A stretch of DNA of 62,460 bases, filler included, from Dugesia japonica (lineage: Eukaryota): assembly GCA_001938525.1 (NCBI GenBank). It is 6 parts of 6 records of this genome, joined end to end, with 100 filler letters (N's around TTAATTAATTAA, not from the genome) between each part and the next. Parts side by side here need not be neighbours in the genome. Positions count along the whole stretch, not along the records: positions 1 to 9,507 come from MQRL01633682.1; positions 9,608 to 18,661 come from MQRL01646926.1; positions 18,762 to 27,097 come from MQRL01614531.1; positions 27,198 to 41,386 come from MQRL01621029.1; 2 more parts are not named here. One strand, written 5' to 3'. Made by a program: the position numbers and the translations under genes. Shown in pieces: positions 1-62,460 of this stretch (the stretch's first letter is position 1; each line of letters begins with the position of its first letter). A model generated the notes under the pieces. It searched no databases, was not told where the DNA came from, and saw only the letters and a list, made by a program, of their open reading frames with translations.

Positions 1-795
1 AAATTTGAACCTTTTTTTTACAAATAAATTTTGTTTTGTTTTGATCGAAGCCTTATCTTATTTTAATGAAATATTAGGTTGTATTGATGATTATACTATT
101 TCGTTTTATATGGTTTAATATAATGTTTTTAATTTAACTAATATATTATGTTTATTAATGTATTCATTTCATACTGATCATATGGTTTAATGAATCTATT
201 TTGGTTTAGTATATGTATTGAATTCCTTATGCTTAATGGAAGAATAAGTTTTTTAAATGAATAACCTAATTAAATTTATTGAATTGTTTAACGTTTGATG
301 AGATGAAGTATATTAAAATCAAGTTACTTTCCGGATGAAATTAGAAATTAGTGTATGGTTAAACTTAATAGATGTAATGATATTTATTAAATTTACCAGT
401 ATTGCTATTATAACAAAATCAATACACACACAAAATTAGATCGATTACATAATGTTATAAAACACGAGTCATTGTTAGTTGCTATATTACTTAGAGGAAA
501 TAATTTATTAGGTAATAATATAAAATTATGTAAAAGGTCACCTGCCGCATGTGTGTTGATTATGTTACAATGGTCATATTGCTAAATTTAATGAATCTCA
601 TTACACCTTCCAATAACTCAGTCAGCCTAGGAAAATTGGTGATTAACACTGAGTATGCGTAATTGTGAATCGGTGTAAGCTGAGAACTACCTGCACAAAA
701 TATACTATATTTTGTCTGAAAAATTTTATCTTAATATATTTTGTCGAAAATATTTTGTCGAAAATATTTTGTCTGAGTATATTTTGCCCTACCAC

Positions 796-910
796 CAAAA
801 ATAACATATTAGACATCTACTTTTATTTACTTTTAATCGAATTTTAAAATTTGCAGAAGCGATCGGAAATATTTGTGATCTGTATGGAGAAGGTGCAATG
901 ACCTGAAAGG
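796..910 (+). pseudogene. mariner transposase N-terminal fragment
   Basis: Translates HIRHLLLFTFNRILKFAEAIGNICDLYGEGAMT*, matching the mariner N-terminal HTH pattern (H.RH.LLF.FN...A.EA...IC..YGE.A). Confidence 0.7.
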
Positions 911-934
911 ATTGATTTAGTATGGATTTAGGAA

Positions 935-1050
935 AAGTCAATTCCTGACGAAGACAAAGTAAAAAATTCGAAATACGATCAAGAACTATAAAAAAAATAC
1001 ACGAAAAAAGTAAAACAATATTTTGCTCGAAGCTTTCAATTTAATGCTAA
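935..1050 (+). repeat. Copy of dispersed Penelope-type pseudo-LTR repeat with degenerate hammerhead core
   Basis: ttcCTGACGAagac...ttcGAAAtacgatcaagaact...tttgctcgaagcttt; related segments at 1-72, 6841-6940, 11041-11210, 16949-17096, 28231-28846, 39806-39893. Confidence 0.55.
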
Positions 1051-2549
1051 TTTATTACTATTGTAGAAAACATTGTTCTAAATAAATTATTCAAAATTTT
1101 GTTGTAATAATATATTTGATTTCAAGATTATTTCTGCGGAGTTCCATAGATTGAAGCATGAAAAGCTTTAAAAAAAGAAATTTAACAAAAATATTTTCTG
1201 GATTTTTTGAAATAATGAAGAGTGATAAAAATAATTAAAATTATTTTTAGTGAAAATTTCAGATCAAGTTAATCTTGTAAAGAATCTAAGATAAAGATTT
1301 CCAAAAGTTATTTCATAAAGTTACTCAAGATTTCAATTTTAGAATAAAATTAATAATTTTAGTTGACATTAAGCAGACACAAATTATTTAAAATTGTGAT
1401 AATGACTTAAATTCGTGTTTAACTACAAAAAATCAAATCAGATCAATCGTTTTATAAAATTAATTTTTAAAAAAATGTAAAAAATAGATTCATGATAATG
1501 ATTTGTTTAAATATTCATTTTAAATTCATTTTCAAATTATAGTAATGTAGTAATGAAAATTTATCGTAAAATATTAGTTATGTATGTAGAATAATTTAGG
1601 GTTTGGTAGGATTTCATTAAGATTTTAATTAATTTTCACTTTTCTCCTTTGTCATAACTTATGTTTCGATACAAAATTTTACAATCTGATACCATTTTCA
1701 CGGTACATAATTTGTCAGCTACCATCTTGGGTTGATGTTTAGTAAACAAGAAATTTTCATACAGTAAATATGCGCATAAAGTAAAAGTATACATGCATAT
1801 AATTTATTGAATTTTTATGAATACAGCTATTGATTCCCACGCAGAAAGTTTTCCTCAGAATTCAATATTATTTTTTTTTATTAAAGTCTACTACTAGAAG
1901 TATTTTTAGAAATGTCAGTTGCTTTTATCGCGACTATCATGTGTATATTATGCAGATTTTTTACTAGGTCATTTACTAAAATTATTAATGTTTACCAAAC
2001 TTTCTGATTAAAACTGATTAATTCATTAGTTGAGTTATTTTACAACAGAAATACTTGCCTGAGATGCCTCCATAAATTTATCAGTCCAATTTTTTCAAGC
2101 TGCGACATGTTTAAGTAAATGTATTTTTCCTCACTTTAAAGCAGTACCAAAAACATTTATTTATATTCTTTATGAAAAAGTTAGAAAAACATACAAATGA
2201 CAGAAAGCCTAAACAAATCTTATTATTCTTTATGTAAGATTTAAAATTAATGCTATGTATGGGCTTCGCGTTGTGAACAATTTTATTTTTTTAAAACAAG
2301 CATTTTTTCCCGACACACTATTTTCCCACCACTGATCTAAAGTTTATTACTTAAGACTATTGATAGTAACATATGAAACAATACTTTCAAACAAAACAGT
2401 TATTTAAATGGTACCACAAGATTCATTAAGCTTATTGAAAATTGAGCCTTCACTTAAGGTAGTGAAGTGACTACTCATATAAACCGTATTAGGATAATCC
2501 TCTTAAAATAAATGTTGTTAATGATTTCAATTCAAATATCATTGTAAAC

Positions 2550-2890
2550 CAGGGGTTCTTAACCGGTGAAGTATGCCGATTTTCCAGGAAGGTATGAGTT
2601 TAAACTGTATGTTGGGTTTTTAGGATTTAAATTTTTGAGAATTACTTTTTGCTCTCTCGTACAATCACTGTCAGTTTAATCAGCAAATTTCACAACTAGG
2701 GTCATACCTAAAAACGACAAGCATTTGTGTCACCTCCGTGATATGCCCCTTTTCTATGGGTTCAGCGTGACTTTGTGATATTGCGTCTTATAAGTTAATC
2801 ATGTGAACCGCAATAAAAACCTAGCTCAATATTTAACGATCAGTAAACATTGAAAAACCAAAATTATTAACAAAAGGATGAGTAATCACC
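2550..2890 (+). mobile_element. hAT (Charlie/Buster-like) left end, truncated
   Basis: Begins CAGGGGTTCTTAACC, a typical hAT-Charlie terminal motif; no partner TIR found; right boundary approximate. Confidence 0.4.
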
Positions 2891-3001
2891 AAAATGAATG
2901 GAAGTTTCACAAATGGTTTCAGTATTTATTGTTTATTTACAAGATTAACGACGTATCTGAGCACTGTGCAAAAGTTCCATCATCTTTTAGGCGTCTAAGC
3001 C

Positions 3002-3300
3002 CTAAACCTCTATGGAAGTCTCTTCTTTTGACGGCTGGTAATTCAACCACAATGTTCGAAGAGTTTTGAACATTCTGGCCTCTCTGTCTGCATATATCTT
3101 GATCACATTAGTCATTAACCGGTTGGCTTGCTGGAGGGCGAGCTCTTTCTCCTTTAGTTGATTATATTTGCTATCTGTCTTGGTGTTTCCTCCTTTTAAA
3201 TGCAAGACTTCATTTCGCATCACTCTCTTCTTCTCCTTCAACCTCTTTTGTAGAGTTATGATGTCCTTGATTGATTCTTGGCTCTCCTGTGATTTATTCA
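3002..3300 (-). CDS. small coiled-coil orphan ORF, probably element-borne
   Basis: ~99-codon K/E/L-rich frame (ITLQKRLKEKKR...LKEKELALQQANR); AG acceptor at 3301-3302; AATAAA downstream; TATA-like and ACGTCA motif upstream at ~3475-3490. Confidence 0.4.
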
Positions 3301-3541
3301 CTAAAATTAACAGATGAAATTACATTAACTAAAGAAAAAATCTTTTTTTTATAGTTCAAGAATTTATGATTATTGTACTCGTCATCAAAGAAAACAAATA
3401 ACACGTCTAAATAATAGTAAAACTAACTAACACTCAATTCTCACTGTCGTTGCCTATGTAATCCAAAGCCCAACTCTATTATAGTGACGTACATATCACA
3501 AAGTTTAAATCAAACACCACCTGTTTAAGCTATACATGACT

Positions 3542-3973
3542 TTATTCTAAATTTAAATAAATCGGCAGAATGAAGTTACTCCAACCCATTATTTCCCGTA
3601 ATATTTTTAGCTCCTCCTCTTTCTCCTGCTCTTCTTCCAGCTCCTCCTTTAAGGTCCAGGCGTTTTGAATTTGTAGAGAATTCAATGAACTCGTTTCATC
3701 CGGAATTTTCAACCCCTGCTCTGAGGCCTGGTTCATATAGTCACGTTGAGCTGTGACTATTTGGATGATACCTTCCTTGATTTCCTACTGTAATTTTATT
3801 TTCTTTAGTTCTGCCTTTAGCTCGAGTATTTCTACTTTATCTTTCTCCTTCTCTTTGGCGATTATGACTCATACCTCCTACCATTAGATAAAGTAATTTC
3901 CGCGCTCGTCAATGTGTGGCAAGTTATAGTCTTCTGGCTTCAACTTCACATATTCTCGATTCAAATAATTCAT
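3542..3973 (-). pseudogene. degraded small coiled-coil ORF
   Basis: MNYLNREYVKLKPEDYNLPHIDERGNYFI*...EILELKAELKKIKLQ*...LKEELEEEQEKEEELKILRE, with in-frame stops; acceptor-like CTAG directly before the ATG. Confidence 0.4.
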
Positions 3974-4387
3974 CTAGGATTAATTTTGATTAAGTTCGAG
4001 ATTTATTATTAAAACAACAACAAAATAAGACAACTATCAAAATGGAATTATGAATTTATATTTAAATTTATATTTATATTTTCCGTCTCTTTGGTCTATG
4101 GCCTATCATTTTTGGTTCCACCGCTCCTGGCTTACGGATCAGAGAAAATAACAGTCTGACACTACCATCTTTTCTCATGCCCAAGCTTCCGGGGCTCTCA
4201 AAAGACTTCCATGTCATTTTAGAATATTTATAAGCCTAACAGAAAATTATTAATATTACTCCAAAATTATTTACTCATCTCAGTAAATAAACCATCACAC
4301 AAAAGAAGAGATTCATAAAAGATTTTATTTCTAAATNATTGAAAATCAGCATTGCTTACACATTATAACATAAATAAAAAAACATTT

Positions 4388-4746
4388 TATTGAGCTATTT
4401 TATTATCACAGTAATCGAACTCCATGAAACACTCTTTCCACCTGCTCTCTTTCCTTACAGGGTCTTTCCATTCTCTTAGTACTTTATTTTCGAAATACAA
4501 TTTGTTTCCGCAGCACTTTATTTTTTACACCAATCCATTTGTAAAGCATTCGATTCTTGAAATACAATTTAGCTCTATCACATTTTTTGCACGTCTGCAA
4601 TCCATTTGCAAAGCATTTTCGATCTCAATACACAATTAATTTCAACACATTTTTCCACTGAAGCATTTCATTCTAAGGTACTTTCCGGTTATCTCAACCT
4701 CATAAAAATTTGAAATTTTTTTAAAAGTCTTTTTATTCAAAATCAT
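4388..4746 (-). pseudogene. small Cys/Trp repeat ORF, frameshifted
   Basis: MILNKKTFKKISNFYEVEITGKYLRMKC...KCDRAKLYFKNRMLYKWIGVKI-KCCGNKLYFENKVLREWKD...*, an internal ~22-aa repeat. Confidence 0.4.
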
Positions 4747-4789
4747 ACAATAAACAATAGAAATAAACAATAGAACAGTCATTCGCCAA

Positions 4790-5510
4790 TAGCAGTCGGC
4801 CAACGATTCTTCACCTCATCCAGAATAGCATCGAACGGATTCTCTTAGCCAATACTGCTTCTCCACATGAACTCGGCCAAGTAAGACTTCAGGAAGTGAC
4901 GATCTGTGCCTCTGTGCTTCTTAATCATCAGCTTTGCTGATCCCCACATCCTTTCTACGGTCTGAGTGTGTGCGCCTGTCTCGGCATCTACAAACTTTTA
5001 ATGATGGTTGACCTTAAAGTGTTTAAATACAGATCGCTCCAGTTCATGTGTCTTGTAGGCCTACCAACTCACTGAGTAAATGAGGGTCCCCTCAGCAAAG
5101 TTCTTCTTGATTGCAGTCAGCAGAGTAGATGCACTTCGATCCGGCCCTTCGATGAGAAAGCATTCCTTGGTTTGGGGCATATCCCTCCAAAGGTCCATTT
5201 TTGAGGTAGCACCCGACCGGCATTGTTCTTGCACTTGGTGAAAAATAAATTCCTTAAATTTCCACAATCATTCCATCCCCGCCAATTTTTCCTTGATACT
5301 TCGCCAGTAGAGTCTCCACGCATGCTTGCCTTAGATAGTTACTCCACTCTGTTGTTGTGTACTTGATGATCCCGAGCTCTATCTTGCACAGCTTCCCAGA
5401 TGTCATTTTCCAGGCTCAGATGTAGATGAAACGCGCGACAGTAACGAATGGAAGACGAGATTGAGCGAGCCAGTTGCCGTTGCGAATATTGATCTTCTGA
5501 TAGCAGGCCC
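4790..5510 (-). mobile_element. Merlin (IS1595/ISXO2-like DDE) transposase pseudogene
   Basis: Motifs IRNGNW..SRL..FIY, EWSNYLRQAC, KNNAGRVLPQKWTFGGI, DRSASTLL..IK..GTLIYS..W.AY, HFKVNH..FVD.ETGAHTQTVERMWG.AK, LKSYLAEFMWR; stops and frameshifts present. Confidence 0.9.
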
Positions 5511-6913
5511 TTTCTTAAAATTAAAGAAGAAGAGTATTTTATTTAATATTTAATATAATATATTTTATTTTACTTAAGACTTATTTTGTTTAATTTTAAA
5601 AATTAATTTATCAATATCTTAAGATTAAAAAAATTATAAAATCTTTGATGAGGTCGAGATAACCAGAAATAACCCATTCTAACAGCAATATTAATCGCCG
5701 AACACGATTTATTTTACCACCTCTTATCCTCGGATACATTTCCTTCTATCAGCAATTTCAATTCTCAGAACACAACCATCTGTTCTTTCGGGGAGCAAAC
5801 TGGGATCATAGAGTGGACATTTTAAATTAAGGTTAAATGAAATAAAATATAAAATGACTTTTGTTTAATTTATAGCTCTCCACTTGTCCGTAAAGTAATG
5901 ATGATTCATGACTAACCAAGATTGTCAAATTTTTAAACTCAATATAGATTCTAAATAATTGGAAAATTGTTTCTAAGTTGTGTCTCGTTTCTTGGTGTAT
6001 ATTATATTTATTTAGTTGATGCACAACAACATTGAAACTGCCCATTAGCCATCCAATCGAGAACACTGTTTCCTAAATTCGACTTTCTTATTGGATGTCG
6101 CCATGTGTGCATTTCTTTTTCCTCTCACCTGGCTAACAAATTCTACGCACATCAACTCGTACTTTTTGATGAACGATTTTATTTCAGCTGGTCACCTCAT
6201 GTNNNNNNNNNNNNNNNNNNNNNNNNNNNNNNNNNNNNNNNNNNNNNNNNNNNNNNNNNNNNNNNNNTTACTATTTTCGTGTTCAGCAGACAAAGTACTA
6301 GTGACTGGATCAAAATTAATTAAAATAATAATAATATTAAACGGAAGCTTCAGTCGTATTATTTTAGATTATTTTTTATAACAATTAACACCATTTTCAT
6401 CTCATATTTTGCTGTAATTATCTTTTCTTTCTAAATTAGGGTCTTCTAAGCCTGATTTTCATTTTTTTCATAATAATTATAATACTAATAATTATACAAT
6501 AAAAATGATCATAATAATTATAATAGTCGAATTTCTAGTCCAGTACTAATTTTTTGTGTCTATTTTTCACTGTTTTTAGGAAACTTTTTAAAAAATTTTA
6601 CAACTTTTTTACCCAATGATTTTGCGATCTACCCAAAAATATATAATTCTATAAAAAAAGTATTTTTGAAAAAATAAAAATTAAATATTTAAAAAATATA
6701 TTAAAAAATTCTATCTTATGTAATTATTATTTTGATTTTTCAAAGATTCTTCAACTAAATAATTTTTCTTTAAATTATTCTTATTTGATTTTTATATGTT
6801 CCTTGTTAGATGATGTAATAATATGAAAAGTAAAATAATATTCATTAAATATTAAATTAAAATAAAGAAAAAGCTTCGATCAAAGTAAAATGCATTTTTA
6901 TAAAAACTCAAAT

Positions 6914-6940
6914 TTTCGACACAATTGTCTTCTTCAGGAA
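6914..6940 (-). ncRNA. minimal hammerhead ribozyme core (Penelope-type), stems I/III degraded
   Basis: Minus strand ttcCTGAAGA-a-GAC-aattgt-GTC-GAAA: intact CUGANGA/GAAA boxes with paired stem II. Confidence 0.5.
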
Positions 6941-7789
6941 TATGATGACTTTTAGATTCAATTGGATGATAGATCTTTGTTACAAAATTCTTTTATTTAA
7001 TCAAAATTTTATTGGTTTATCTAAATTATACATTTTTTATTAAAATTAAATGCATCCATGTACATATTCACATATATTAACTACTTTTGGTTCCTCTTCA
7101 ATAATCAACTCAGAACCATATCAGAATAAATTTGATTAACTATCTATTTGATATAAACTATTTCCTTGAGTATTATCATTCAAATCTTGATCACTGTATA
7201 TACAATTTTATTTTTGTCATTTTATTCAATTTTTTAAAATTTATCTATTACAAAATATAAAATGGTTTACTAAATTCGATTTATTCATTTCATTGCGAGT
7301 TGAAATAAGGTTTCTAGTAATTATTTTGATATGGGATTTCGAAATATTAATTTTCGAAATTTATTTAAGATATGTCGAAATTTTAATTTACTGAGTTTGT
7401 TTAATTCTGAAATTTAATTATTTTTATTTTAGTAAATTTTTATTTAAACAGTTGTATGTAATCTTAAGTGAATTATTGTATAAATAGTGACTGATTTTAA
7501 GTCCAATTCATCCACTTTTAAATTGCAAAAAGGGCTAATACTTACTAGGTAGTCGGACAGCAATAAAAATAATAACGCTGGAATTTAATTTGTAATAATT
7601 GAGATATAATAATAAATATTTTAAAAATAAATCTTTACATTACTTTAATAGTTGACTATATAGTATACTTATAATAATATCAATTATATATTAACGATAT
7701 TAAGTAACATATAAGGTTCTTCATATAACATTAATATAAGAAACATATAATTGAATTGTATGAGACTTTAAAATCATTAAAAACTCATG

Positions 7790-8384
7790 CAATTGTTGAT
7801 TTGTTTTGGCAATTATCCCCAAAGCTTCTCAACAATCATGTAAATAATGGGGTTGGTTTAATGACATGTTGTGTTCAATTTCGTCGTCAATCTATATAGA
7901 AAGTCGTTTTTCCATGTCCTCTTTCGTATTATTTCTAGAATGAGTAATTCTAGTTGTAGAGATTTTTGTAGTTGTTATTGTGATAACACTTTTCCTTTAT
8001 TCTTGAGAATTGTCCTTATTGTTAAAGTTGACAAGTTCAATGCAACAGCGATTTGACATTGAAGTTCACCATTATCTAATCTTCTAAGCACTCGCATTTT
8101 AGTTTCTAGCAAAATATGTTTTCTTGTCACATTATTTTCGTGTGTTTTATTATCACACATTAAAAATTATAATATTTATCAATATATCAATCATTATATT
8201 GCATATATTTATACTTACAATAATGGAAATAAATGTTTGAAACAATGAAATTACGTTTATGTAACACTACAGAGAAGAAGAAATGCAGATAAATTGCTTT
8301 GGATTTCGGGGAAGCCAAATGCTGAGTGCAATTCCAAGAGAATCCCACTACTCAAACGGACCAACGTTAAACGGGCTCTTACTG
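7790..8384 (-). mobile_element. Tigger/pogo-like DNA transposon 5' part (HTH-psq/CENP-B fragment)
   Basis: RKHILLETKMRVLRRLDNGELQCQIAVALNLSTLTIRTILKNKGK then frameshifted EDMEKRLSI*IDD; minus-strand terminus TA|CAGTAAGAGCCCGTTTAACG at 8384. Confidence 0.8.
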
Positions 8385-8868
8385 TATAAGAATTTTATAT
8401 TCATTTTGAATTTTTATAATAAATATTGTCATGTATTCATTGTTTAAATTTAATCCACTTTATAATATTTTTTTAACTATATTTTTTTCGTTAAATATTT
8501 ATTCAAAGCTTGATTGGAGCAAGATGATAAGTTTTACTTGAATAAAATTCTTGATTATTATATAACGTAAACTACTTACTACTAATAATTTGCAATTAAA
8601 TTTAGTTATTGCTGATATAATATCAGAAATTCGTATGCAAACATAAAACATAAAAGAGAACATTCCAAAGTTTTTAATTAACTCTTTATTCTAATGATCA
8701 ATTTGTTTTACCATGTAAAAAGTATGCACTTGATATCATAAATGATTTTAAATTGTTAATTTTTGACTAATTTAAATAATTAGATAAATTATTTAATTTA
8801 GACGTTTATAATAAATTCAATTTAAAATTATGATAATTCTTGTAATAATTAATATATATAGTTCAGAA

Positions 8869-9437
8869 ATGTCGAAAAACGATTATAAATCAAAGAATAT
8901 AGATGATAATATTCCAACGAAATTGACTGAATCAAAAATTATTTCTAAGAAAGCTGAAGAGACTCGTGTTCAACAAAAATATAGTCGAGTAAAATCTCCT
9001 GAAGATGAAGGTATAGTATCAAAAGATTCGACCAATCCAACTGTTACAAGAACTTTTAAAACTTATGAGAGAAAAGTTATTCGTAGAATTGGACCAAATG
9101 GAGAGGTTTCAGAGGAAATTTTTGAAACTGGCGATAAGATTCCGGAAAATATGTTTACAACAAATTTATCTGATGAAGTTAATGAAGAAAAATCGAAACC
9201 AAAACTTTGTGGAAAATCAGAAATTCAGGCTTCTTATGGAATGCGCAGTACATTAGCTTCAGGTGAAGAAAATACAGAACAATTTACAACTGGACCAACT
9301 GAGGTTACCATTGTAAATGAAGGTTGGAATTTCCTAGAGCAACCAATATAATTTGAAATAAAATATTTCAGATAAACATTCTTTTCCGTTAGGAGCTACA
9401 GTTACAAAGAGATTTCATCAAGAAAAAATTAGAACAG
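8869..9437 (+). CDS. 5' part of spliced host gene, low-complexity E/K/S/T-rich protein, function unknown (exons 8869-9322, 9372-9437)
   Basis: Open frame MSKNDYKSK...RKVIRRIGPNGEVSEEIFET...VNE; 49-nt GT-AG intron 9323-9371 restores frame to DKHSFPLGATVTKRFHQEKIRT; donor GT at 9438; then microsatellite and linker. Confidence 0.75.
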
Positions 9438-9438
9438 G

Positions 9439-9439
<1 letters not shown>

Positions 9440-9507
<68 letters not shown>
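9440..9507. repeat. (ATT)n microsatellite running into a gap
   Basis: Direct reading; similar tracts at ~19663-19711, 26750-26820, 33310-33374, 48294-48354, 60433-60464. Confidence 0.95.
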
Positions 9508-9607
9508 NNNNNNNNNNNNNNNNNNNNNNNNNNNNNNNNNNNNNNNNNNNNTTAATTAATTAANNNNNNNNNNNNNNNNNNNNNNNNNNNNNNNNNNNNN
9601 NNNNNNN
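9508..9607. other. artificial scaffold linker
   Basis: 44 N + TTAATTAATTAA (stops in all six frames) + 44 N. Confidence 0.95.
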
Positions 9608-9619
9608 CAATACCACTTT

Positions 9620-10515
9620 TTATCTATAAAGTTTGATGATTTTAGGTGATGTTTTCCTTGATCAATGAAAAATTCTCTATCAAATTGTATCAATTTCGAC
9701 AAGTTTTGAGAAACATTTGATATTTTGAAAAAAAGTTACAAAATGCGGGAGGACAGCTGTAACTCTTCGTTAAAATGCATTTTTGCCGACACGATATTTT
9801 ACTTTTGTACAGTCACTTTTCCCTCCTGAGTTTAATGATACTTAATTTGAATCTATACCTGTTATGTACGCCAAGGAAATTGAGCGTTAAAATTCGAAAT
9901 TTGAAATTTTTGACCACAAAACCATATTTATTTCACAATTTTAGAATTATATATTTGGAATTAGTGGAAAATTCTCTATCTAATAAACATGATTATTTCA
10001 CGAAAAGATGAGAAATAAAATTTTCGAAAATTTTTTATTTGTGAAAAATAATCTTCATTGAATTCTGCATCGATTGATGTAAAAATTTTGACAAAAAAAA
10101 TTTTCAAAATTTGGGAGGCTTACCCGGATTGCATATAAAATTTCATTTAAAAATTTAAAAATCTGAAAATTTAAACAAAGATCAACTAAATTCACCAATT
10201 TATCATAAAATTTTTAAATATTTTCCAAAATCTTGAAAATTTAAACAAATTTGACTTTTTTCATAAATTTCCCTAAAATATCAACCCAAACTGACCATAT
10301 TCGAGGAAATAATTTAACCAAATCACTCTTAAAGTGACTAACCCAAAGAAAATCGCAATTGCCCAAAAATTACCAAATCTTACTAATCACGAGGAATACT
10401 TTGACCGAATCACACAAAGCTTACCCAAATTTTCTATTCCCGAGGAAATATTTTACCTAATTCCTCTGAATCAACTAAAAATCGACATAAAATACGAAAG
10501 ATTTTATCGCACTGT
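9620..10515. mobile_element. non-coding dispersed DNA-transposon-like repeat
   Basis: Shared blocks (aattctctatc; gacgatattttaactttgtacagtcactttt; tatgtacgc..aaattgagc..aaaattc; aattctgcatcgattgatgtaaaa) recur at 46500-47750 and 48960-49330. Confidence 0.7.
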
Positions 10516-10690
10516 ATAGAATTATCAGGTTAAGTATAAAATGTAAGAATATTTTTCACTCTGCTTTGTAATCTCTATTTGAATTTTATACAATGCCTCT
10601 ACTATACATGTTGTTATAGTTTTTATCGTCGATGAAAATATTTAAAATATCTTATTTCTTTGATTATTGAAAAGAAAAGACAATTTTCTA

Positions 10691-10855
10691 AATTATCATC
10701 TTTCCAACTGTATTTTCCATTGATATCTAACATTTTCCTGCCAACTACTATTTTCACATCTCTATTCGTATTCACAATCACTGTACTACTATTTGTACCA
10801 CTGTGATTTTCAGGAAATGTTTGCCGTTAGATTTGTCGGGAAATGGATGATAATG
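10691..10855. mobile_element. degenerate MITE-like fold-back
   Basis: Nested inverted pairs attatcatc/gatgataat, tctaac/gttaga, cattttcctg/caggaaatg, aatcac/gtgatt. Confidence 0.5.
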
Positions 10856-11429
10856 ATCAATTTAAAATGTTTCACAAATAAATATAAATTTTACATATCT
10901 AGTTGGAACAACCAATAACTTATTCGTTGATTTCAATAATTAAATTTTAGAATTTGATAGAACTTTTTGAAATAAAAACAATTTTATTCAACTAGAAATA
11001 ATTAAAGAAAAATAAAATAAAATTTTAAATAATTTTACAATTACAATTATAGTGAGAATACTTGTTAGATTTAATAATTGAAGGCATTTGTAAAGTTTCA
11101 ATAAATTAAAGAGTTTCGATCAAAATGATATATTTTGCAAAAAGTTAATTCCCGAAGAAGACAATTGTTAAAACTTTGAATTACTTAGCAACAAAGAAAA
11201 ACAATATTTTAAATAATGTTGAAATTAAAAATTCAAATTTATTTTAGGTTTTTATAGTCTCTCTTTCCAATAACAAATGGTTCACTATAATCATTTTATA
11301 TATTAATTCATAAATCACGAAATAGTAAATTATTTACTTGCATTCTCTATGAATACGTATATGCAATTGTCATCTGAATCTATTCTCATTTCCATTTTTA
11401 TGTTTGTCTTATTGAATTTCAAAAGTCAA

Positions 11430-12620
11430 TATCTCAGAGAATTCCATCAATTGTAATATTTCGATTCCCACCAATCAAGTTTTTCGATGTTCTGTTATTT
11501 TTAGATCTTTTCCTTCCGTCCTTGATTAATAATCTTTCTTCTGGTGGTAGATACCCTGAAGGCGGCAGAAATTTGATCAGCACCTCCTGTGTTGATACCA
11601 CTTACGTATGGTTCATGCGGGACTTTGCGGTATCCCGTCTTTTAAGAAAGTTTGTTGGATAGTCTAGCTCAGATGTTATCTTTGTCGATTTCAGAAATTA
11701 ATAAAAACTCNNNNNNNNNNNNNNNNNNNNNNNNNNNNNNNNNNNNNNNNNNNNNNNNNNNTTCTGCTCACTCGTGATAGTCAATCGGCTTCCGCGGTAA
11801 GTTTCTTGTTCTCGCACTCTCGCTCATCCGTTGCCATAGACCCAACATTTTCCTTTTTAGCAGCGTATTTTTCTTTTTAGCTTCCTTGAGTTCCTTTCTT
11901 AATCTTTTCAACTCTGTTCGGCTACTCTTTTGCTAGATTAACAATTCTTCCCTCGTCGGACGACTAAGGTTCATAGACATTCTACTTATTAAAGACATAC
12001 TATTTTAGTATGATTAATAATTTATCTATTTATTAGTAAGATAAGTCTGATTATTATTAGTGCATTTTGCAATCCGTCACTTTGAGATATTATCAATCTT
12101 CTTTGAATTCATTTGGAAATTTTATCAAAGATTTAAGCTAATCTTTTCAAATTCTACAAAATACAGATTTCTATTCCCAAATTGTTATTTACACTTTTGT
12201 CTCACATCAATGTCTCCTCATCATCACCAGCTGCGGCATCGCTCGCTTTATCCTGGTTGCGAGCCTCTCTACGAAATTATTGTGCAAAAGGAAATCTATC
12301 TTCATCCCCGTTCCGTTCTCTGTTAAAGTTGGTGGCTTCCTAAGGTGATTTGTTATTCTGTTCAGGAGGTCCGCAATTGATAGATTTAGTTGGAAGCGTT
12401 CCTGCTCGAAGATCCATAGTTTGTCCTTCAATTATTTTATCCACATTCGTAATTCTTTAATCTCGATGACTAGCTCTCGATTCTTTACTTCTTTGAGATG
12501 CAACTTGTCCTGCGATATCCACCATGGGTCTCGATCTGTGCCCACATAGCTCCACAAATCGAATAAGATCGGCATATTATTCCTTGCATCTTATCATACA
12601 AAATTTCTACGTTCTGTTTC
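11430..12620 (-). pseudogene. cluster of degraded orphan ORFs
   Basis: MSMNLSRPTREELLI*QKSSRTELKRLRKELKEAKKKNTLLKRK (~11765-11980) and KDKLWIFEQERFQLNLSIADLLNRITNHLRKPP (12207-12431); locally raised GC. Confidence 0.35.
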
Positions 12621-12764
12621 TCTTGAATTTTTCCTATCATTTCTGCTTTGTTAACTTTCACCTCATTGAGACTTTCCCTTTTCAGGAATCGGTAAACTTT
12701 TCTGCCGCTTTATTCATCTCATTCTATTTCTAAGCCTCCTGAGAATAATCAAACAGTATCTAGT

Positions 12765-13400
12765 TTAATGAATGGCTCTGACCAACTCCTCTACTGATGG
12801 AGCCCTGCCTTTTGGGTATTCATTTCTCGGATCTACATCTTTTACTATGTTCCCAGAAAATATCTCTTCACTTTCATCATTGTTCTCCTCTCTAATTGCA
12901 TAGATTTTTTTGGTCCGACTCCAATCTTTCGTTTGTTGTCCGCTTTTAAAATTGTATCTTCTCTCTTCTAGTCGTGGTTTGTTTATGTTCAAATAACATT
13001 CTACCACTCTGTGACCTGGTCTTTTACATTTACCGAATATAATCTCAATGCACATCCTTCTGATGTCACCAATCTTACCACATCCAAAACATTTTGGTGG
13101 CTTCTTGTCTGGAAATTTTCTACTTAAATGCCTTTTCTTGTGGACAATCCAGCATTCCACTTGTGAATTTTTGGGGCACTCTGTTTTTGTGTGCCCATAA
13201 CTCTGGCATGTCCAACACTGTGGTTCTGTTATTTTCGTAACTCTCTTAATGTTTCGTCTCCTGTCTCTGGTACCTTCTTCACGAGTTACTCCCGCGTAAC
13301 TCTTCACAACGTTAATAAGTTCTTTTCTTTCTATTTTTCAACTAGTGAAAGTGTTCCTTTATATTTTCTACTTTCTCCAATTTCTGCATGATTAACTCTT
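12765..13400 (-). mobile_element. gag: Ty3/Gypsy gag C-terminal fragment with CCHC zinc knuckles
   Basis: CWTCQSYGHTKTEC, CFGCGKIGDIRRMC, GKCKRPGHRVVEC; C-terminal YPKGRAPSVEELVRAIH* resembles YPNDRVLLLNKLLKTIH* at ~37383-37435. Confidence 0.8.
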
Positions 13401-14724
13401 CTTCTGCTATTTACTATCTGCCCATAATATTAGCATTTTGCTTTAAAATTTAGAAAATTAAAAATTATATTTTTGTTTTAAAATTTGGAGAATTAAAAAT
13501 GGTATTTTGAATTTATCAGAAAATAATTTCCAGTTAAAGCATGAGGTTTAAATTTGTTTGAATAAGCAAATAATGATGTTATCGTTTTGGTTGTGAATAA
13601 ATTTTGCTATGGAATCAAGTTTTGATATTAATGATCCGACGATTACTTCAAACTCATCCAACAGCCATGTTATTTTTATATACCACAGTTTACGTTTCAC
13701 CATTATAATACTTGTATTATCATTTCTAATTCTTTTGTGNNNNNNNNNNNNNNNNNNNNNNNNNNNNNNNNNNNNNNNNNNNNNNTTCCATCCTGTTTAT
13801 CTTAAACCTCATAGTTATTTGCATCTCGGCCTCTGAATTGATCTAACAGCTAATTGTGTCTTTCACTTTAGTGTCAATTTCAGCCTCCTCATTAAGTCAC
13901 CTTGAGCCTCACGACCATGTTTCATAATGTCCTTCTATCGTAGCCATTGTATCTCATAGTTCATTTCGCCATTATTTGCATCTTCATTTCATCAATCTTT
14001 GCATTTTAATTTCTTCATAATTTATATTTGGATTTGATCATTCTTTGAGACTTGATTTCATCTTTATTCACATATCTGGGTTTCATCATTATTTGCATCT
14101 GGATATTATCAATTTTTGCCTCTTACTCGCCTTGTTATTTACATTTGAATTTCATCACTATTTGCATTTCAATGTCATCATAAATTACATCTTGACATCG
14201 GTTACCTCTTTAATTCATTTTTTATTTTAGTTCACATTGGACTGGAGGATGATCTCGGCATTGTGCTCTTCTTGTAATAACTGGAAATTACTTTATTCAA
14301 TCGTTTTCTGATATTGATAGCTGGTTAATTTCGATACTCGATACCAAGTGTTCAACAATATCTTTAAATTTCTAAAGTAGTGTTGTTAAAATTTTTGTAT
14401 CTATGTTGATTTTCAAAAGTAATGTGTCTAAAGTAGTTGGTTTTTTTATTTTTACATGTTGCTTTTATACTGATTCTGTTTACGTAGGTTTTACTTATCG
14501 CGTGAATGATTATTTATAGAAATCGTCCTGCGTTACGTTTAGTTTTCTCATTAAACTTACCATTTTTTAATCTTTTCATTCGTTTATTACTCCAGAAAAT
14601 ATGTTACAGAATAACCTTTTAAATTTGAACTCGTGTCATTGTTTTTTATCTATAAAGCGTAGCATCATCCTCCGTTAATTCACATCGTTATCATTCTGCA
14701 TTGTTCATATTACCACAATATCTA

Positions 14725-16589
14725 TGTTGGGGTGAAACACCTGATTAGAGAATAAAAATTGCGGTAGGTAAAGCCGAAAGTGAAAGATATTCACCAAATA
14801 AGGAAACAAAGAATCCAGACAAAGAAAAGCCGCAATTCAGTGAAAGAAAAAAATAATAAAAGGAAAAACCAAGATTGGCAGTTAAAACTAACGTAATTAC
14901 CAATAAAATCTAAAATTACAGCAAGAAATAACTCAGAAATAAGAAAGCCAAAAAGAAGTAATAGAAGCTATTAGCAGGACAAAGAAAATAATGAATAACA
15001 ATTATTTTATTAGGCAAAAATAAGGAAATCATATTGAACTAATAATTGAAGAAAGAGAAAATAAATTAAATGAATTAATTAATGAAAGCAAAACGACGAA
15101 CTTAAATTAATTTCATATCAGAAAACGAAAAATGAACATCAAATTATTAATTAAGAAGAAAATAAAATAAATAATTTATTTATTTAAATAAAATAAATCA
15201 AACAATGTGGCAAAAATGACGACTTCCCATCTAGCAAAAATTAGTAATTAAGAAAATTATGGTCAAAAAAAATTGTAAATTTCGAAAATTTAAGTTAAAA
15301 AACCATAGCAAGACTAAGAAAGGGTTTTAAGATTAGCCAACTGAGTTCCAGTAATTTTGGAATTCCAAAATTTGAGCCAATAAGAAGAACTCAGGTGACA
15401 ATCAAGCCAATAGGAACGTTAGAAATATCGTACGATGCCCAGTATCCAATAGAAGAACAGGGGTGTAAAGAGAAACCGGTATAAATACCGTTTAAATTTC
15501 AGACGAAACAACTCATAAAAAATTTTTTGAAGTGAAAACTAAATCAAACGCTAGTTAAAGTCCATCGAAAAATTCCTGAAGTAAAACTTGAACAAAACTC
15601 GAACTGAAAATTAACTAATTTTAAAGGTAAACACTCATTAACGATTTTTGACAATGGTTTACGACTCAAGAGATTCTACCGTAAATTGTCAAAGTATTAT
15701 CAATCAGGTGATCCTGATGTGCTTGCTCTAGATCGAGATGCAGTCCATGTTAGTTTTTTGTTTGATTAATGTAAATTTAATTTAATGTGTAAGAAACAAT
15801 AATATCATTTTCAATAACCGGATTTCTTTTATTTAATGATAAGGCGAACTTTCACCAGTAATTAAAGCTAAAATAAACTCACCTTCTGATAACTAAGTAG
15901 TAAGTAAAATAATCAATTTAAACCGTTCATACTATGGTTCTTCGCTCATGATAAATTAAAATAAAGATTTTCCCACTAAAATAACTTCTCTTTTCTAGTA
16001 AACAGTGCCTCCCATGAAGTGTTGTTGACCCAAAATAATGATGAAATTTGGCGCGAACGGGTGAGGTTAATTAATAATAGACTTAGTGACAAGTCGTGCT
16101 GATATAGTTCACAGATTATAAACAATATTTAATTAACTACAAAGAGGTATATTGATGATTTTTCCGTTATAAAATCAGGACGTCAGGATAATAATAAGCT
16201 CACATGGCACTTAACCTTCGCTAATGATTTTTAAAGTTAACCATAATAGTCATCACTTTAACTACTAGACCATATACTCAATACTCACTCATCATAACGA
16301 GTATAGATATGGGGAAACATTGATTACACATGGATATACAATGAAAAGCACTGACACCATTGACTAATAGGCAATAGAGATTAAGTATGTCTTGAAGATC
16401 AAGTGAGTATCATGAAGTATGAACCCGATCCAAAGGAATGCGAGCACGCACTCGAATTCCGAGTCAACGGCTCCATTCCAAGGATCTGGATTTTTGGGGA
16501 CACCAGATAAAATTATTTGTGGGGTTTTACTAGGGCGACCACCCTAGACTTAATTACAAAAATCAGCCCACCTAGATAAAACTACAGCA
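14725..16589 (+). mobile_element. solo LTR (1865 bp)
   Basis: TGTTG...CAGCA termini flanked by exact TCTA duplication (14721-14724, 16590-16593); internal CCAAT boxes, TATA and AATAAA. Confidence 0.8.
15337..15487 (+). promoter_or_regulatory. LTR promoter: CCAAT array plus TATA box
   Basis: CCAAC 15337, CCAAT 15377, 15407, 15446; TATAAATA 15480-15487. Confidence 0.65.
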
Positions 16590-17000
16590 TCTATATCGAT
16601 TCAAAAATAGTAGTCTTGAATTTGAAAGTAGTCAACTTTGAAATTAAAGTTCATTTAATGAAATTTGTTTATTTTTAAAGGTCACCTAAATGTAACATTA
16701 TAATGTTAGCAGACAAATATAAATATTGAATATTAGCAAACAATGATTATAAATAATTTTATAATGAAATACTATACTATATACACTTTTATACATTTAT
16801 GATAAATCTTTAATAATACAATTATGATAATAATACTTTACTGATTTTATTTTAATTTTCCGATCATATAATTTCATTTTACAATATTAATACCAATAAT
16901 AATAATTTTAATTTAATAATAATAATCATTCTTTATTCTATTTTATAATTACAATTATTGTGAGAATAATTGTTGGACTTAACCATTGATCGCATTTGAG

Positions 17001-17096
17001 ATTTCATTAAAATAAGAAAAAGCTTCGATCAAAATAAAATTTATTTTACAAAATAAATTTTATTTTGATCGAAGCTTTTTCTTATTTTAATGAAAT
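17001..17096. repeat. perfect 47-bp inverted repeat with 2-nt loop
   Basis: 17001-17047 is the exact reverse complement of 17050-17096. Confidence 0.95.
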
Positions 17097-18661
17097 TCTT
17101 TATTCTATTTTATTTTTGTTTTAATTTTTTTTATAATACCATTTCATTTTAATAATTACAAATTTTCACTAACAATCGTTTCTTTAAATAGATATCTTAC
17201 ATTTATTTTATTCTATAATAATTTAATTATAATTCTACTTTTATATCAGTTATATAGTTATACATNAAATATATAGATTTTGTTCCCTCCGTTCTATTTT
17301 CAAGAATTTTTTTTCCATGATCTATTTAAAAGGATTTATAACTTCATACCAATGTAAAATTATTACCACACAAAATTAATTCAATATTTTCCATAGAAAC
17401 TAACTGTGAAAATTGAAATGTTAGAGAAATAATTACCAAATGAATGAGTGTATGGCAGTTAAGTAGGTTTGAAAAGATATGAAAGGTACAAATACTAGTG
17501 TAAATAATTTAAATATTAAATAAAAGTATGAATATTTTTACANNNNNNNNNNNNNNNNNNNNNNNNNNNNNNNNNNNNNNNNNNNNNNNNNNNNNNNNNN
17601 NNNNNNNNNNNNNNNNNNNNNNNNNNNNNNNNNNNNNNNNNNNNNNAAAACGATAGCAAAAAATAAATAACTCTATTTAAAATAAAACTGTACTGTTAAA
17701 TATTTCGATCAATATCTAATCCGTAGAAATATATAGCAATAAAGTTCTATTTTAAATGATGTTATTTATTTTATATCACGCATTATTTTTATTTTTATTC
17801 GGACTTGACAGAGCAATTCTGTAAATCCGGTATTACAAAACTTTTTCTGGGAAAAATAAATTCCTAAACATTTTCCTTGTATACGTGGTATGTCATTCAT
17901 AAAATCGATAATAAACAACTATATGAAAATTTCTATAAAATTCAAACAAAAATCAAAGATTTTAATCGATATATTCAGTAAAAAAAATTAAAAACTAATT
18001 AAAATATATTTTTATTTTTATCTAAGTAAAAACAAAACAAAAAGATATTTAGTTNNATATAACAAAAAGTAAATATTTAAGAGGGATAAAAACAAGTGGT
18101 AGGTTGAAAACTAGGACAATAGAGCAAAACAGCTGTCAGAAAACATTTGATTGAAGTGTTGATTGACCGTCAAGCATCGCTTATATCGATATTTTTGAGT
18201 GACTTTTGTAATTGATGCTTTATTGATTGCAATTCCTTTACCACTTGAAAGTAACATACATGCATTATCACAATCCATTCACAAGAGAATGGGTTTATTG
18301 TGTGTTTGTGTGTGTACATTGGGTTATATGCATATGAGTAGTCTTGAGAGACGATTAAACATGATTTTCGCGGCCTCTTATTTGATCGAATGTAGATAAA
18401 ATCGAAGAATAATGATGTTTTTTCTATCAAGACGACGGTAAAATAATAAACATTAAACCTTAATAAAAACAATCATCACAGTCAGAATTAAGACATAAAA
18501 AATAAAAAGTAGTTAAATAAATTTTTTTATCAATTTAATGACTTTCTGGGTTTATTTTTGATGTTGACAATGTTTGTCATTTATGTAAATAATATAGGAA
18601 TTTACATTTGTCGGAAAAATAAAATAAAATAATCAAAATCCAAGTTAATACAATGTTTTTT

Positions 18662-18761
18662 NNNNNNNNNNNNNNNNNNNNNNNNNNNNNNNNNNNNNNN
18701 NNNNNTTAATTAATTAANNNNNNNNNNNNNNNNNNNNNNNNNNNNNNNNNNNNNNNNNNNN
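18662..18761. other. artificial scaffold linker
   Basis: 44N-TTAATTAATTAA-44N. Confidence 0.95.
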
Positions 18762-19712
18762 GCAAAGATGATGAATATGATAAGATAAAGTGATAAATTA
18801 TACGAAATTGAATTTATTTTTATTTTTCCTGATAGCAATGCATCACACATAAATAGAAACAACATATTCCTAAGACGGACTAACACTAAACTAAAAGGGC
18901 GGTTACTGCACTACCATAACAAGGAGTCACCGGAACCAAACCGAGAGCGTGTAAGGGACACACGACGTTAAAATGCTTATGGTTTTCATGAGTATGCCCC
19001 AACTATTACATGAATAACATCATTTAAANNNNNNNNNNNNNNNNNNNNNNNNNNNNNNNNNNNNNNNNNNNNNNNNNNNNNNNNNNNNNNNNNNNNNNNN
19101 NNNNNNNNNNNNNNNNNNNNNNNNNNNNNNNNNNNNNNNNNNNNNNNNNNNNNNNNNNNNNNNNNNNNNNNNNNNNNNNNNNNNNNNNNNNNNNNNNNNN
19201 NNNNNNNNNNNNNNNNNNNNNNNNNNNNNNNNNNNNNNNNNNNNNNNNNNNNNCACTACTTGTTTCCATTAAAAATTTATTTACAAAACCAAGCTATAAT
19301 TATCATTATTTGTTTGTTCAACCAAATTAAAGCTCTTTGCTTAGTTGGAAATATTTTTCTTTTAATTTATTAAAGTTAAAAATAAAATATTCCTTTGTTT
19401 AATAAAGGTTTCAGTTAAAACATTTAATATTTTAAAATAAATAGTCATTTTATTTTTTAATTTATTGGTCAAATAAAAAAGTCTAGCATAAATTATGAAT
19501 AAAAACATTTGAACTATTCCTTAAACTAATTATTAAATTTTGTCTAAAAATTTAATATTTCTAATTCACATTTTTAATAATGTAATTTCTTATCCGATTC
19601 AAACTTTTTCATTTTAAAATCATTTTAAGAAACAGATTTTCAATCCGCTTTTCAAAACATACTAATACTAATAATAGTAATAATAATAATAATAATTAAT
19701 AGTAATAATAAT

Positions 19713-20960
19713 TGGGGTTGCGACTACAAATTAATCAGTAGTTAAGTGAAGAAAGAGANAAGAAATAGAGTATAGTATATGGAATATTGATTATTGGAAA
19801 GATAAAAATAAAAATACAAGATATAGCAGTATATCATGAGATATTAATATCAGAATACAAGATATCATTCGCAAAAAAGGTTGTGATCAGTATATTGTTT
19901 GAAGAGCAAGTGGAAGGAACATCCGAAAAATTTTAAAAAAAAAGAAAGCAATTAATTTGACGAATTTGAAAGCTAAGAAGGAAAAATAATCCATTTTATA
20001 TAGTATTTAGAGAAGGAAAGACTAAATAATTTAATTGTTTGATACAACTTAACATATTAGTGAGAAAATCACTCAATATAATTTAGAATTTTAGAAGAAA
20101 CAAAATTAAATCAGATTTGTTAGTCAAAAGAAATTTTGCAAAATAAATTTAAGATGCAAAGATTATGTTTGTGGTAAGAAAATCAGCAAAGAAAATTGGA
20201 AGAAGATTTGAGACTTATCCAATCACAAAACAGTAAATTGAAATCCAAGAAATTGATCAATCAGAGAAGAGATAAGAGCACAGTAGGAGAATGAAATCAA
20301 CAATATAAGTAGCTGCACATGTCAGATTTTCTGTCATTTTCAGTTAGTTAAATTTTTCAAGTGAAGCTACTGTTAAAAGTACGAAGATTCGATTGAAGCC
20401 ACCGTACGCCCGTCAACGCCAGAATGTTTCAATTAGTGCCATCTGGATACTGTGTTCAAGTAGATATACCTTCTATTATGAAAATTATTTAGGCGTAAGT
20501 GTTTATATTCCTATAGGATATTTAGGAATTATTGATTTTAACGTATTTATGCAACCGTTTAACTTCATTGTAAGTCTTAATACATCTTATTAGTACTGTT
20601 CTTTTGTTCATTTATTTAATTTTAATATTGTGTTTGATTTAATATTTTTATTTAATTTATATTTATTTATTAAATTTTTTATTTAATTTTTATTTTATTT
20701 AATTACATAAGATCATGATTAAGTTTGTACATTATAATAGAGCTGGTGTTATAATTAACAAATTAATGACTTCAATATGAATTTTGATCACTGACTAGAA
20801 GAAAATTGTTTGGAAGAATAGATTAAATTTGAAATTAACCGTAAAAGGTAGGAAATACCTGTGGAGAATAAATGAATTTGGGAGTGGACCTTATACTAGT
20901 GACGTTAAAGGTTCAGAAAGTAAGATTTATTAAACCCAAACTAAAAACTNATTTGTAATA
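19713..20960 (+). mobile_element. probable degraded long LTR
   Basis: A-rich U3-like block, CCAAT ~20219, TATAA ~20304, later AATAAA; same layout as 14725-16589 but termini and TSD not recoverable. Confidence 0.35.
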
Positions 20961-21673
20961 ATAATTGTTTATATAGTTCCAAAAAACATTTAAAATGGTT
21001 TAAATTAAATGAGTAATTATATTTGATAAAAGAAATCGAAGGGTAGTCATAAAAAGCTTTGGTTATTATTGCAATCAACAATTATTTTTATTGAAGCTAA
21101 ATCTAGAAAATTTAGAGTTTCAGAAAATTATTTAATCAAAATAATAAAAAAATTTCTTTCTGAAAAATTTAATGACAGCAACAAATCATTCAAATGCCAA
21201 CTGTCATTTTGAGGTTCAAGATGATTACATTTATTTATTATTTTGATTACTCACATTAATTGATTATAATAATTTTTTATTATTCATTTCATCGGAAAAT
21301 AATATTTTTCCCGGAATTTTACTTGAATTTTGTTCTATAAAAAAACTTATTCATTATTTTTTATTTAGAGAAATAATTTATACGATAATAATAACAGTAA
21401 TTATCTGCTACTATTTCGTGAGTAAAATAGAAAATAATTTCAATTATTACTTAATTTATTACTGGTCATTGTATTCTCGAAAGAGACTATTTTATTTTAT
21501 CATTATATTTTTTATTTAGAAAATCAATTATATTATATTTTTAGTTTATTATAAATTTATTTTTAATAGAATGCTTCTTATTTTATCTTTGGAATGGTAA
21601 TTCTACGTGGAATTGTGATTGATTTCTGATGTAAATTTCATCGAAATAATTGAATATGTTTTTTCTTTTTTCT

Positions 21674-22033
21674 TCATTTTGTATATTTTCTGAGTTTTTG
21701 ATCAGTAATAATAAAAGTAGTTTCGAAATATTCCTAAATTCCGGATTTCAACAGATATAGAATAGATTTCTTAATTGAATTCTCAATCTGAATTACCTGA
21801 TAATTCTCAGTTGAAACAGTTCCTAAACGTCTTATTACACAGATGTACATTACAACATGGTAACTGGGTTTTGCTAATTATTTTAATTTTGTTTTTTAAA
21901 TCATCATATTTTACTTTATTACCTCTATCTATTGTTACATAATCTTCAACTGAGTCAATCGGCCATTTCAAGTCAACTAGAAATATATTTTTCTTTTCCG
22001 AATTAATATCAATGCGTTTTAATGAATATAGAA
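21674..22033 (-). CDS. 3' end of spliced host gene, unknown protein (exons 22033-21923, 21873-21797, 21733-21674)
   Basis: Two GT-AG introns (49 and 63 nt) with matching phases give LYSLKRIDINSEKKNIFLVDLKWPIDSVEDYVTIDR-AKPSYHVVMYICVIRRLGTVSTENYQ-EYFETTFIITDQKLRKYTK*; absent from the ORF track. Confidence 0.75.
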
Positions 22034-22629
22034 CTAAAGAACAAGTACGATCTATTAAAAATTTTAAGTCATGTGATTATACGCATTGAATAATGATTTT
22101 AATGCATGCGTTATGATTTTTGTTCCTAAAGATTAGTTACTGTCATAAATTTGTAAAATATGTGACTTTGTTTCTTAGTGAAAATGGCTTTATCGATATA
22201 GTATATTATTCAAAGTAATGTTATTGGGTAGAGCTTTTATTGATAGTATGTTTGAGAGACCTCTGTGATTAAAATTTCATTTAAGTTAACCCAAAATATT
22301 ACAAAAGATTATTTCATTGACGCCCTGGACTAAGACGTACAGCATCAGCTAAAATGTTGCTGTTATTTATTTTATGAAACTTTTTTGAATAAGAATTAAC
22401 TACGAATTCATGCGGTAAAATGACAACTTGTTTTTTGGAGTCAATGTTTACAGTAACTGCATAATTGGTAATACCAATTCGCTGTATTATTTAATTNAAC
22501 TCTTCTTTAAACAAAAGACTTATGCCATGCTTTTTTTAAAAGTAATCAATTAAACTTCGTGGAAGCATAAATTGTGTTATTGCCATATTACGATTTTTAT
22601 CGTCTAACGGGTTGATAAATTTCGTACAG

Positions 22630-23081
22630 TGTTATTTATTGATTATTTATTGGATTAAAAAGACCACTTTGCGAAACAGACGATTGGTTGTCGCGTTGTC
22701 TAAAGCTAGCTGCCGCTTACAGAAAGTATCCAGCTGTCGAAAAAATTGTTTTTTTCTCTGAATATGTCGTAATATCTTGACGCAGCACTTATAAACGTGC
22801 CGCATAGGCGCAAGCCTCGCCGTATTCGGTGACACTTGGTGATTGATCTTGGAAACTGATAAGTAAGCACTGAAAATAACGAAATTTACTTATAGTAAAT
22901 ACAATTAAGATCATTGAAATGGATAATTATGCACACAAGAATTTAGATACAAAAGATATTCAGGGTCAGATTCTGATCTGAGTAGCCTTATTTACGACTA
23001 AGGTATCAAGAGACACTCGTGATATTAACTAAAGAACGTCTTCTACCAGACAGTTTTCCCATTCGTGCGATTGTTACAACA
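22630..23081 (+). mobile_element. probable LTR (~450 bp)
   Basis: TGTT...AACA termini, GC-elevated, ATTGG and TATAAA inside; followed by tctcggcgaaggat, a possible degenerate PBS. Confidence 0.4.
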
Positions 23082-24719
23082 TCTCGGCGAAGGATTCTAG
23101 CTCCGCGTTCCATAGCCGTTCTTCCGCATCATTGATGGTTTTTATATTTATTTTACTCACTCTATCTAATTTATTTCTGGATTTAACTATGAAAATCATT
23201 TATGACATAGTGAGATTTATCAAACAAGTCAAAGGGTTATTTTTACTCTTTACATTTTTGCTCTTTTCAATGTCTTCCAATGGTGGTAATTTTTGGTTAT
23301 CACCTAAAATTTTGTTCTTTGTCTTTACTGCTTTTCATTGGTTGATTTTTAGCTACCCTTTTCTTATATTTTTACGGATTTATATTTTTTTAATTAACAA
23401 ATTCGAATTTGTTTTTTTCTAATTCTTCCAAATTTTCTTATCCTATCTTTTTCCTATCATTCTAACCGAAGTTATTTCTCTATTTGTTTATTTTTCGTTA
23501 GTTAATCTTTGTTTGCGTGATCTTTGTATTAATTAATTTTGATTTTCTTAAATTTTAGCTTCATAGATTTCGGAAATGTGTACTATTAGATAGAGCTTGA
23601 AGAAGAATATCAGGACAAAACGGTGTTTTAAACGTTTTACTGTATATTTGCAATAATCATTTTCATGATGCGTCATTGAGTGTGATCTATAGGCAACAAC
23701 TCTTTCTCTATTTTCTTAATCTCTCAGTGGCAATACTGCTCCAAAAGTATCAAAACTGACATCTGTATCTAATATAAATTCACTTTATTGAAACACAACT
23801 CAATTATTTTACTTAATTCAAATAAAACATCATTTGAATTATATAATTTAAACACAACATAATAAATTTTACCTCATTTAATCATCAAACGAAAATCACT
23901 TTTACGTAAACTTTGCGGAATTGTTCAGTAATCATCACAAAAGCCTTACGTATTCAACATGCTAATAAAATTTCGAGCCATCAAATGAAAATATTTCGGC
24001 TTTTATTACGTAATCTCACACCTACATTTGAACCAATCAAATCGCTGGAAACATGTGTGTACGCGAGGCTTCGGTTTTTCGGACCGATCTACCTATTTTT
24101 ACTGTCTCTTCTTATATATGTTAATCAGTGATGATATTGCCATTTAGAATATAATCAACCATGTGCTTCATAATGATGTTAAATTCAGTTTTCAATTGTT
24201 TTTCATCTAGAGATTTATATTAAATGATTTATTATCAAAATACGGTTGTTTAGATTTTTTTAATTTAATACCACGAGGAAACTGTTGATAGATAATATCT
24301 AATGTGTTATCAGAGGTTTTAAAAGATTTTCCATAATATTAATTAAATAATTAATTCTTTCTTTATGATTTGAGTTTAATACGGTTTTTGACATATATTT
24401 GAGCTATAAGTTATAATTAAAACTAGTTCTTCAAAAATATCTCTAATTTCCATAAGATTAATGTCAATTACCTAAATATTGTTTGCATAAAAGCTTTTGA
24501 TAAAATAGCAAATCAAGATATTGCTTTGTTTCTCACCAACTTCTCATAGTTTGTACTCTAGACCAACTAATAGTATAAAATGAAAACAAACTGATATTTC
24601 AAAATAATGTATGAAAATAACCATTTATTTTAATATTTTACAAAATTAGATTGCGAAGAAATATTTAACCAAAAATGACCAAATTATAACAGAAATATGC
24701 CAAACTTTAACAATAATTT

Positions 24720-25614
24720 ATCATTGTAGACCAGAAAAGACTATAAACAAGCAATAATTGACCATCTCTATGAAATTTCTTACTAAAATTTACCATCCAT
24801 AAATAATTCTCAATCAAAAGGGACTTTTATTATTAGTGAACAAAATTAGTATTACCGAGGAAATTCCTTACCAAAACTAATCAGAACTGCCAAAATTGAC
24901 GAAAGCCCAAAATACTATAAAACATTCCATCAGAAATAGACCAAAACTAACTTTTCCGAGTAAATGTTCAACCAAAATCAATAGTACGAAAATATCTTGC
25001 ACTACTTCAATCGTCTAGTATTTCCTCTACATTGGGCATCAAAAATGCCCGTTTTTACTATCAAAACTCGATTTCATAACAAAATCTTTGGTCAAACAAA
25101 AGCTATAAACATAAATTTTCTTTANNNNNNNNNNNNNNNNNNNNNNNNNNNNNNNNNNNNNNNNNNNNNNNNNNATCATTGTAGACCAGAAAAGACTATA
25201 AACAAGCAATAATTGACCATCTCTATGAAATTTCTTACTAAAATTTACTATCCATAAATAATTCTTAATCAAAAGGGACCATGTATAGAAAATCATCAAT
25301 GTAAATGGAAACTTTTATTATAAGTGAACAAAATTAGTATTACCGAGGAAATTCCTTACCAAAACTAATCAGAACTGCCAAAATTGACGAAAGCCCAAAA
25401 TACTATAAAACATTCCATCAGAAATAGACCAAAACTAACTTTTCCGAGTAAATGTTCAACCAAAATCAATAGTACGAAAATATCTTGCACTACTTCAATC
25501 GTCTAGTATTTCCTCTACATTGGGCATCAAAAATGCCCGTTTTTACTATCAAAACTCGATTTCATAACAAAATCTTTGGTCAAACAAAAGCTATAAACAT
25601 AAATTTTCTTTATT
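24720..25614. repeat. near-identical direct duplication across an N gap
   Basis: 24720-25124 repeats at 25175-25614 with a few SNPs and a ~30-bp indel; likely uncollapsed haplotypes. Confidence 0.85.
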
Positions 25615-26314
25615 CAAACAAATTTTAAAATTCATATATAAAAGCGAATAATATTAAATATCAGCAGTTGTTAAAATTGTAAATAAATACATATTTTATT
25701 TATGTAATTTTATATTTTATTCTTCTGATACAAATTTTAAATACAAATTTGACTTTAATAAATTTCGCCTTAAAACATAAAAAATTTAAATCTGTTTTAA
25801 AAAACTATCTAATAATTTATATCTTATTTTTTGGTTTCGTGATTTAATTTACCTAAGTTAATCTTAAAAGACAATATATATTTGAACAATAAAATATCAT
25901 TAATTAGTTATATCGGATTTATTTACATTAATATTTACTTTTCGCAAAAATCAATTATATTTATTTGGAAGAGTTCCAATATTTACAATATTTACAATTG
26001 AAACTATATATTGGTTAACGATTATTCTCGCACAATATTTTGACAATTGATTGATTTTATAAAAGTAATTTATTTTATTCGAAAAAAAATGGAAAGAAAA
26101 AGACAAAAATAAATAAACTAATTTTTATTTGTTATATAATACTTGAAAGCAAACAAATCACAGTTATATCAAACTAATATATAAAATAAAACGAAAACAA
26201 TATTTTGTAATTGTTTATTAAAACTAAAATAATTCATTTCATATAAATATTCCAANATTGATATTGAAATTCATCTTTCAATAAAATAAATCAGGAATCT
26301 ATATTTTCTAAAAG

Positions 26315-26398
26315 ATCAGAAAAATGATCCATTGAAGATAAAGATAAAACTAAGAAATCTAACAAATCATATTCCGTGTACATACAAAGTGAATTTGT
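26315..26398 (+). CDS. candidate internal exon
   Basis: aaag|...|gtatgt, 84 nt, phase 1-1, QKNDPLKIKIKLRNLTNHIPCTYKVNL. Confidence 0.25.
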
Positions 26399-27097
26399 GT
26401 ATGTATGTGTAAACCGGTTAGTATTTTTGGAAACATATAATGACGGAGTAATTATTAACCATTGACTACTTTATTTGTCGAACCAGATTACACTAAAATT
26501 CTTCTATAAATTATTTAAATTCTTGTCAATTTTCTTTATGATTTAATTTTTGAAACTTTTATTTTAAGTGACAATATTCTAATTTGAAATATAAAATTTC
26601 TGGAATTATCCTTTAAATTTAACTTTAAAATTTATTTCTACAAATAATAGAATTATTTATTAATTCTTAATATTAAATTTAACCGAAATTTAAAGTAAGT
26701 TTTTATATTATTTGTATAATTTTTGTATAATTTGTATAAAACACAAGACTATTATTATTAAAAATTATTATTATTATTATTATTAATATTATTATTTATT
26801 ATCTTTTATTATTATTATGTTTATTTGTAATATTTGTTTATTTTTGAGAAAATTTTGAAAAAAACCGTATATTAATTAAGTTGAGATTATTAAGAACGCT
26901 TTGCTGTTAAAATTGTTTTTATTAATTAACTGAAAATACTATCCAAAAATATCTTATTCTAACTTTTTTCGAATTTAGTCGTTGTCAAAAAGTGTTTTTT
27001 AATTTTTGTAATATTTCTTCTAATATTAGTCACAATAATTACTTTATGATTCTGAAATTAATATTATTAGTGAATATTATATATTATATATTAATAT

Positions 27098-27197
27098 NNN
27101 NNNNNNNNNNNNNNNNNNNNNNNNNNNNNNNNNNNNNNNNNTTAATTAATTAANNNNNNNNNNNNNNNNNNNNNNNNNNNNNNNNNNNNNNNNNNNN
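27098..27197. other. artificial scaffold linker
   Basis: 44N-TTAATTAATTAA-44N. Confidence 0.95.
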
Positions 27198-27895
27198 CAT
27201 AAAAATCAAAACTATATTTTCAAAGTTATTTCCCCATTAAAATTTGATTTTCTAATAACAGTAAACGGAAATACCAATAACTGGTAATTAGAACACAATT
27301 TACCAAGAAACGATTACATTAATATGTTCCCATAATGATATCAATATTCATTCCTAGAAAAATTGCCATAATTGATGTTTCTATGGGTACTTTCAAAAAG
27401 GGTTCAAATAATACAAATGTCTTATTTTTTGAAAACATGATGGCAAAAATAATATTATTAGAATAAACTGAAAAATACAATGGTTGGCGTCCTCCTCGAT
27501 AAAGATTTGTTGAACCCAAAGAGTTCTACAGCCACTTCCCTTAATCGAATCTTTAATTGTATTCCTCACTTATGTTCCCTNGCCGCTCTTGGTGAGAGTC
27601 CTCTTATGACTTCTGATTCTAACTGAAGATCAAGTCAAAATATATCATCTATGATTTCTGGTACCATAGTTTATCATTTCTTTAAAACCTTTTGTTTCTT
27701 TCATGCAAATGTTGAATGGACATTTAATGGTAGACATTTTTGATATTGCTTTCCTAGTTTCTCTGAAACATTTTGAAATTTTCACTCTCTTTTCACATTC
27801 ACTTTTAAATTTATTTTAATCTTATTTTATTGGATTGATTGCGTAACAAGTTTAATTGGTCAGTATATAAACAATTTCTTTCTTATTTCACAACA

Positions 27896-27937
27896 GTAAC
27901 TTATGATGGACCTAGTTTTGTCCGAAACATGTATTAC
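27896..27937 (+). ncRNA. minimal type I hammerhead ribozyme (one core substitution, G5U)
   Basis: GTAA-CTTATGA-T-GGAC-ctagtttt-GTCC-GAAA-CATG-TA-TTAC: stem I gtaa/ttac, stem II ggac/gtcc, palindromic stem III ACATGT, GUA cleavage triplet; TATATAAA upstream and AATAAA downstream. Confidence 0.7.
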
Positions 27938-28230
27938 AAATAAAAGTTTTAAAAAATTGCGTTTTTTTATTTTATTTAGATCAAAGCAATTTGTTCAATA
28001 TTTTTTTGAAGATAATTTATATATATATAGATGCTTACTTTTTGCTTTATTATTTCTTTCATTTCTTTCAATCTGTCTTTGATATTCCTTTCTTCTTTCT
28101 CAACACTTTTTCCAATTATTTTTTTGATTAGTTTTTATCTTCTTTAAATTTTTCACCCCACCACTATGTATGTCTTCCGTTGATTTTAGTACCGTTTTTC
28201 ATTTCATCTAAAATACTATATTAATTTCAA

Positions 28231-28846
28231 AATTACAATTATTATGAGAACATTTGTTGCATTTAACCATTGATCGTATTTGAAATTTTTTTAAATTTAA
28301 GGCTTCAATCAAAATGTAGTTTTTTTTTCATATTTTTTTAGTTGTTTTTAGTATTTCGAATTTTTTTACTTTTGTTTTTAACGGGAAATAACGTTTTTCT
28401 CTAAACTTTTCTTCTTTTAATTGTAAAAAAGTTAATTCCTGAAGAAGATAAAAGTTGAAACTTCGAAATACTACCAACAATTTAAAAATGTTTTAACAAA
28501 AAACAACATTTTTCATCAAAAGCTTTTAATTTAATAAAATCGTTAACACTAAAATTTAAACAAAAATATTAAACAACTGAATATTTAGATTAAAACTTTT
28601 GGAAAGGCATATAAAGAAAAGAAGCAAAAAGATGTTTAATTGGACGTTTTTAAATTACAAATAAGCCACAGTTTTACAATTACAATTATTGTAAGAATAA
28701 TTGTTGGACTTAACTATTGATCGTGTTGGAGATTTCATTAAATTATTTTCATTGGTTCTTGATAGTAGCTCTTGAAATACTATCAAGAACTAAAAAATGA
28801 ATGTAAAAAAGAAAAACAATATTTTGATCGATGCTTTTAATTTGAT
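28231..28846. repeat. compound Penelope-type pseudo-LTR repeat with direct and inverted subcopies
   Basis: ttacaattattgtgagaat..cattgatcg unit at ~28233 and ~28680; inverted subcopy 28330-28392; ttcCTGAAGAaga..aagt-tgaa-actt-cGAAA at ~28437; hairpin gttcttgatagta/tactatcaagaac ~28756-28790. Confidence 0.6.
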
Positions 28847-30129
28847 NNNNNNNNNNNNNNNNNNNNNNNNNNNNNNNNNNNNNNNNNNNNNNNNNNNNNN
28901 NNNNNNNNNNTTATGAGTTGTTCTCATAAACCATATTCTTCACTATGCCTGGGTGTGAAATAATCGATAAAGAATTGTTTTAATTGATTTTTTTCATTGC
29001 AATTCGACATAATGTATTAAAGTGTGTATACCTTGAATATATCAGGATAATATTTAAAAAAATTCTTTGTTAAATACTTTTCCTTATTTATTCTGACACT
29101 ATGATCATGTTTTAGTAACAATAGATCGATGAAATTTTAATTTTAGTTATATAATATTTAAAAAGGATTGTAGATATAATATTTCTCTAATTATTCATTT
29201 ATTATTTTGATATTTATTTTAGAAAATATTTATTATATTTTATTATTTTTCCTTTATAATTTTCATTTATAAAATTTAAAGAATTTCTTGAAAAATTCAT
29301 TTCTATTTTTTTATTTGCTTTGAATTTCCTAAGAAAAAATATAAATAAATAAAAGTAAGCATCTGGAAAAATAAAAATCCAATTATTTATTTCTCATTNA
29401 TAACCCACTCAGGCCATACTGATATTTAATGGAAATTTTACTAGCAAATATGGGTTTTATTTCTGAAAAACTTGCAGTTGTTTATTGTTTTAAATTAGAT
29501 CATTTTAGTTTTTATTTTTTTATATTTTTTTCTATTTATATTTACATAATTTTTGCAGATTTTGATTTTCTTTTTTTTCATGATATTTTGATTGGGAAAT
29601 ATTTGTAAAATCATATTTTATAATTTACAAATATTTGATATTTTTTCGNNNNNNNNNNNNNNNNNNNNNNNNNNNNNNNNNNNNNTTCAAACACGATTTG
29701 AATAGAAATAAAAACATTTTTTCATTAATCAAAATCTTTGAAATCACCAAAGTTTTATTCATATTTAATATCTTTATAAATTTGAATTGCAAATTCTAAA
29801 ATCAATAAATAAATCAATGAAAATGTAGTGACAATCGGGATAAATCAAATATTATTCTTTATTATTAATTCTAATTTATTGATATATTAGAAATGGAACA
29901 ATTAGAAAATCTGATATAAATATTTCAGAACATATTTATTATATTTTATTATTTTTCATTTATAAGATTTAAAGAATTTCTTGAAAAATTCATTTCTATG
30001 TTTTTATTTGCTTTGAGTTTACTAAAAAAATATAAATAAATAAATGTAAGAATCTAGAAAAATAAAAATCCAATTATTTATTTCTCATTTATAACCCACT
30101 CAGACCATACTGATATTTAGAGAATTGAA

Positions 30130-31100
30130 AATTATAAAAACAAGTAAAAATNGAGATCTGGTGAATATGGTGGATGGCACATGATCTCACACCCAAGTTG
30201 CAGTATCTTGTCAATAGTATTTTGGCCACGTGCGGTCGAACATTGTCTTGAAGAAATAGAACTTTCTTTCTGTTTACTAATGCAGGCTGTTTTTCCAACA
30301 ATGTTTTCATGAACTCTTTCTAATTGAGCATAATAGATCTCGGTAGTTATTGTTTTTTCATTATTAGAAACTCGTGATGAATGATTCCTTCACAAGTCTA
30401 CTAAACACATAGTAAAAGCTTTTTCCAGTGTAGCCCAGGTTTTGGATCTTGGAGCAAGAAATCCTTAGGAAAAAACCAATGATGTTTTTTCTTAGGATTT
30501 GAATACATTCTCTACTTTTCTACTTTTCTAAATTGCTATATTTTTAGCTGACTAAAATGAGAATTGAATATTGTCAGTTGTTGGAATCTATTCTTAATAT
30601 CAAGTCATGTGAAACCCATTTGTTTAATTTCCATCTTAATGTTATTTCGTTGACATTAAATGTCAAATCAAGTTCCTGACATATCATACTTAAATCTCTG
30701 TCGATTGTATTTATTCAATTTATTATTGCTCATGGAAGATGATCTTCCAGATCTGGGTTCTAGAATCGCATTACCTGAAATAAACTCTTGGAACTAATTA
30801 CAATTCGTTCTTTCCCTTACTGCATCCTCTCCAAATTCAAAACAAATCTTTTGACAGGCTTCTGTCGCATTAGACTCAAGCTTAAACTTATATAATAAGC
30901 AAGAGCGAATAATTGATTTTCTTTCCATCATTTGAACTAAAAAAATTTAAAATATGAAATTATAATATTTTAAATATAAAAATACATAATTGAATTAAAG
31001 TAATCTAGTCAAACAAATTGTTTTCTTATGGGAAAAGCAATAAATTATTTGGTGAAATGTAAATTGGAAAAATCAGTAAAACTTATTTAAAACTCTAATA
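30130..31100 (-). mobile_element. mariner transposase pseudogene
   Basis: ATG ~30931 MMERKSIIRSCLLYKFKLESNATEACQKICFEFGEDAV..., WVSHDL, KPGLH.KK.LLCV, FLQDNVRPHVAK, HPPYSPDL; many stops and indels. Confidence 0.9.
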
Positions 31101-31234
31101 CTCTCACATTGAATTAAAAAAAGCTGAGTTAAGTAATGTGTTAATGGATATTTTGATTAATTGATAATTTGCATGGTTTTATGTATAAAATTCAACGATT
31201 TAAAAGGAATTATAAACAACAGATTTTTTGTGTA

Positions 31235-31425
31235 TATTGGCAAAAATGGTAATCGAACAAAACATCCACTAGTGCAAAACTAGGACAATACGACTCTGGA
31301 GTTGAATATTTTTAAAATTTTTATGACAGGGTTGAAATATTTATAAAATATTCAACTCCGGGAACTTTTTATCTTAGTTTTGCACTCATAGACTTTTTGT
31401 CCGCGGACTATTTATCCTACACCCG
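31235..31425. mobile_element. MITE with long imperfect inverted repeats
   Basis: agtgcaaaactaggacaa..ggagttgaatatttt pairs with aaaatattcaactcc..tcttagttttgcact; related aaaactaggacaata motif at ~18107. Confidence 0.65.
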
Positions 31426-31540
31426 GTGAATATACTTATTTTAAAAAGACCAAATTAATGAAAATTTGTTTGAATGGATAATAATAATTTGAAAATTAAT
31501 AATTCTAGCAATATTAATATATATTATCGTTTCTTTTCAG

Positions 31541-31619
31541 AAATTTTTCACAGTATTTTCTTATAATGGATCTATTCAAAATTTGCTATGGTTTGATGAC
31601 TGAAACAGATTATCAACAG
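31541..31619 (+). CDS. candidate exon
   Basis: Strong ttcttttcag acceptor and CAG|gtaatt donor; NFSQYFLIMDLFKICYGLMTETDYQQ open (ATG at 31566). Confidence 0.4.
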
Positions 31620-31787
31620 GTAATTTTACCATTTATCAATTATCATATTTTACACAACAAGCATCAATACAATCCGGAATTTAAATTTCGCTATTTTTGA
31701 CAGTATTTAAATTCACTGTACTTTTTTTATCATTTTAACGCCGATTTATATTTTATATTTGATAAATAAATTGAAGCTAAATATTTA

Positions 31788-32140
31788 TTAGGGGTATGCA
31801 TAAGTTCACATCGCTGATGTATATGTTGAATTTAAGTAATATTAATAATAATATAACATCTAAAAATTTGTATTTTGTTTAAGTTTACACAAATCATTTG
31901 CAGAAATTATAATGGAAGTAGATAAAATACATATACGCCACTACATGTTGTTTCTGTTTAATCAGAGGAAAACATCAGCTGAAACAACTCGGATCATTCG
32001 CAATACATATAGTGATGGAGCATAGTTTAATAGCCGAGAGCTCATGGAAAATATTTTTGATTGAATATACTGGGTTATTTGTAATAATATTAATAAAATT
32101 TATTCGTCTTAAAACGATTTGAACTTATACATACCCCTAA
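31788..32140 (+). mobile_element. internally deleted mariner (MITE), 353 bp
   Basis: 26-bp TIRs TTAGGGGTATG(C/T)ATAAGTTCA(C/A)ATCG with 2 mismatches, TA on both flanks; internal MEVDKIHIRHYMLFLFNQRKTSAETTRIIRNTYSDGA*. Confidence 0.92.
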
Positions 32141-33326
32141 TATTATGAAGACAGTATATGATTCAAAAACAGAGCTCTAAAATAAGGACGCGAGATCCAA
32201 AATATTTACTTGTGCAATATAAGTACTAATGCACAAAATAATTGAAACTTTAACACAAATATACATTGAAAGTCTTTTCATTATTNTGAGTATGTTTTGA
32301 AAAGCGAGTTGAAATTTTTGTGCTTTGATTGGAAACTGTTTCTTTAAAAAGTTTTTTAAAAAATTAAAAATCACAAATTAATTAAGAAGTTAAAAAAATT
32401 ATTTTGAATGGAAGTTTTATCTAAAATTTTGCAATTGTTCTNNNNNNNNNNNNNNNNNNNNNNNNNNNNNNNNNNNNNNNNNNNNNNNNNNGAAATTATT
32501 TTTTTAAAACGATCTTCAAATTAGTTTTGAATGAAATCTGAAATTTTTAATCTATTAAAAAATAGTTTTCAATTAGAGCAGGAAGTTTTAATTTGTTTGA
32601 ATAAACAAATAATTATGATATAGATTTTAAAGGAAATAAATTTTACTATGGAGTTGAACTTTGATGTTGATGATCCGATGAGTACTCAAAANTCATCTAA
32701 CAATTATTAAACCTGTAAAAGTTAGAAGAAAAAAATGTCAAGAAAGAGTGAGAATGAGTAAAATTTTTACACTTTGCTTCAAGCGTCGAAAAAAGTACGT
32801 AATTAGGCTTGATTTGAAACATTTCAATTTGCTTAGAACAAATTTTGGTAACTAAACAAATAGCATTTTTNNNNNNNNNNNNNNNNNNNNNNNNNNNNNN
32901 NNNNNNNNNNNNNNNNNNNNNNNNNNNNNNNNNNNNNNNNNNNNNNNNNNNNNNNNNNNNNNNNNNNNNNNNNNNNNNNNNNNNNNATTTTCACTATTTA
33001 TATTTAAGGCTAAAACGTTTTTCTCAAATAAAGAACTCGGATTTGGTGACAGAAGCGCTAAACAAGCACTTGAAATTATAAAAAGCAACATATTTTGGAA
33101 TAAAATCAATGCAGACCCTTTGAAAAATTGGTTAAATCAATATTTCAAAACCAATCAAACGAAAAAAAATTAAAATGTTACAAAACTTTAGAAATTATGA
33201 TATTTCTTATATTTCTACTGGCTTTGATTTGTTTAAATTGCTCTTTATTTAAGGTATTCTTTTATTGGAGAATATTTACAGAAATCTTATACACAATAAG
33301 TTATTTTTATTATAATAATAATAATA

Positions 33327-33374
<48 letters not shown>

Positions 33375-35639
33375 NNNNNNNNNNNNNNNNNNNNNNNNNN
33401 NNNNNNNNNNNNNNNNNNNNNNNNNNNNNNNNNNNNNNNNNNNNNNNNNNNNNNNNNNNNNNNNNNNNNNNNNNNNNNNNNNNNNNNNNNNNNNNNNNNN
33501 NNNNNNNNNNNNNNNNNNNNNNNNNNNNNNNNNNNNNNNNNTTGAAATTTGTATTTGACTTTTATTTGCAACGATTTATTCTTGATTTATGAAAGTATTA
33601 ATGATGAATGAAAATTATAATTTGTTTAGTTTGTTTTATTGAATTTGGTTTTTGTTGATTGGATATAATTATGTATGTAATATGAAACAGATTGTAGAAA
33701 ACTGTTNNNNNNNNNNNNNNNNNNNNNNNNNNNNNNNNNNNNNNNNNNNNNNNNNNNNNNNNAGACTTCAAGTTTATTATTTTATTTATTATTGATTTCA
33801 GTGAAACCAGAGATTAAATATTTTCATTGAAATTTATTTTGATAAACAAATCATCAAAAAAAATTAATTTAAAAATTATTATTTAATATAGAATACTCGA
33901 ATGCTCGAGTACCCTACATTTTGTCAAGTATTTAATAGCTCCTGACTTCTTAAAAAAATTTTCATTAGAAAGGTCTACTAAATTTAAAAACTATTTTCTT
34001 GTCGAATTTAAATTTCTTACACGTGACTACACTAATGAACTTATTTCCGATGCTTTAATATTTGAAACAATTAAATAAAGTTTAAATATTCATTTTCATT
34101 TTACTTCTCGTGCGTAATGCGCACGTAATCAATGTTTTTTTTCATCTAAATTAAACAATTGGCAATTATTTAATATTTCATTTAGTTATTTATTATTCAT
34201 TTTATCATACTGAGTAAAAGAGAATCCGAAAATTGGAATTATTTTCAGAAATCCAAAGAAAATTAGACTAAGTGCAATGATATTCGAACAGTTTTAAATT
34301 TTAAAGGAAACAGAAGTTTAGAATTAATTAATCCTTTCGAAATTTCATAATTTGCATTTTATAAAATAAGAACCTGAAATATCTATAAATATTTATAAAT
34401 TTTTTCTTGGATTATTAGGTTTTCAGATTANNNNNNNNNNNNNNNNNNNNNNNNNNNNNNNNNNNNNNNNNNNNNNNNNNNNNNNNNNNNNNNNNNNNNN
34501 NNNNNNNNNNNNNNNNNNNNNNNNNNNNNNNNNNNNNNNNNATGAATCTGAATTTAATTTTATTATTATAGCTTATATTAAAAAACCAAAATTTTTTCTT
34601 TTAAGTTTTTAATTTTTACATAAAAGAACGAAATTGGATATTATTATTAAATAAAAAAAATAAAAATTCATGCCTTTGATTTCCTGAAGGGGGAAAAGAG
34701 AAAATAAACTTTATGTTTTGCTTGCAGAAAAAATCAACCAAATAGGAGTAAAATTTCATAGTTTTAGTTGTAACTTTAAAAATTATAATTGAGCCACAAA
34801 AACTTGGCAAAGAGCCACACTTTGTCCATGGCTGATAAATAGAAAAACATTAACATCTAAAATAATGAAAGAATTTTATTCATTTTCTATTAAAGGCTTT
34901 TTGAATTATCTGAAATTTTAGCAATATGTGCACTCAAACAAGAATACATGACAATTCGTAATTTTATCATGCAAAAACATCGATTTTCGTAGAAAAGTAT
35001 AGAAATTATACGGAATTAATACAACTATTGAATTTGAAAATATAAACTTAATATTACTGTTGTTGAGTAAAGAGATATTTTAGTGACCTCATTTAATTGT
35101 TCCAATTGGAAAATATATAGTGATGAAAAACACTAATATTGTTAGTAGAGAGCTTTCAAGATATTCTTATGTAAAATTAGAAATAGATATTGTCTAATTG
35201 ACAAAATATAATGCCAATTTAAATAACAAATAAATGTGAAATAATACCACAATTATGCAATTCACATCACTGTCCTAAAAATTCTATACTATTCTATTCT
35301 ATATGATGTAGATGAGGATGAGGCTTAATATGAGGAAAATTATTTGGATGACAACAATAATATCGTTGAAGAAGAAGAACTGCCTGATGATGGAAATGTA
35401 TTTGAAAAAAATCGTAATTCTTTCCTCGTATTAAATTGGTATTAATTGGAGAAATTAATTAAGTTCAGTTATTACTGACATTTTATTGAAGCATGCACAA
35501 CAAAAGAAGAACATTTTAAGACTAATATTAGATTTGTAAATTTTTAAAATCTATTGACAACTGCATTAAATAGAAATTTTAANATAATTTATTGTATAAA
35601 TAATGCATAAGAAAAGAGTTTTCCAACTTGTGTGGCTTG

Positions 35640-36215
35640 ACTTCAATAGAGAGTGGGGCTTTTTCAAGGGGTGCGCGAAGCTTTTTAAAAACATTTTCAC
35701 TATTGTACCAGAATTAATTATTATGAATCGAATATTTAACATTTTAATAATAAATTTGTTTTATTTAAATATGTTATTATAAATCCCCACTAGCTAATAA
35801 TTTAATAAATAGATTTCACAATAACTGCTTTTGTGTGTTTTAATGGTATATGACATTGTGAGTTATAAAAGTAACATCCCTTTTAAATGGAACGAAAAAC
35901 ATTTATTTGAAGTAGAAGAAACTGATTTAAATAATAGGGATATTGATATTGTAAATAAAACTATACCAAATGAGATTTCTTAATCTAGAAAATATTATCC
36001 GCAATATTTATCACTCAGATTTGCATGGTAACTTATAAATTAGGAACAACGGCCAATAGGTTTATTGTGTACGAAAGTTTTAGCTTAGGGTGATATGAAA
36101 CCTGGTAAACTAAGACGATATCTTGGAACAATACATACAGTGTATAAAAAAGAATAAAAACGAATGATTCAATTTTAAAATATTTACAATTTTTTAAAAA
36201 ATGTTTTTGAAAAAA
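35640..36215 (+). mobile_element. Buster/ZBED5-like hAT 5' fragment
   Basis: RKYYPQYLSLRFAW...EQRPIGLLCTKVLA*GDMKPGKLRRYLGTIH, a degenerate BED finger. Confidence 0.65.
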
Positions 36216-36347
36216 NNNNNNNNNNNNNNNNNNNNNNNNNNNNNNNNNNNNNNNNNNNNNAATATTAACCAATAAAATTGATTAAAATAATTTTTATTTG
36301 GAATATTTCATTTTTTGAAATTATCTTCGAATCTTATTCATAAGAAA

Positions 36348-39300
36348 ATGTCTGTAATGAATAGTTGTGATAAGGAAAATAAATTGTCTTTGGATTATTT
36401 TCCTAATATGGTGGCATCGGTAAATACTGATACCATTACAAAAACTTTATTATCGATGATGTTTTATAAAGGTGATGACATCAAATAATTCTTAAAGCGT
36501 TGTGAATTATATTTTGATGCAAAATGCCTTACCTAAAAGAAACAACGGGAAAAATTAATACCTTGCTTGTTAGACAATGATTATCTGGAAGAATATGCAA
36601 AGACAGTAAAAAAGGTGAACGGATTTCAGGCTCGTTTACTGTTGACATGCAAACAATAAAAGATGTCATCAATGTTTGCAAAATTTGATTAATCACAAAT
36701 GTAGTAAAGAAGAGATTAATCTCTTTCTAAAAAATGTAGACGATTTAGTTAAAAAGAAAGAGTATATAGAGGAAAAAATTTAGTATTTTGTGCAGATGAT
36801 AAAACATTGAAATAGGAAGGACTTTGTGAAACAAGATAATATAGAAACGATTAAAGAAATATTAAAGTTAGTAGATAAATAGAAAAAGAAAAGATTGAGT
36901 AAATGAGGTTAGNAGTTACGTTAGAATTGCAATTTTTGATTATCGCTGACCCGTAAAAAATATTGTGAGTAGGCAAGTAAATCAAAGGAATGAAAACCGT
37001 AAGTTCGAATGTTGAGTATGTAATATGGTTTGTCATACTAAAGAAAATTATCCAACTAAATAAATGATAGAATAGTGAACTTATCACAAGAAGGATATTT
37101 AAGTCGAGTTTGTCAAGAGAAGAAGCCAATAAAATGTTTTGGTTTTGGAAAAGTGGNNNNNNNNNNNNNNNNNNNNNNNNNNNNNNNNNNNAAGAGATGA
37201 ATAAATGGTGAAAATAGAGCAGATGAATGCTATACAAATTTGAATATGAAAAGAAAAACAGAGAAATGAGTGATTGCTAAAGGTCATTAAAACTTTATAA
37301 TCGAATATATGCGATTGAAGATGAAAAAATAAATAAAAACTATGTATATGAAGAATAAAATGAAAATAATTTCAGAATACAGTATCCAAATGACAGAGTT
37401 TTGCTTCTAAATAAGTTGCTAAAAACAATCCATTGACACCTAAATTGATTTATTGTTCTAAAGGGTTTGGAAAGTCGAAGAGAAAGTGTATATATTTTTA
37501 AATGAGATAAATTTTATGGATCACAGAAAAACAGAGAGCATTAGGATGATAAAAGAGAAGCAGAAAACAAATATGTTTATTACAAATTCGAAAAGAGACA
37601 ACGTATCATGGTATCAATTCAAGAGAATAAGTTCAAGTGTCAATTATATACTGGGGCGCCAATTAATGTTATTAAATAACGTTAGTTTATTAAATTAAGA
37701 AAAGGGCACGTGTAAATTAGCGATAAAAGACTGAGGTGTGATAATGATAGTATTCTCAAATGTTTGTTAAAGTAAGAACAGAAGTGGCGATTGGGATGTT
37801 TGAAAAGTTGCAAATTTCTTAGTAGAAAAAGTGACACCAGGACTGAAGGTAGTATGGATTTGCTAAAGACATTTGGATACAACTTATACAAAGTAAAGAT
37901 AATATCACTGGGGAACATATTGGAATCTTCATTTGTAATATTGAAACAAAATTTACAAAACAAATCAAAAATAAGTGAATGGTTTTCAATGGACATAAAT
38001 AATCTTAAGATTAAAAATGATNAATGGTTAATGCAAATATTTTGGAATAAAGAAGATATTTTATGGTAAACAAATTTGATGCAGGACGCACATATTTAGC
38101 AAAACACAAAATAGTTACAATTGGTGAACCGATCAATGTAAACCCATATTGGTAATAAATGAACTAAGAAACTAAATTTGAAAAAACTATTCAAAATCTA
38201 TGTGGAAATATTATTATTCAGAAATGCAACTCTCCATAGAATACTTTATTGATTTGTTCTTTAAGAAACGAAAAACCGACATCAAAATATGCCTAGACTT
38301 TAGACAGTTGAATACACTAAAAAACAAGTCCCTCAGATGCCTTACATAGATGAAATGATGGACAAGTTAGATGGATCTCAATATTTTAGCTCAATTGAAT
38401 TGAAAAATACATACTATTAGATAGAACTTAAAAATCATGTGTTTTCAACAAAGCATAGACAATACTGTTTTATTAAAATGCCATTTGGACTTGGGTCAAC
38501 ATTATGTACATTCAGAAGATGGTGACAAAAATTGCAAACGGTATTAAAGAATCATTGGTATATTTAGATGACATACTGATATTTTGAACAATACAAATCA
38601 ACGCTATAAAGATAATGTCAGGGTAATAACAGGAATAATGAAGGCTAGTTTAAAAATTAACCTCGGAAAGTTTCATTTTATTCAAAGCGAAATCAAACTT
38701 CTTGGGAATATGATTAATGATCATGATGTTTGATGAAATAAAAGCGATAAGAGCGTTTGGCAAAACTAACTGTCTCGAGAAGTTACGAGGTTTCTTAGGA
38801 ATTTGTAATTATTAATACTTAGAAAGTTTACGGAAAAATACGCAAAAAAAGCAAAAATCTTAGAACAGTTGTTTAATGAACCAAGTAAAAAGAACTTAGA
38901 GTAAATAAGCAATACCTTCAAATCCTTGAAGAAAATCTTTATGACTGCACCCAAATTGTGTTTTNCAAACATAAATAGAGTGTTTAATTTAAATACATGC
39001 GTCAGTTTTGGTACAATTGGAACAGTTTTGCCACGAGAAAAAGAGAAGGAAAAGAAATGGTTTTTGAATATGGCTTACATTCAGTAATGTGTCATAAAAA
39101 AGGATACTGCATTACATGAAAAGAGTTATTAGCTGTTTAATATTTCTGCATGCATTTTAAACATTAATTCTACAGTAGAAGATGTTTTCTTAAAACATAC
39201 CATAAAGCTCTTACCTTNATGATAGAGACAAAGAAATCGATCACGTCACAATGCCAGATATGGACTAATTATCTTAGTAGATTAGGCATGGTATTACAAT

Positions 39301-40000
39301 ATAAAAAAGAAATTCATCAGGGTAGCGCAGATATGTTATCTAGAACAAGATGTGAAATTCATATAATATGTCAAATGTCCCACAAATAGGCCAAGAAAGA
39401 AAAGATTAAGATAAGAGTACTAAACACGAATGAAAAGAAAAAAGAGAAATAATTAAACATTTCTGAAGAAAAGGATTCAATAAAGAAAATAAAAATTCCG
39501 AATGACTAAATATGAGAAACACTAGATAAAATACAAAAATTATTATGTCATTTAGGAGTTTAAAAATGTGTACAAATATAAATGATACATACGTTGCGAA
39601 GAATGTGTGGAGCAAAATACGGAAGTTTGTTAGCAAGTGTGAAATTGTTTAGAAGACCAAGATAGCAACAGCAGGACTAAGTAGAAGACGAAGAAATTAG
39701 TAGCTGCGAATTTGTTTTAAGTCGTATTTATAGATATATGTAGGCTAAAGGCAGAAACAATTGGTCGGATAATATGCGTTTTTTGTATGATAGTTTTTTG
39801 TGATGTTCCCGAAGAAGACTATTGTCAAAATTTTGAATTTCTATACAAATAAATTTTATTTTGATTGAAGNTTTTTCTTTATTTTAATGAAATGATAGAT
39901 CAGTTCAGTAATTACGTTGTACTTATAGCATTACAGAAACAAGATGAGGAAACAATAAGAAAATCATTTATTAAGAAGTGAATATTGAAATTTGTATTAT
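36348..40000 (+). mobile_element. highly degraded Ty3/Gypsy gag-pol
   Basis: gag-like GDDIK*FLKRCELYF; protease-like FKCQLYTGAPINVI (~37630); RT ICLDFRQLN, MPFGL, VYLDDILI (~38560); FLGICNY; RNase H-like GYCIT.KELLAV; integrase IDQFSNYVVL (~39895). Confidence 0.85.
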
Positions 40001-41271
40001 AGATACAATCCAAACATGCTTCTATTGGGAAATTTTTAGAATTTATTGATTACATTAAATGCATTGATATCTACGATACTCAGCTAATAATATTTTTTAT
40101 ACTTTATACTTTTTTTAATTTTATTTTTTTTCTTTTGCTTAAATCCTATTCTAACTTATTCTCAATTTTTTCTGAATTTGTATTAAATCTTTGGTGTTAA
40201 ATAACTAATTATGCTTTTGAAGAAAGTTTTTGGCCCCAAAAGAGTCCAATAAAGTGTGTGCTGACAATTGAGGTCTGTGTTGTGTTAGATTCATTTAAGT
40301 CATATTGCTGTTATATATACATATATATATATAAAAATTTTATGTAATAATAATTGAAGAAATTTCAAATAAAAGAAAGAAAATAATTAATTGTTTTAAG
40401 ATTGCTATTTTGTTTTAGAATAAATTTTTCTCTGGATTTACATATAACTTATTAATAAATATTTACAGATGAAAACAGAGAAAATATAGCAGCGACTAAC
40501 ATAACCTAGGAAATTTTACTGTTTTCGCAAATTTAAAGCAATTAACGAATTGTAAACAAGCAAATTATATTATTATTTCAAATAAATTACTAGCTTTTCC
40601 TGTTGGTCTTGACTTAGGAGTTTGGTTTGTTTCTTAAGATTAGATCCGAATTTGAAAAGTTTTATGACTATATTTGTATTTTTAGGTTCTAATTTTGTAA
40701 TATTTTCTTGTTCTGACTTCCAAATTAATTATAATTTTCAAATTCTTAACTTTTATTTAAGTCGACAATATTTTCTTATTCTTGTTTATAGGGAATAATT
40801 TTCCTTTTATAGATTCTTGTTTTATTAATTTTTTTTATTTACTTGTTTCTTAATGGTTTTTTTTAAATTTTCTTGGCCATTTCCAAAATAAATATTTCAA
40901 ATTTCATTTCTGTCAAAAAAATTTTATCAACATAATACCCTTGATAGTTAAATTATTTTATACAAAATATAATACATTATAATACAATATAAAACATTAT
41001 ATAAAACCTATAATATACATCTAATTATCTTTTTACACGGATTTTTTGATAATGTTAAATATATTTTTTAAATAATATATTTTAAAATTACGATTTTTCT
41101 ATTGAGTATAATTGGTNGGAACTTATCTACCATTTTTATATGAAAACCTAATCTTTTTTTGCACGGTTGTGTTTTGGACGTATCTACCGCGTAAAAAGAG
41201 AATTAGGTGTATATGGATACATACCTGATAAAAGTACTTACACAATATATACATACTTTCAAAGCTACAGA

Positions 41272-41386
41272 AGTAGGGGGATAGCGGCGCCACACCCGCA
41301 CATGCACAGCGTTGGGCGGAACCCCCCCCCCGGGGGGGGGCTTGGAAACACATTACGATGAGGGTATGATTTTTGGTGGTATGATT
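41272..41386 (+). mobile_element. Polinton/Maverick-like terminus
   Basis: AGTAGGGGGATAG..GCACA..C9G9-cttggaaacacattacg, homologous to 61660-61740. Confidence 0.5.
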
Positions 41387-41486
41387 NNNNNNNNNNNNNN
41401 NNNNNNNNNNNNNNNNNNNNNNNNNNNNNNTTAATTAATTAANNNNNNNNNNNNNNNNNNNNNNNNNNNNNNNNNNNNNNNNNNNN
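41387..41486. other. artificial scaffold linker
   Basis: 44N-TTAATTAATTAA-44N. Confidence 0.95.
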
Positions 41487-41496
41487 AAAATTTTAA

Positions 41497-41715
41497 CTAA
41501 TCAGAATCGAGTATAATGAGCCACTTTGACCTTGAAAATTCAACCTTGAAATGGATCAGCTAATCAGAATCGAGTATTATTAGCCACTTTGACCTTGAAA
41601 AACAACCTTGAAATGGATCAGCTAATCAGAATTGAGTATAATGAGCCACTTTGACCTTGAAAAAAATTTGACCTTGAGGGGGAGGGGTGGCTATGTGCGC
41701 CAGGATCTATCTACT
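41497..41715 (-). mobile_element. Polinton/Maverick-like terminus with 62-63-bp tandem array
   Basis: Three units ctaatcagaatcgagtataatgagccactttgaccttgaaa..caaccttgaaatggatcag, ending in ...gatctatctact (minus strand AGTAGATAGATC). Confidence 0.55.
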
Positions 41716-42159
41716 CACCAGCTTGCAATGATGAAAAATCTAATAAAGAAGAAGTCACGAAAATAAGAAAACATACTACAACGACACTAAAACTTAGAAA
41801 CTCAATTTATTGTTAGTAGTTAGATTCCAAGCAGTTAAAAGCAACTAGTTATCTCAAAGCTAATTTGGATAACTGATTAACGCTATTATCGAAAGAGAGA
41901 AGAGTAAATTAAAAAAAGGGATTTTCTTTGTTATATAAATTAACTCTCTTTTTGCATGCTTCCTGCATAAGAACTGAGGATGACTCATCAGTCACCTTCA
42001 ATGCCAAAAATGAGTGAAATGAAATTTTGTTAAAGTTGTATAGCATACTAAGATGAAGAAATATCAAATGAAAACATGTTTGTTCGAAGATTAAAATTTA
42101 CCCGTCAGTTATCTTCGGCTAGTCCAATAAGGAAATAGTCGGATTAATTGTAATTTCGG

Positions 42160-42556
42160 TAATATTTATGGATCATAGGAGTGGGTACTGGCAAGATCAA
42201 GAAGAAAGATAGGAAGTAAACAACATTTTCAGCAGTAAAAGACCTATACCAATTCATCAGAATGCCATTTAGACTAACTAAAGCCCCAGCGTATTTTCAA
42301 CGTTGTATGAATATAAATGAAATCCCACATAGTATGGTATATATAGATGACTTGCTAATATATTCGGCAACATTCGAAGAACACCTTGCTGATATCAGAA
42401 AAGTATTTGTACAACTTAGAAAATATGATTTGAAAGTTAAACCAACAAAATTTAAATGGGCAAAGAACAAGTTTACTTATTTAGGACACTTAATCACAGA
42501 CAAAGGTAAAGAACCCGATCCGAGGAATACCGCAAAAATCAGAGAATTCTCAGCAC
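42160..42556 (+). mobile_element. pol: Ty3/Gypsy reverse transcriptase fragment
   Basis: SGYWQ, MPFRL..APAYFQRCM, VYIDDLLIYS, YLGHLIT.KG..PDP. Confidence 0.9.
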
Positions 42557-44150
42557 CTAACTTGTTTTTATTATTTCTTCTATTAATTGAAACTTTTTAT
42601 ATGTTCCATCTTTTAAATCATTCTTTATCTGTTCAATTTCTTCTACGTTACTTTGCCATTTATATGTATCTGAATCTGTTATACCATTAATTGTTCTTGT
42701 CTTTATTTTTCCTTCCTTTGGATTCTCATGATATGTTAAGCATTTTACACACGTACCACAATTCATTTTCGACTGCATATCTGCATTCATGTGTTTCACA
42801 CCTTGTCTAAATTTTAATACCATATCTAGGCTACTAAGAAAATTCATTTAAGTCTGAAATTGCGGAGTAATTGGCTTGTGTGTCTTTTTCATAAATGCTA
42901 TCGCTGTGTGATCTGTTATCACCAAAAATCTTTTTCCATACAGATAATGTTTAAAATCGTTACATAAATAGTAAATGGCCAATAATTCTTTTCTTGTTAT
43001 ACAATATCCCTTTTCATGAGCTGACATGGCATGTGACTCATATGAAATGACTTGTTCTACACCTGTTCCATCTATTTGCGATAAAACTCCTCCGATGGCA
43101 TCAAAGCTCGCATCTGTATCTAGTACAAACATCTTTTTGATATCGGGAAAACTCAATATCGGTGCTTTTGTTAATGCCTCTTTCATCTCATTAAAAGCTT
43201 TATCACAACTTTCCGACCACACAAGTTTTGTATTATTACTTCTACATAGCTCTTCTAAGCTTCTAGCTTTCTTTGAGTAATTATTGATAAGCCGTCTATA
43301 GTAGTTGCATATTCCTAAAAAGCTTCTCAAGTTCTTTACACATTTAGGTCTTCCGAAATTTTGTATAGCTTCAATTTTTGTTGGATCAGTTTGAATTCCA
43401 TTCTTATCTATGTCATGTCCTAAAATTTGACTTCTGCTCGCAGTAAAATACATTTTCCGGATAAATTCTAAATCCTGATTCTTGATTCTTTTAAAAACTT
43501 GGTTTAAATTTCTATAGTGCTGCTCTAGATTTTCCGAAAATATCAATATATCATTCATGTATACCATCGTTCCTCTCAATCTTCCTAAGACTTTTGTCAT
43601 TAGTTCTTGAAACGTTCCAGGTGCTGCAGCTATACCAAAAGGCATTCTTGGGAAACAATACTGTCCATTTTTCGTAGAAAATGCTGTTTTCTCTTGTGAA
43701 TATTTATTTAACGGAACTTGATAATATGCATTACCAAAATCAATAGTACTAAAATATCTAGCACCACAAAAAAATGTCTAGTATTTCCTCTACATTGAGC
43801 ATCGGAAATGCCTGTCTTTCTGTGATTGTATTCAGTTTTCTAAAATCAAGATATAATCTAACGTCTTTCCTTTCTTTTTTCCAAGCACATATTAACGGAG
43901 TGTTCCATTGAGAATTACACTTCCTAATAATGCCATTGTCAAACAAATTCTTGGTAGCTTCATCTATCTTATTCTCTAAATGCATTGGTTGTCTCCATGG
44001 TTTCGTATTTATTGGTTCTCCATTTGTGATTATTTGATGTTCTGCCATTGTTGTTCTGCCGATATCCCAGTGGTCTGCCATGAATATTCCTTTACGAATC
44101 ATTATAACTTTCTCTAAATTCTCATTTGGTTTGTTAATCAATATTTTTAT
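42557..44150 (-). mobile_element. pol: Ty3/Gypsy RT-RNase H fragment (same family as 36348-40000)
   Basis: IIRKCNSQWNTP, LYLDFRKLN, GNAYYQV, MPFGIAAAPGTFQ, YMND, LRSFLGICNYYRR, LDTDASFDAIGGVLSQ, YCITRKELLAI, TDH, HMNAD. Confidence 0.95.
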
Positions 44151-44179
44151 TGCTCTCTAAACTCTTCAAATCAGTTTAC

Positions 44180-44655
44180 ATTGCAATCATCTCATTCTCG
44201 TCTCGCTTTCATCATTCAATTTATATTGTAAGGATCTCATTTTGTCCCGTTTCCACAAATAAAGTTACCGTGCCATAATCTCAATTTTTTTCCAATTTAA
44301 TCATTCAATTTATGTCGTACTAATCTTATTTTATCTCTCGTTTTGACTAGGCAATTTACGTTATAATAATTGCATTTTTCTCTTGTTGAAGCTATGCAAT
44401 TTACATTATAATAATCTCATTTTTTTCTCCAGTTTCGGCTATTTAATTTTCGTTGTAATAATCTCATGTTTTCTCTCTTGTTTCAATCAGGCAATTTACT
44501 TTATAATAATCTTATTTTCTTTTCGTGGTTCGACCATGCAATTTACGCTGTCATAATTTCATTTTGTCTCGTTTCGACCAGGCAATTTAAGTTATAATAT
44601 TCTCATTTTTTCTCTTGTTTTGACCATACAATTTACGTTGTAATAATCTCATGAT
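44180..44655. repeat. degenerate minisatellite, ~45-47-bp unit, ~10 copies
   Basis: Unit ttataataatctcattttt-ctc-gtttcgacca-gcaatttacg. Confidence 0.85.
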
Positions 44656-46499
44656 TTTTCATCCGATTATTTACAGAGTATACTCAGACATTTAGATTAA
44701 TATATTAATGAAGGTTATTATAATTAAATTAAAATTTACTCTTTCGTTTTCCAAATGGATTTAGACCTTTTCAAAATTAATGTTTGTTAAAAGGTAATTA
44801 TGAAATAGTAATTGTACTAAGGCATATTTTTAAAAAAAATTAGGTATTAAAATTATGCTCTTTTCTCTTCGAGTAACCCAGTTTTATTGCTACTGGCGTA
44901 CAGGAAAAATGAGCAACGACAATATTCTCATTTTACCGCCACTGATTGGAGGCAAGCTTTTGTTTGCTCGGTGTGTCACTTTTTTTCTTGCACTGCACAC
45001 CCTCTTTTTGTACTGACTTTTATTTTGTCAAAGGGACTCGTCTGGTTACTATGCGAAGTCTTTGTCTGAATCAAGGTGAGTAACTTGTTTTGTTACTAAT
45101 TCTGGATTTTATTTCACCCTAATCAGACATTGACTGATGACTAGACCAGATTTAATTAATTGCATAATAATATTAAACGGAAAATTCCTTTATTTATAAT
45201 GAATAAAACAGGTAGTACAGACCCTTCTAATATAATATTATACTATAGTATATTATTTTTATTACTTAATATTTTATTTCCTTTTCTTCCATATAATTTT
45301 TACTTATGTGTCACAAAATTTGGGTTTTCTATGCCCAATTTTCAATTTTCGATATTTTTATAATAATTTTAAATTATCTAATGCTTAATAAAAATTTCAA
45401 TTAAAATAATTTAAAGTTATAAATTAATTACCTATTTTTATTAAGGTTAAAGATTGACGATTTTTAACCATGTTATTCTTACTTAGCATAAAATTCTCTA
45501 TCTAATAGCTAATTTGATGCTTAAATTTGATTTAAGTTTTTATTTTTATTGATACTCGATTTTAATTTTAAAAAGCATAATTTTAACTATTTATTTGAAA
45601 GATTTTTCTAAAATTAATTTTTTTTCACATAACTTCAAGTTGTATGTACATTTACTGATAATTATTTGAAAATTAATAAATCCATCATATTTAATCTATT
45701 TTATCAATTATATGAGTTATTTCCAATAATTGTTTAGAAATTATTTCAAAATTATCAATGCTTAATAAAAAAATTTCTATTATAAATTAAACATTAATTA
45801 AAAATACATGTGAAATTTAATTTGATTTTAAAATATATCAAAGTTCCATCAATTTTTAATAAACATTTTCTATTATAATTTTAATTTAATCATAAGAATA
45901 TATACATGAAATGTAATTTATTTTCAAATTACATTTAAAAATATATTCAAAACATAATTCAATTCACCAATAAAAGCATAGTTTTAATCAAATCACGCAT
46001 TAAACATTAATCAATTCATTATACTTAATTTATTCAATCAATTATAGGAGATATTTTCAACAAATAAATACAAATCTTTCAAAATTATCAATACTTAATA
46101 AAAAATTCCTATTCTAAATTAAGTTTTAATTAAATATTTCCGATAAAAATAGAACACAAATTAAAATACACATTATCTAATTAAATTAATCAAAATTACA
46201 AGTAACAATATAGAACAGGTAAAATAATTAAATATTGATTAAACAATATATTTACCACTAATTAATATTATCAAATAGCAAAGGAAAACTAGTAAATGAT
46301 AGAAAAGACCTACAAAGAGTGAGAAAACCGTTGATAATTAATGATCAGTGCACTGCTAGCAGAGTTTTGATGACTGAAATCTAGTGCACAGCTCTAAGAG
46401 CTTTGATAACTGAAGACTGGTGAACAGGGAAATTTCATACAAATTTATCTAAAGAACTACTCAAAATTGATCATACTGAACAAATTATCATATTTTTAT

Positions 46500-47750
46500 A
46501 TTCCTCGGGATTCCCAAATTAAGTACTTGTTTTTTCAATATAACTTTTATCTATAAGATTTGATGATTTTAGGTTAATTTATTTTTAATCAGTGTAGAAT
46601 TCTCTATCAAATAGACTGGTTTTAATTAAATTTGAGATACTTTTTATTTTTAATTATTAATTGAGAAATAAAAACTTTTTTCTTTTTCAAAGTAATTTGA
46701 TTTGACAACTTTTTACCGTATATATTCTTGATCAGTAAAACATTCTCTATCTAATAGTACTTGGATCATTAAATTTGGATGAAAATTATAAAAAATAACT
46801 TTATTTGTGTCGATTAAGCGTAATCGGAATTTTTGACTATTTTTTTCGAATTTTCTTTGTTAAAAGTTTGATGGTTTTTAGGTGATGTTTTTCGTGATCA
46901 GTAAAAAATTTTCTATCGAATAATGTATGTTTTGCTACGATTTTAGAAGAAAAAATTTTCAAAAATTGTCAAAAAATCTTATGTTTATCTCATTTTTATT
47001 AGTCCCAGACAAGATTTGATAATTTCTAACTAGATAAGTTCTAATCAGCGTGAAATTCTCTATTGAGTAGACTATGTTATAATTAGATTTCAGTTACCTT
47101 TTTTAAAATTCATAATTTACTCCGGACTCCCAAAATGAAGTACATTTTTTTCTAAATAACTTTCTATGTAAAGGGTTTAACGATTTTCAGTCTATATATT
47201 TAGAATCAGTGAACGTTTCTCTATTGAATAGATATCTTGTTGACTAATTTTGAGATACTGTTTTCTTTTTTCGAAAAAGTTACGAAATCCAAGAGGATAA
47301 CTGTATATCTTCATTATGAAGCAATTTGTCCGAGACGATATTTTAACTTTGTATAGTCACTTTTTTTTCCTGAATAAAATAATACCAAATTTGAAACCAT
47401 ACGAGTTATGTACGCAGAGAAAATTGAGCATCAAAATTCAAAATTTTGAGATTTTTCTCGAGGAAAAATTTGACCAATTCACCCAAAAATTACCCAAACC
47501 GAGCAATCACGAGGAAATATTGGACCAATTTCACCTTAATCACCGAAAAGTTATCAATCCCGAGGAAATATTGGACCAAATTTATCTGCACCAACCAAAA
47601 ATAAACTTCATTCGACCTCACCAAGAAAACGTTCTACCAATTTCACATAAACCAATCAAAAATCGACCTTATTTCACCTCACCGAGGAAATTTTGGACAA
47701 AAACCACCTAAAACCAATAAAAATTTGACCTCATTCGACCTCACCGAATA
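46500..47750. mobile_element. dispersed repeat, same family as 9620-10515
   Basis: Repeated tttgatgattttagg..atcagt..aaattctctat blocks followed by cgaggaaat..gaccaa repeats. Confidence 0.7.
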
Positions 47751-47754
47751 AATT

Positions 47755-48235
47755 CCCAACTAAAAAGTCTAAAAAATATTGCTGCTTAAAAATCCTGAAA
47801 AAGTTTCCCAACTAAATACACAGGGGAATTACAAAAACACTTTCCGCCTAATAAGCTTAAAATATTTCCCCAACTAAACACACAGGGAAAAATCACACCA
47901 AATTACCGCTTAAAAAGCCTAAAAAATTTTCCCAACTAAATACACAAGGAAAAAATCACACCAATTAATCCTATTACGTAAACTTTCATCGATGAAATCA
48001 ATCTTATGGCATAATTTGTGTGCAAAAAAATTTTCCAACTAAATACACAGGGAAAATCATATCAAATTACGTAATAATCTCGCGACGAAATTAATTACAT
48101 TATGTAATGCACACAAATGTGTGCCGCCTATTTACATTGGAAAAATACAGCCTCACTTATATAATAACCCAATTACGTAAAGGGGCGAAGGGCTTACTAA
48201 ATGTGTGTGGTGTGGTGCGGTACTATCTATCTACT
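47755..48235 (-). mobile_element. Polinton/Maverick-like terminus with ~60-bp array and TTACGTAA motifs
   Basis: cccaactaaatacacagggaaaa units; ttacgtaa at ~47974, 48067, 48173; ends tactatctatctact (minus strand AGTAGATAGATAGTA). Confidence 0.55.
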
Positions 48236-48292
48236 ATGCATATCTTAAAAAATGTAAATAGATTTCATAAGTATAGATTAAATTATTACTAA

Positions 48293-48354
<62 letters not shown>

Positions 48355-48959
48355 NNNNNNNNNNNNNNNNNNNNNNNNNNNNNNNNNNNNNNNNNNNNNN
48401 NNNNNNNNNNNNNNNNNNNNNNNNNNNNNNNNNNNNNNNNNNNNNNNNNNNNNNNNNNNNNNNNNNNNNNNNNNNNNNNNNNNNNNNNNNNNNNNNNNNN
48501 NNNNNNNNNNNNNNNNNNNNNNNNNNNNNNNNNNNNGTAATATAAGTATTGGGCTAGAACGCAAAACATTTGGGTTATACAAGTTTTAAAAATTTGTAAA
48601 AAGTTTTTCAAAAGCAGTGAAGAATAGACACAAAAAGTTGTTACTGAACCAGAAATTCAACTTTTATAATTATTAGAAATCTGTAAAACAAGTCAAACTG
48701 TTCCATTGCGCTACTACCTTTTCCCAGAGAATCAAGCCTTTTTAAACAACAAACCCTATACAAAAAATTTTCACATTTCAATTCTAAGACGATCGATACC
48801 AAATTCAAAAGCATATGACAAAAATTGATAGAAATATTGAAAGTTAGGATTTTAACCTTCAACCTTCCAGAGGAAATATTCAACCGTTCCAAACTGAATT
48901 CGTAATGACTAATCAAAATACTAACACAGTTACTAATCTGAGTGGATAGCTAACTATTT

Positions 48960-49330
48960 TTGTTAGGAAGCATTTTTCTCGAGACGATAATTTAACTTTG
49001 TTCAGTCAGTTTTTTAATTCCGAATACAATAATTTCCAATTTTAAGTCATGTGTGTTATGTATGTTAAGAAAATTGAGCGCCAAAATTCAAAATTTGTAA
49101 ATTTTTCGAGACAGAACGTCGTTTATTTCCTCCGGGAAATTTCTTTCGGATAAACATGGTGATTTAAAGTTTTAAGACTAAAATATATTTTCGAAAAGTG
49201 CTTCTCATCGAATTCTGCATCGATTGATGTAAAATATCTCAATACAAAAAAATTTTCAAAAACTTTGGGTTGTTCTTCCGGATTCCCATAAATAATTTGA
49301 ATTAAAAATTTAAGAATACCAGAATTTTAT
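48960..49330. mobile_element. dispersed repeat, same family as 9620-10515
   Basis: gagacgataatttaactttg..agtca, aaattgagcg, aattctgcatcgattgatgtaaaa. Confidence 0.7.
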
Positions 49331-51459
49331 ATTATTTAAACAAAAATGAGCTTTTCCGTGAATTTTTATTGATTTCGTTAAAAATAGTAAAACACATCAA
49401 ATTTGTCTAAAACCCCTAAAATACTACGTCACATATACTAAAATACATCGAGTTTTTACATCATGAAGTACTGGAACACATAATTTCTCTAAAACATATA
49501 CAGTATTGCGCCAGTGGGTGTGGACTGTTCCAGTGCGCTACTTAACCTCTAGTTTCACTAAGGGGTTGCAGCAGTGCTGTCCTATTTATTTACTTATTTA
49601 AAAACTGTCGTATATGACGTTTTGTAAGGACTCTGCTTTACTGTGAGAATACGAATGGTGTTCGAATAGAGAGACACAACAGAATACTTATTCAGACTTT
49701 TCCTAGATGGCTACATATTTGTTTCAGGAATTTGTACCTGAAAGAAACACTGATGGATAATCTTTCAAGTAATAATTTTAGAACTTTAATATCGAAAATA
49801 TTCTGATTTTAGGAAATGAAAACAATGAAAATTTTAACACAAAGACTTGATATTTCTTTCTAATTTCTTAACTTTTCTGCAAAAATAGAAACACTAAATT
49901 TTTTTTGTTTCTTGAAAAGCAAGATTTTATTTTTTCCTATTGACGGAAGGATAATCTCCCCATATTGTTGTCCATTAATTATGTCAACAATTTTCACGCA
50001 ATTTTTAACTTCCTCCACTTTTGTCAACAACTGGTAACTTTTTGTGACGCTTTTAATAAAATAATGTCAACAAATGATTAACCCCATACCCAAATTAACA
50101 ATGTTCTAACTGATTTGATTTATTAAATTTATAATTAAAAAATTGTTGGTGTCAATTTATCTTGGACACCTTCCTCCCCTTTGTAAACAATTGTCAAACT
50201 TTTGCAAACCATTCTTTCCGATTTTGTTGACAATAACATTTAAAATATTTATTGGCAATTAGATTTATCATTTTCAATAAATGAATTTCATTTTAATCTA
50301 TCATGTTTAAATCAGGTTTTCGAGAAAATGTAATAATTCAAACAAAATTCTGTTAAGAATTTCCAAATGTCAATAAACTGTTAATACAATTCAATTATGT
50401 TTATTTTTACACTAGTATTATAAATAGAATCGGATTATTAAAATCATAAGATTAAATTTATAAAGAAATTTATAGAATTATCCCATCGAAAGCACAAAAT
50501 TCAAATTCCCATTCGAATGATGTATTTAAAATCGAAGAAATTTTAGTTTTGTTTAGGTAATTTTTGTTTATTAAGAGTTCTGCAGTATTTGAACTGAAAC
50601 ACACTTGGATAGATAAATTAACTTCAACAGGTACAGTAGAGCGTCAATGTGTGTGTTTATTGTGTGCTCTCTGCATCTTCACTTTACGAATATTATTGTG
50701 TGTTTGGTAATTCAAGTCTGAGTGCCTAAGCTTGTTTGTATGCTTTATTTATCTAACTATATTAAGCAAACGTGCTCTATTTTGGTATTACTATTCTCCA
50801 ACAATAAAATAGCAGTCATTGTTACCGACAAATGAAAAATGAATTTTCTTTCAATTCCATTTTGATTTTCTATTGGTTTAATTAATTATTTATAAATATG
50901 AATGTGTTGAAGAAACAATTGAGGATTCCAAGCAGCTTCACAGGTATGAAAAAAGCTGTTTCAATAACGAATCTATCGGATAGCTCAGTTACGATTTGTT
51001 AGTTTATTTTGCACTATTTTAATATGGTTTTTTTTTATTAAAATAATCAAGAGAACATTCAAAATAGTTTTAATTACTCAGTTGTTTTTCTTTGAGTTAT
51101 TGAAATTATTTTTTAAATATAGACTAATTGGAAAAAAAATTAAGAAATGAAATTATATATGTACACTTAAACGAATTAATAATTATTTAATATATTAAAA
51201 AATTATGATTTATAAATCAACCTAAAGAAAAATTCAAAATAACATCATTTTCTGTTTTTCTTTTATAATAAAAATAATACTGAAAAAAATAGAAAATTAT
51301 TCACACTGATTATCAAAGGGAGAAGTTTAAAAATAAATATTTCATCAAGGAAAATATAGATTATATTCATAGTAAAATTCATTTAATATAATGTATAATT
51401 CAGCATACTATTGATTTATAATTTTTAACTTTACTGAGGGGCATCTGGGTTCATCAAAC

Positions 51460-51979
51460 CAGTTCTGGCTTTACACCCTGCGGTGTCCTAGGGTAAATTT
51501 TTTCAGGCATCCTTATATTTGATATTAATTCCAGTAATAAATGAAGAACTAAATACACAAGGGTCGTAAATTATTTTTTGTCGACATTTTATTTGACTTT
51601 CATTTCACAATATTTCTGCCCTCATATTTAATTTTCCGGAAAGCAATTCTATTATCTGGAAAAAAACTAATTTTACTTATTCTCCGAAAAACAATTCGTC
51701 CTTTTATAAAAGTCTGGAAATGGACACGATATTATTAAGGAAAGAAAGAGTGCGCTTATACTTCAAATATTTCGCAAAATGCTTCGTGATAAACTCAAGA
51801 ACAAGTTTAAACCACAAATTTCTTTTTATATGATATGAATGTTAAATATTGAAAGAGCTCAATGTGTTTCTTGTGTATAAATATTTTATATGATAATTTA
51901 AAAAAATATTCTGAGCAACGTAGACCACCTTCGGTGTCACTAGCTCATTTCACGCCGCCACCTACTAAGACTGGCACTG
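51460..51979. mobile_element. possible non-autonomous hAT
   Basis: Imperfect ends cagttctggcttta / taagactggcactg with GC-rich subtermini; TSD not evident. Confidence 0.35.
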
Positions 51980-52493
51980 CTTCGGAACAATGCATTTATT
52001 GCATGACTTTTAATTTTTAATAGCCATACTTTTAGATTAAATTAAATTATAATTTAAAAAAATTCTCTATTAATTAAATTAAGAATTTTAGTCAATATTT
52101 TTATAAAATCCAAAAGTTGTCGAAAAACTTCATTCAGTTTGCTATTTTTTGTTGATTGTATCCAATTATCAAATTGCTTTTTGGAATTTTTGTTTACATT
52201 TTTAAATAAATATTTAATTATTCTCTCGCCCCCATTTATTTCAATTAGAATGAATGAATTTAATGGNNNNNNNNNNNNNNNNNNNNNNNNNNNNNNNNNN
52301 NNNNNNNNNNNNNNNNNNNNNNNNNNNNNNNNNNNNNNNNNNNNNNCCCCAACTCTAGATTTTTGGAAATTTTGAAAAACGATTTAAAGAAAATCTCCAT
52401 AAAATTCATAAAGAATCTGATAACTGTTTTTATAAGCAAATCATTGAAGAATTTTCTAAACATTCAGTTGAAGAATGAATTTTTTCTTTATAA

Positions 52494-52593
52494 NNNNNNN
52501 NNNNNNNNNNNNNNNNNNNNNNNNNNNNNNNNNNNNNTTAATTAATTAANNNNNNNNNNNNNNNNNNNNNNNNNNNNNNNNNNNNNNNNNNNN
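52494..52593. other. artificial scaffold linker
   Basis: 44N-TTAATTAATTAA-44N. Confidence 0.95.
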
Positions 52594-52714
52594 ACGTAAT
52601 CGGATTAGTACATAACTGTTTTGTAAAAACCAGATTAGAATCAAATGTAAAGTTTAAATTTTAATTAACCAATATTTAAATTTTGTCACTTTTCATATTA
52701 TCCGAGTGCCCATG

Positions 52715-53030
52715 AACAATTTGATCATGCTCTCATTACATTGTTTGAAAGAAAAAATGAATCAAAATGATCACATTATTTGATAGAAAATTCCTGCAGA
52801 AAAAATGAAACGAAATGATCAAATTATTTGAAAGCGAACCACGATGGAAAAATGAATTGAAATTATAACATTATTTCGGAGAGAATTCCTACATAACAAA
52901 TAAAATTAAATTATCATATTCTGTGAAGGAGAATCACTACAAAAATGAAACCAAATAATTAAATTATTTGAAATAGAATTCCTATAGAAAAATGAACAGA
53001 AACGATCACCGTATTTTGTAAAACAATCAA
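52715..53030. repeat. degenerate minisatellite, ~48-bp unit
   Basis: Unit aaaaaatgaa..aaatgatca.attatttga.ag.aattcct. Confidence 0.75.
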
Positions 53031-53737
53031 TACAAAACGGAAAATACGAAAGACGAATTAAATATAAAAAAAAAGTCAGGATATTGACGAAACGAAATAA
53101 AAACAGAATCTCGTCACACAGAAAATGAAAATTTAAAGGCAAATGAAATATAAAATAAGACCAGATCCGTGCTTACGCTCAATTAAAGCGGAAAGTTGAT
53201 CATTTCAAAAGCCCAACTGAGTATGGTCGACGAAAAAGAAAATTTGTCAATTTGTTTCTTTTACTAGTGGAATTTCGAGACACGTGAAACGGACTTAACG
53301 TGACGAAAAGTAAACGAGTATCCAAATTATAAATGGAAGGTGAAAGTAAGGAAAGAGAGACGAGCTTTAACATGATAAAATGAATTCTCAGTTTGTAAAT
53401 GAGCTGACTATCTAGATGTATTGATGAAGTCAAACGAACAAAAATGAGTCAAAATGATTCATGTGAAATGACAGGCGTGATTTTTATTATTAAAAAAGAG
53501 GAGCTCGGTCATCCATGAGTAGAATTTATTTTTCTTTCTTCATTTTATTTTACTTATTTTGTGGTTTTAGTTTATTTGGCATGATTTTAATTGAATGCAA
53601 TTCATAAACTTTAAGTCTTCATTTTTCCTACGTTATATTTCATTAAATATTGCAGCTTTAGCAAAAGTTTTAGTTTGACGTCAAAGAATTGGTTTAATGA
53701 TTAAATGTCAATTGTTATCATTGTTGTAAAATCATAC

Positions 53738-53917
53738 CTCTGAGTTGGAATTGTAAGTGGTATCATAGAGCATTCTTNCCGAAGTGTGAACGAGCAAAGA
53801 TGACGATCACCAGCTGTCATCTTTCCTGGTATATACTTCAAGAGTTGGGAATCAGAAATAATTAGGCCAAAGGCCAAAGAAACGTCATTTAAAAACAATA
53901 TATATTTTTCTTTATAT
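53738..53917 (-). CDS. internal exon of host gene, unknown
   Basis: tttattag acceptor, AG|gtatga donor, 180 nt, YKEKYILFLNDVSLAFGLIISDSQLLKYIPGKMTAGDRHLCSFTLRXECSMIPLTIPTQ. Confidence 0.6.
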
Positions 53918-54112
53918 CTAATAAATAAAGTTTTGATTTTTATGAAAGTTGAATAATTAAAAACCTGAATAATTGTTTNNNNNNNNNNNNNNNNNNNNNN
54001 NNNNNNNNNNNNNNNNNNNNNNNNNNNNNNNNNNNNNNNNNNNNNNNNNNNNNNNNNNNNNNNNNNNNNNNNNNNNNNNNNNNNNNNNNNNNNNNNNNNN
54101 NNNNNNNNNNNN

Positions 54113-56225
54113 NGCCTAAAGAGACTTGGGAATTACTAATCCCTAAAATTACGAAATTCTCTGGGAATTATGACGAAGACCCAGCAAAATGGTTAAATAA
54201 AATTTCAAACTTTGCAGAATCTAACAGCTTTGATTTATTATCAACCTTTAATTTGTTTTATTAAACTGTGATGCAAAAAACCTGTGGAAACCATTTTAAA
54301 GTCGGCAGAATGTCAACGATAAAATGGCTAGCGAATGGTTTAAAGAAAAATTCAAAAAAGAAAAGTCATTTCTCCGAATTATTGAAGAATGTAGTGAAAT
54401 TCGACAAAAAGAAAATAAACGTTTCGAAAACTTTGAATTAAGAGTTTAAAGATTAGTCAAAGAAATAATTGAATCAGGATTGACTGTAGAAGAAATTTCT
54501 CAGCAGATAATTAAAAAAGTTGGTTCCGAGGAGCAAAGAAAAGCATTTGCTCTTAAACCAGAAATTAAGCCGGATGAAATGAGAAAGATAGTTGAAAAAA
54601 TTTAGAAGAACGATGACAATTTTGGTGGGTTACAGATAAATAAGTTGATTTACTCAGAAGTGACAGCTGCAAGTCACATTCCGAGAATTAAGAAATTAAT
54701 TAAAAAGGTTCTAACTATCATAAACCTAGGAATAATTAAATTGAAAAAGCGATTCCGATTGCTGAAGAATTTAATAATTCCAAAAAAGCAGAGAAGGTCA
54801 ATTTAGAAATATGCCAACAATTTCCACGAAGCTTATTGCAAGGAAATTGTACAATAGATCAAAAGAAGAACAACTAAAAAAAGCTCATGCTTTTGCTGTG
54901 ATCTAATGAGTCACAGACGTAATAACTACCCTCTTAAATCATGTTGCCTAATTTTTAGAAAAACGTATCACAGTTTTAGAAACTATCGATTATTCGGAAA
55001 TCAGATATATCACAACAATAATTGTGTGAAATGCATTTCAGAAGAAGATGACAATGTGGATAAAAGAAATAAAGATTTAAAGATGATCAATCATGGTGTT
55101 AGCTATTTAAACGAAAGAGAATCCATTGTTTCAATTTCGTCAGTGTATTCAATACAATAAAAACTGAAAATTGGAATTGTGATATGTATAATAAAAATGA
55201 TAGAAGAATTTAGAATTTGGTCAAAGTTAGAAGTAAAATATTCGAAATGTTGTGGGATACAGGTGCTTCAATATTAGTGATGCATACAAAGTTATGGAGA
55301 GATTGTGAATCTTTGCCATTAATGAATGCAATATTAAATTGAGTGGTGCATTTTCAAAAGAAGCAATGAATTGTTCAGGAATTGGAAAAGTTGAAATAGA
55401 ATTCGGAAATGTGAAGAGAATTGTTTACATTGTGATTGTTGATGGAATAAATCCAGAACTTAGTGGTAGAATTGATATGTTTAATGAATTTTATATTCAA
55501 TTAAAAATGCTTAATATATTGGACTAAGAGAACATTAACAGCAAATTTACTGATAATGATCGTTTTAAGGCAGTATTAGCAGACTTTAAACCGAAAGATA
55601 ATGATTTAAAAGAAATGCTTCTAAAATTTTCAAATATATTTATGGCAGATACTTTTGATCTTGGAAAAACATATGTTGTAAAACATTTCATTCCAACAGT
55701 TGGTGATTGTGTCTTCTTCCTAGAGTAGAGTTTGTATTCAATTGTATTGTATCAAGGTAAACGGGATTGTCACCAATGGAAATCATTTATAGGAGGAAGA
55801 TAAATATTCACACAAATAAGGAACACAACTTTGGAGGCGACGAAATTATAGATAAAGCTTACTAAAATATTAAACGAGAATTGNAGACAATGATAAATCA
55901 AGAAAAAACCGTGTTAGTCGCGAATTCAAAGTAGGTGAAGACGTGTTAGTAAGGAAAGACTCCCAAAAACGGAAAAAGAATGATTTACTCTATGAAGGTC
56001 CTTATAAAATTACTGAATTTCTAACATCTCACCAAGTTCAGTTAGAAACTCAGCAAGGTTCCAGATTTAAAAGAATCGAATAGTTAAAGAGAGGCTGATT
56101 CTAGAAAGACGGGGAGAAATTGAATATTTAAAAAACTGATTATTTCTTTAAATATTGTATTTTAAGATTTCGTTATATTTTGAACTTATTGAATAAAGTT
56201 TTATGGAAATTAAGACTTGATTTAA
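54113..56225 (+). mobile_element. internally deleted Ty3/Gypsy element
   Basis: gag-like ITKFSGNYDEDPAKWL; protease MLWDTGAS (~55250); RT start FDLGKT.VVKH.IPT; integrase tail FKVGEDVLVRK..YEGPYKI; polypurine tract agaaagacggggagaaa 56103-56119 then TG and a short LTR-like segment. Confidence 0.85.
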
Positions 56226-56537
56226 CTATGAATAATCGTTATTAATGACAGATGTGCAGATTAAGTAGTGATTATGGACGAAAATCGAATGGTGGAATAA
56301 GTTTGATGTGAATAAACTAAAAGATGTTGAATATGACGGCGTGAATTTCGTGTTTTGGTTTCGTATGATCAGTTTAATAATTTAGTAATTAGTATGAAGT
56401 CTAACCTGAGCAAGACTTTAATGTTGTTTATATTATCAGAGTGTAAGACGCGATATCACAAAGTTGCATTGAACCCGAGAAACGAGGGGCATGTCACAGA
56501 GATGATATGTCTGATGTGTTTAGGTATACCCCTAGAT

Positions 56538-57987
56538 CAGCGTTTCCCAAATTAGGTTCCACGGAACATTAGGGTTCCATGAAGCAAAAATAAGGGTTCC
56601 GCCAGATAATATCAAAATAGTAGAATATAAGTTAGTTTACAAATTTTTATTTTCAAATATTTCTTCTTAAAATACATGGTATTTGCAAAAGAATGCTAGA
56701 TTTAATTGTAGTATATAGTAAGTGTTAATTATTTTTACTACTATAGCAACTAGTATATTCAAAAAAGTTCTTTAGTAGTTGGTTTTCATAAATTAAATAA
56801 ATAAACATAAGTTAGTTAGTGTTACCAATGAAATGTGTCCAACTNTGCTTTTTTAAAAAAAAATTCTAAGTACATATGTATTTGTAATACTTAAATTTTT
56901 ATCAACTATTAAATTAATTTCAATATTATTTAAGCAATATTTTGTTCATTATCTACAAATTATACTTGACTTCAAAGATAATTTAATTACATTCTAATAA
57001 GAAATTTGTAAATATATATTTCTGCTTATTATATTTTAAAAAAAAATTATTCAATTAATTAAAATATTAGCTAAACAACGTTTTGCGTAAATTACAAATA
57101 ATACGACTTCAAATTTAATTATTGTTATTAATTATTAACATTTAAATTTACCATGAGTTTTGAAAATTGGCTAAAAAGTGGAGCTTCAAATAAAAAAATA
57201 ATTTCTTCCACATCTAAGGAAGCTGACAAAGGGCTTTCTGTGGTTAATCAAGAAAAAATATCTTCTGAAAAGTTTAAATTACCACAATCCNNNNNNNNNN
57301 NNNNNNNNNNNNNNNNNNNNNNNNNNNNNNNNNNNNNNNNNNNNNNNNNNNCTTCTTCTAATACTAAGAAACGCAGATATAATATCAGCTATTTGTCATT
57401 AGGTTTTACGACAACGGGAAATGAAGTTTATCCAGGCGCACTGTGTCTACTTTACAGTAAAATATTAACCAATAATTCCTTAGCAACTGCCAAATTACGT
57501 CGTCATTTCGAAATGAATCATTTGGGATACAAAGATAAAGACATTGCTTTTTTTAAAAGAAAACTAGAAGAATATAACAAATTTAAACTTTTTATTACAA
57601 AACATTTAAAATCGAAAATGAAAATGCCAGATGCATCTTACAGAGTAAGTTATCGCATAGAGCTTGCAGGAGAGGCTCATACTATTGGCGAAACATTGAT
57701 AAAACCATGAAGAATATTCAAAATCATCGAAACGTATATTGTTACGATTTCCGACTACATATTTATGCAAGACAGGATTTTCACTCTATACAGAAACTAA
57801 AACAAAGTAACGAAATTGTCTTGACGCTGCACCAAATCGTCTATCACACGGAATATAAAGAAAATTTGCTTAAGAAATAATTGTTCATTCCTCACATTAA
57901 AATTTATGTAATTTCTCATGATAATACAAATATGAAGTTATAAAATGTTAAAAGGGTTCCATGAGCAAATAAAATTGGGAAACAATA
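56538..57987 (+). mobile_element. Buster-type hAT (ZBED5/SCAND3-like), internally deleted
   Basis: Left TIR CAGCGTTTCCCAAATT, degenerate right aaattgggaaacaata, gggttcc subterminal repeats, flanks ccctagat/atatagat (nnnTAnnn); ORF 57153-57710 with KRRYNISYLSLGFT..AKLRRHFEMNH..FFKRK..ASYRVSYRI..GEAHTIGETLIKP; then FPTTYLCKTGFS dimerisation motif. Confidence 0.92.
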
Positions 57988-58179
57988 ATATAGATTATTA
58001 AAGTAGAATATTTGTAAACTTATTATTTTAATTTTCAATCTTGATATTATTAAATTATTCGAAAAATATTGTATTTTTGAAATTATTACAGTTAGTAGCC
58101 GGGAATTTTTCAGAATAAAAATTAATTATTTAAATTAATTTTGAATATAGCATGATTATTTTTAAATACAAAAAATTAC

Positions 58180-58366
58180 TCTTGTAATATCAAGAATATC
58201 TGAAAATCCTAAAATTTGTGGAAACGCAATTAAAAATGGTGAATATATTGATTTGCTGGAGGTTAAATCTCGCCGTGAATCTGAAATGGCTTCTGCAAGA
58301 ATTCTTCTATAAAATGATAATGCTACCAAATCTAATGTACAACCAACAATCATGGTTGGTAAAGCT
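58180..58366 (-). CDS. internal exon of host gene, unknown
   Basis: ttttttgtttag acceptor, |gtaatt donor, ALPTMIVGCTLDLVALSFYRRILAEAISDSRRDLTSSKSIYSPFLIAFPQILGFSDILDITR. Confidence 0.65.
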
Positions 58367-58899
58367 CTAAACAAAAAACAAATCTCACAATTAATATAAA
58401 ATTATAATTTAAACAAAGCATATTTTGGTTACATTGTAAATTATTGATTATCGAACATCATGATTATATTTATATTCTCCATCTTAAGCCTTTAATTAAG
58501 TTTGTAACAAAAAATTAACAAAAAATAGTTAAATAAAGAAGTAAAATAATTTATATAACTAAGAAAATTAATATGAATTAGTGTATTCTGTATTATGAAA
58601 AATAAATATTGAATAAAGAAATAAAAAAATAAAATATGGAATCAAATAAATAGAAAAAAATATGAAAAACAAATTAAAAATAGTTATATTTAAAAATACA
58701 GTGTCGTTGCGAGGTTGTAGTCATTTCTCAATATTGACAAATTACATTTCTTGATTTCATTCTCATTCTGTTTTCGTTCCAACTGACGAGATGTATATAC
58801 CCCTGAATCACAAGTTTTTGAAAAATTTCGTTTCTCCTCTTAGTCTCTAGATTCGGTGAGTTTGTGCTGATGTTAAGGTGTTTAATTCCAATTCGTCAT

Positions 58900-59140
58900 G
58901 AAAACAACACTTATCTGACTTTATTAATTATTTATTTACAAAGTCTTCTTCTTCATTGATATGGATCTTCTTTTGTGTGAGATGTTCCTTGGGTATTTTC
59001 CTCCAATGATGTTTTGTCTGATTCGAGAATATTCACGTTTGGCGATAACTACGGTTTCTTGATCGTTATAACTTTTATCAATTTCGGCCAATATTCAGTT
59101 AGTTTGCTTAGGTAAGTTAGCTTAAGTTCCTTGCTACTGT
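58900..59140 (-). pseudogene. possible Penelope RT N-terminal remnant
   Basis: ILAEIDKSYNDQETVVIAKREYSRIRQNII..., then LIKSDK resembling the Penelope (I/V)I..ADK motif; adjacent and opposite to the GIY-YIG fragment. Confidence 0.35.
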
Positions 59141-59149
59141 CTTCCCTCA

Positions 59150-59490
59150 TAAAAAAGACAAAGCTTTTGTGGTCCCAAATGCATTTTTGATGGTAGAAAT
59201 ATATGCAATAAGAAAAATGTCACTTATAAAATAACATGCACCATTTTTCATGAAACATATATTAGTGAAACATGCAGAACCATCCAAACAAGAATTAAGG
59301 AACATCTGAAACAAAAAGAAAGCGAAGTCTTCAAACACTTTCAACACAAACATAAAATTTCACCAGAACAACATCACTTAACATGGAAAAAAACTAGGAA
59401 CAGGCTACATTTATACACTTTATAGAAAGAACATGAGAATTACTAATTAAAGAAGATAATCCTAAAATCAATGTAATTTATAATAATAAA
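59150..59490 (+). mobile_element. Penelope-like element GIY-YIG endonuclease fragment
   Basis: CGPKC....ICNKKNVTYKITCTIFHETYISETCRTIQTRIKEH...VFKHFQHKH...LLIKEDNPKIN. Confidence 0.88.
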
Positions 59491-59667
59491 ATAATTAATT
59501 TCTTTTTAAAAATTTTAATCTTAAAACTTTCGTTTTAAAATTTAATTTCATTAAAATTAACTTTATCATTGATCTGTGAATTAAACAAATATTTTGAAAA
59601 ACAAATTTAAATAAAATTTACTTTCAATTGCAAAGACCAAAACGATTTTTTCTATTTTCATAGATGG

Positions 59668-59698
59668 TTCAATATTTCGGCTATGCCTTCTTCATGAA
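59668..59698 (-). ncRNA. degenerate minimal hammerhead motif
   Basis: Minus strand ttc-ATGAAGA-a-GGC-ata-GCC-GAAA-tatt-gaa; C3 replaced by A. Confidence 0.45.
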
Positions 59699-59945
59699 TA
59701 GGTCAAAATATATGACACCGCGATAATCCCACTAAACCGACATCACTATCTGATGAGAATGAAATCCTGCTTTGGTTGTAACGTTAAATACCCGCATTTC
59801 ATTTTCTGTTAACATTAAAAGAGAAAAAGAAATTTCTAACACCTGTATAGAAGCAAATGTCTACAACCAAAGCAGGATTTCATTCTCACCAGACAGTGAT
59901 GTCTGTTTGGTGGGATTATCGAGGTGTCATATATTTTGACCTATT
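59697..59945. repeat. 84-bp inverted repeat built from mariner coding sequence
   Basis: 59697-59780 pairs with 59862-59945 (5 mismatches); right arm reads TTKAGFHSHQTVMSVWWDYRGVIYFDLL. Confidence 0.88.
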
Positions 59946-60464
59946 ACTATATTCGTATACTAAACAATGTGAAATATGAATTTTTGAAGCCCTCATTTCA
60001 AATTACTTTCCAAGAATAATTTCAAAAAATCATGAAATTATTAAACGCAAAATATTAATTTGAAATACTTTAACAAAATTTTAAAAACCATATTTTAAAA
60101 TATTACTCTAATATTGGGATACTTGTTCTATATTGGAAGTTGTATTTTGAACTAATAAGCCAATATTAAGCCATTAAAAACATAAAATCAAGAAATTTAA
60201 CCTGCGTATTTGAATTATACAAATTAAGGTTATGATTTTTGATAATGAAATAAAAGTGAATATTATTCAACATGAGAATTAATTTAAAATTTTCAAAACG
60301 AAAACTATACTCTAATAATTCCTTATTATCTTTATTTGGCAAATAAATTCTTAGCGTAACATGAGGTTGTTTATTTTGATTTGGAAACGTTTTTGACTTT
60401 CCTTTATCTAAAAAAATTTAATTATCAAATAAATAAATAATAATAATCATAATAATAATAATAA

Positions 60465-60774
60465 TGTAGGCGACCAATCTAAGTAACTCGGTATCTAGGG
60501 TACTAATCACAACTAACTCGGTAGAAACTCACTAAAATTAGGCTTGATGTCTTAAGCCTCATTTTCGAATTAGAGCTGGTGACTCCTCGTTTGATGAGTG
60601 CACGGTCACACTGCTTTGGATCGAGTTCTATGCTCTATGATACTCATTTCATCTCATTTTAGTTACCTTACTTTCTTCTGCCAGAAATACCATTGTCAGA
60701 GTTATTAAAATAAAAGTGATCGATAATTTATGATTATATTTACTAAATATTAGCTATTTTAAAGAAATATGACA
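60465..60774 (+). mobile_element. possible short solo LTR
   Basis: TGT...ACA bounds, GC-elevated, AATAAA ~60709; no clear TSD. Confidence 0.4.
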
Positions 60775-60893
60775 TGTAAATAAGGGTACAAAATTTTTTA
60801 AAGATTAAACTAATTTGTGCTTAGTCTAAATTCTATTCTTGGCCAAAATGCAGTAATTTTGCTGGAGAGAGAGAAAAGTGTTCTGCTAAATTA

Positions 60894-61324
60894 TCAAGCT
60901 GTTGAAACCTTGTCCAAAATAGAACACATTATTCTTCTCAGGTCGTTTTCAAAAGGCAAACTAACATCCATACTTATTTTACTAAACATTTGCTTTCTTG
61001 AGGTACGCTGGTTCGATTCCATTGATCTGCCAAGTTTTTCACACAAGTCTTTTGGATAAATCAAAGCACTATTTACTAATTTATTTTGTTTCTGAAGTAA
61101 TAAAATTTGTAGAGCATCAATATTTAGCATATTGGTGCAAATTAAATCTTTCTGTTTACAAATAATTCGGATTATCGTTAATTTTAAGAAGTATTAAACT
61201 GCAAAATTTCTTAAAATAAAGAAATAAAAATGACCATATTGTAATCAATAATTCACCTACATCCGTTCTTGTATTAAAATTTTTGTCTAATGCTATCAAT
61301 TCTTCAAATATTTCTTTATAATGT
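60894..61324 (-). pseudogene. exon-like segments, not joinable in frame
   Basis: Exon 61324-61261 HYKEIFEELIALDKNFNTRTD with good splice sites; downstream 78-aa frame is separated by a stop under the obvious joins. Confidence 0.3.
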
Positions 61325-61659
61325 CTATGAGAGGAAAATTAATAAATAAGAAAATTTTTGGAGTGTGTTAATTGATTAATTTATTTTAAGGAAGTTTCTT
61401 AAAAGAGTGCGAAATTTAAATCAACAGTATTTTGAATTTAATTTTTTCAACTATTACGGATTCCAAAAAGTAAATATCTTTGTAAGTTAGTTTTATTTTA
61501 TTGAATAATAATTTGTGTAAGTAATTTGTGTGTAATATATCATAATTAGAAAATTTGTAAATTGTAATATTTGAGTTATAATCTGTAATTTTTATTAAGT
61601 AATTTGTAAACGTTTTTTAATATTTGTTCTAGAATATATATGAATTATTCGTTATTTGT

Positions 61660-62460
61660 AGTAGATGGATAGTGGCACACGGGCACAATTTTATAAATCA
61701 TCCCCCCTCCCCACCAGGGGGGGCTCGGAAACACATTACGCTTGAGTTGCGTTTTTTAGACATGATTTTTGTGCTCGTTTTTTTCTAAGATTTTTGGGAT
61801 CAAAAATTTTTTGATTAATTTTTTTTTATCCTGAAAGTGCGTGTGTATTTTTAAATTTTGTGTGTGTTTGGGTTGCTAAGGTGGTTTTTAAAAATAGGTC
61901 AAGTTGAGTTTGTGTGTGTGGTTGTGTATGTAAGAGTGGGAAAAACGAGGAGGAGGAGATAATTTTTTTGTAGTTTTAAAGATTCGGTTGGGGTTGGACA
62001 AAAATTTGGTCTATATATTGTCTAAAAGACTTATGAGTTTGGATGGATGGTTCGTCCTACAAGGGTGTGGCACACGGGCACAGGCGTATGAGTTATCATG
62101 TGTAGTTTTTATGGAGGCTGTAGGTTTGTATGTGGTTGATGAAATTTGTTGGTTGATGGTTTGTTGGAGAGGTAATATGATGGGGAAGATGTTGGTTGTC
62201 GAATGTGCTTTGATCTTTTATTTTAAAGGCTACTATTTGATTGGTTTATTTTGTAAGTAGTATAAGTGTATTAAAAAAAATTTTCGTGAGGTGGAGGTTG
62301 GTATGTGTGGAAAGAGAATTAGTTATCGGAGTTTATAAGATTTATTTGAAATTTATCTGTCCTGTGGTTATGACGTCATAACTTTTTGAAATCTTTATTT
62401 TGGTTACAAATGCTGTATTTTGCTTAAATTGATGAATTTAATGAAAGTAATGTTATTTTA
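61660..62460 (+). mobile_element. Polinton/Maverick-like terminal region
   Basis: AGTAGATGGATAGTGGCACACGGGCACA..C-run/G-run..ctcggaaacacattacg; gtggcacacgggcaca repeats at ~62067; TGACGTCA 62371; GT-skewed strand. Confidence 0.55.

Follow-up and report, generated by a model that had tools for sequence, protein, structure and literature searches.

Dispersed hammerhead-bearing repeats in Dugesia japonica are most likely short insertion products of a Penelope-like element

Results

The window analysed here, a 62,460-nt stretch of Dugesia japonica DNA in which scaffolds are joined by filler linkers (at 9508, 18662, 27098, 41387, 52494 and others), contains a dispersed repeat family. An earlier note on this DNA had placed the repeat at seven loci, in both orientations and in several scaffolds, and self-blastn of the window bore this out: the seven loci are homologous pairwise (E 1e-6 to 6e-22, 73-94% identity), occur in both orientations and are spread over four of the seven joined scaffolds. 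Because region 28231-28846 consists of two insertions (28225-28545 and 28672-28846), the loci hold eight insertions in all (Table 1).

Table 1. Arms of the repeat family and associated features in the window.
Feature	Position	Strand	Description
Arm cut by scaffold start	1..72	+	last 6 nt of hammerhead, post-cut linker, tail-less terminus at end
Solo arm, second subfamily	932..1050	+	decayed hammerhead: C3 at 945; C11.1 and G12 lost; C17
Solo arm	6856..7030	-	sole intact minimal hammerhead; C3 at 6937; predicted cut 6910/6909
Inverted arm with tail	11033..11151	-	codons 1-18 at 11087-11034
Forward arm, no tail	11140..11212	+	decayed hammerhead: C3 at 11152; U4C, G12A
Left target-site duplication	16928..16946	.	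19 nt; 13 without bases shared with element ends
Inverted arm	16941..17049	-	60-nt tail 16941-17000 and linker; codons 1-18 at 16995-16942
Forward arm, linker only	17044..17096	+	starts 6-7 nt after predicted cut position; tail-less terminus at end
Right target-site duplication	17095..17113	.	partner of 16928..16946
Inverted arm	28225..28395	-	tail (codons at 28279-28226), linker, decayed hammerhead (C3 at 28384)
Forward arm, no tail	28427..28545	+	CUGAAGA/GAAA intact, 15.2-16.2 pair broken; C3 at 28439
Inverted arm	28672..28771	-	tail (codons at 28726-28673); linker with internal deletion
Forward arm	28772..28846	+	starts 2 nt before post-cut base 28774; right end lost in N gap
Solo arm	39794..39893	+	decayed hammerhead: C3 at 39809; U4C, G12A
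Frameshifted GIY-YIG remnant of PLE	59126..59487	+	73% identical to P0001 723-810
pLTR of probable sister family	59545..59697	-	similar-style hammerhead, C3 lost, 59695-59671

The note had distinguished three recurring modules. They do recur, but not as separate entities: they form one unit of ~160 nt with a single direction, namely a minimal type I hammerhead, a U-rich linker of ~60 nt and a 60-nt one-sided tail, and 200 and 222 RNA reads (loose ends behind 17046) read through from linker to hammerhead. The insertions are either solo arms or head-to-head pairs (four of the eight), with a tail-less partner arm in three of the four inverted pairs and the fourth cut by an N gap; head-to-tail tandems account for none of the eight. 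As the note had stated, no RT ORF adjoins any copy in the window. The second-subfamily arm at 932..1050 begins ~13 nt before the core and adjoins a mariner HTH remnant, and the arm at 39794..39893 sits within a decayed Gypsy-like integrase.

Six arms carry the hammerhead-like core attributed to the family, yet it is intact in only one of them and broken in the other five. The best core, reported near 6914-6940, was recovered at 6914-6937 on the minus strand as the sole exact match in the window to the minimal-hammerhead descriptor, which had no exact match in 60 first-order Markov resamplings. The CUGANGA core, extra base, G10.1-C11.1, GAAA and NUH are exact at 6937-6910 and in the read majority (CUGAAGA and GAAA-AUUU). 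In the copy at 6937 the palindromic 15.2-16.2 pair is A-U, without a helix III loop, and helix I has 4 bp; helix II has 3 bp and often forms a perfect 10-nt palindrome together with its loop. In agreement with the proposed ribozyme-type motif, for which cleavage is predicted, stems I and II pair: across seven window copies, 87% of cells are paired, as opposed to 3-44% with slid partners. Helix covariation in these seven decayed copies is weak (three doubly changed pairs, reached by 36 of 500 shuffles). No core or stem II variant occurs among the 40 of 89 variant rows listed; in the rows listed, variation is seen in loop II and at positions 2.4 and 1.4 of helix I, with T>C at 48% at 6941 and A>G at 21% at 6906.

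Folding predictions for the intact copy gave a monomer MFE structure that differs from the hammerhead fold. Self-cleavage is predicted to be weak, occurring as a dimer or with protein help; dimeric PLE hammerheads are the subject of Lunse et al. 2017, cited in PMC6765202. An Rfam search of the window returned no hammerhead match at E up to 10, and the exact three-motif pattern had no match in metagenome contigs. A CTGATGA at 59750, which lies in an inverted mariner DDE fragment, was rejected as a hammerhead because it is without helix II.

The family had been described as non-coding. Instead, all four tails encode the start of a PLE protein, which upholds the Penelope origin that the note had suggested. 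The reading frame of the tail was noted before this protein, P0001, was retrieved, and retrieval was solely via the GIY-YIG remnant at 59126..59487 as query. P0001 is an 843-aa Penelope-like protein with RT and GIY-YIG domains (an RVT_1 match, plus a GIY-YIG match that narrowly misses the cut-off); CxxC and both His are present in it and in its relatives. The translated tails correspond to its first 18 residues, with 9-14 of 18 identical. On the four tails, residues 1-18 score 76, 75, 61 and 48, which are the top four of 124,808 window positions, with the next best at 29; the maximum was 45 in 300 shuffles and 39 for 38 other 18-mers of P0001. P0001 is a close relative rather than a demonstrated master or a demonstrated product of this genome, and is known here as a protein alone. 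None of the 24 loose ends listed (709 more are unlisted) continues from the tail into the ORF.

A pLTR 3' of a GIY-YIG ORF on one DNA molecule was seen in relatives only (L001, L002, L003 and L007). Among 78 related metagenome loci, 23 carry descriptor matches, 27 on the ORF strand and 0 on the other, and a U3-A8 covariant core occurs in six further related loci, always on the ORF strand. In L001 and L003 the motif lies ~40 nt after the endonuclease stop and has a 3-bp helix II. At the nucleotide level, similarity of the repeat family to the L002 pLTR is marginal, its scores being reached by 19 and 20 of 500 shuffles at best, with four of six arms not above chance. A hammerhead antisense to the ORF in this clade, as suggested by 59671-59695, was ruled out by the 27 sense and 0 antisense matches in the 78 loci; two tail-to-tail insertions are the more likely origin of that layout. 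The pLTR at 59545..59697 shows only marginal membership of the repeat family, its score being reached by 36-69 of 500 shuffles.

The tail-side end of the unit is sharp, with 900 contigs of DNA run X1 leaving it at 16939-16941 (agreement 0.45) into unrelated, AT-rich flanks. Read depth falls from 4.4 million in the tail to 0.5-1.8 million in the linker, ~128,000 (0.13 million) at the core and 7,000-39,000 upstream of it. The family is very abundant genome-wide, confirming the high copy number noted earlier, and we estimate 10^4-10^5 tail ends in one genome. Upstream of the core, 52 contigs and 56 reads have a common continuation at 6957-6958, and the arm at 6856..7030 extends over at least 90 nt of repeated sequence, its 5' end not being fixed here.

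A clear target duplication (13-19 nt) was found at one of seven loci tested, that of the youngest pair (16941..17096), whose arms are 47/47 complementary. The 19-nt repeat at 16928/17095 was reached by 1 of 5,000 random window pairs, and one contig each in DNA runs X1 and X4 represents an empty allele, joining the flanks with 37 letters as compared to 208 in the window. The candidate 7-nt duplication flanking 39794..39893 (39787-39793 / 39892-39898) is weak alone, expected in 9% of cases by chance, and five of the seven loci tested, which are older or truncated, had none.

Among the hammerhead-bearing arms, five of six start ~12-25 nt before the core. Two to three of the four inverted pairs have their junction on or close to the predicted cut. 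In the pair meeting at 28771-28774, each arm starts at the first post-cut base, the two starts lying 2 nt apart and this base being 28771 for the inverted arm; in the pair at 17044-17049, each starts 6-7 nt past the cut; and the inner end of 11033..11151, which overlaps helix I of the next arm, is readable as starting at the predicted cut. The RNA data, comprising short-read oligo-dT and cDNA libraries only from three same-species runs, showed no pile-up of starts or ends at this position, a result that, with fragmented RNA, is uninformative on cleavage. Go-back joints were seen in single contigs only, and 98% of the aligned X22 and X23 RNA reads extend into dissimilar sequence.

Discussion

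We consider it highly probable that the repeat is the pLTR plus tail of an EN+ PLE and that its dispersed copies are short products of the element's own target-primed reverse transcription, because the tail encodes residues 1-18 of the protein of an autonomous PLE. Unit anatomy, the coding tail, the sharp tail-side end, the head-to-head pairs and one duplication with its empty allele were observed directly, and the inserted unit is the known EN+ PLE unit of pLTR, inverted pLTR and tail, not a MITE or a tandem retrozyme.

By analogy with Poseidon of Anolis (PAc; PMC11167929), the RT/GIY-YIG protein would nick both strands of AT-rich DNA, and cDNA would start at two internal RNA sites, the first following codon 18, at the tail end, and the second 60 nt upstream of it, immediately ahead of the ATG. 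With a single cDNA made on each strand the inverted pair would result, and staggered nicks would leave a duplication of variable length. Copies would stay short because synthesis stops early. The five arms that stop ~12-25 nt before the core likely mark the RNA 5' end, which would be reached if priming took place on the repeat copy in the leader; in two to three events, arms would have stopped at or just after the predicted cut, and one arm continues for 90 nt or more beyond. Cleavage by the hammerhead would follow UUU in the first subfamily or UUC in the second, and most genomic copies of this motif are presumably dead. Whether the stub junctions record in vivo hammerhead cleavage of the template RNA is doubtful; this tentative reading draws on three events picked post hoc, one of them ambiguous (11151), and the two helix I strands favour template switching there in the absence of a cut.

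The earlier note had favoured a non-autonomous element. A dedicated one, SINE-like or retrozyme-like, derived from a PLE leader, with a short RNA, a fixed start of its own and PLE protein acting in trans, could account for the clustered starts of five of the six hammerhead-bearing arms, the drop in depth upstream of the core and the ratio of eight stubs to zero ORF-bearing copies in the window; PLE-derived examples are also known (PMC8557442 and bioRxiv 10.64898/2026.07.22.740005). However, the unit comprises the pLTR and the ORF start and holds no sequence of its own, the copy at 6937 runs upstream into repeated sequence with its common continuation at 6957-6958, head-to-tail tandems are lacking, nearly all X22 and X23 reads continue beyond the unit, and priming on the leader of a full-length RNA would equally be expected to produce a cluster of start sites. 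We regard such an element as improbable: given a tail that codes for an autonomous PLE protein, the proposal is unproven, and a separate non-autonomous master is not needed. Still less credible, and largely refuted, is a MITE or another foldback DNA transposon, with a hammerhead-like word present by chance in its long terminal inverted repeats. Four loci are hairpin-like, including the one with perfectly complementary arms, and the window has many mariner and hAT-like remnants. Yet the arms are asymmetric, with the 60-nt tail on one arm of each pair that the N gap leaves complete, inner junctions differ from locus to locus, three copies are solo, the outer end encodes the PLE N-terminus, and the clear duplication is neither TA nor 8 bp but 13-19 nt, which, with the asymmetry, agrees with the retro-type insertion first proposed.

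It is very unlikely, if not quite so remote as a MITE, that the PLE origin is right and the hammerhead is a relic or chance word without selected structure, for instance with CUG derived from CCG by CpG decay. Positions 3-5 read CCG in three of the six copies, one of six is intact and Rfam gave no match; but the read majority is CUGAAGA, which rules out CCG as the ancestral state with CUG as its CpG-decay product, the variant rows listed leave the core unchanged, and the motif recurs in relatives on the ORF strand, as does the U3-A8 covariant core.

A hammerhead-type motif joined to the first 18 PLE codons therefore makes the stubs most likely the clipped ends of a retrotransposon of known type. 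As a system this one is ordinary: minimal hammerheads, inverted pairs and tails have all been described for PLE ends. The suggestion of an undescribed system does not hold against the relevant parts of the literature, in which the motif fits a published consensus (PMC4209133) and the layout is the standard PLE unit (PMC3846280, PMC8557442). We found no description of this repeat family or of cut-site junctions in the literature searched; the family may be catalogued in Repbase or Dfam, which lay outside that search. What gives the material value is the estimated 10^4-10^5 tail ends, together with polymorphic insertions and a parent protein that can be recognised. The way in which inner junctions are distributed could serve as a test both of in vivo cutting by a PLE hammerhead and of the origin of stubs from priming on the RNA leader: if thousands of junctions piled up at the cut, a UUU-cleaving minimal hammerhead would be cutting template RNA in an animal, while another peak at 12-25 nt ahead of the core would map the RNA start. 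Such a finding would settle a question that in vitro work did not resolve, in which cleavage could be dispensed with and RNA ends were not observed (PMC11167929). Annotators should expect such hairpins to pass for MITEs or miRNA precursors; one of them scores 47 bits with Rfam mir-2363, whose cut-off is 90.

Cervera and De la Pena 2014 (PMC4209133) describe minimal type I hammerheads (min-HHRs) that sit in metazoan PLE pLTRs. These share with the present motif CUGANGA plus an extra base, G10.1-C11.1, GAAA, a palindromic 15.2-16.2, NUH and a short helix I of 3-5 bp, and they likewise form large decayed families of mostly single or opposite-strand pairs. As here, GAAA is followed by A-U-U-U in Crassostrea, and helix II has 3 bp in C. 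briggsae; U17 is common in Fig. S3 of that paper, and U17 and a short helix II were rejected as novelties, both being in the supplement. The repeat belongs to a different sequence family from the published min-HHRs seen there, and the one planarian example has another sequence, a 5-bp helix II and A17, the 3 bp found here lying at the short extreme.

With the EN+ PLE insertion unit (Adineta Pen2a, PMC3846280; scheme in PMC8557442), the family shares head-to-head arms, junction overlap, a one-arm tail into the first ORF codons, a variable duplication and solo pLTRs. Its units differ in being 100-320 nt long with no ORF between the arms, in a tail of 60 nt (31 in Pen2a, 30-40 generally), in a duplication of 13-19 nt (8-10 in Adineta) and in a far higher copy number. 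Non-LTR retrozymes are also short, PLE-derived and without a full ORF, with a type I hammerhead (bioRxiv 10.64898/2026.07.22.740005; PMC7229834), but they are defined by head-to-tail tandems with a hammerhead per unit, absent from all eight insertions here.

Closest in its internal RT initiation is PAc (PMC11167929), with a hammerhead 60-120 nt upstream of two sharp ends, a tail between these ends, AT-rich targets and no RNA ends seen at the cut, all as here. The PAc ORF starts inside the hammerhead, whereas the ATG here, placed from sequence only, comes ~65 nt downstream of the predicted cut and immediately past the tail-less end. As for the protein, the P0001 group shares DKT and CxCX5C with the Hydra clade (PMC8557442), but membership of that clade was rejected because the group keeps CCHH, which Hydra is without, and the Hydra RT cores seen are YRDD. 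Like Nematis, it combines a short Cys linker before GIY-YIG with a retained CCHH (by eye against Fig. S2 of PMC8557442), and by these motifs the parent PLE appears Nematis-like.

A single dispersed unit

The earlier note had listed seven places for a dispersed repeat, and self-blastn links all seven to one another (E 1e-6 to 6e-22); they hold eight insertions, since 28231-28846 contains two: four head-to-head pairs, three solo copies and one truncated at a scaffold start. What had been described as three separate modules proved to be one unit with one reading direction, running from the hammerhead through a ~60 nt U-rich linker ending AATGAAAT to a 60-nt extension, and RNA reads span the linker into the hammerhead (200 in run X22, 222 in run X23). 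The extension is confined to the inverted, left-hand arm of pairs, while the partner arm stops at or before AATGAAAT in three of four pairs, the fourth partner's end being lost in a gap.

Summed contig depth in two DNA runs was ~5-14 over unique flanks, 7,000-39,000 upstream of the core, 0.13 million over the core, 0.5-1.8 million over the linker and 4.4 million over the extension (hereafter tail), a measure that is not a copy number and in which short overlapping contigs overcount, by an estimated factor of up to ~30. We infer ~10^4-10^5 tail ends in the genome, declining away from the tail, a gradient to which subfamily divergence contributes. Matching RNA reads, in both orientations, numbered 579 from X22 in one mapping and 1,967 (X22) and 1,637 (X23) in another, from oligo-dT runs of ~13 million reads each; run X21 yielded 13. 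Among the matching oligo-dT reads, 98% go on beyond the repeat with unlike sequence, consistent with copies that sit within host transcripts. Such libraries are blind to circles and cut ends, and no pile-up of read starts or ends was listed.

Features of the repeat family, its relatives and the surrounding sequence
Feature	Position	Remarks
Head-to-head pair	11033-11212
Head-to-head pair	16941-17096
Head-to-head pair	28225-28545
Head-to-head pair	28672-28846
Solo insertion	932-1050
Solo insertion	6856-7030
Solo insertion	39794-39893
Truncated insertion	1-72	cut by scaffold start
Target duplication, 19 nt	16928-16946 / 17095-17113	around pair 16941-17096
Inner ends ~12-25 nt before C3	932, 11140, 28395, 28427, 39794	five arms
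Inner ends -2 to +7 of post-cut base	28771/28772; 17044/17049; 11151	three events; exact at 28771/28772, ambiguous at 11151
U3-A8 covariant cores, related PLEs	L002:1466-1735; L005, L007, L020, L042, L070	ORF strand
GIY-YIG remnant, frameshifted (+), and related hammerhead-bearing pLTR (-)	59126-59697	tail to tail; endonuclease copy without own pLTR
RT-thumb-like piece, apparent, inverted	~58900-59100	by eye; absent from tblastn with P0001
Inverted repeat, 84 nt, 94%	59697-59780 + 59862-59945	abuts hammerhead at 59695
Short tandem repeats	735-790
Mariner HTH remnant	829-930	Pfam HTH_48, E 0.004; immediately upstream of 932 copy
Open frame, 178 aa	8815-9351	no Pfam match; probably host exon; likely present in RNA-like public runs
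Second dispersed family	9618-10480 + 45439-49107	long internal tandem subrepeats
Gag-like zinc knuckle	12768-13337
Near-identical direct repeats	24720-25610	flank 50-N gap; 100% identity over 300 nt; probably assembly overlap artefact
Inverted repeat, 79 nt, 73%	31244-31413	12-nt loop; blastn places it outside hammerhead family; possibly a different foldback element
Decayed Gypsy-like pol pieces	38800-40000 + 42220-44156	RVT_1, RT_RNaseH
Two RT fragments	42.2-43.8 kb	opposite orientations
hAT-like zinc-finger/transposase remnant	57132-57880	by eye

A predicted minimal hammerhead

A hammerhead-like core had been proposed near 6914-6940, and the sole exact match to the minimal hammerhead (min-HHR) descriptor in the window indeed lies at 6937-6910 (minus), as against none in 60 Markov resamplings. 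In order, it comprises UUC (helix I), CUGAAGA, one additional A, GAC-loop-GUC, GAAA, AU, UU and GA, and it agrees in every listed feature with the consensus for metazoan Penelope-like elements (PLEs); the hammerheads of Fig. S3 there include U17, an identical A-U-U-U and a helix II of 3 bp (PMC4209133). The stems, whose absence was to have spoken against a ribozyme-bearing retroelement, do pair: over seven window copies (six family arms and the copy at 59695), 87% of cells pair, versus 3-44% with slid partners, while doubly changed helix pairs in these copies did not exceed shuffles (36/500 reach the count).

Of 89 variant rows from the reads, 40 were listed, and none of those lies in the core or stem II; loop II varies (6926 T>A 54%, 2-nt indels), as do helix I partners (6941 48%, 6906 21%), all percentages being marginal frequencies and not linked counts. 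The hammerhead is intact in one of six family arms, and an Rfam search returned no match to the motif in the window. The lowest-energy fold of the intact-copy monomer differs from a hammerhead, as expected because the motif is thought to need a dimer. We regard it as a predicted ribozyme matching the PLE consensus.

The tail resembles the start of a PLE protein

An open frame in the extension was spotted before the PLE protein P0001 was retrieved through a separate query, the GIY-YIG remnant at 59168-59389, which gave four proteins from five candidates. P0001, its best match (843 aa, 80% identity), carries RT and GIY-YIG domains and the N-terminus MRSMAKSNNYSRNNCSCK; translation of 16995-16942 gives MRSMVKSNNYSHNNCNYK. 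The four extensions are the top four of 124,808 six-frame window positions (scores 76, 75, 61 and 48; next 29), against maxima of 45 in 300 shuffles and 39 for 38 other P0001 18-mers. The repeat had been held to be non-coding, which this match contradicts for the extension, and on its strength we identify the extension as a PLE 'tail'. The tail described for Adineta Pen2a likewise extends the share of the ORF start held by the PLE terminal repeat (pLTR; PMC3846280). P0001 itself is a close relative of the repeat's parent, not a proven master. The motifs of its group (DKT, the Cys linker, a retained CCHH and YIDD) are Nematis-like, and the Hydra clade was rejected on CCHH and YIDD.

To find relatives, 15 proteins out of the 34 retrieved were aligned and the alignment served as query. 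In the best 78 of 259 confirmed metagenome loci, the min-HHR descriptor gave 27 matches spread over 23 loci, every one of them on the ORF strand; in L001 and L003 the motif has a 3-bp helix II and lies ~40 nt past the endonuclease stop. U3-A8 covariant cores, which escape the standard descriptor, occur in six further loci, always on the ORF strand. One of them, L002 (43% protein identity), joins such a core to GAAA-AUUU and terminates in an inverted copy; its DNA likeness to the repeat family is marginal, and the relatives therefore support the layout, not direct homology.

Ends, target sites and a proposed mechanism

In DNA run X1, 900 contigs part from the unit at 16939-16941 and carry on in unrelated AT-rich DNA (agreement 0.45), with no common continuation beyond the tail end among the 24 loose ends listed (709 more exist). 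The pair at 16941-17096 is flanked by a 19-nt duplication, six bases of which are common to the element ends and whose length was reached by 1 of 5,000 random window pairs. A candidate empty site for this pair appears in one contig each of DNA runs X1 and X4, where 37 letters (40 expected) connect the flanks against 208 in the window; it diverges from the window by 8-10% and thus represents either a paralogous site or a different haplotype. A duplication of 7 nt at 39794-39893 (9% by chance, weak alone) marks where integrase-like frames stop and restart (Pfam rve E 0.19 on the right, no match on the left). Five other loci tested had no target duplication. The asymmetric arms, variable junctions and 19-nt duplication lead us to reject a MITE, which the earlier note had envisaged with TIRs and a TA or 8-bp TSD.

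By analogy with PAc, the Poseidon PLE of Anolis (PMC11167929), both strands of AT-rich target DNA would be nicked and cDNA would begin at two internal RNA sites, a scheme that would account for two sharp ends with a spacing of 60 nt and for a tail on one arm. Inner arm ends form two clusters, and one arm extends further upstream than either. Those before C3, core position 3 of the hammerhead, may reflect run-off at the RNA start, primed on a leader copy of the repeat. Those around the post-cut base may stem from run-off at the ribozyme-cut end or from template switching within helix I; the counts are too low to settle this. The anatomy, coding tail, ends and one duplication with its empty site are the observed parts of this mechanism.

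Transposon neighbourhood

The scaffolds, joined via N linkers, are short, AT-rich (18-35% GC) and eukaryotic, and carry many decayed transposon pieces, including Gypsy and mariner. The 84-nt inverted repeat next to the hammerhead at 59695 pairs a DDE fragment of a mariner (Transposase_1 in Pfam, E 1.4e-6) with its inverted duplicate, possibly target DNA copied upon insertion.

Comparison with known elements

No published account of the family was found in a literature search that excluded Repbase and Dfam. A tandem retrozyme was rejected, as the repeat fails the tests for that class. By its sequence features, it resembles, and passes most tests for, an insertion unit of an endonuclease-positive (EN+) PLE with a predicted minimal hammerhead.

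Follow-up and report, generated by a model that had tools for sequence, protein, structure and literature searches.

A motif resembling a minimal hammerhead ribozyme is present at positions 27896–27937 of a 62,460-nt stretch of Dugesia japonica DNA (the window). This raises the question whether the motif belongs to a true ribozyme family and, if so, what kind of genetic element carries it. The window consists of AT-rich eukaryote-like DNA (18–35% GC per 2 kb) with retroelement debris. By inspection of the sequence, all pieces of a minimal type I hammerhead described in a first-pass annotation were found on the plus strand. Stem I has 4 bp (GTAA 27896–27899 and TTAC 27934–27937). It is followed by the core box CTTATGA (27900–27906, with C3 at 27900 and A9 at 27906), in which core position 5 (27902) is U in place of G (G5U), and by an extra T at 27907, the unpaired base after A9. 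Stem II is formed by GGAC (27908–27911) and GTCC (27920–27923), G10.1 at 27908 pairing with C11.1 at 27923. GAAA (27924–27927), the palindrome ACATGT (27927–27932) as a minimal helix III and a GUA triplet with A17 at 27933 complete the motif, and the cut is predicted after 27933. The motifs ATTGG and TATATAAA upstream and AATAAA (27939–27944) directly 3' of the hammerhead were likewise borne out at every coordinate.

Sibling copies of the sequence around the motif were collected from contig sets X1, X2 and X4 and from raw RNA runs X16–X20 (same species label), aligned at 80% likeness. The five RNA runs yielded 331, 28, 21, 279 and 390 aligned reads, which were mostly less than 95% alike and thus come from sibling copies. 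Summed contig depth, which is no copy number, was 7–9 in the left flank, 6.5×10^3–2.6×10^5 at about 27794–28019 and 12–140 beyond. The family letter at 27902 was found in 97, 106 and 108 distinct contigs (counting up to 128), which puts the size of the family at hundreds of copies or more. Among the matches listed, loose ends of contigs and reads pile up at 27794–27797, 27975 and 28014. Both junctions of this copy occur in contigs with 0 differences, and X1 may be near the window's own source. The depth profile and the junction contigs together define a unit of 221–227 bp (27794–28020, plus strand, 3' end at 28014–28020). The unit had initially been put at about 150 bp, a size that does not hold, and siblings continue at both ends. 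It is the one copy of this family in the window, no second copy being found upon comparison of the window with itself. No target-site duplication was seen around it. Among the contigs listed, one head-to-tail joint (X2) and one opposite-strand joint were present.

The 5' end of this copy is a truncation, since siblings extend upstream of 27794. They run past 27794–27797 in one common sequence, in at least 68 + 42 + 33 contigs of X1 and at least 129 + 16 + 19 reads of X19. Positions 27796–27819 (plus strand) likely hold the last codons and the stop of an upstream ORF (HSLLNLF-stop, TAA at 27817–27819). When the 30 loose letters of siblings 5' of 27794 were read by hand, the frame was open and contained an Asn-Pro-x-x-Asn motif. 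The same motif is found at the C-termini of three proteins with reverse transcriptase (RT) and GIY-YIG domains (P0002, P0004 and P0005), which were retrieved by means of a remnant in another part of the window; this is a likeness of few residues and no domain match. It is therefore likely, as inferred from these residues, that 27796–27819 is the GIY-YIG end of the upstream ORF.

A second open frame starts inside the hammerhead. The ATG at 27906–27908 is made up of A9, the extra U and G10.1, and the frame 27906–28019 (plus strand) likely represents the first 38 codons of the element's ORF, with the predicted cut site 28 nt into it. Among 1.84 billion proteins searched with HMMER, the only match of this ORF start was P0016 (E 4.4e-5), an unnamed protein of 138 aa from one 624-nt contig, which aligns from residue 1 with 25 of 42 residues identical. 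Past 28020, 18 X4 contigs continue in one sequence (agreement 0.82), in which the frame stays open over the 10 codons visible; seven of these agree with P0016 residues 43–52 when read by hand. P0016 contains the FLxxCR...P motif of the N-termini of Penelope-like elements (PLEs), with a score of 12.9 bits against a profile built from eight of these termini, which one of 2000 shuffles reached; comparison with PLE N-termini by hhalign gave a weak match (probability 15.5%, E 0.0017). No Pfam family was assigned to P0016 and nothing above chance was found in the ESM Atlas. A word-indexed protein search with the ORF start returned no candidate, and a search seeded with four aligned PLE proteins gave 13 PLE proteins, none of which begins like this ORF. 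The searches gave no RT or GIY-YIG domain and no full-length protein of this repeat family, of which only the two ORF ends were seen. A link of the repeat to a PLE ORF is likely; the evidence for it consists of the 30-nt loose ends and the weak match of a single unnamed protein of 138 aa.

Two common 3' ends were found in the family, at +70 and +109 of the ORF, 39 nt apart. Siblings leave the alignment behind 27975 (at least 37, 40 and 32 contigs) and behind 28014 (at least 30 and 30 contigs; at least 10 and 14 reads), in both cases followed by AT/TA runs. The 39 nt between these ends (27976–28014, plus strand) form an optional 3' extension or tail. An optional tail of 30–40 bp is described in PLE insertions (PMC8557442), and in the PLE PAc (Poseidon_Ac) of Anolis carolinensis the tail is linked to reverse transcription starting at two internal sites (Frangieh et al. 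2024, PMC11167929). The 39-nt gap fits the optional PLE tail. A (TA)6 run at the 3' junction (28018–28029) is the likely target site; TA-run targets are noted for Naiad and a microsatellite bias for Neptune, neither of which singles out a PLE clade for this family.

Taken as a whole, the locus is very probably a copy of a very abundant repeat, likely a 5'-truncated PLE end (pseudo-LTR plus tail), carrying a hammerhead with a predicted-inactivating G5U change. The order of stop, TATA, hammerhead with ATG, first codons and tail is, by analogy with described elements, the known anatomy of a pseudo-LTR (pLTR). The pLTR of Pen2a_Av from Adineta vaga (Arkhipova et al. 2013, PMC3846280) is described as 218 bp long, compared to about 220 bp here, and has a TATA motif, an Inr-like motif 20–22 nt further on, the first ORF codons and an optional tail. 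Its coding part and tail comprise 12 codons and 31 nt, whereas 23 codons and 39 nt are found here, and Pen2a_Av is reported as single-copy with a full ORF, while the present copy is a solitary end from a family of high copy number. PAc, as described in PMC11167929, resembles the present family in that the ORF opens where stem II begins, with the cut site 26 nt further on (28 nt here), two 3' ends inside the ORF define the tail, the targets are AT-rich and no RNA-seq pile-up is reported at the cut site. The 3' ends at +70 and +109 stand against a main start of 111–118 in PAc, a comparison by description and not by sequence.

A second PLE family (RT plus GIY-YIG), with hammerheads of its own, is scattered over the window. 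At 59156–59487 (plus strand) a frameshifted GIY-YIG end of a PLE ORF is 79% identical to P0002 (843 aa, RT plus GIY-YIG), and on the opposite strand a hammerhead with C3A is located at 59668–59698. An inverted duplication (59697–59780 and 59862–59945) has its second arm ending just before this C3A hammerhead. The repeat copy studied here is separated by about 200 bp from a group of fragments of the second family, which has minus-strand ORF starts from 28225 on. PLEs are described as inserting near each other (PMC6765202), and the closeness of the two families would be in line with this. A dispersed repeat of 74 nt (family D8) at 11028–11087, 16942–16995, 28225–28298 and 28667–28723, all on the minus strand, encodes the first 18–20 residues of the P0002-like ORF. 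In the P0002-like family the hammerhead ends well before the ATG, whereas in the 27794–28020 family the ATG lies inside it.

Several other features were recorded in the window. A second minimal hammerhead at 6906–6941 (minus strand), belonging to another repeat family, has a perfect CUGAAGA box, a 4-bp stem II and an AAUU palindrome; degenerate relatives lie near 945 (plus), 11148–11168 (minus), 28439 (plus) and 39806 (plus). Fold-back pairs occur at 17001–17096 and 28285–28540. Broken LTR-retrotransposon remnants are present at 42220–44156 and 12768–13337, with minus-strand RT and RNase H domains and a zinc-knuckle gag-like frame. A near-identical direct duplication (24720–25122 and 25175–25610) lies across a 50-N gap and is possibly an assembly artefact. 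Five 100-nt blocks (44 N, TTAATTAATTAA, 44 N) at 9508, 18662, 27098, 41387 and 52494, with stops in six frames, are likely gap spacers and not biology.

In the strongest competing explanation to the truncated PLE end, a Penelope pLTR gave rise to a short non-autonomous element or to a retrozyme monomer, whose fixed-length, perhaps circular RNA is copied by partner enzymes. The very high depth for such a short unit would suit this explanation, as would the X2 contig that runs from 28005 to 27794, head to tail, with the letters between not known, and monomers of pLTR-derived retrozymes are described as common (Li, Clavereau and Pollet 2026, bioRxiv 10.64898/2026.07.22.740005). The non-LTR retrozymes described there share with the present family a type I hammerhead, a relation to pLTRs, a unit of a few hundred bases and dispersed monomers. 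They are, however, recognized by a working definition of at least two tandem hammerhead units; since there is no tandem array at this place and a single copy in the window, the element is not a retrozyme by that definition, and its siblings enter coding sequence on both sides. The head-to-tail joint was seen in one of 3185 X2 contigs and in none listed in X1 or X4, while the contigs and reads that continue 5' of 27794 into the ORF end number in the hundreds and 18 contigs run 3' into the ORF. No back-joint of a circular RNA was listed among the RNA reads, which derive from mostly oligo-dT libraries, a type that loses circles. We consider this explanation quite improbable, and of the initial proposal of a pseudo-LTR or retrozyme-like unit, the pseudo-LTR part is retained and the retrozyme part is not.

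The first-pass annotation had also regarded the locus as a self-contained cassette of promoter, ribozyme and poly(A) signal. The candidate promoter motifs are ATTGG (27855–27859) and TATATAAA (27864–27871), both on the plus strand. A combination of the two within 2–10 nt arises in 20 of 100 shuffles, and no variant of 25% or more was found at their places in four runs. A promoter function is plausible by comparison with the TATA plus Inr-like pair in the Adineta pLTR. In the read tables, many siblings switch to other sequences after 27840 and 27859, in some cases with CCAAT immediately in front of a TATAAA-like motif, and subfamilies seem to differ in this candidate promoter region. A pyrimidine run (27874–27896, plus strand) ends in CAG (27894–27896), with A27895 located 31 nt after the first T of the TATA motif. 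This CAG may be an initiator-like site or, since the intron of D. virilis Penelope ends at helix I (PMC4209133), a 3' splice site; the promoter of D. virilis Penelope is described as TATA-less and internal (PMC2377424). Among the listings of the five RNA runs, neither an RNA joint nor an accumulation of ends was seen at the CAG, which is a weak test. Nor did ends pile up at 27933 in these runs, whose fragmented, mostly oligo-dT libraries cannot show cleavage. RNA first mates fell on both strands in similar numbers, the strandedness of the libraries not being given.

Transcribed as a mini-gene, such a cassette would give a short polyadenylated RNA from a CCAAT/TATA promoter. The three motifs do occur in that order, without a variant of 25% or more at any of them in the complete list. 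AATAAA, however, occurs 432 times in the window, and at 27939–27944 it encodes Asn-Lys in the frame shared with P0016; its position 27943 is G in 36–43% of contig depth (X1, X2). RNA reads pass 27944 and continue to 28014, their ends showing no accumulation, and the loose ends listed contained no poly(A), although this is a weak test of polyadenylation. The genomic copies end in AT/TA runs, not in poly(A). The role of AATAAA as a poly(A) end and, with siblings extending on both sides, the self-contained cassette were therefore abandoned, and a mini-gene of this kind appears very improbable.

The truncated PLE end is thus the preferred reading, and the siblings show what its hammerhead looks like in the family. 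G is present at 27902 in 5079/5358 (X1), 6979/7588 (X2) and 7607/7903 (X4) of contig depth, or 92–96%, and in 88/95, 5/5, 5/7, 76/84 and 88/97 RNA reads (262 of 288 in total), which gives CUGAUGA as the family box. The family thereby has the full core of CUGANGA, GAAA and UH, which this copy lacks by G5U. Position 27912 is A in 99% of depth (85474/85682 in X4) and in 80/85 and 87/92 reads, providing the family with a fifth stem II pair (27912/27919) that is lost in this copy, where stem II has 4 bp. Position 17 (27933) is A or C in siblings, with C in 43/79, 40/79 and 60/104 reads. The complete list of variants of 25% or more (29 rows) contains none at 27896–27901, 27903–27911, 27920–27932 and 27934–27936. 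At 27937, A instead of C is found in 42–52% of contig depth, yet only in 2/78, 5/78 and 12/103 RNA reads. The A would break the outer stem I pair in part of the family, whose stem I may be shortened or built differently. In the pooled read tables, no compensatory stem changes within the family were listed at 25% or more, only the one-sided gain at 27912/27919.

Changes of G5 are described as reducing hammerhead activity more than 100-fold, G5A being a standard dead control (PMC4075628), and the hammerhead of this copy is predicted to be inactive on that ground. None of the contigs listed spans 27902 with 0 differences, and the U of this copy is without a second confirmation. The initial expectations that this copy is probably inactive and that siblings may be intact, to be recognized by CTGATGA or CUGANGA in paralogues, agree with these data, as does the assignment to the minimal type I hammerheads of the Penelope kind, whose core, unpaired base and palindrome fit. 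In the PLE hammerheads described by Cervera and de la Pena (2014, PMC4209133), the 4-bp helix I, the unpaired base between A9 and 10.1, the G10.1-C11.1 pair and the palindromic 15.2–16.2 with a 2-nt loop are alike, and these too are mostly solitary and present in many copies. Stem II differs, being 7–8 bp long in Schistosoma but 5 bp in this family and 4 bp in this copy, which also has G5U.

A metagenome scan for the intact core, with a pattern that favoured a broken stem I, yielded at least 106 loci (L001–L106) with 118 cores. Among the matches listed, the hammerhead alone aligns with the present element, in nine alignments of 36–44 nt. These loci average about 40% GC, show no PLE ORF match and often contain inverted pairs, with the extra U present and the ACAUGU palindrome in 103 of 118 cores; they are repeat families of other hosts. 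The fifth stem II pair is A-U in 98 and G-C in 14 of the 118 cores listed. No stem I pair at all was present in 92 of 118, and since the scan pattern selected a broken stem I, the loci are uninformative on this stem.

With a strict type I descriptor (no more than one mismatch in the box, four or more Watson-Crick pairs in each of stems I and II), the whole window was matched solely at 27896–27937. The ACATGT palindrome (27927–27932) forms a self-duplex of −4.6 kcal/mol. Of 11 Rfam matches up to E 10, none overlaps the hammerhead site, and the folding energy of the 42-mer was not better than that of shuffles (z −1.5, 17 of 200 as good), as expected for a motif so small. A chance match in AT-rich DNA, with which the missing Rfam match and the plain folding energy would agree, is practically ruled out by the strict descriptor's single match when the whole window was simulated 60 times with an order-3 Markov model, by the A-U/G-C exchange at the fifth stem II pair of the core in unrelated repeat families and, as the strongest proof, by the family consensus, in which sibling reads and contigs restore the box and lengthen stem II.

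By analogy with PAc and Penelope, insertion of such an element would start with the element's protein nicking a TA-rich target. Reverse transcription would begin inside the element RNA, about 70 or 109 nt into the ORF, and cDNA synthesis would then proceed back through the hammerhead and the promoter region and halt some 220 nt later, having just entered the end of the previous ORF. Within an intact tandem, the same segment would supply the next unit with its promoter and 5' end, a role described for the pLTR in an intact partial PLE tandem (PMC6765202). The present copy is a lone one without a downstream ORF and is decaying. Minimal hammerheads are described as cutting poorly and as dimers (PMC4209133; for the dimer, Lunse et al. 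as cited in the review PMC6765202), and protein-aided cleavage has been reported for PAc, in which cleavage is not needed for insertion in vitro (PMC11167929). The hammerhead of the family would accordingly cut slowly, as a dimer via the ACAUGU palindrome or with the element protein, 28 nt into the ORF.

Judged from the TATA motif, transcription would start at about 27895, the base preceding stem I, and the hammerhead would thereby form the capped 5' end of the mRNA and contain the AUG. Cleavage could then act as an off-switch of translation triggered by the dimer or the protein, instead of excising a monomer. We regard this idea as rather unlikely. If true, cleavage 28 nt into the ORF would remove the cap and the start codon and stop translation as element RNA or protein accumulates. 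In a narrow search of titles and abstract openings, the idea was not found stated in the literature. Other ribozymes linked to translation initiation are described as cutting upstream of the start codon (PMC13725137), whereas the layout here is the opposite, with the cut downstream of the ATG.

The repeat family is new and its kind well known, although the supplements of PMC4209133 may already list it; judged by title, no publication on Penelope hammerheads in Schmidtea was found. This copy matters little by itself, being damaged and solitary, and pLTR hammerheads of this type have been described in thousands per genome. The family is compact and of very high copy number, and the positions of its promoter motifs, hammerhead, start codon and two tail ends can be fixed to the base; it would thus be a handy subject for studying the role of weak PLE ribozymes, be it processing, translation control or nothing.
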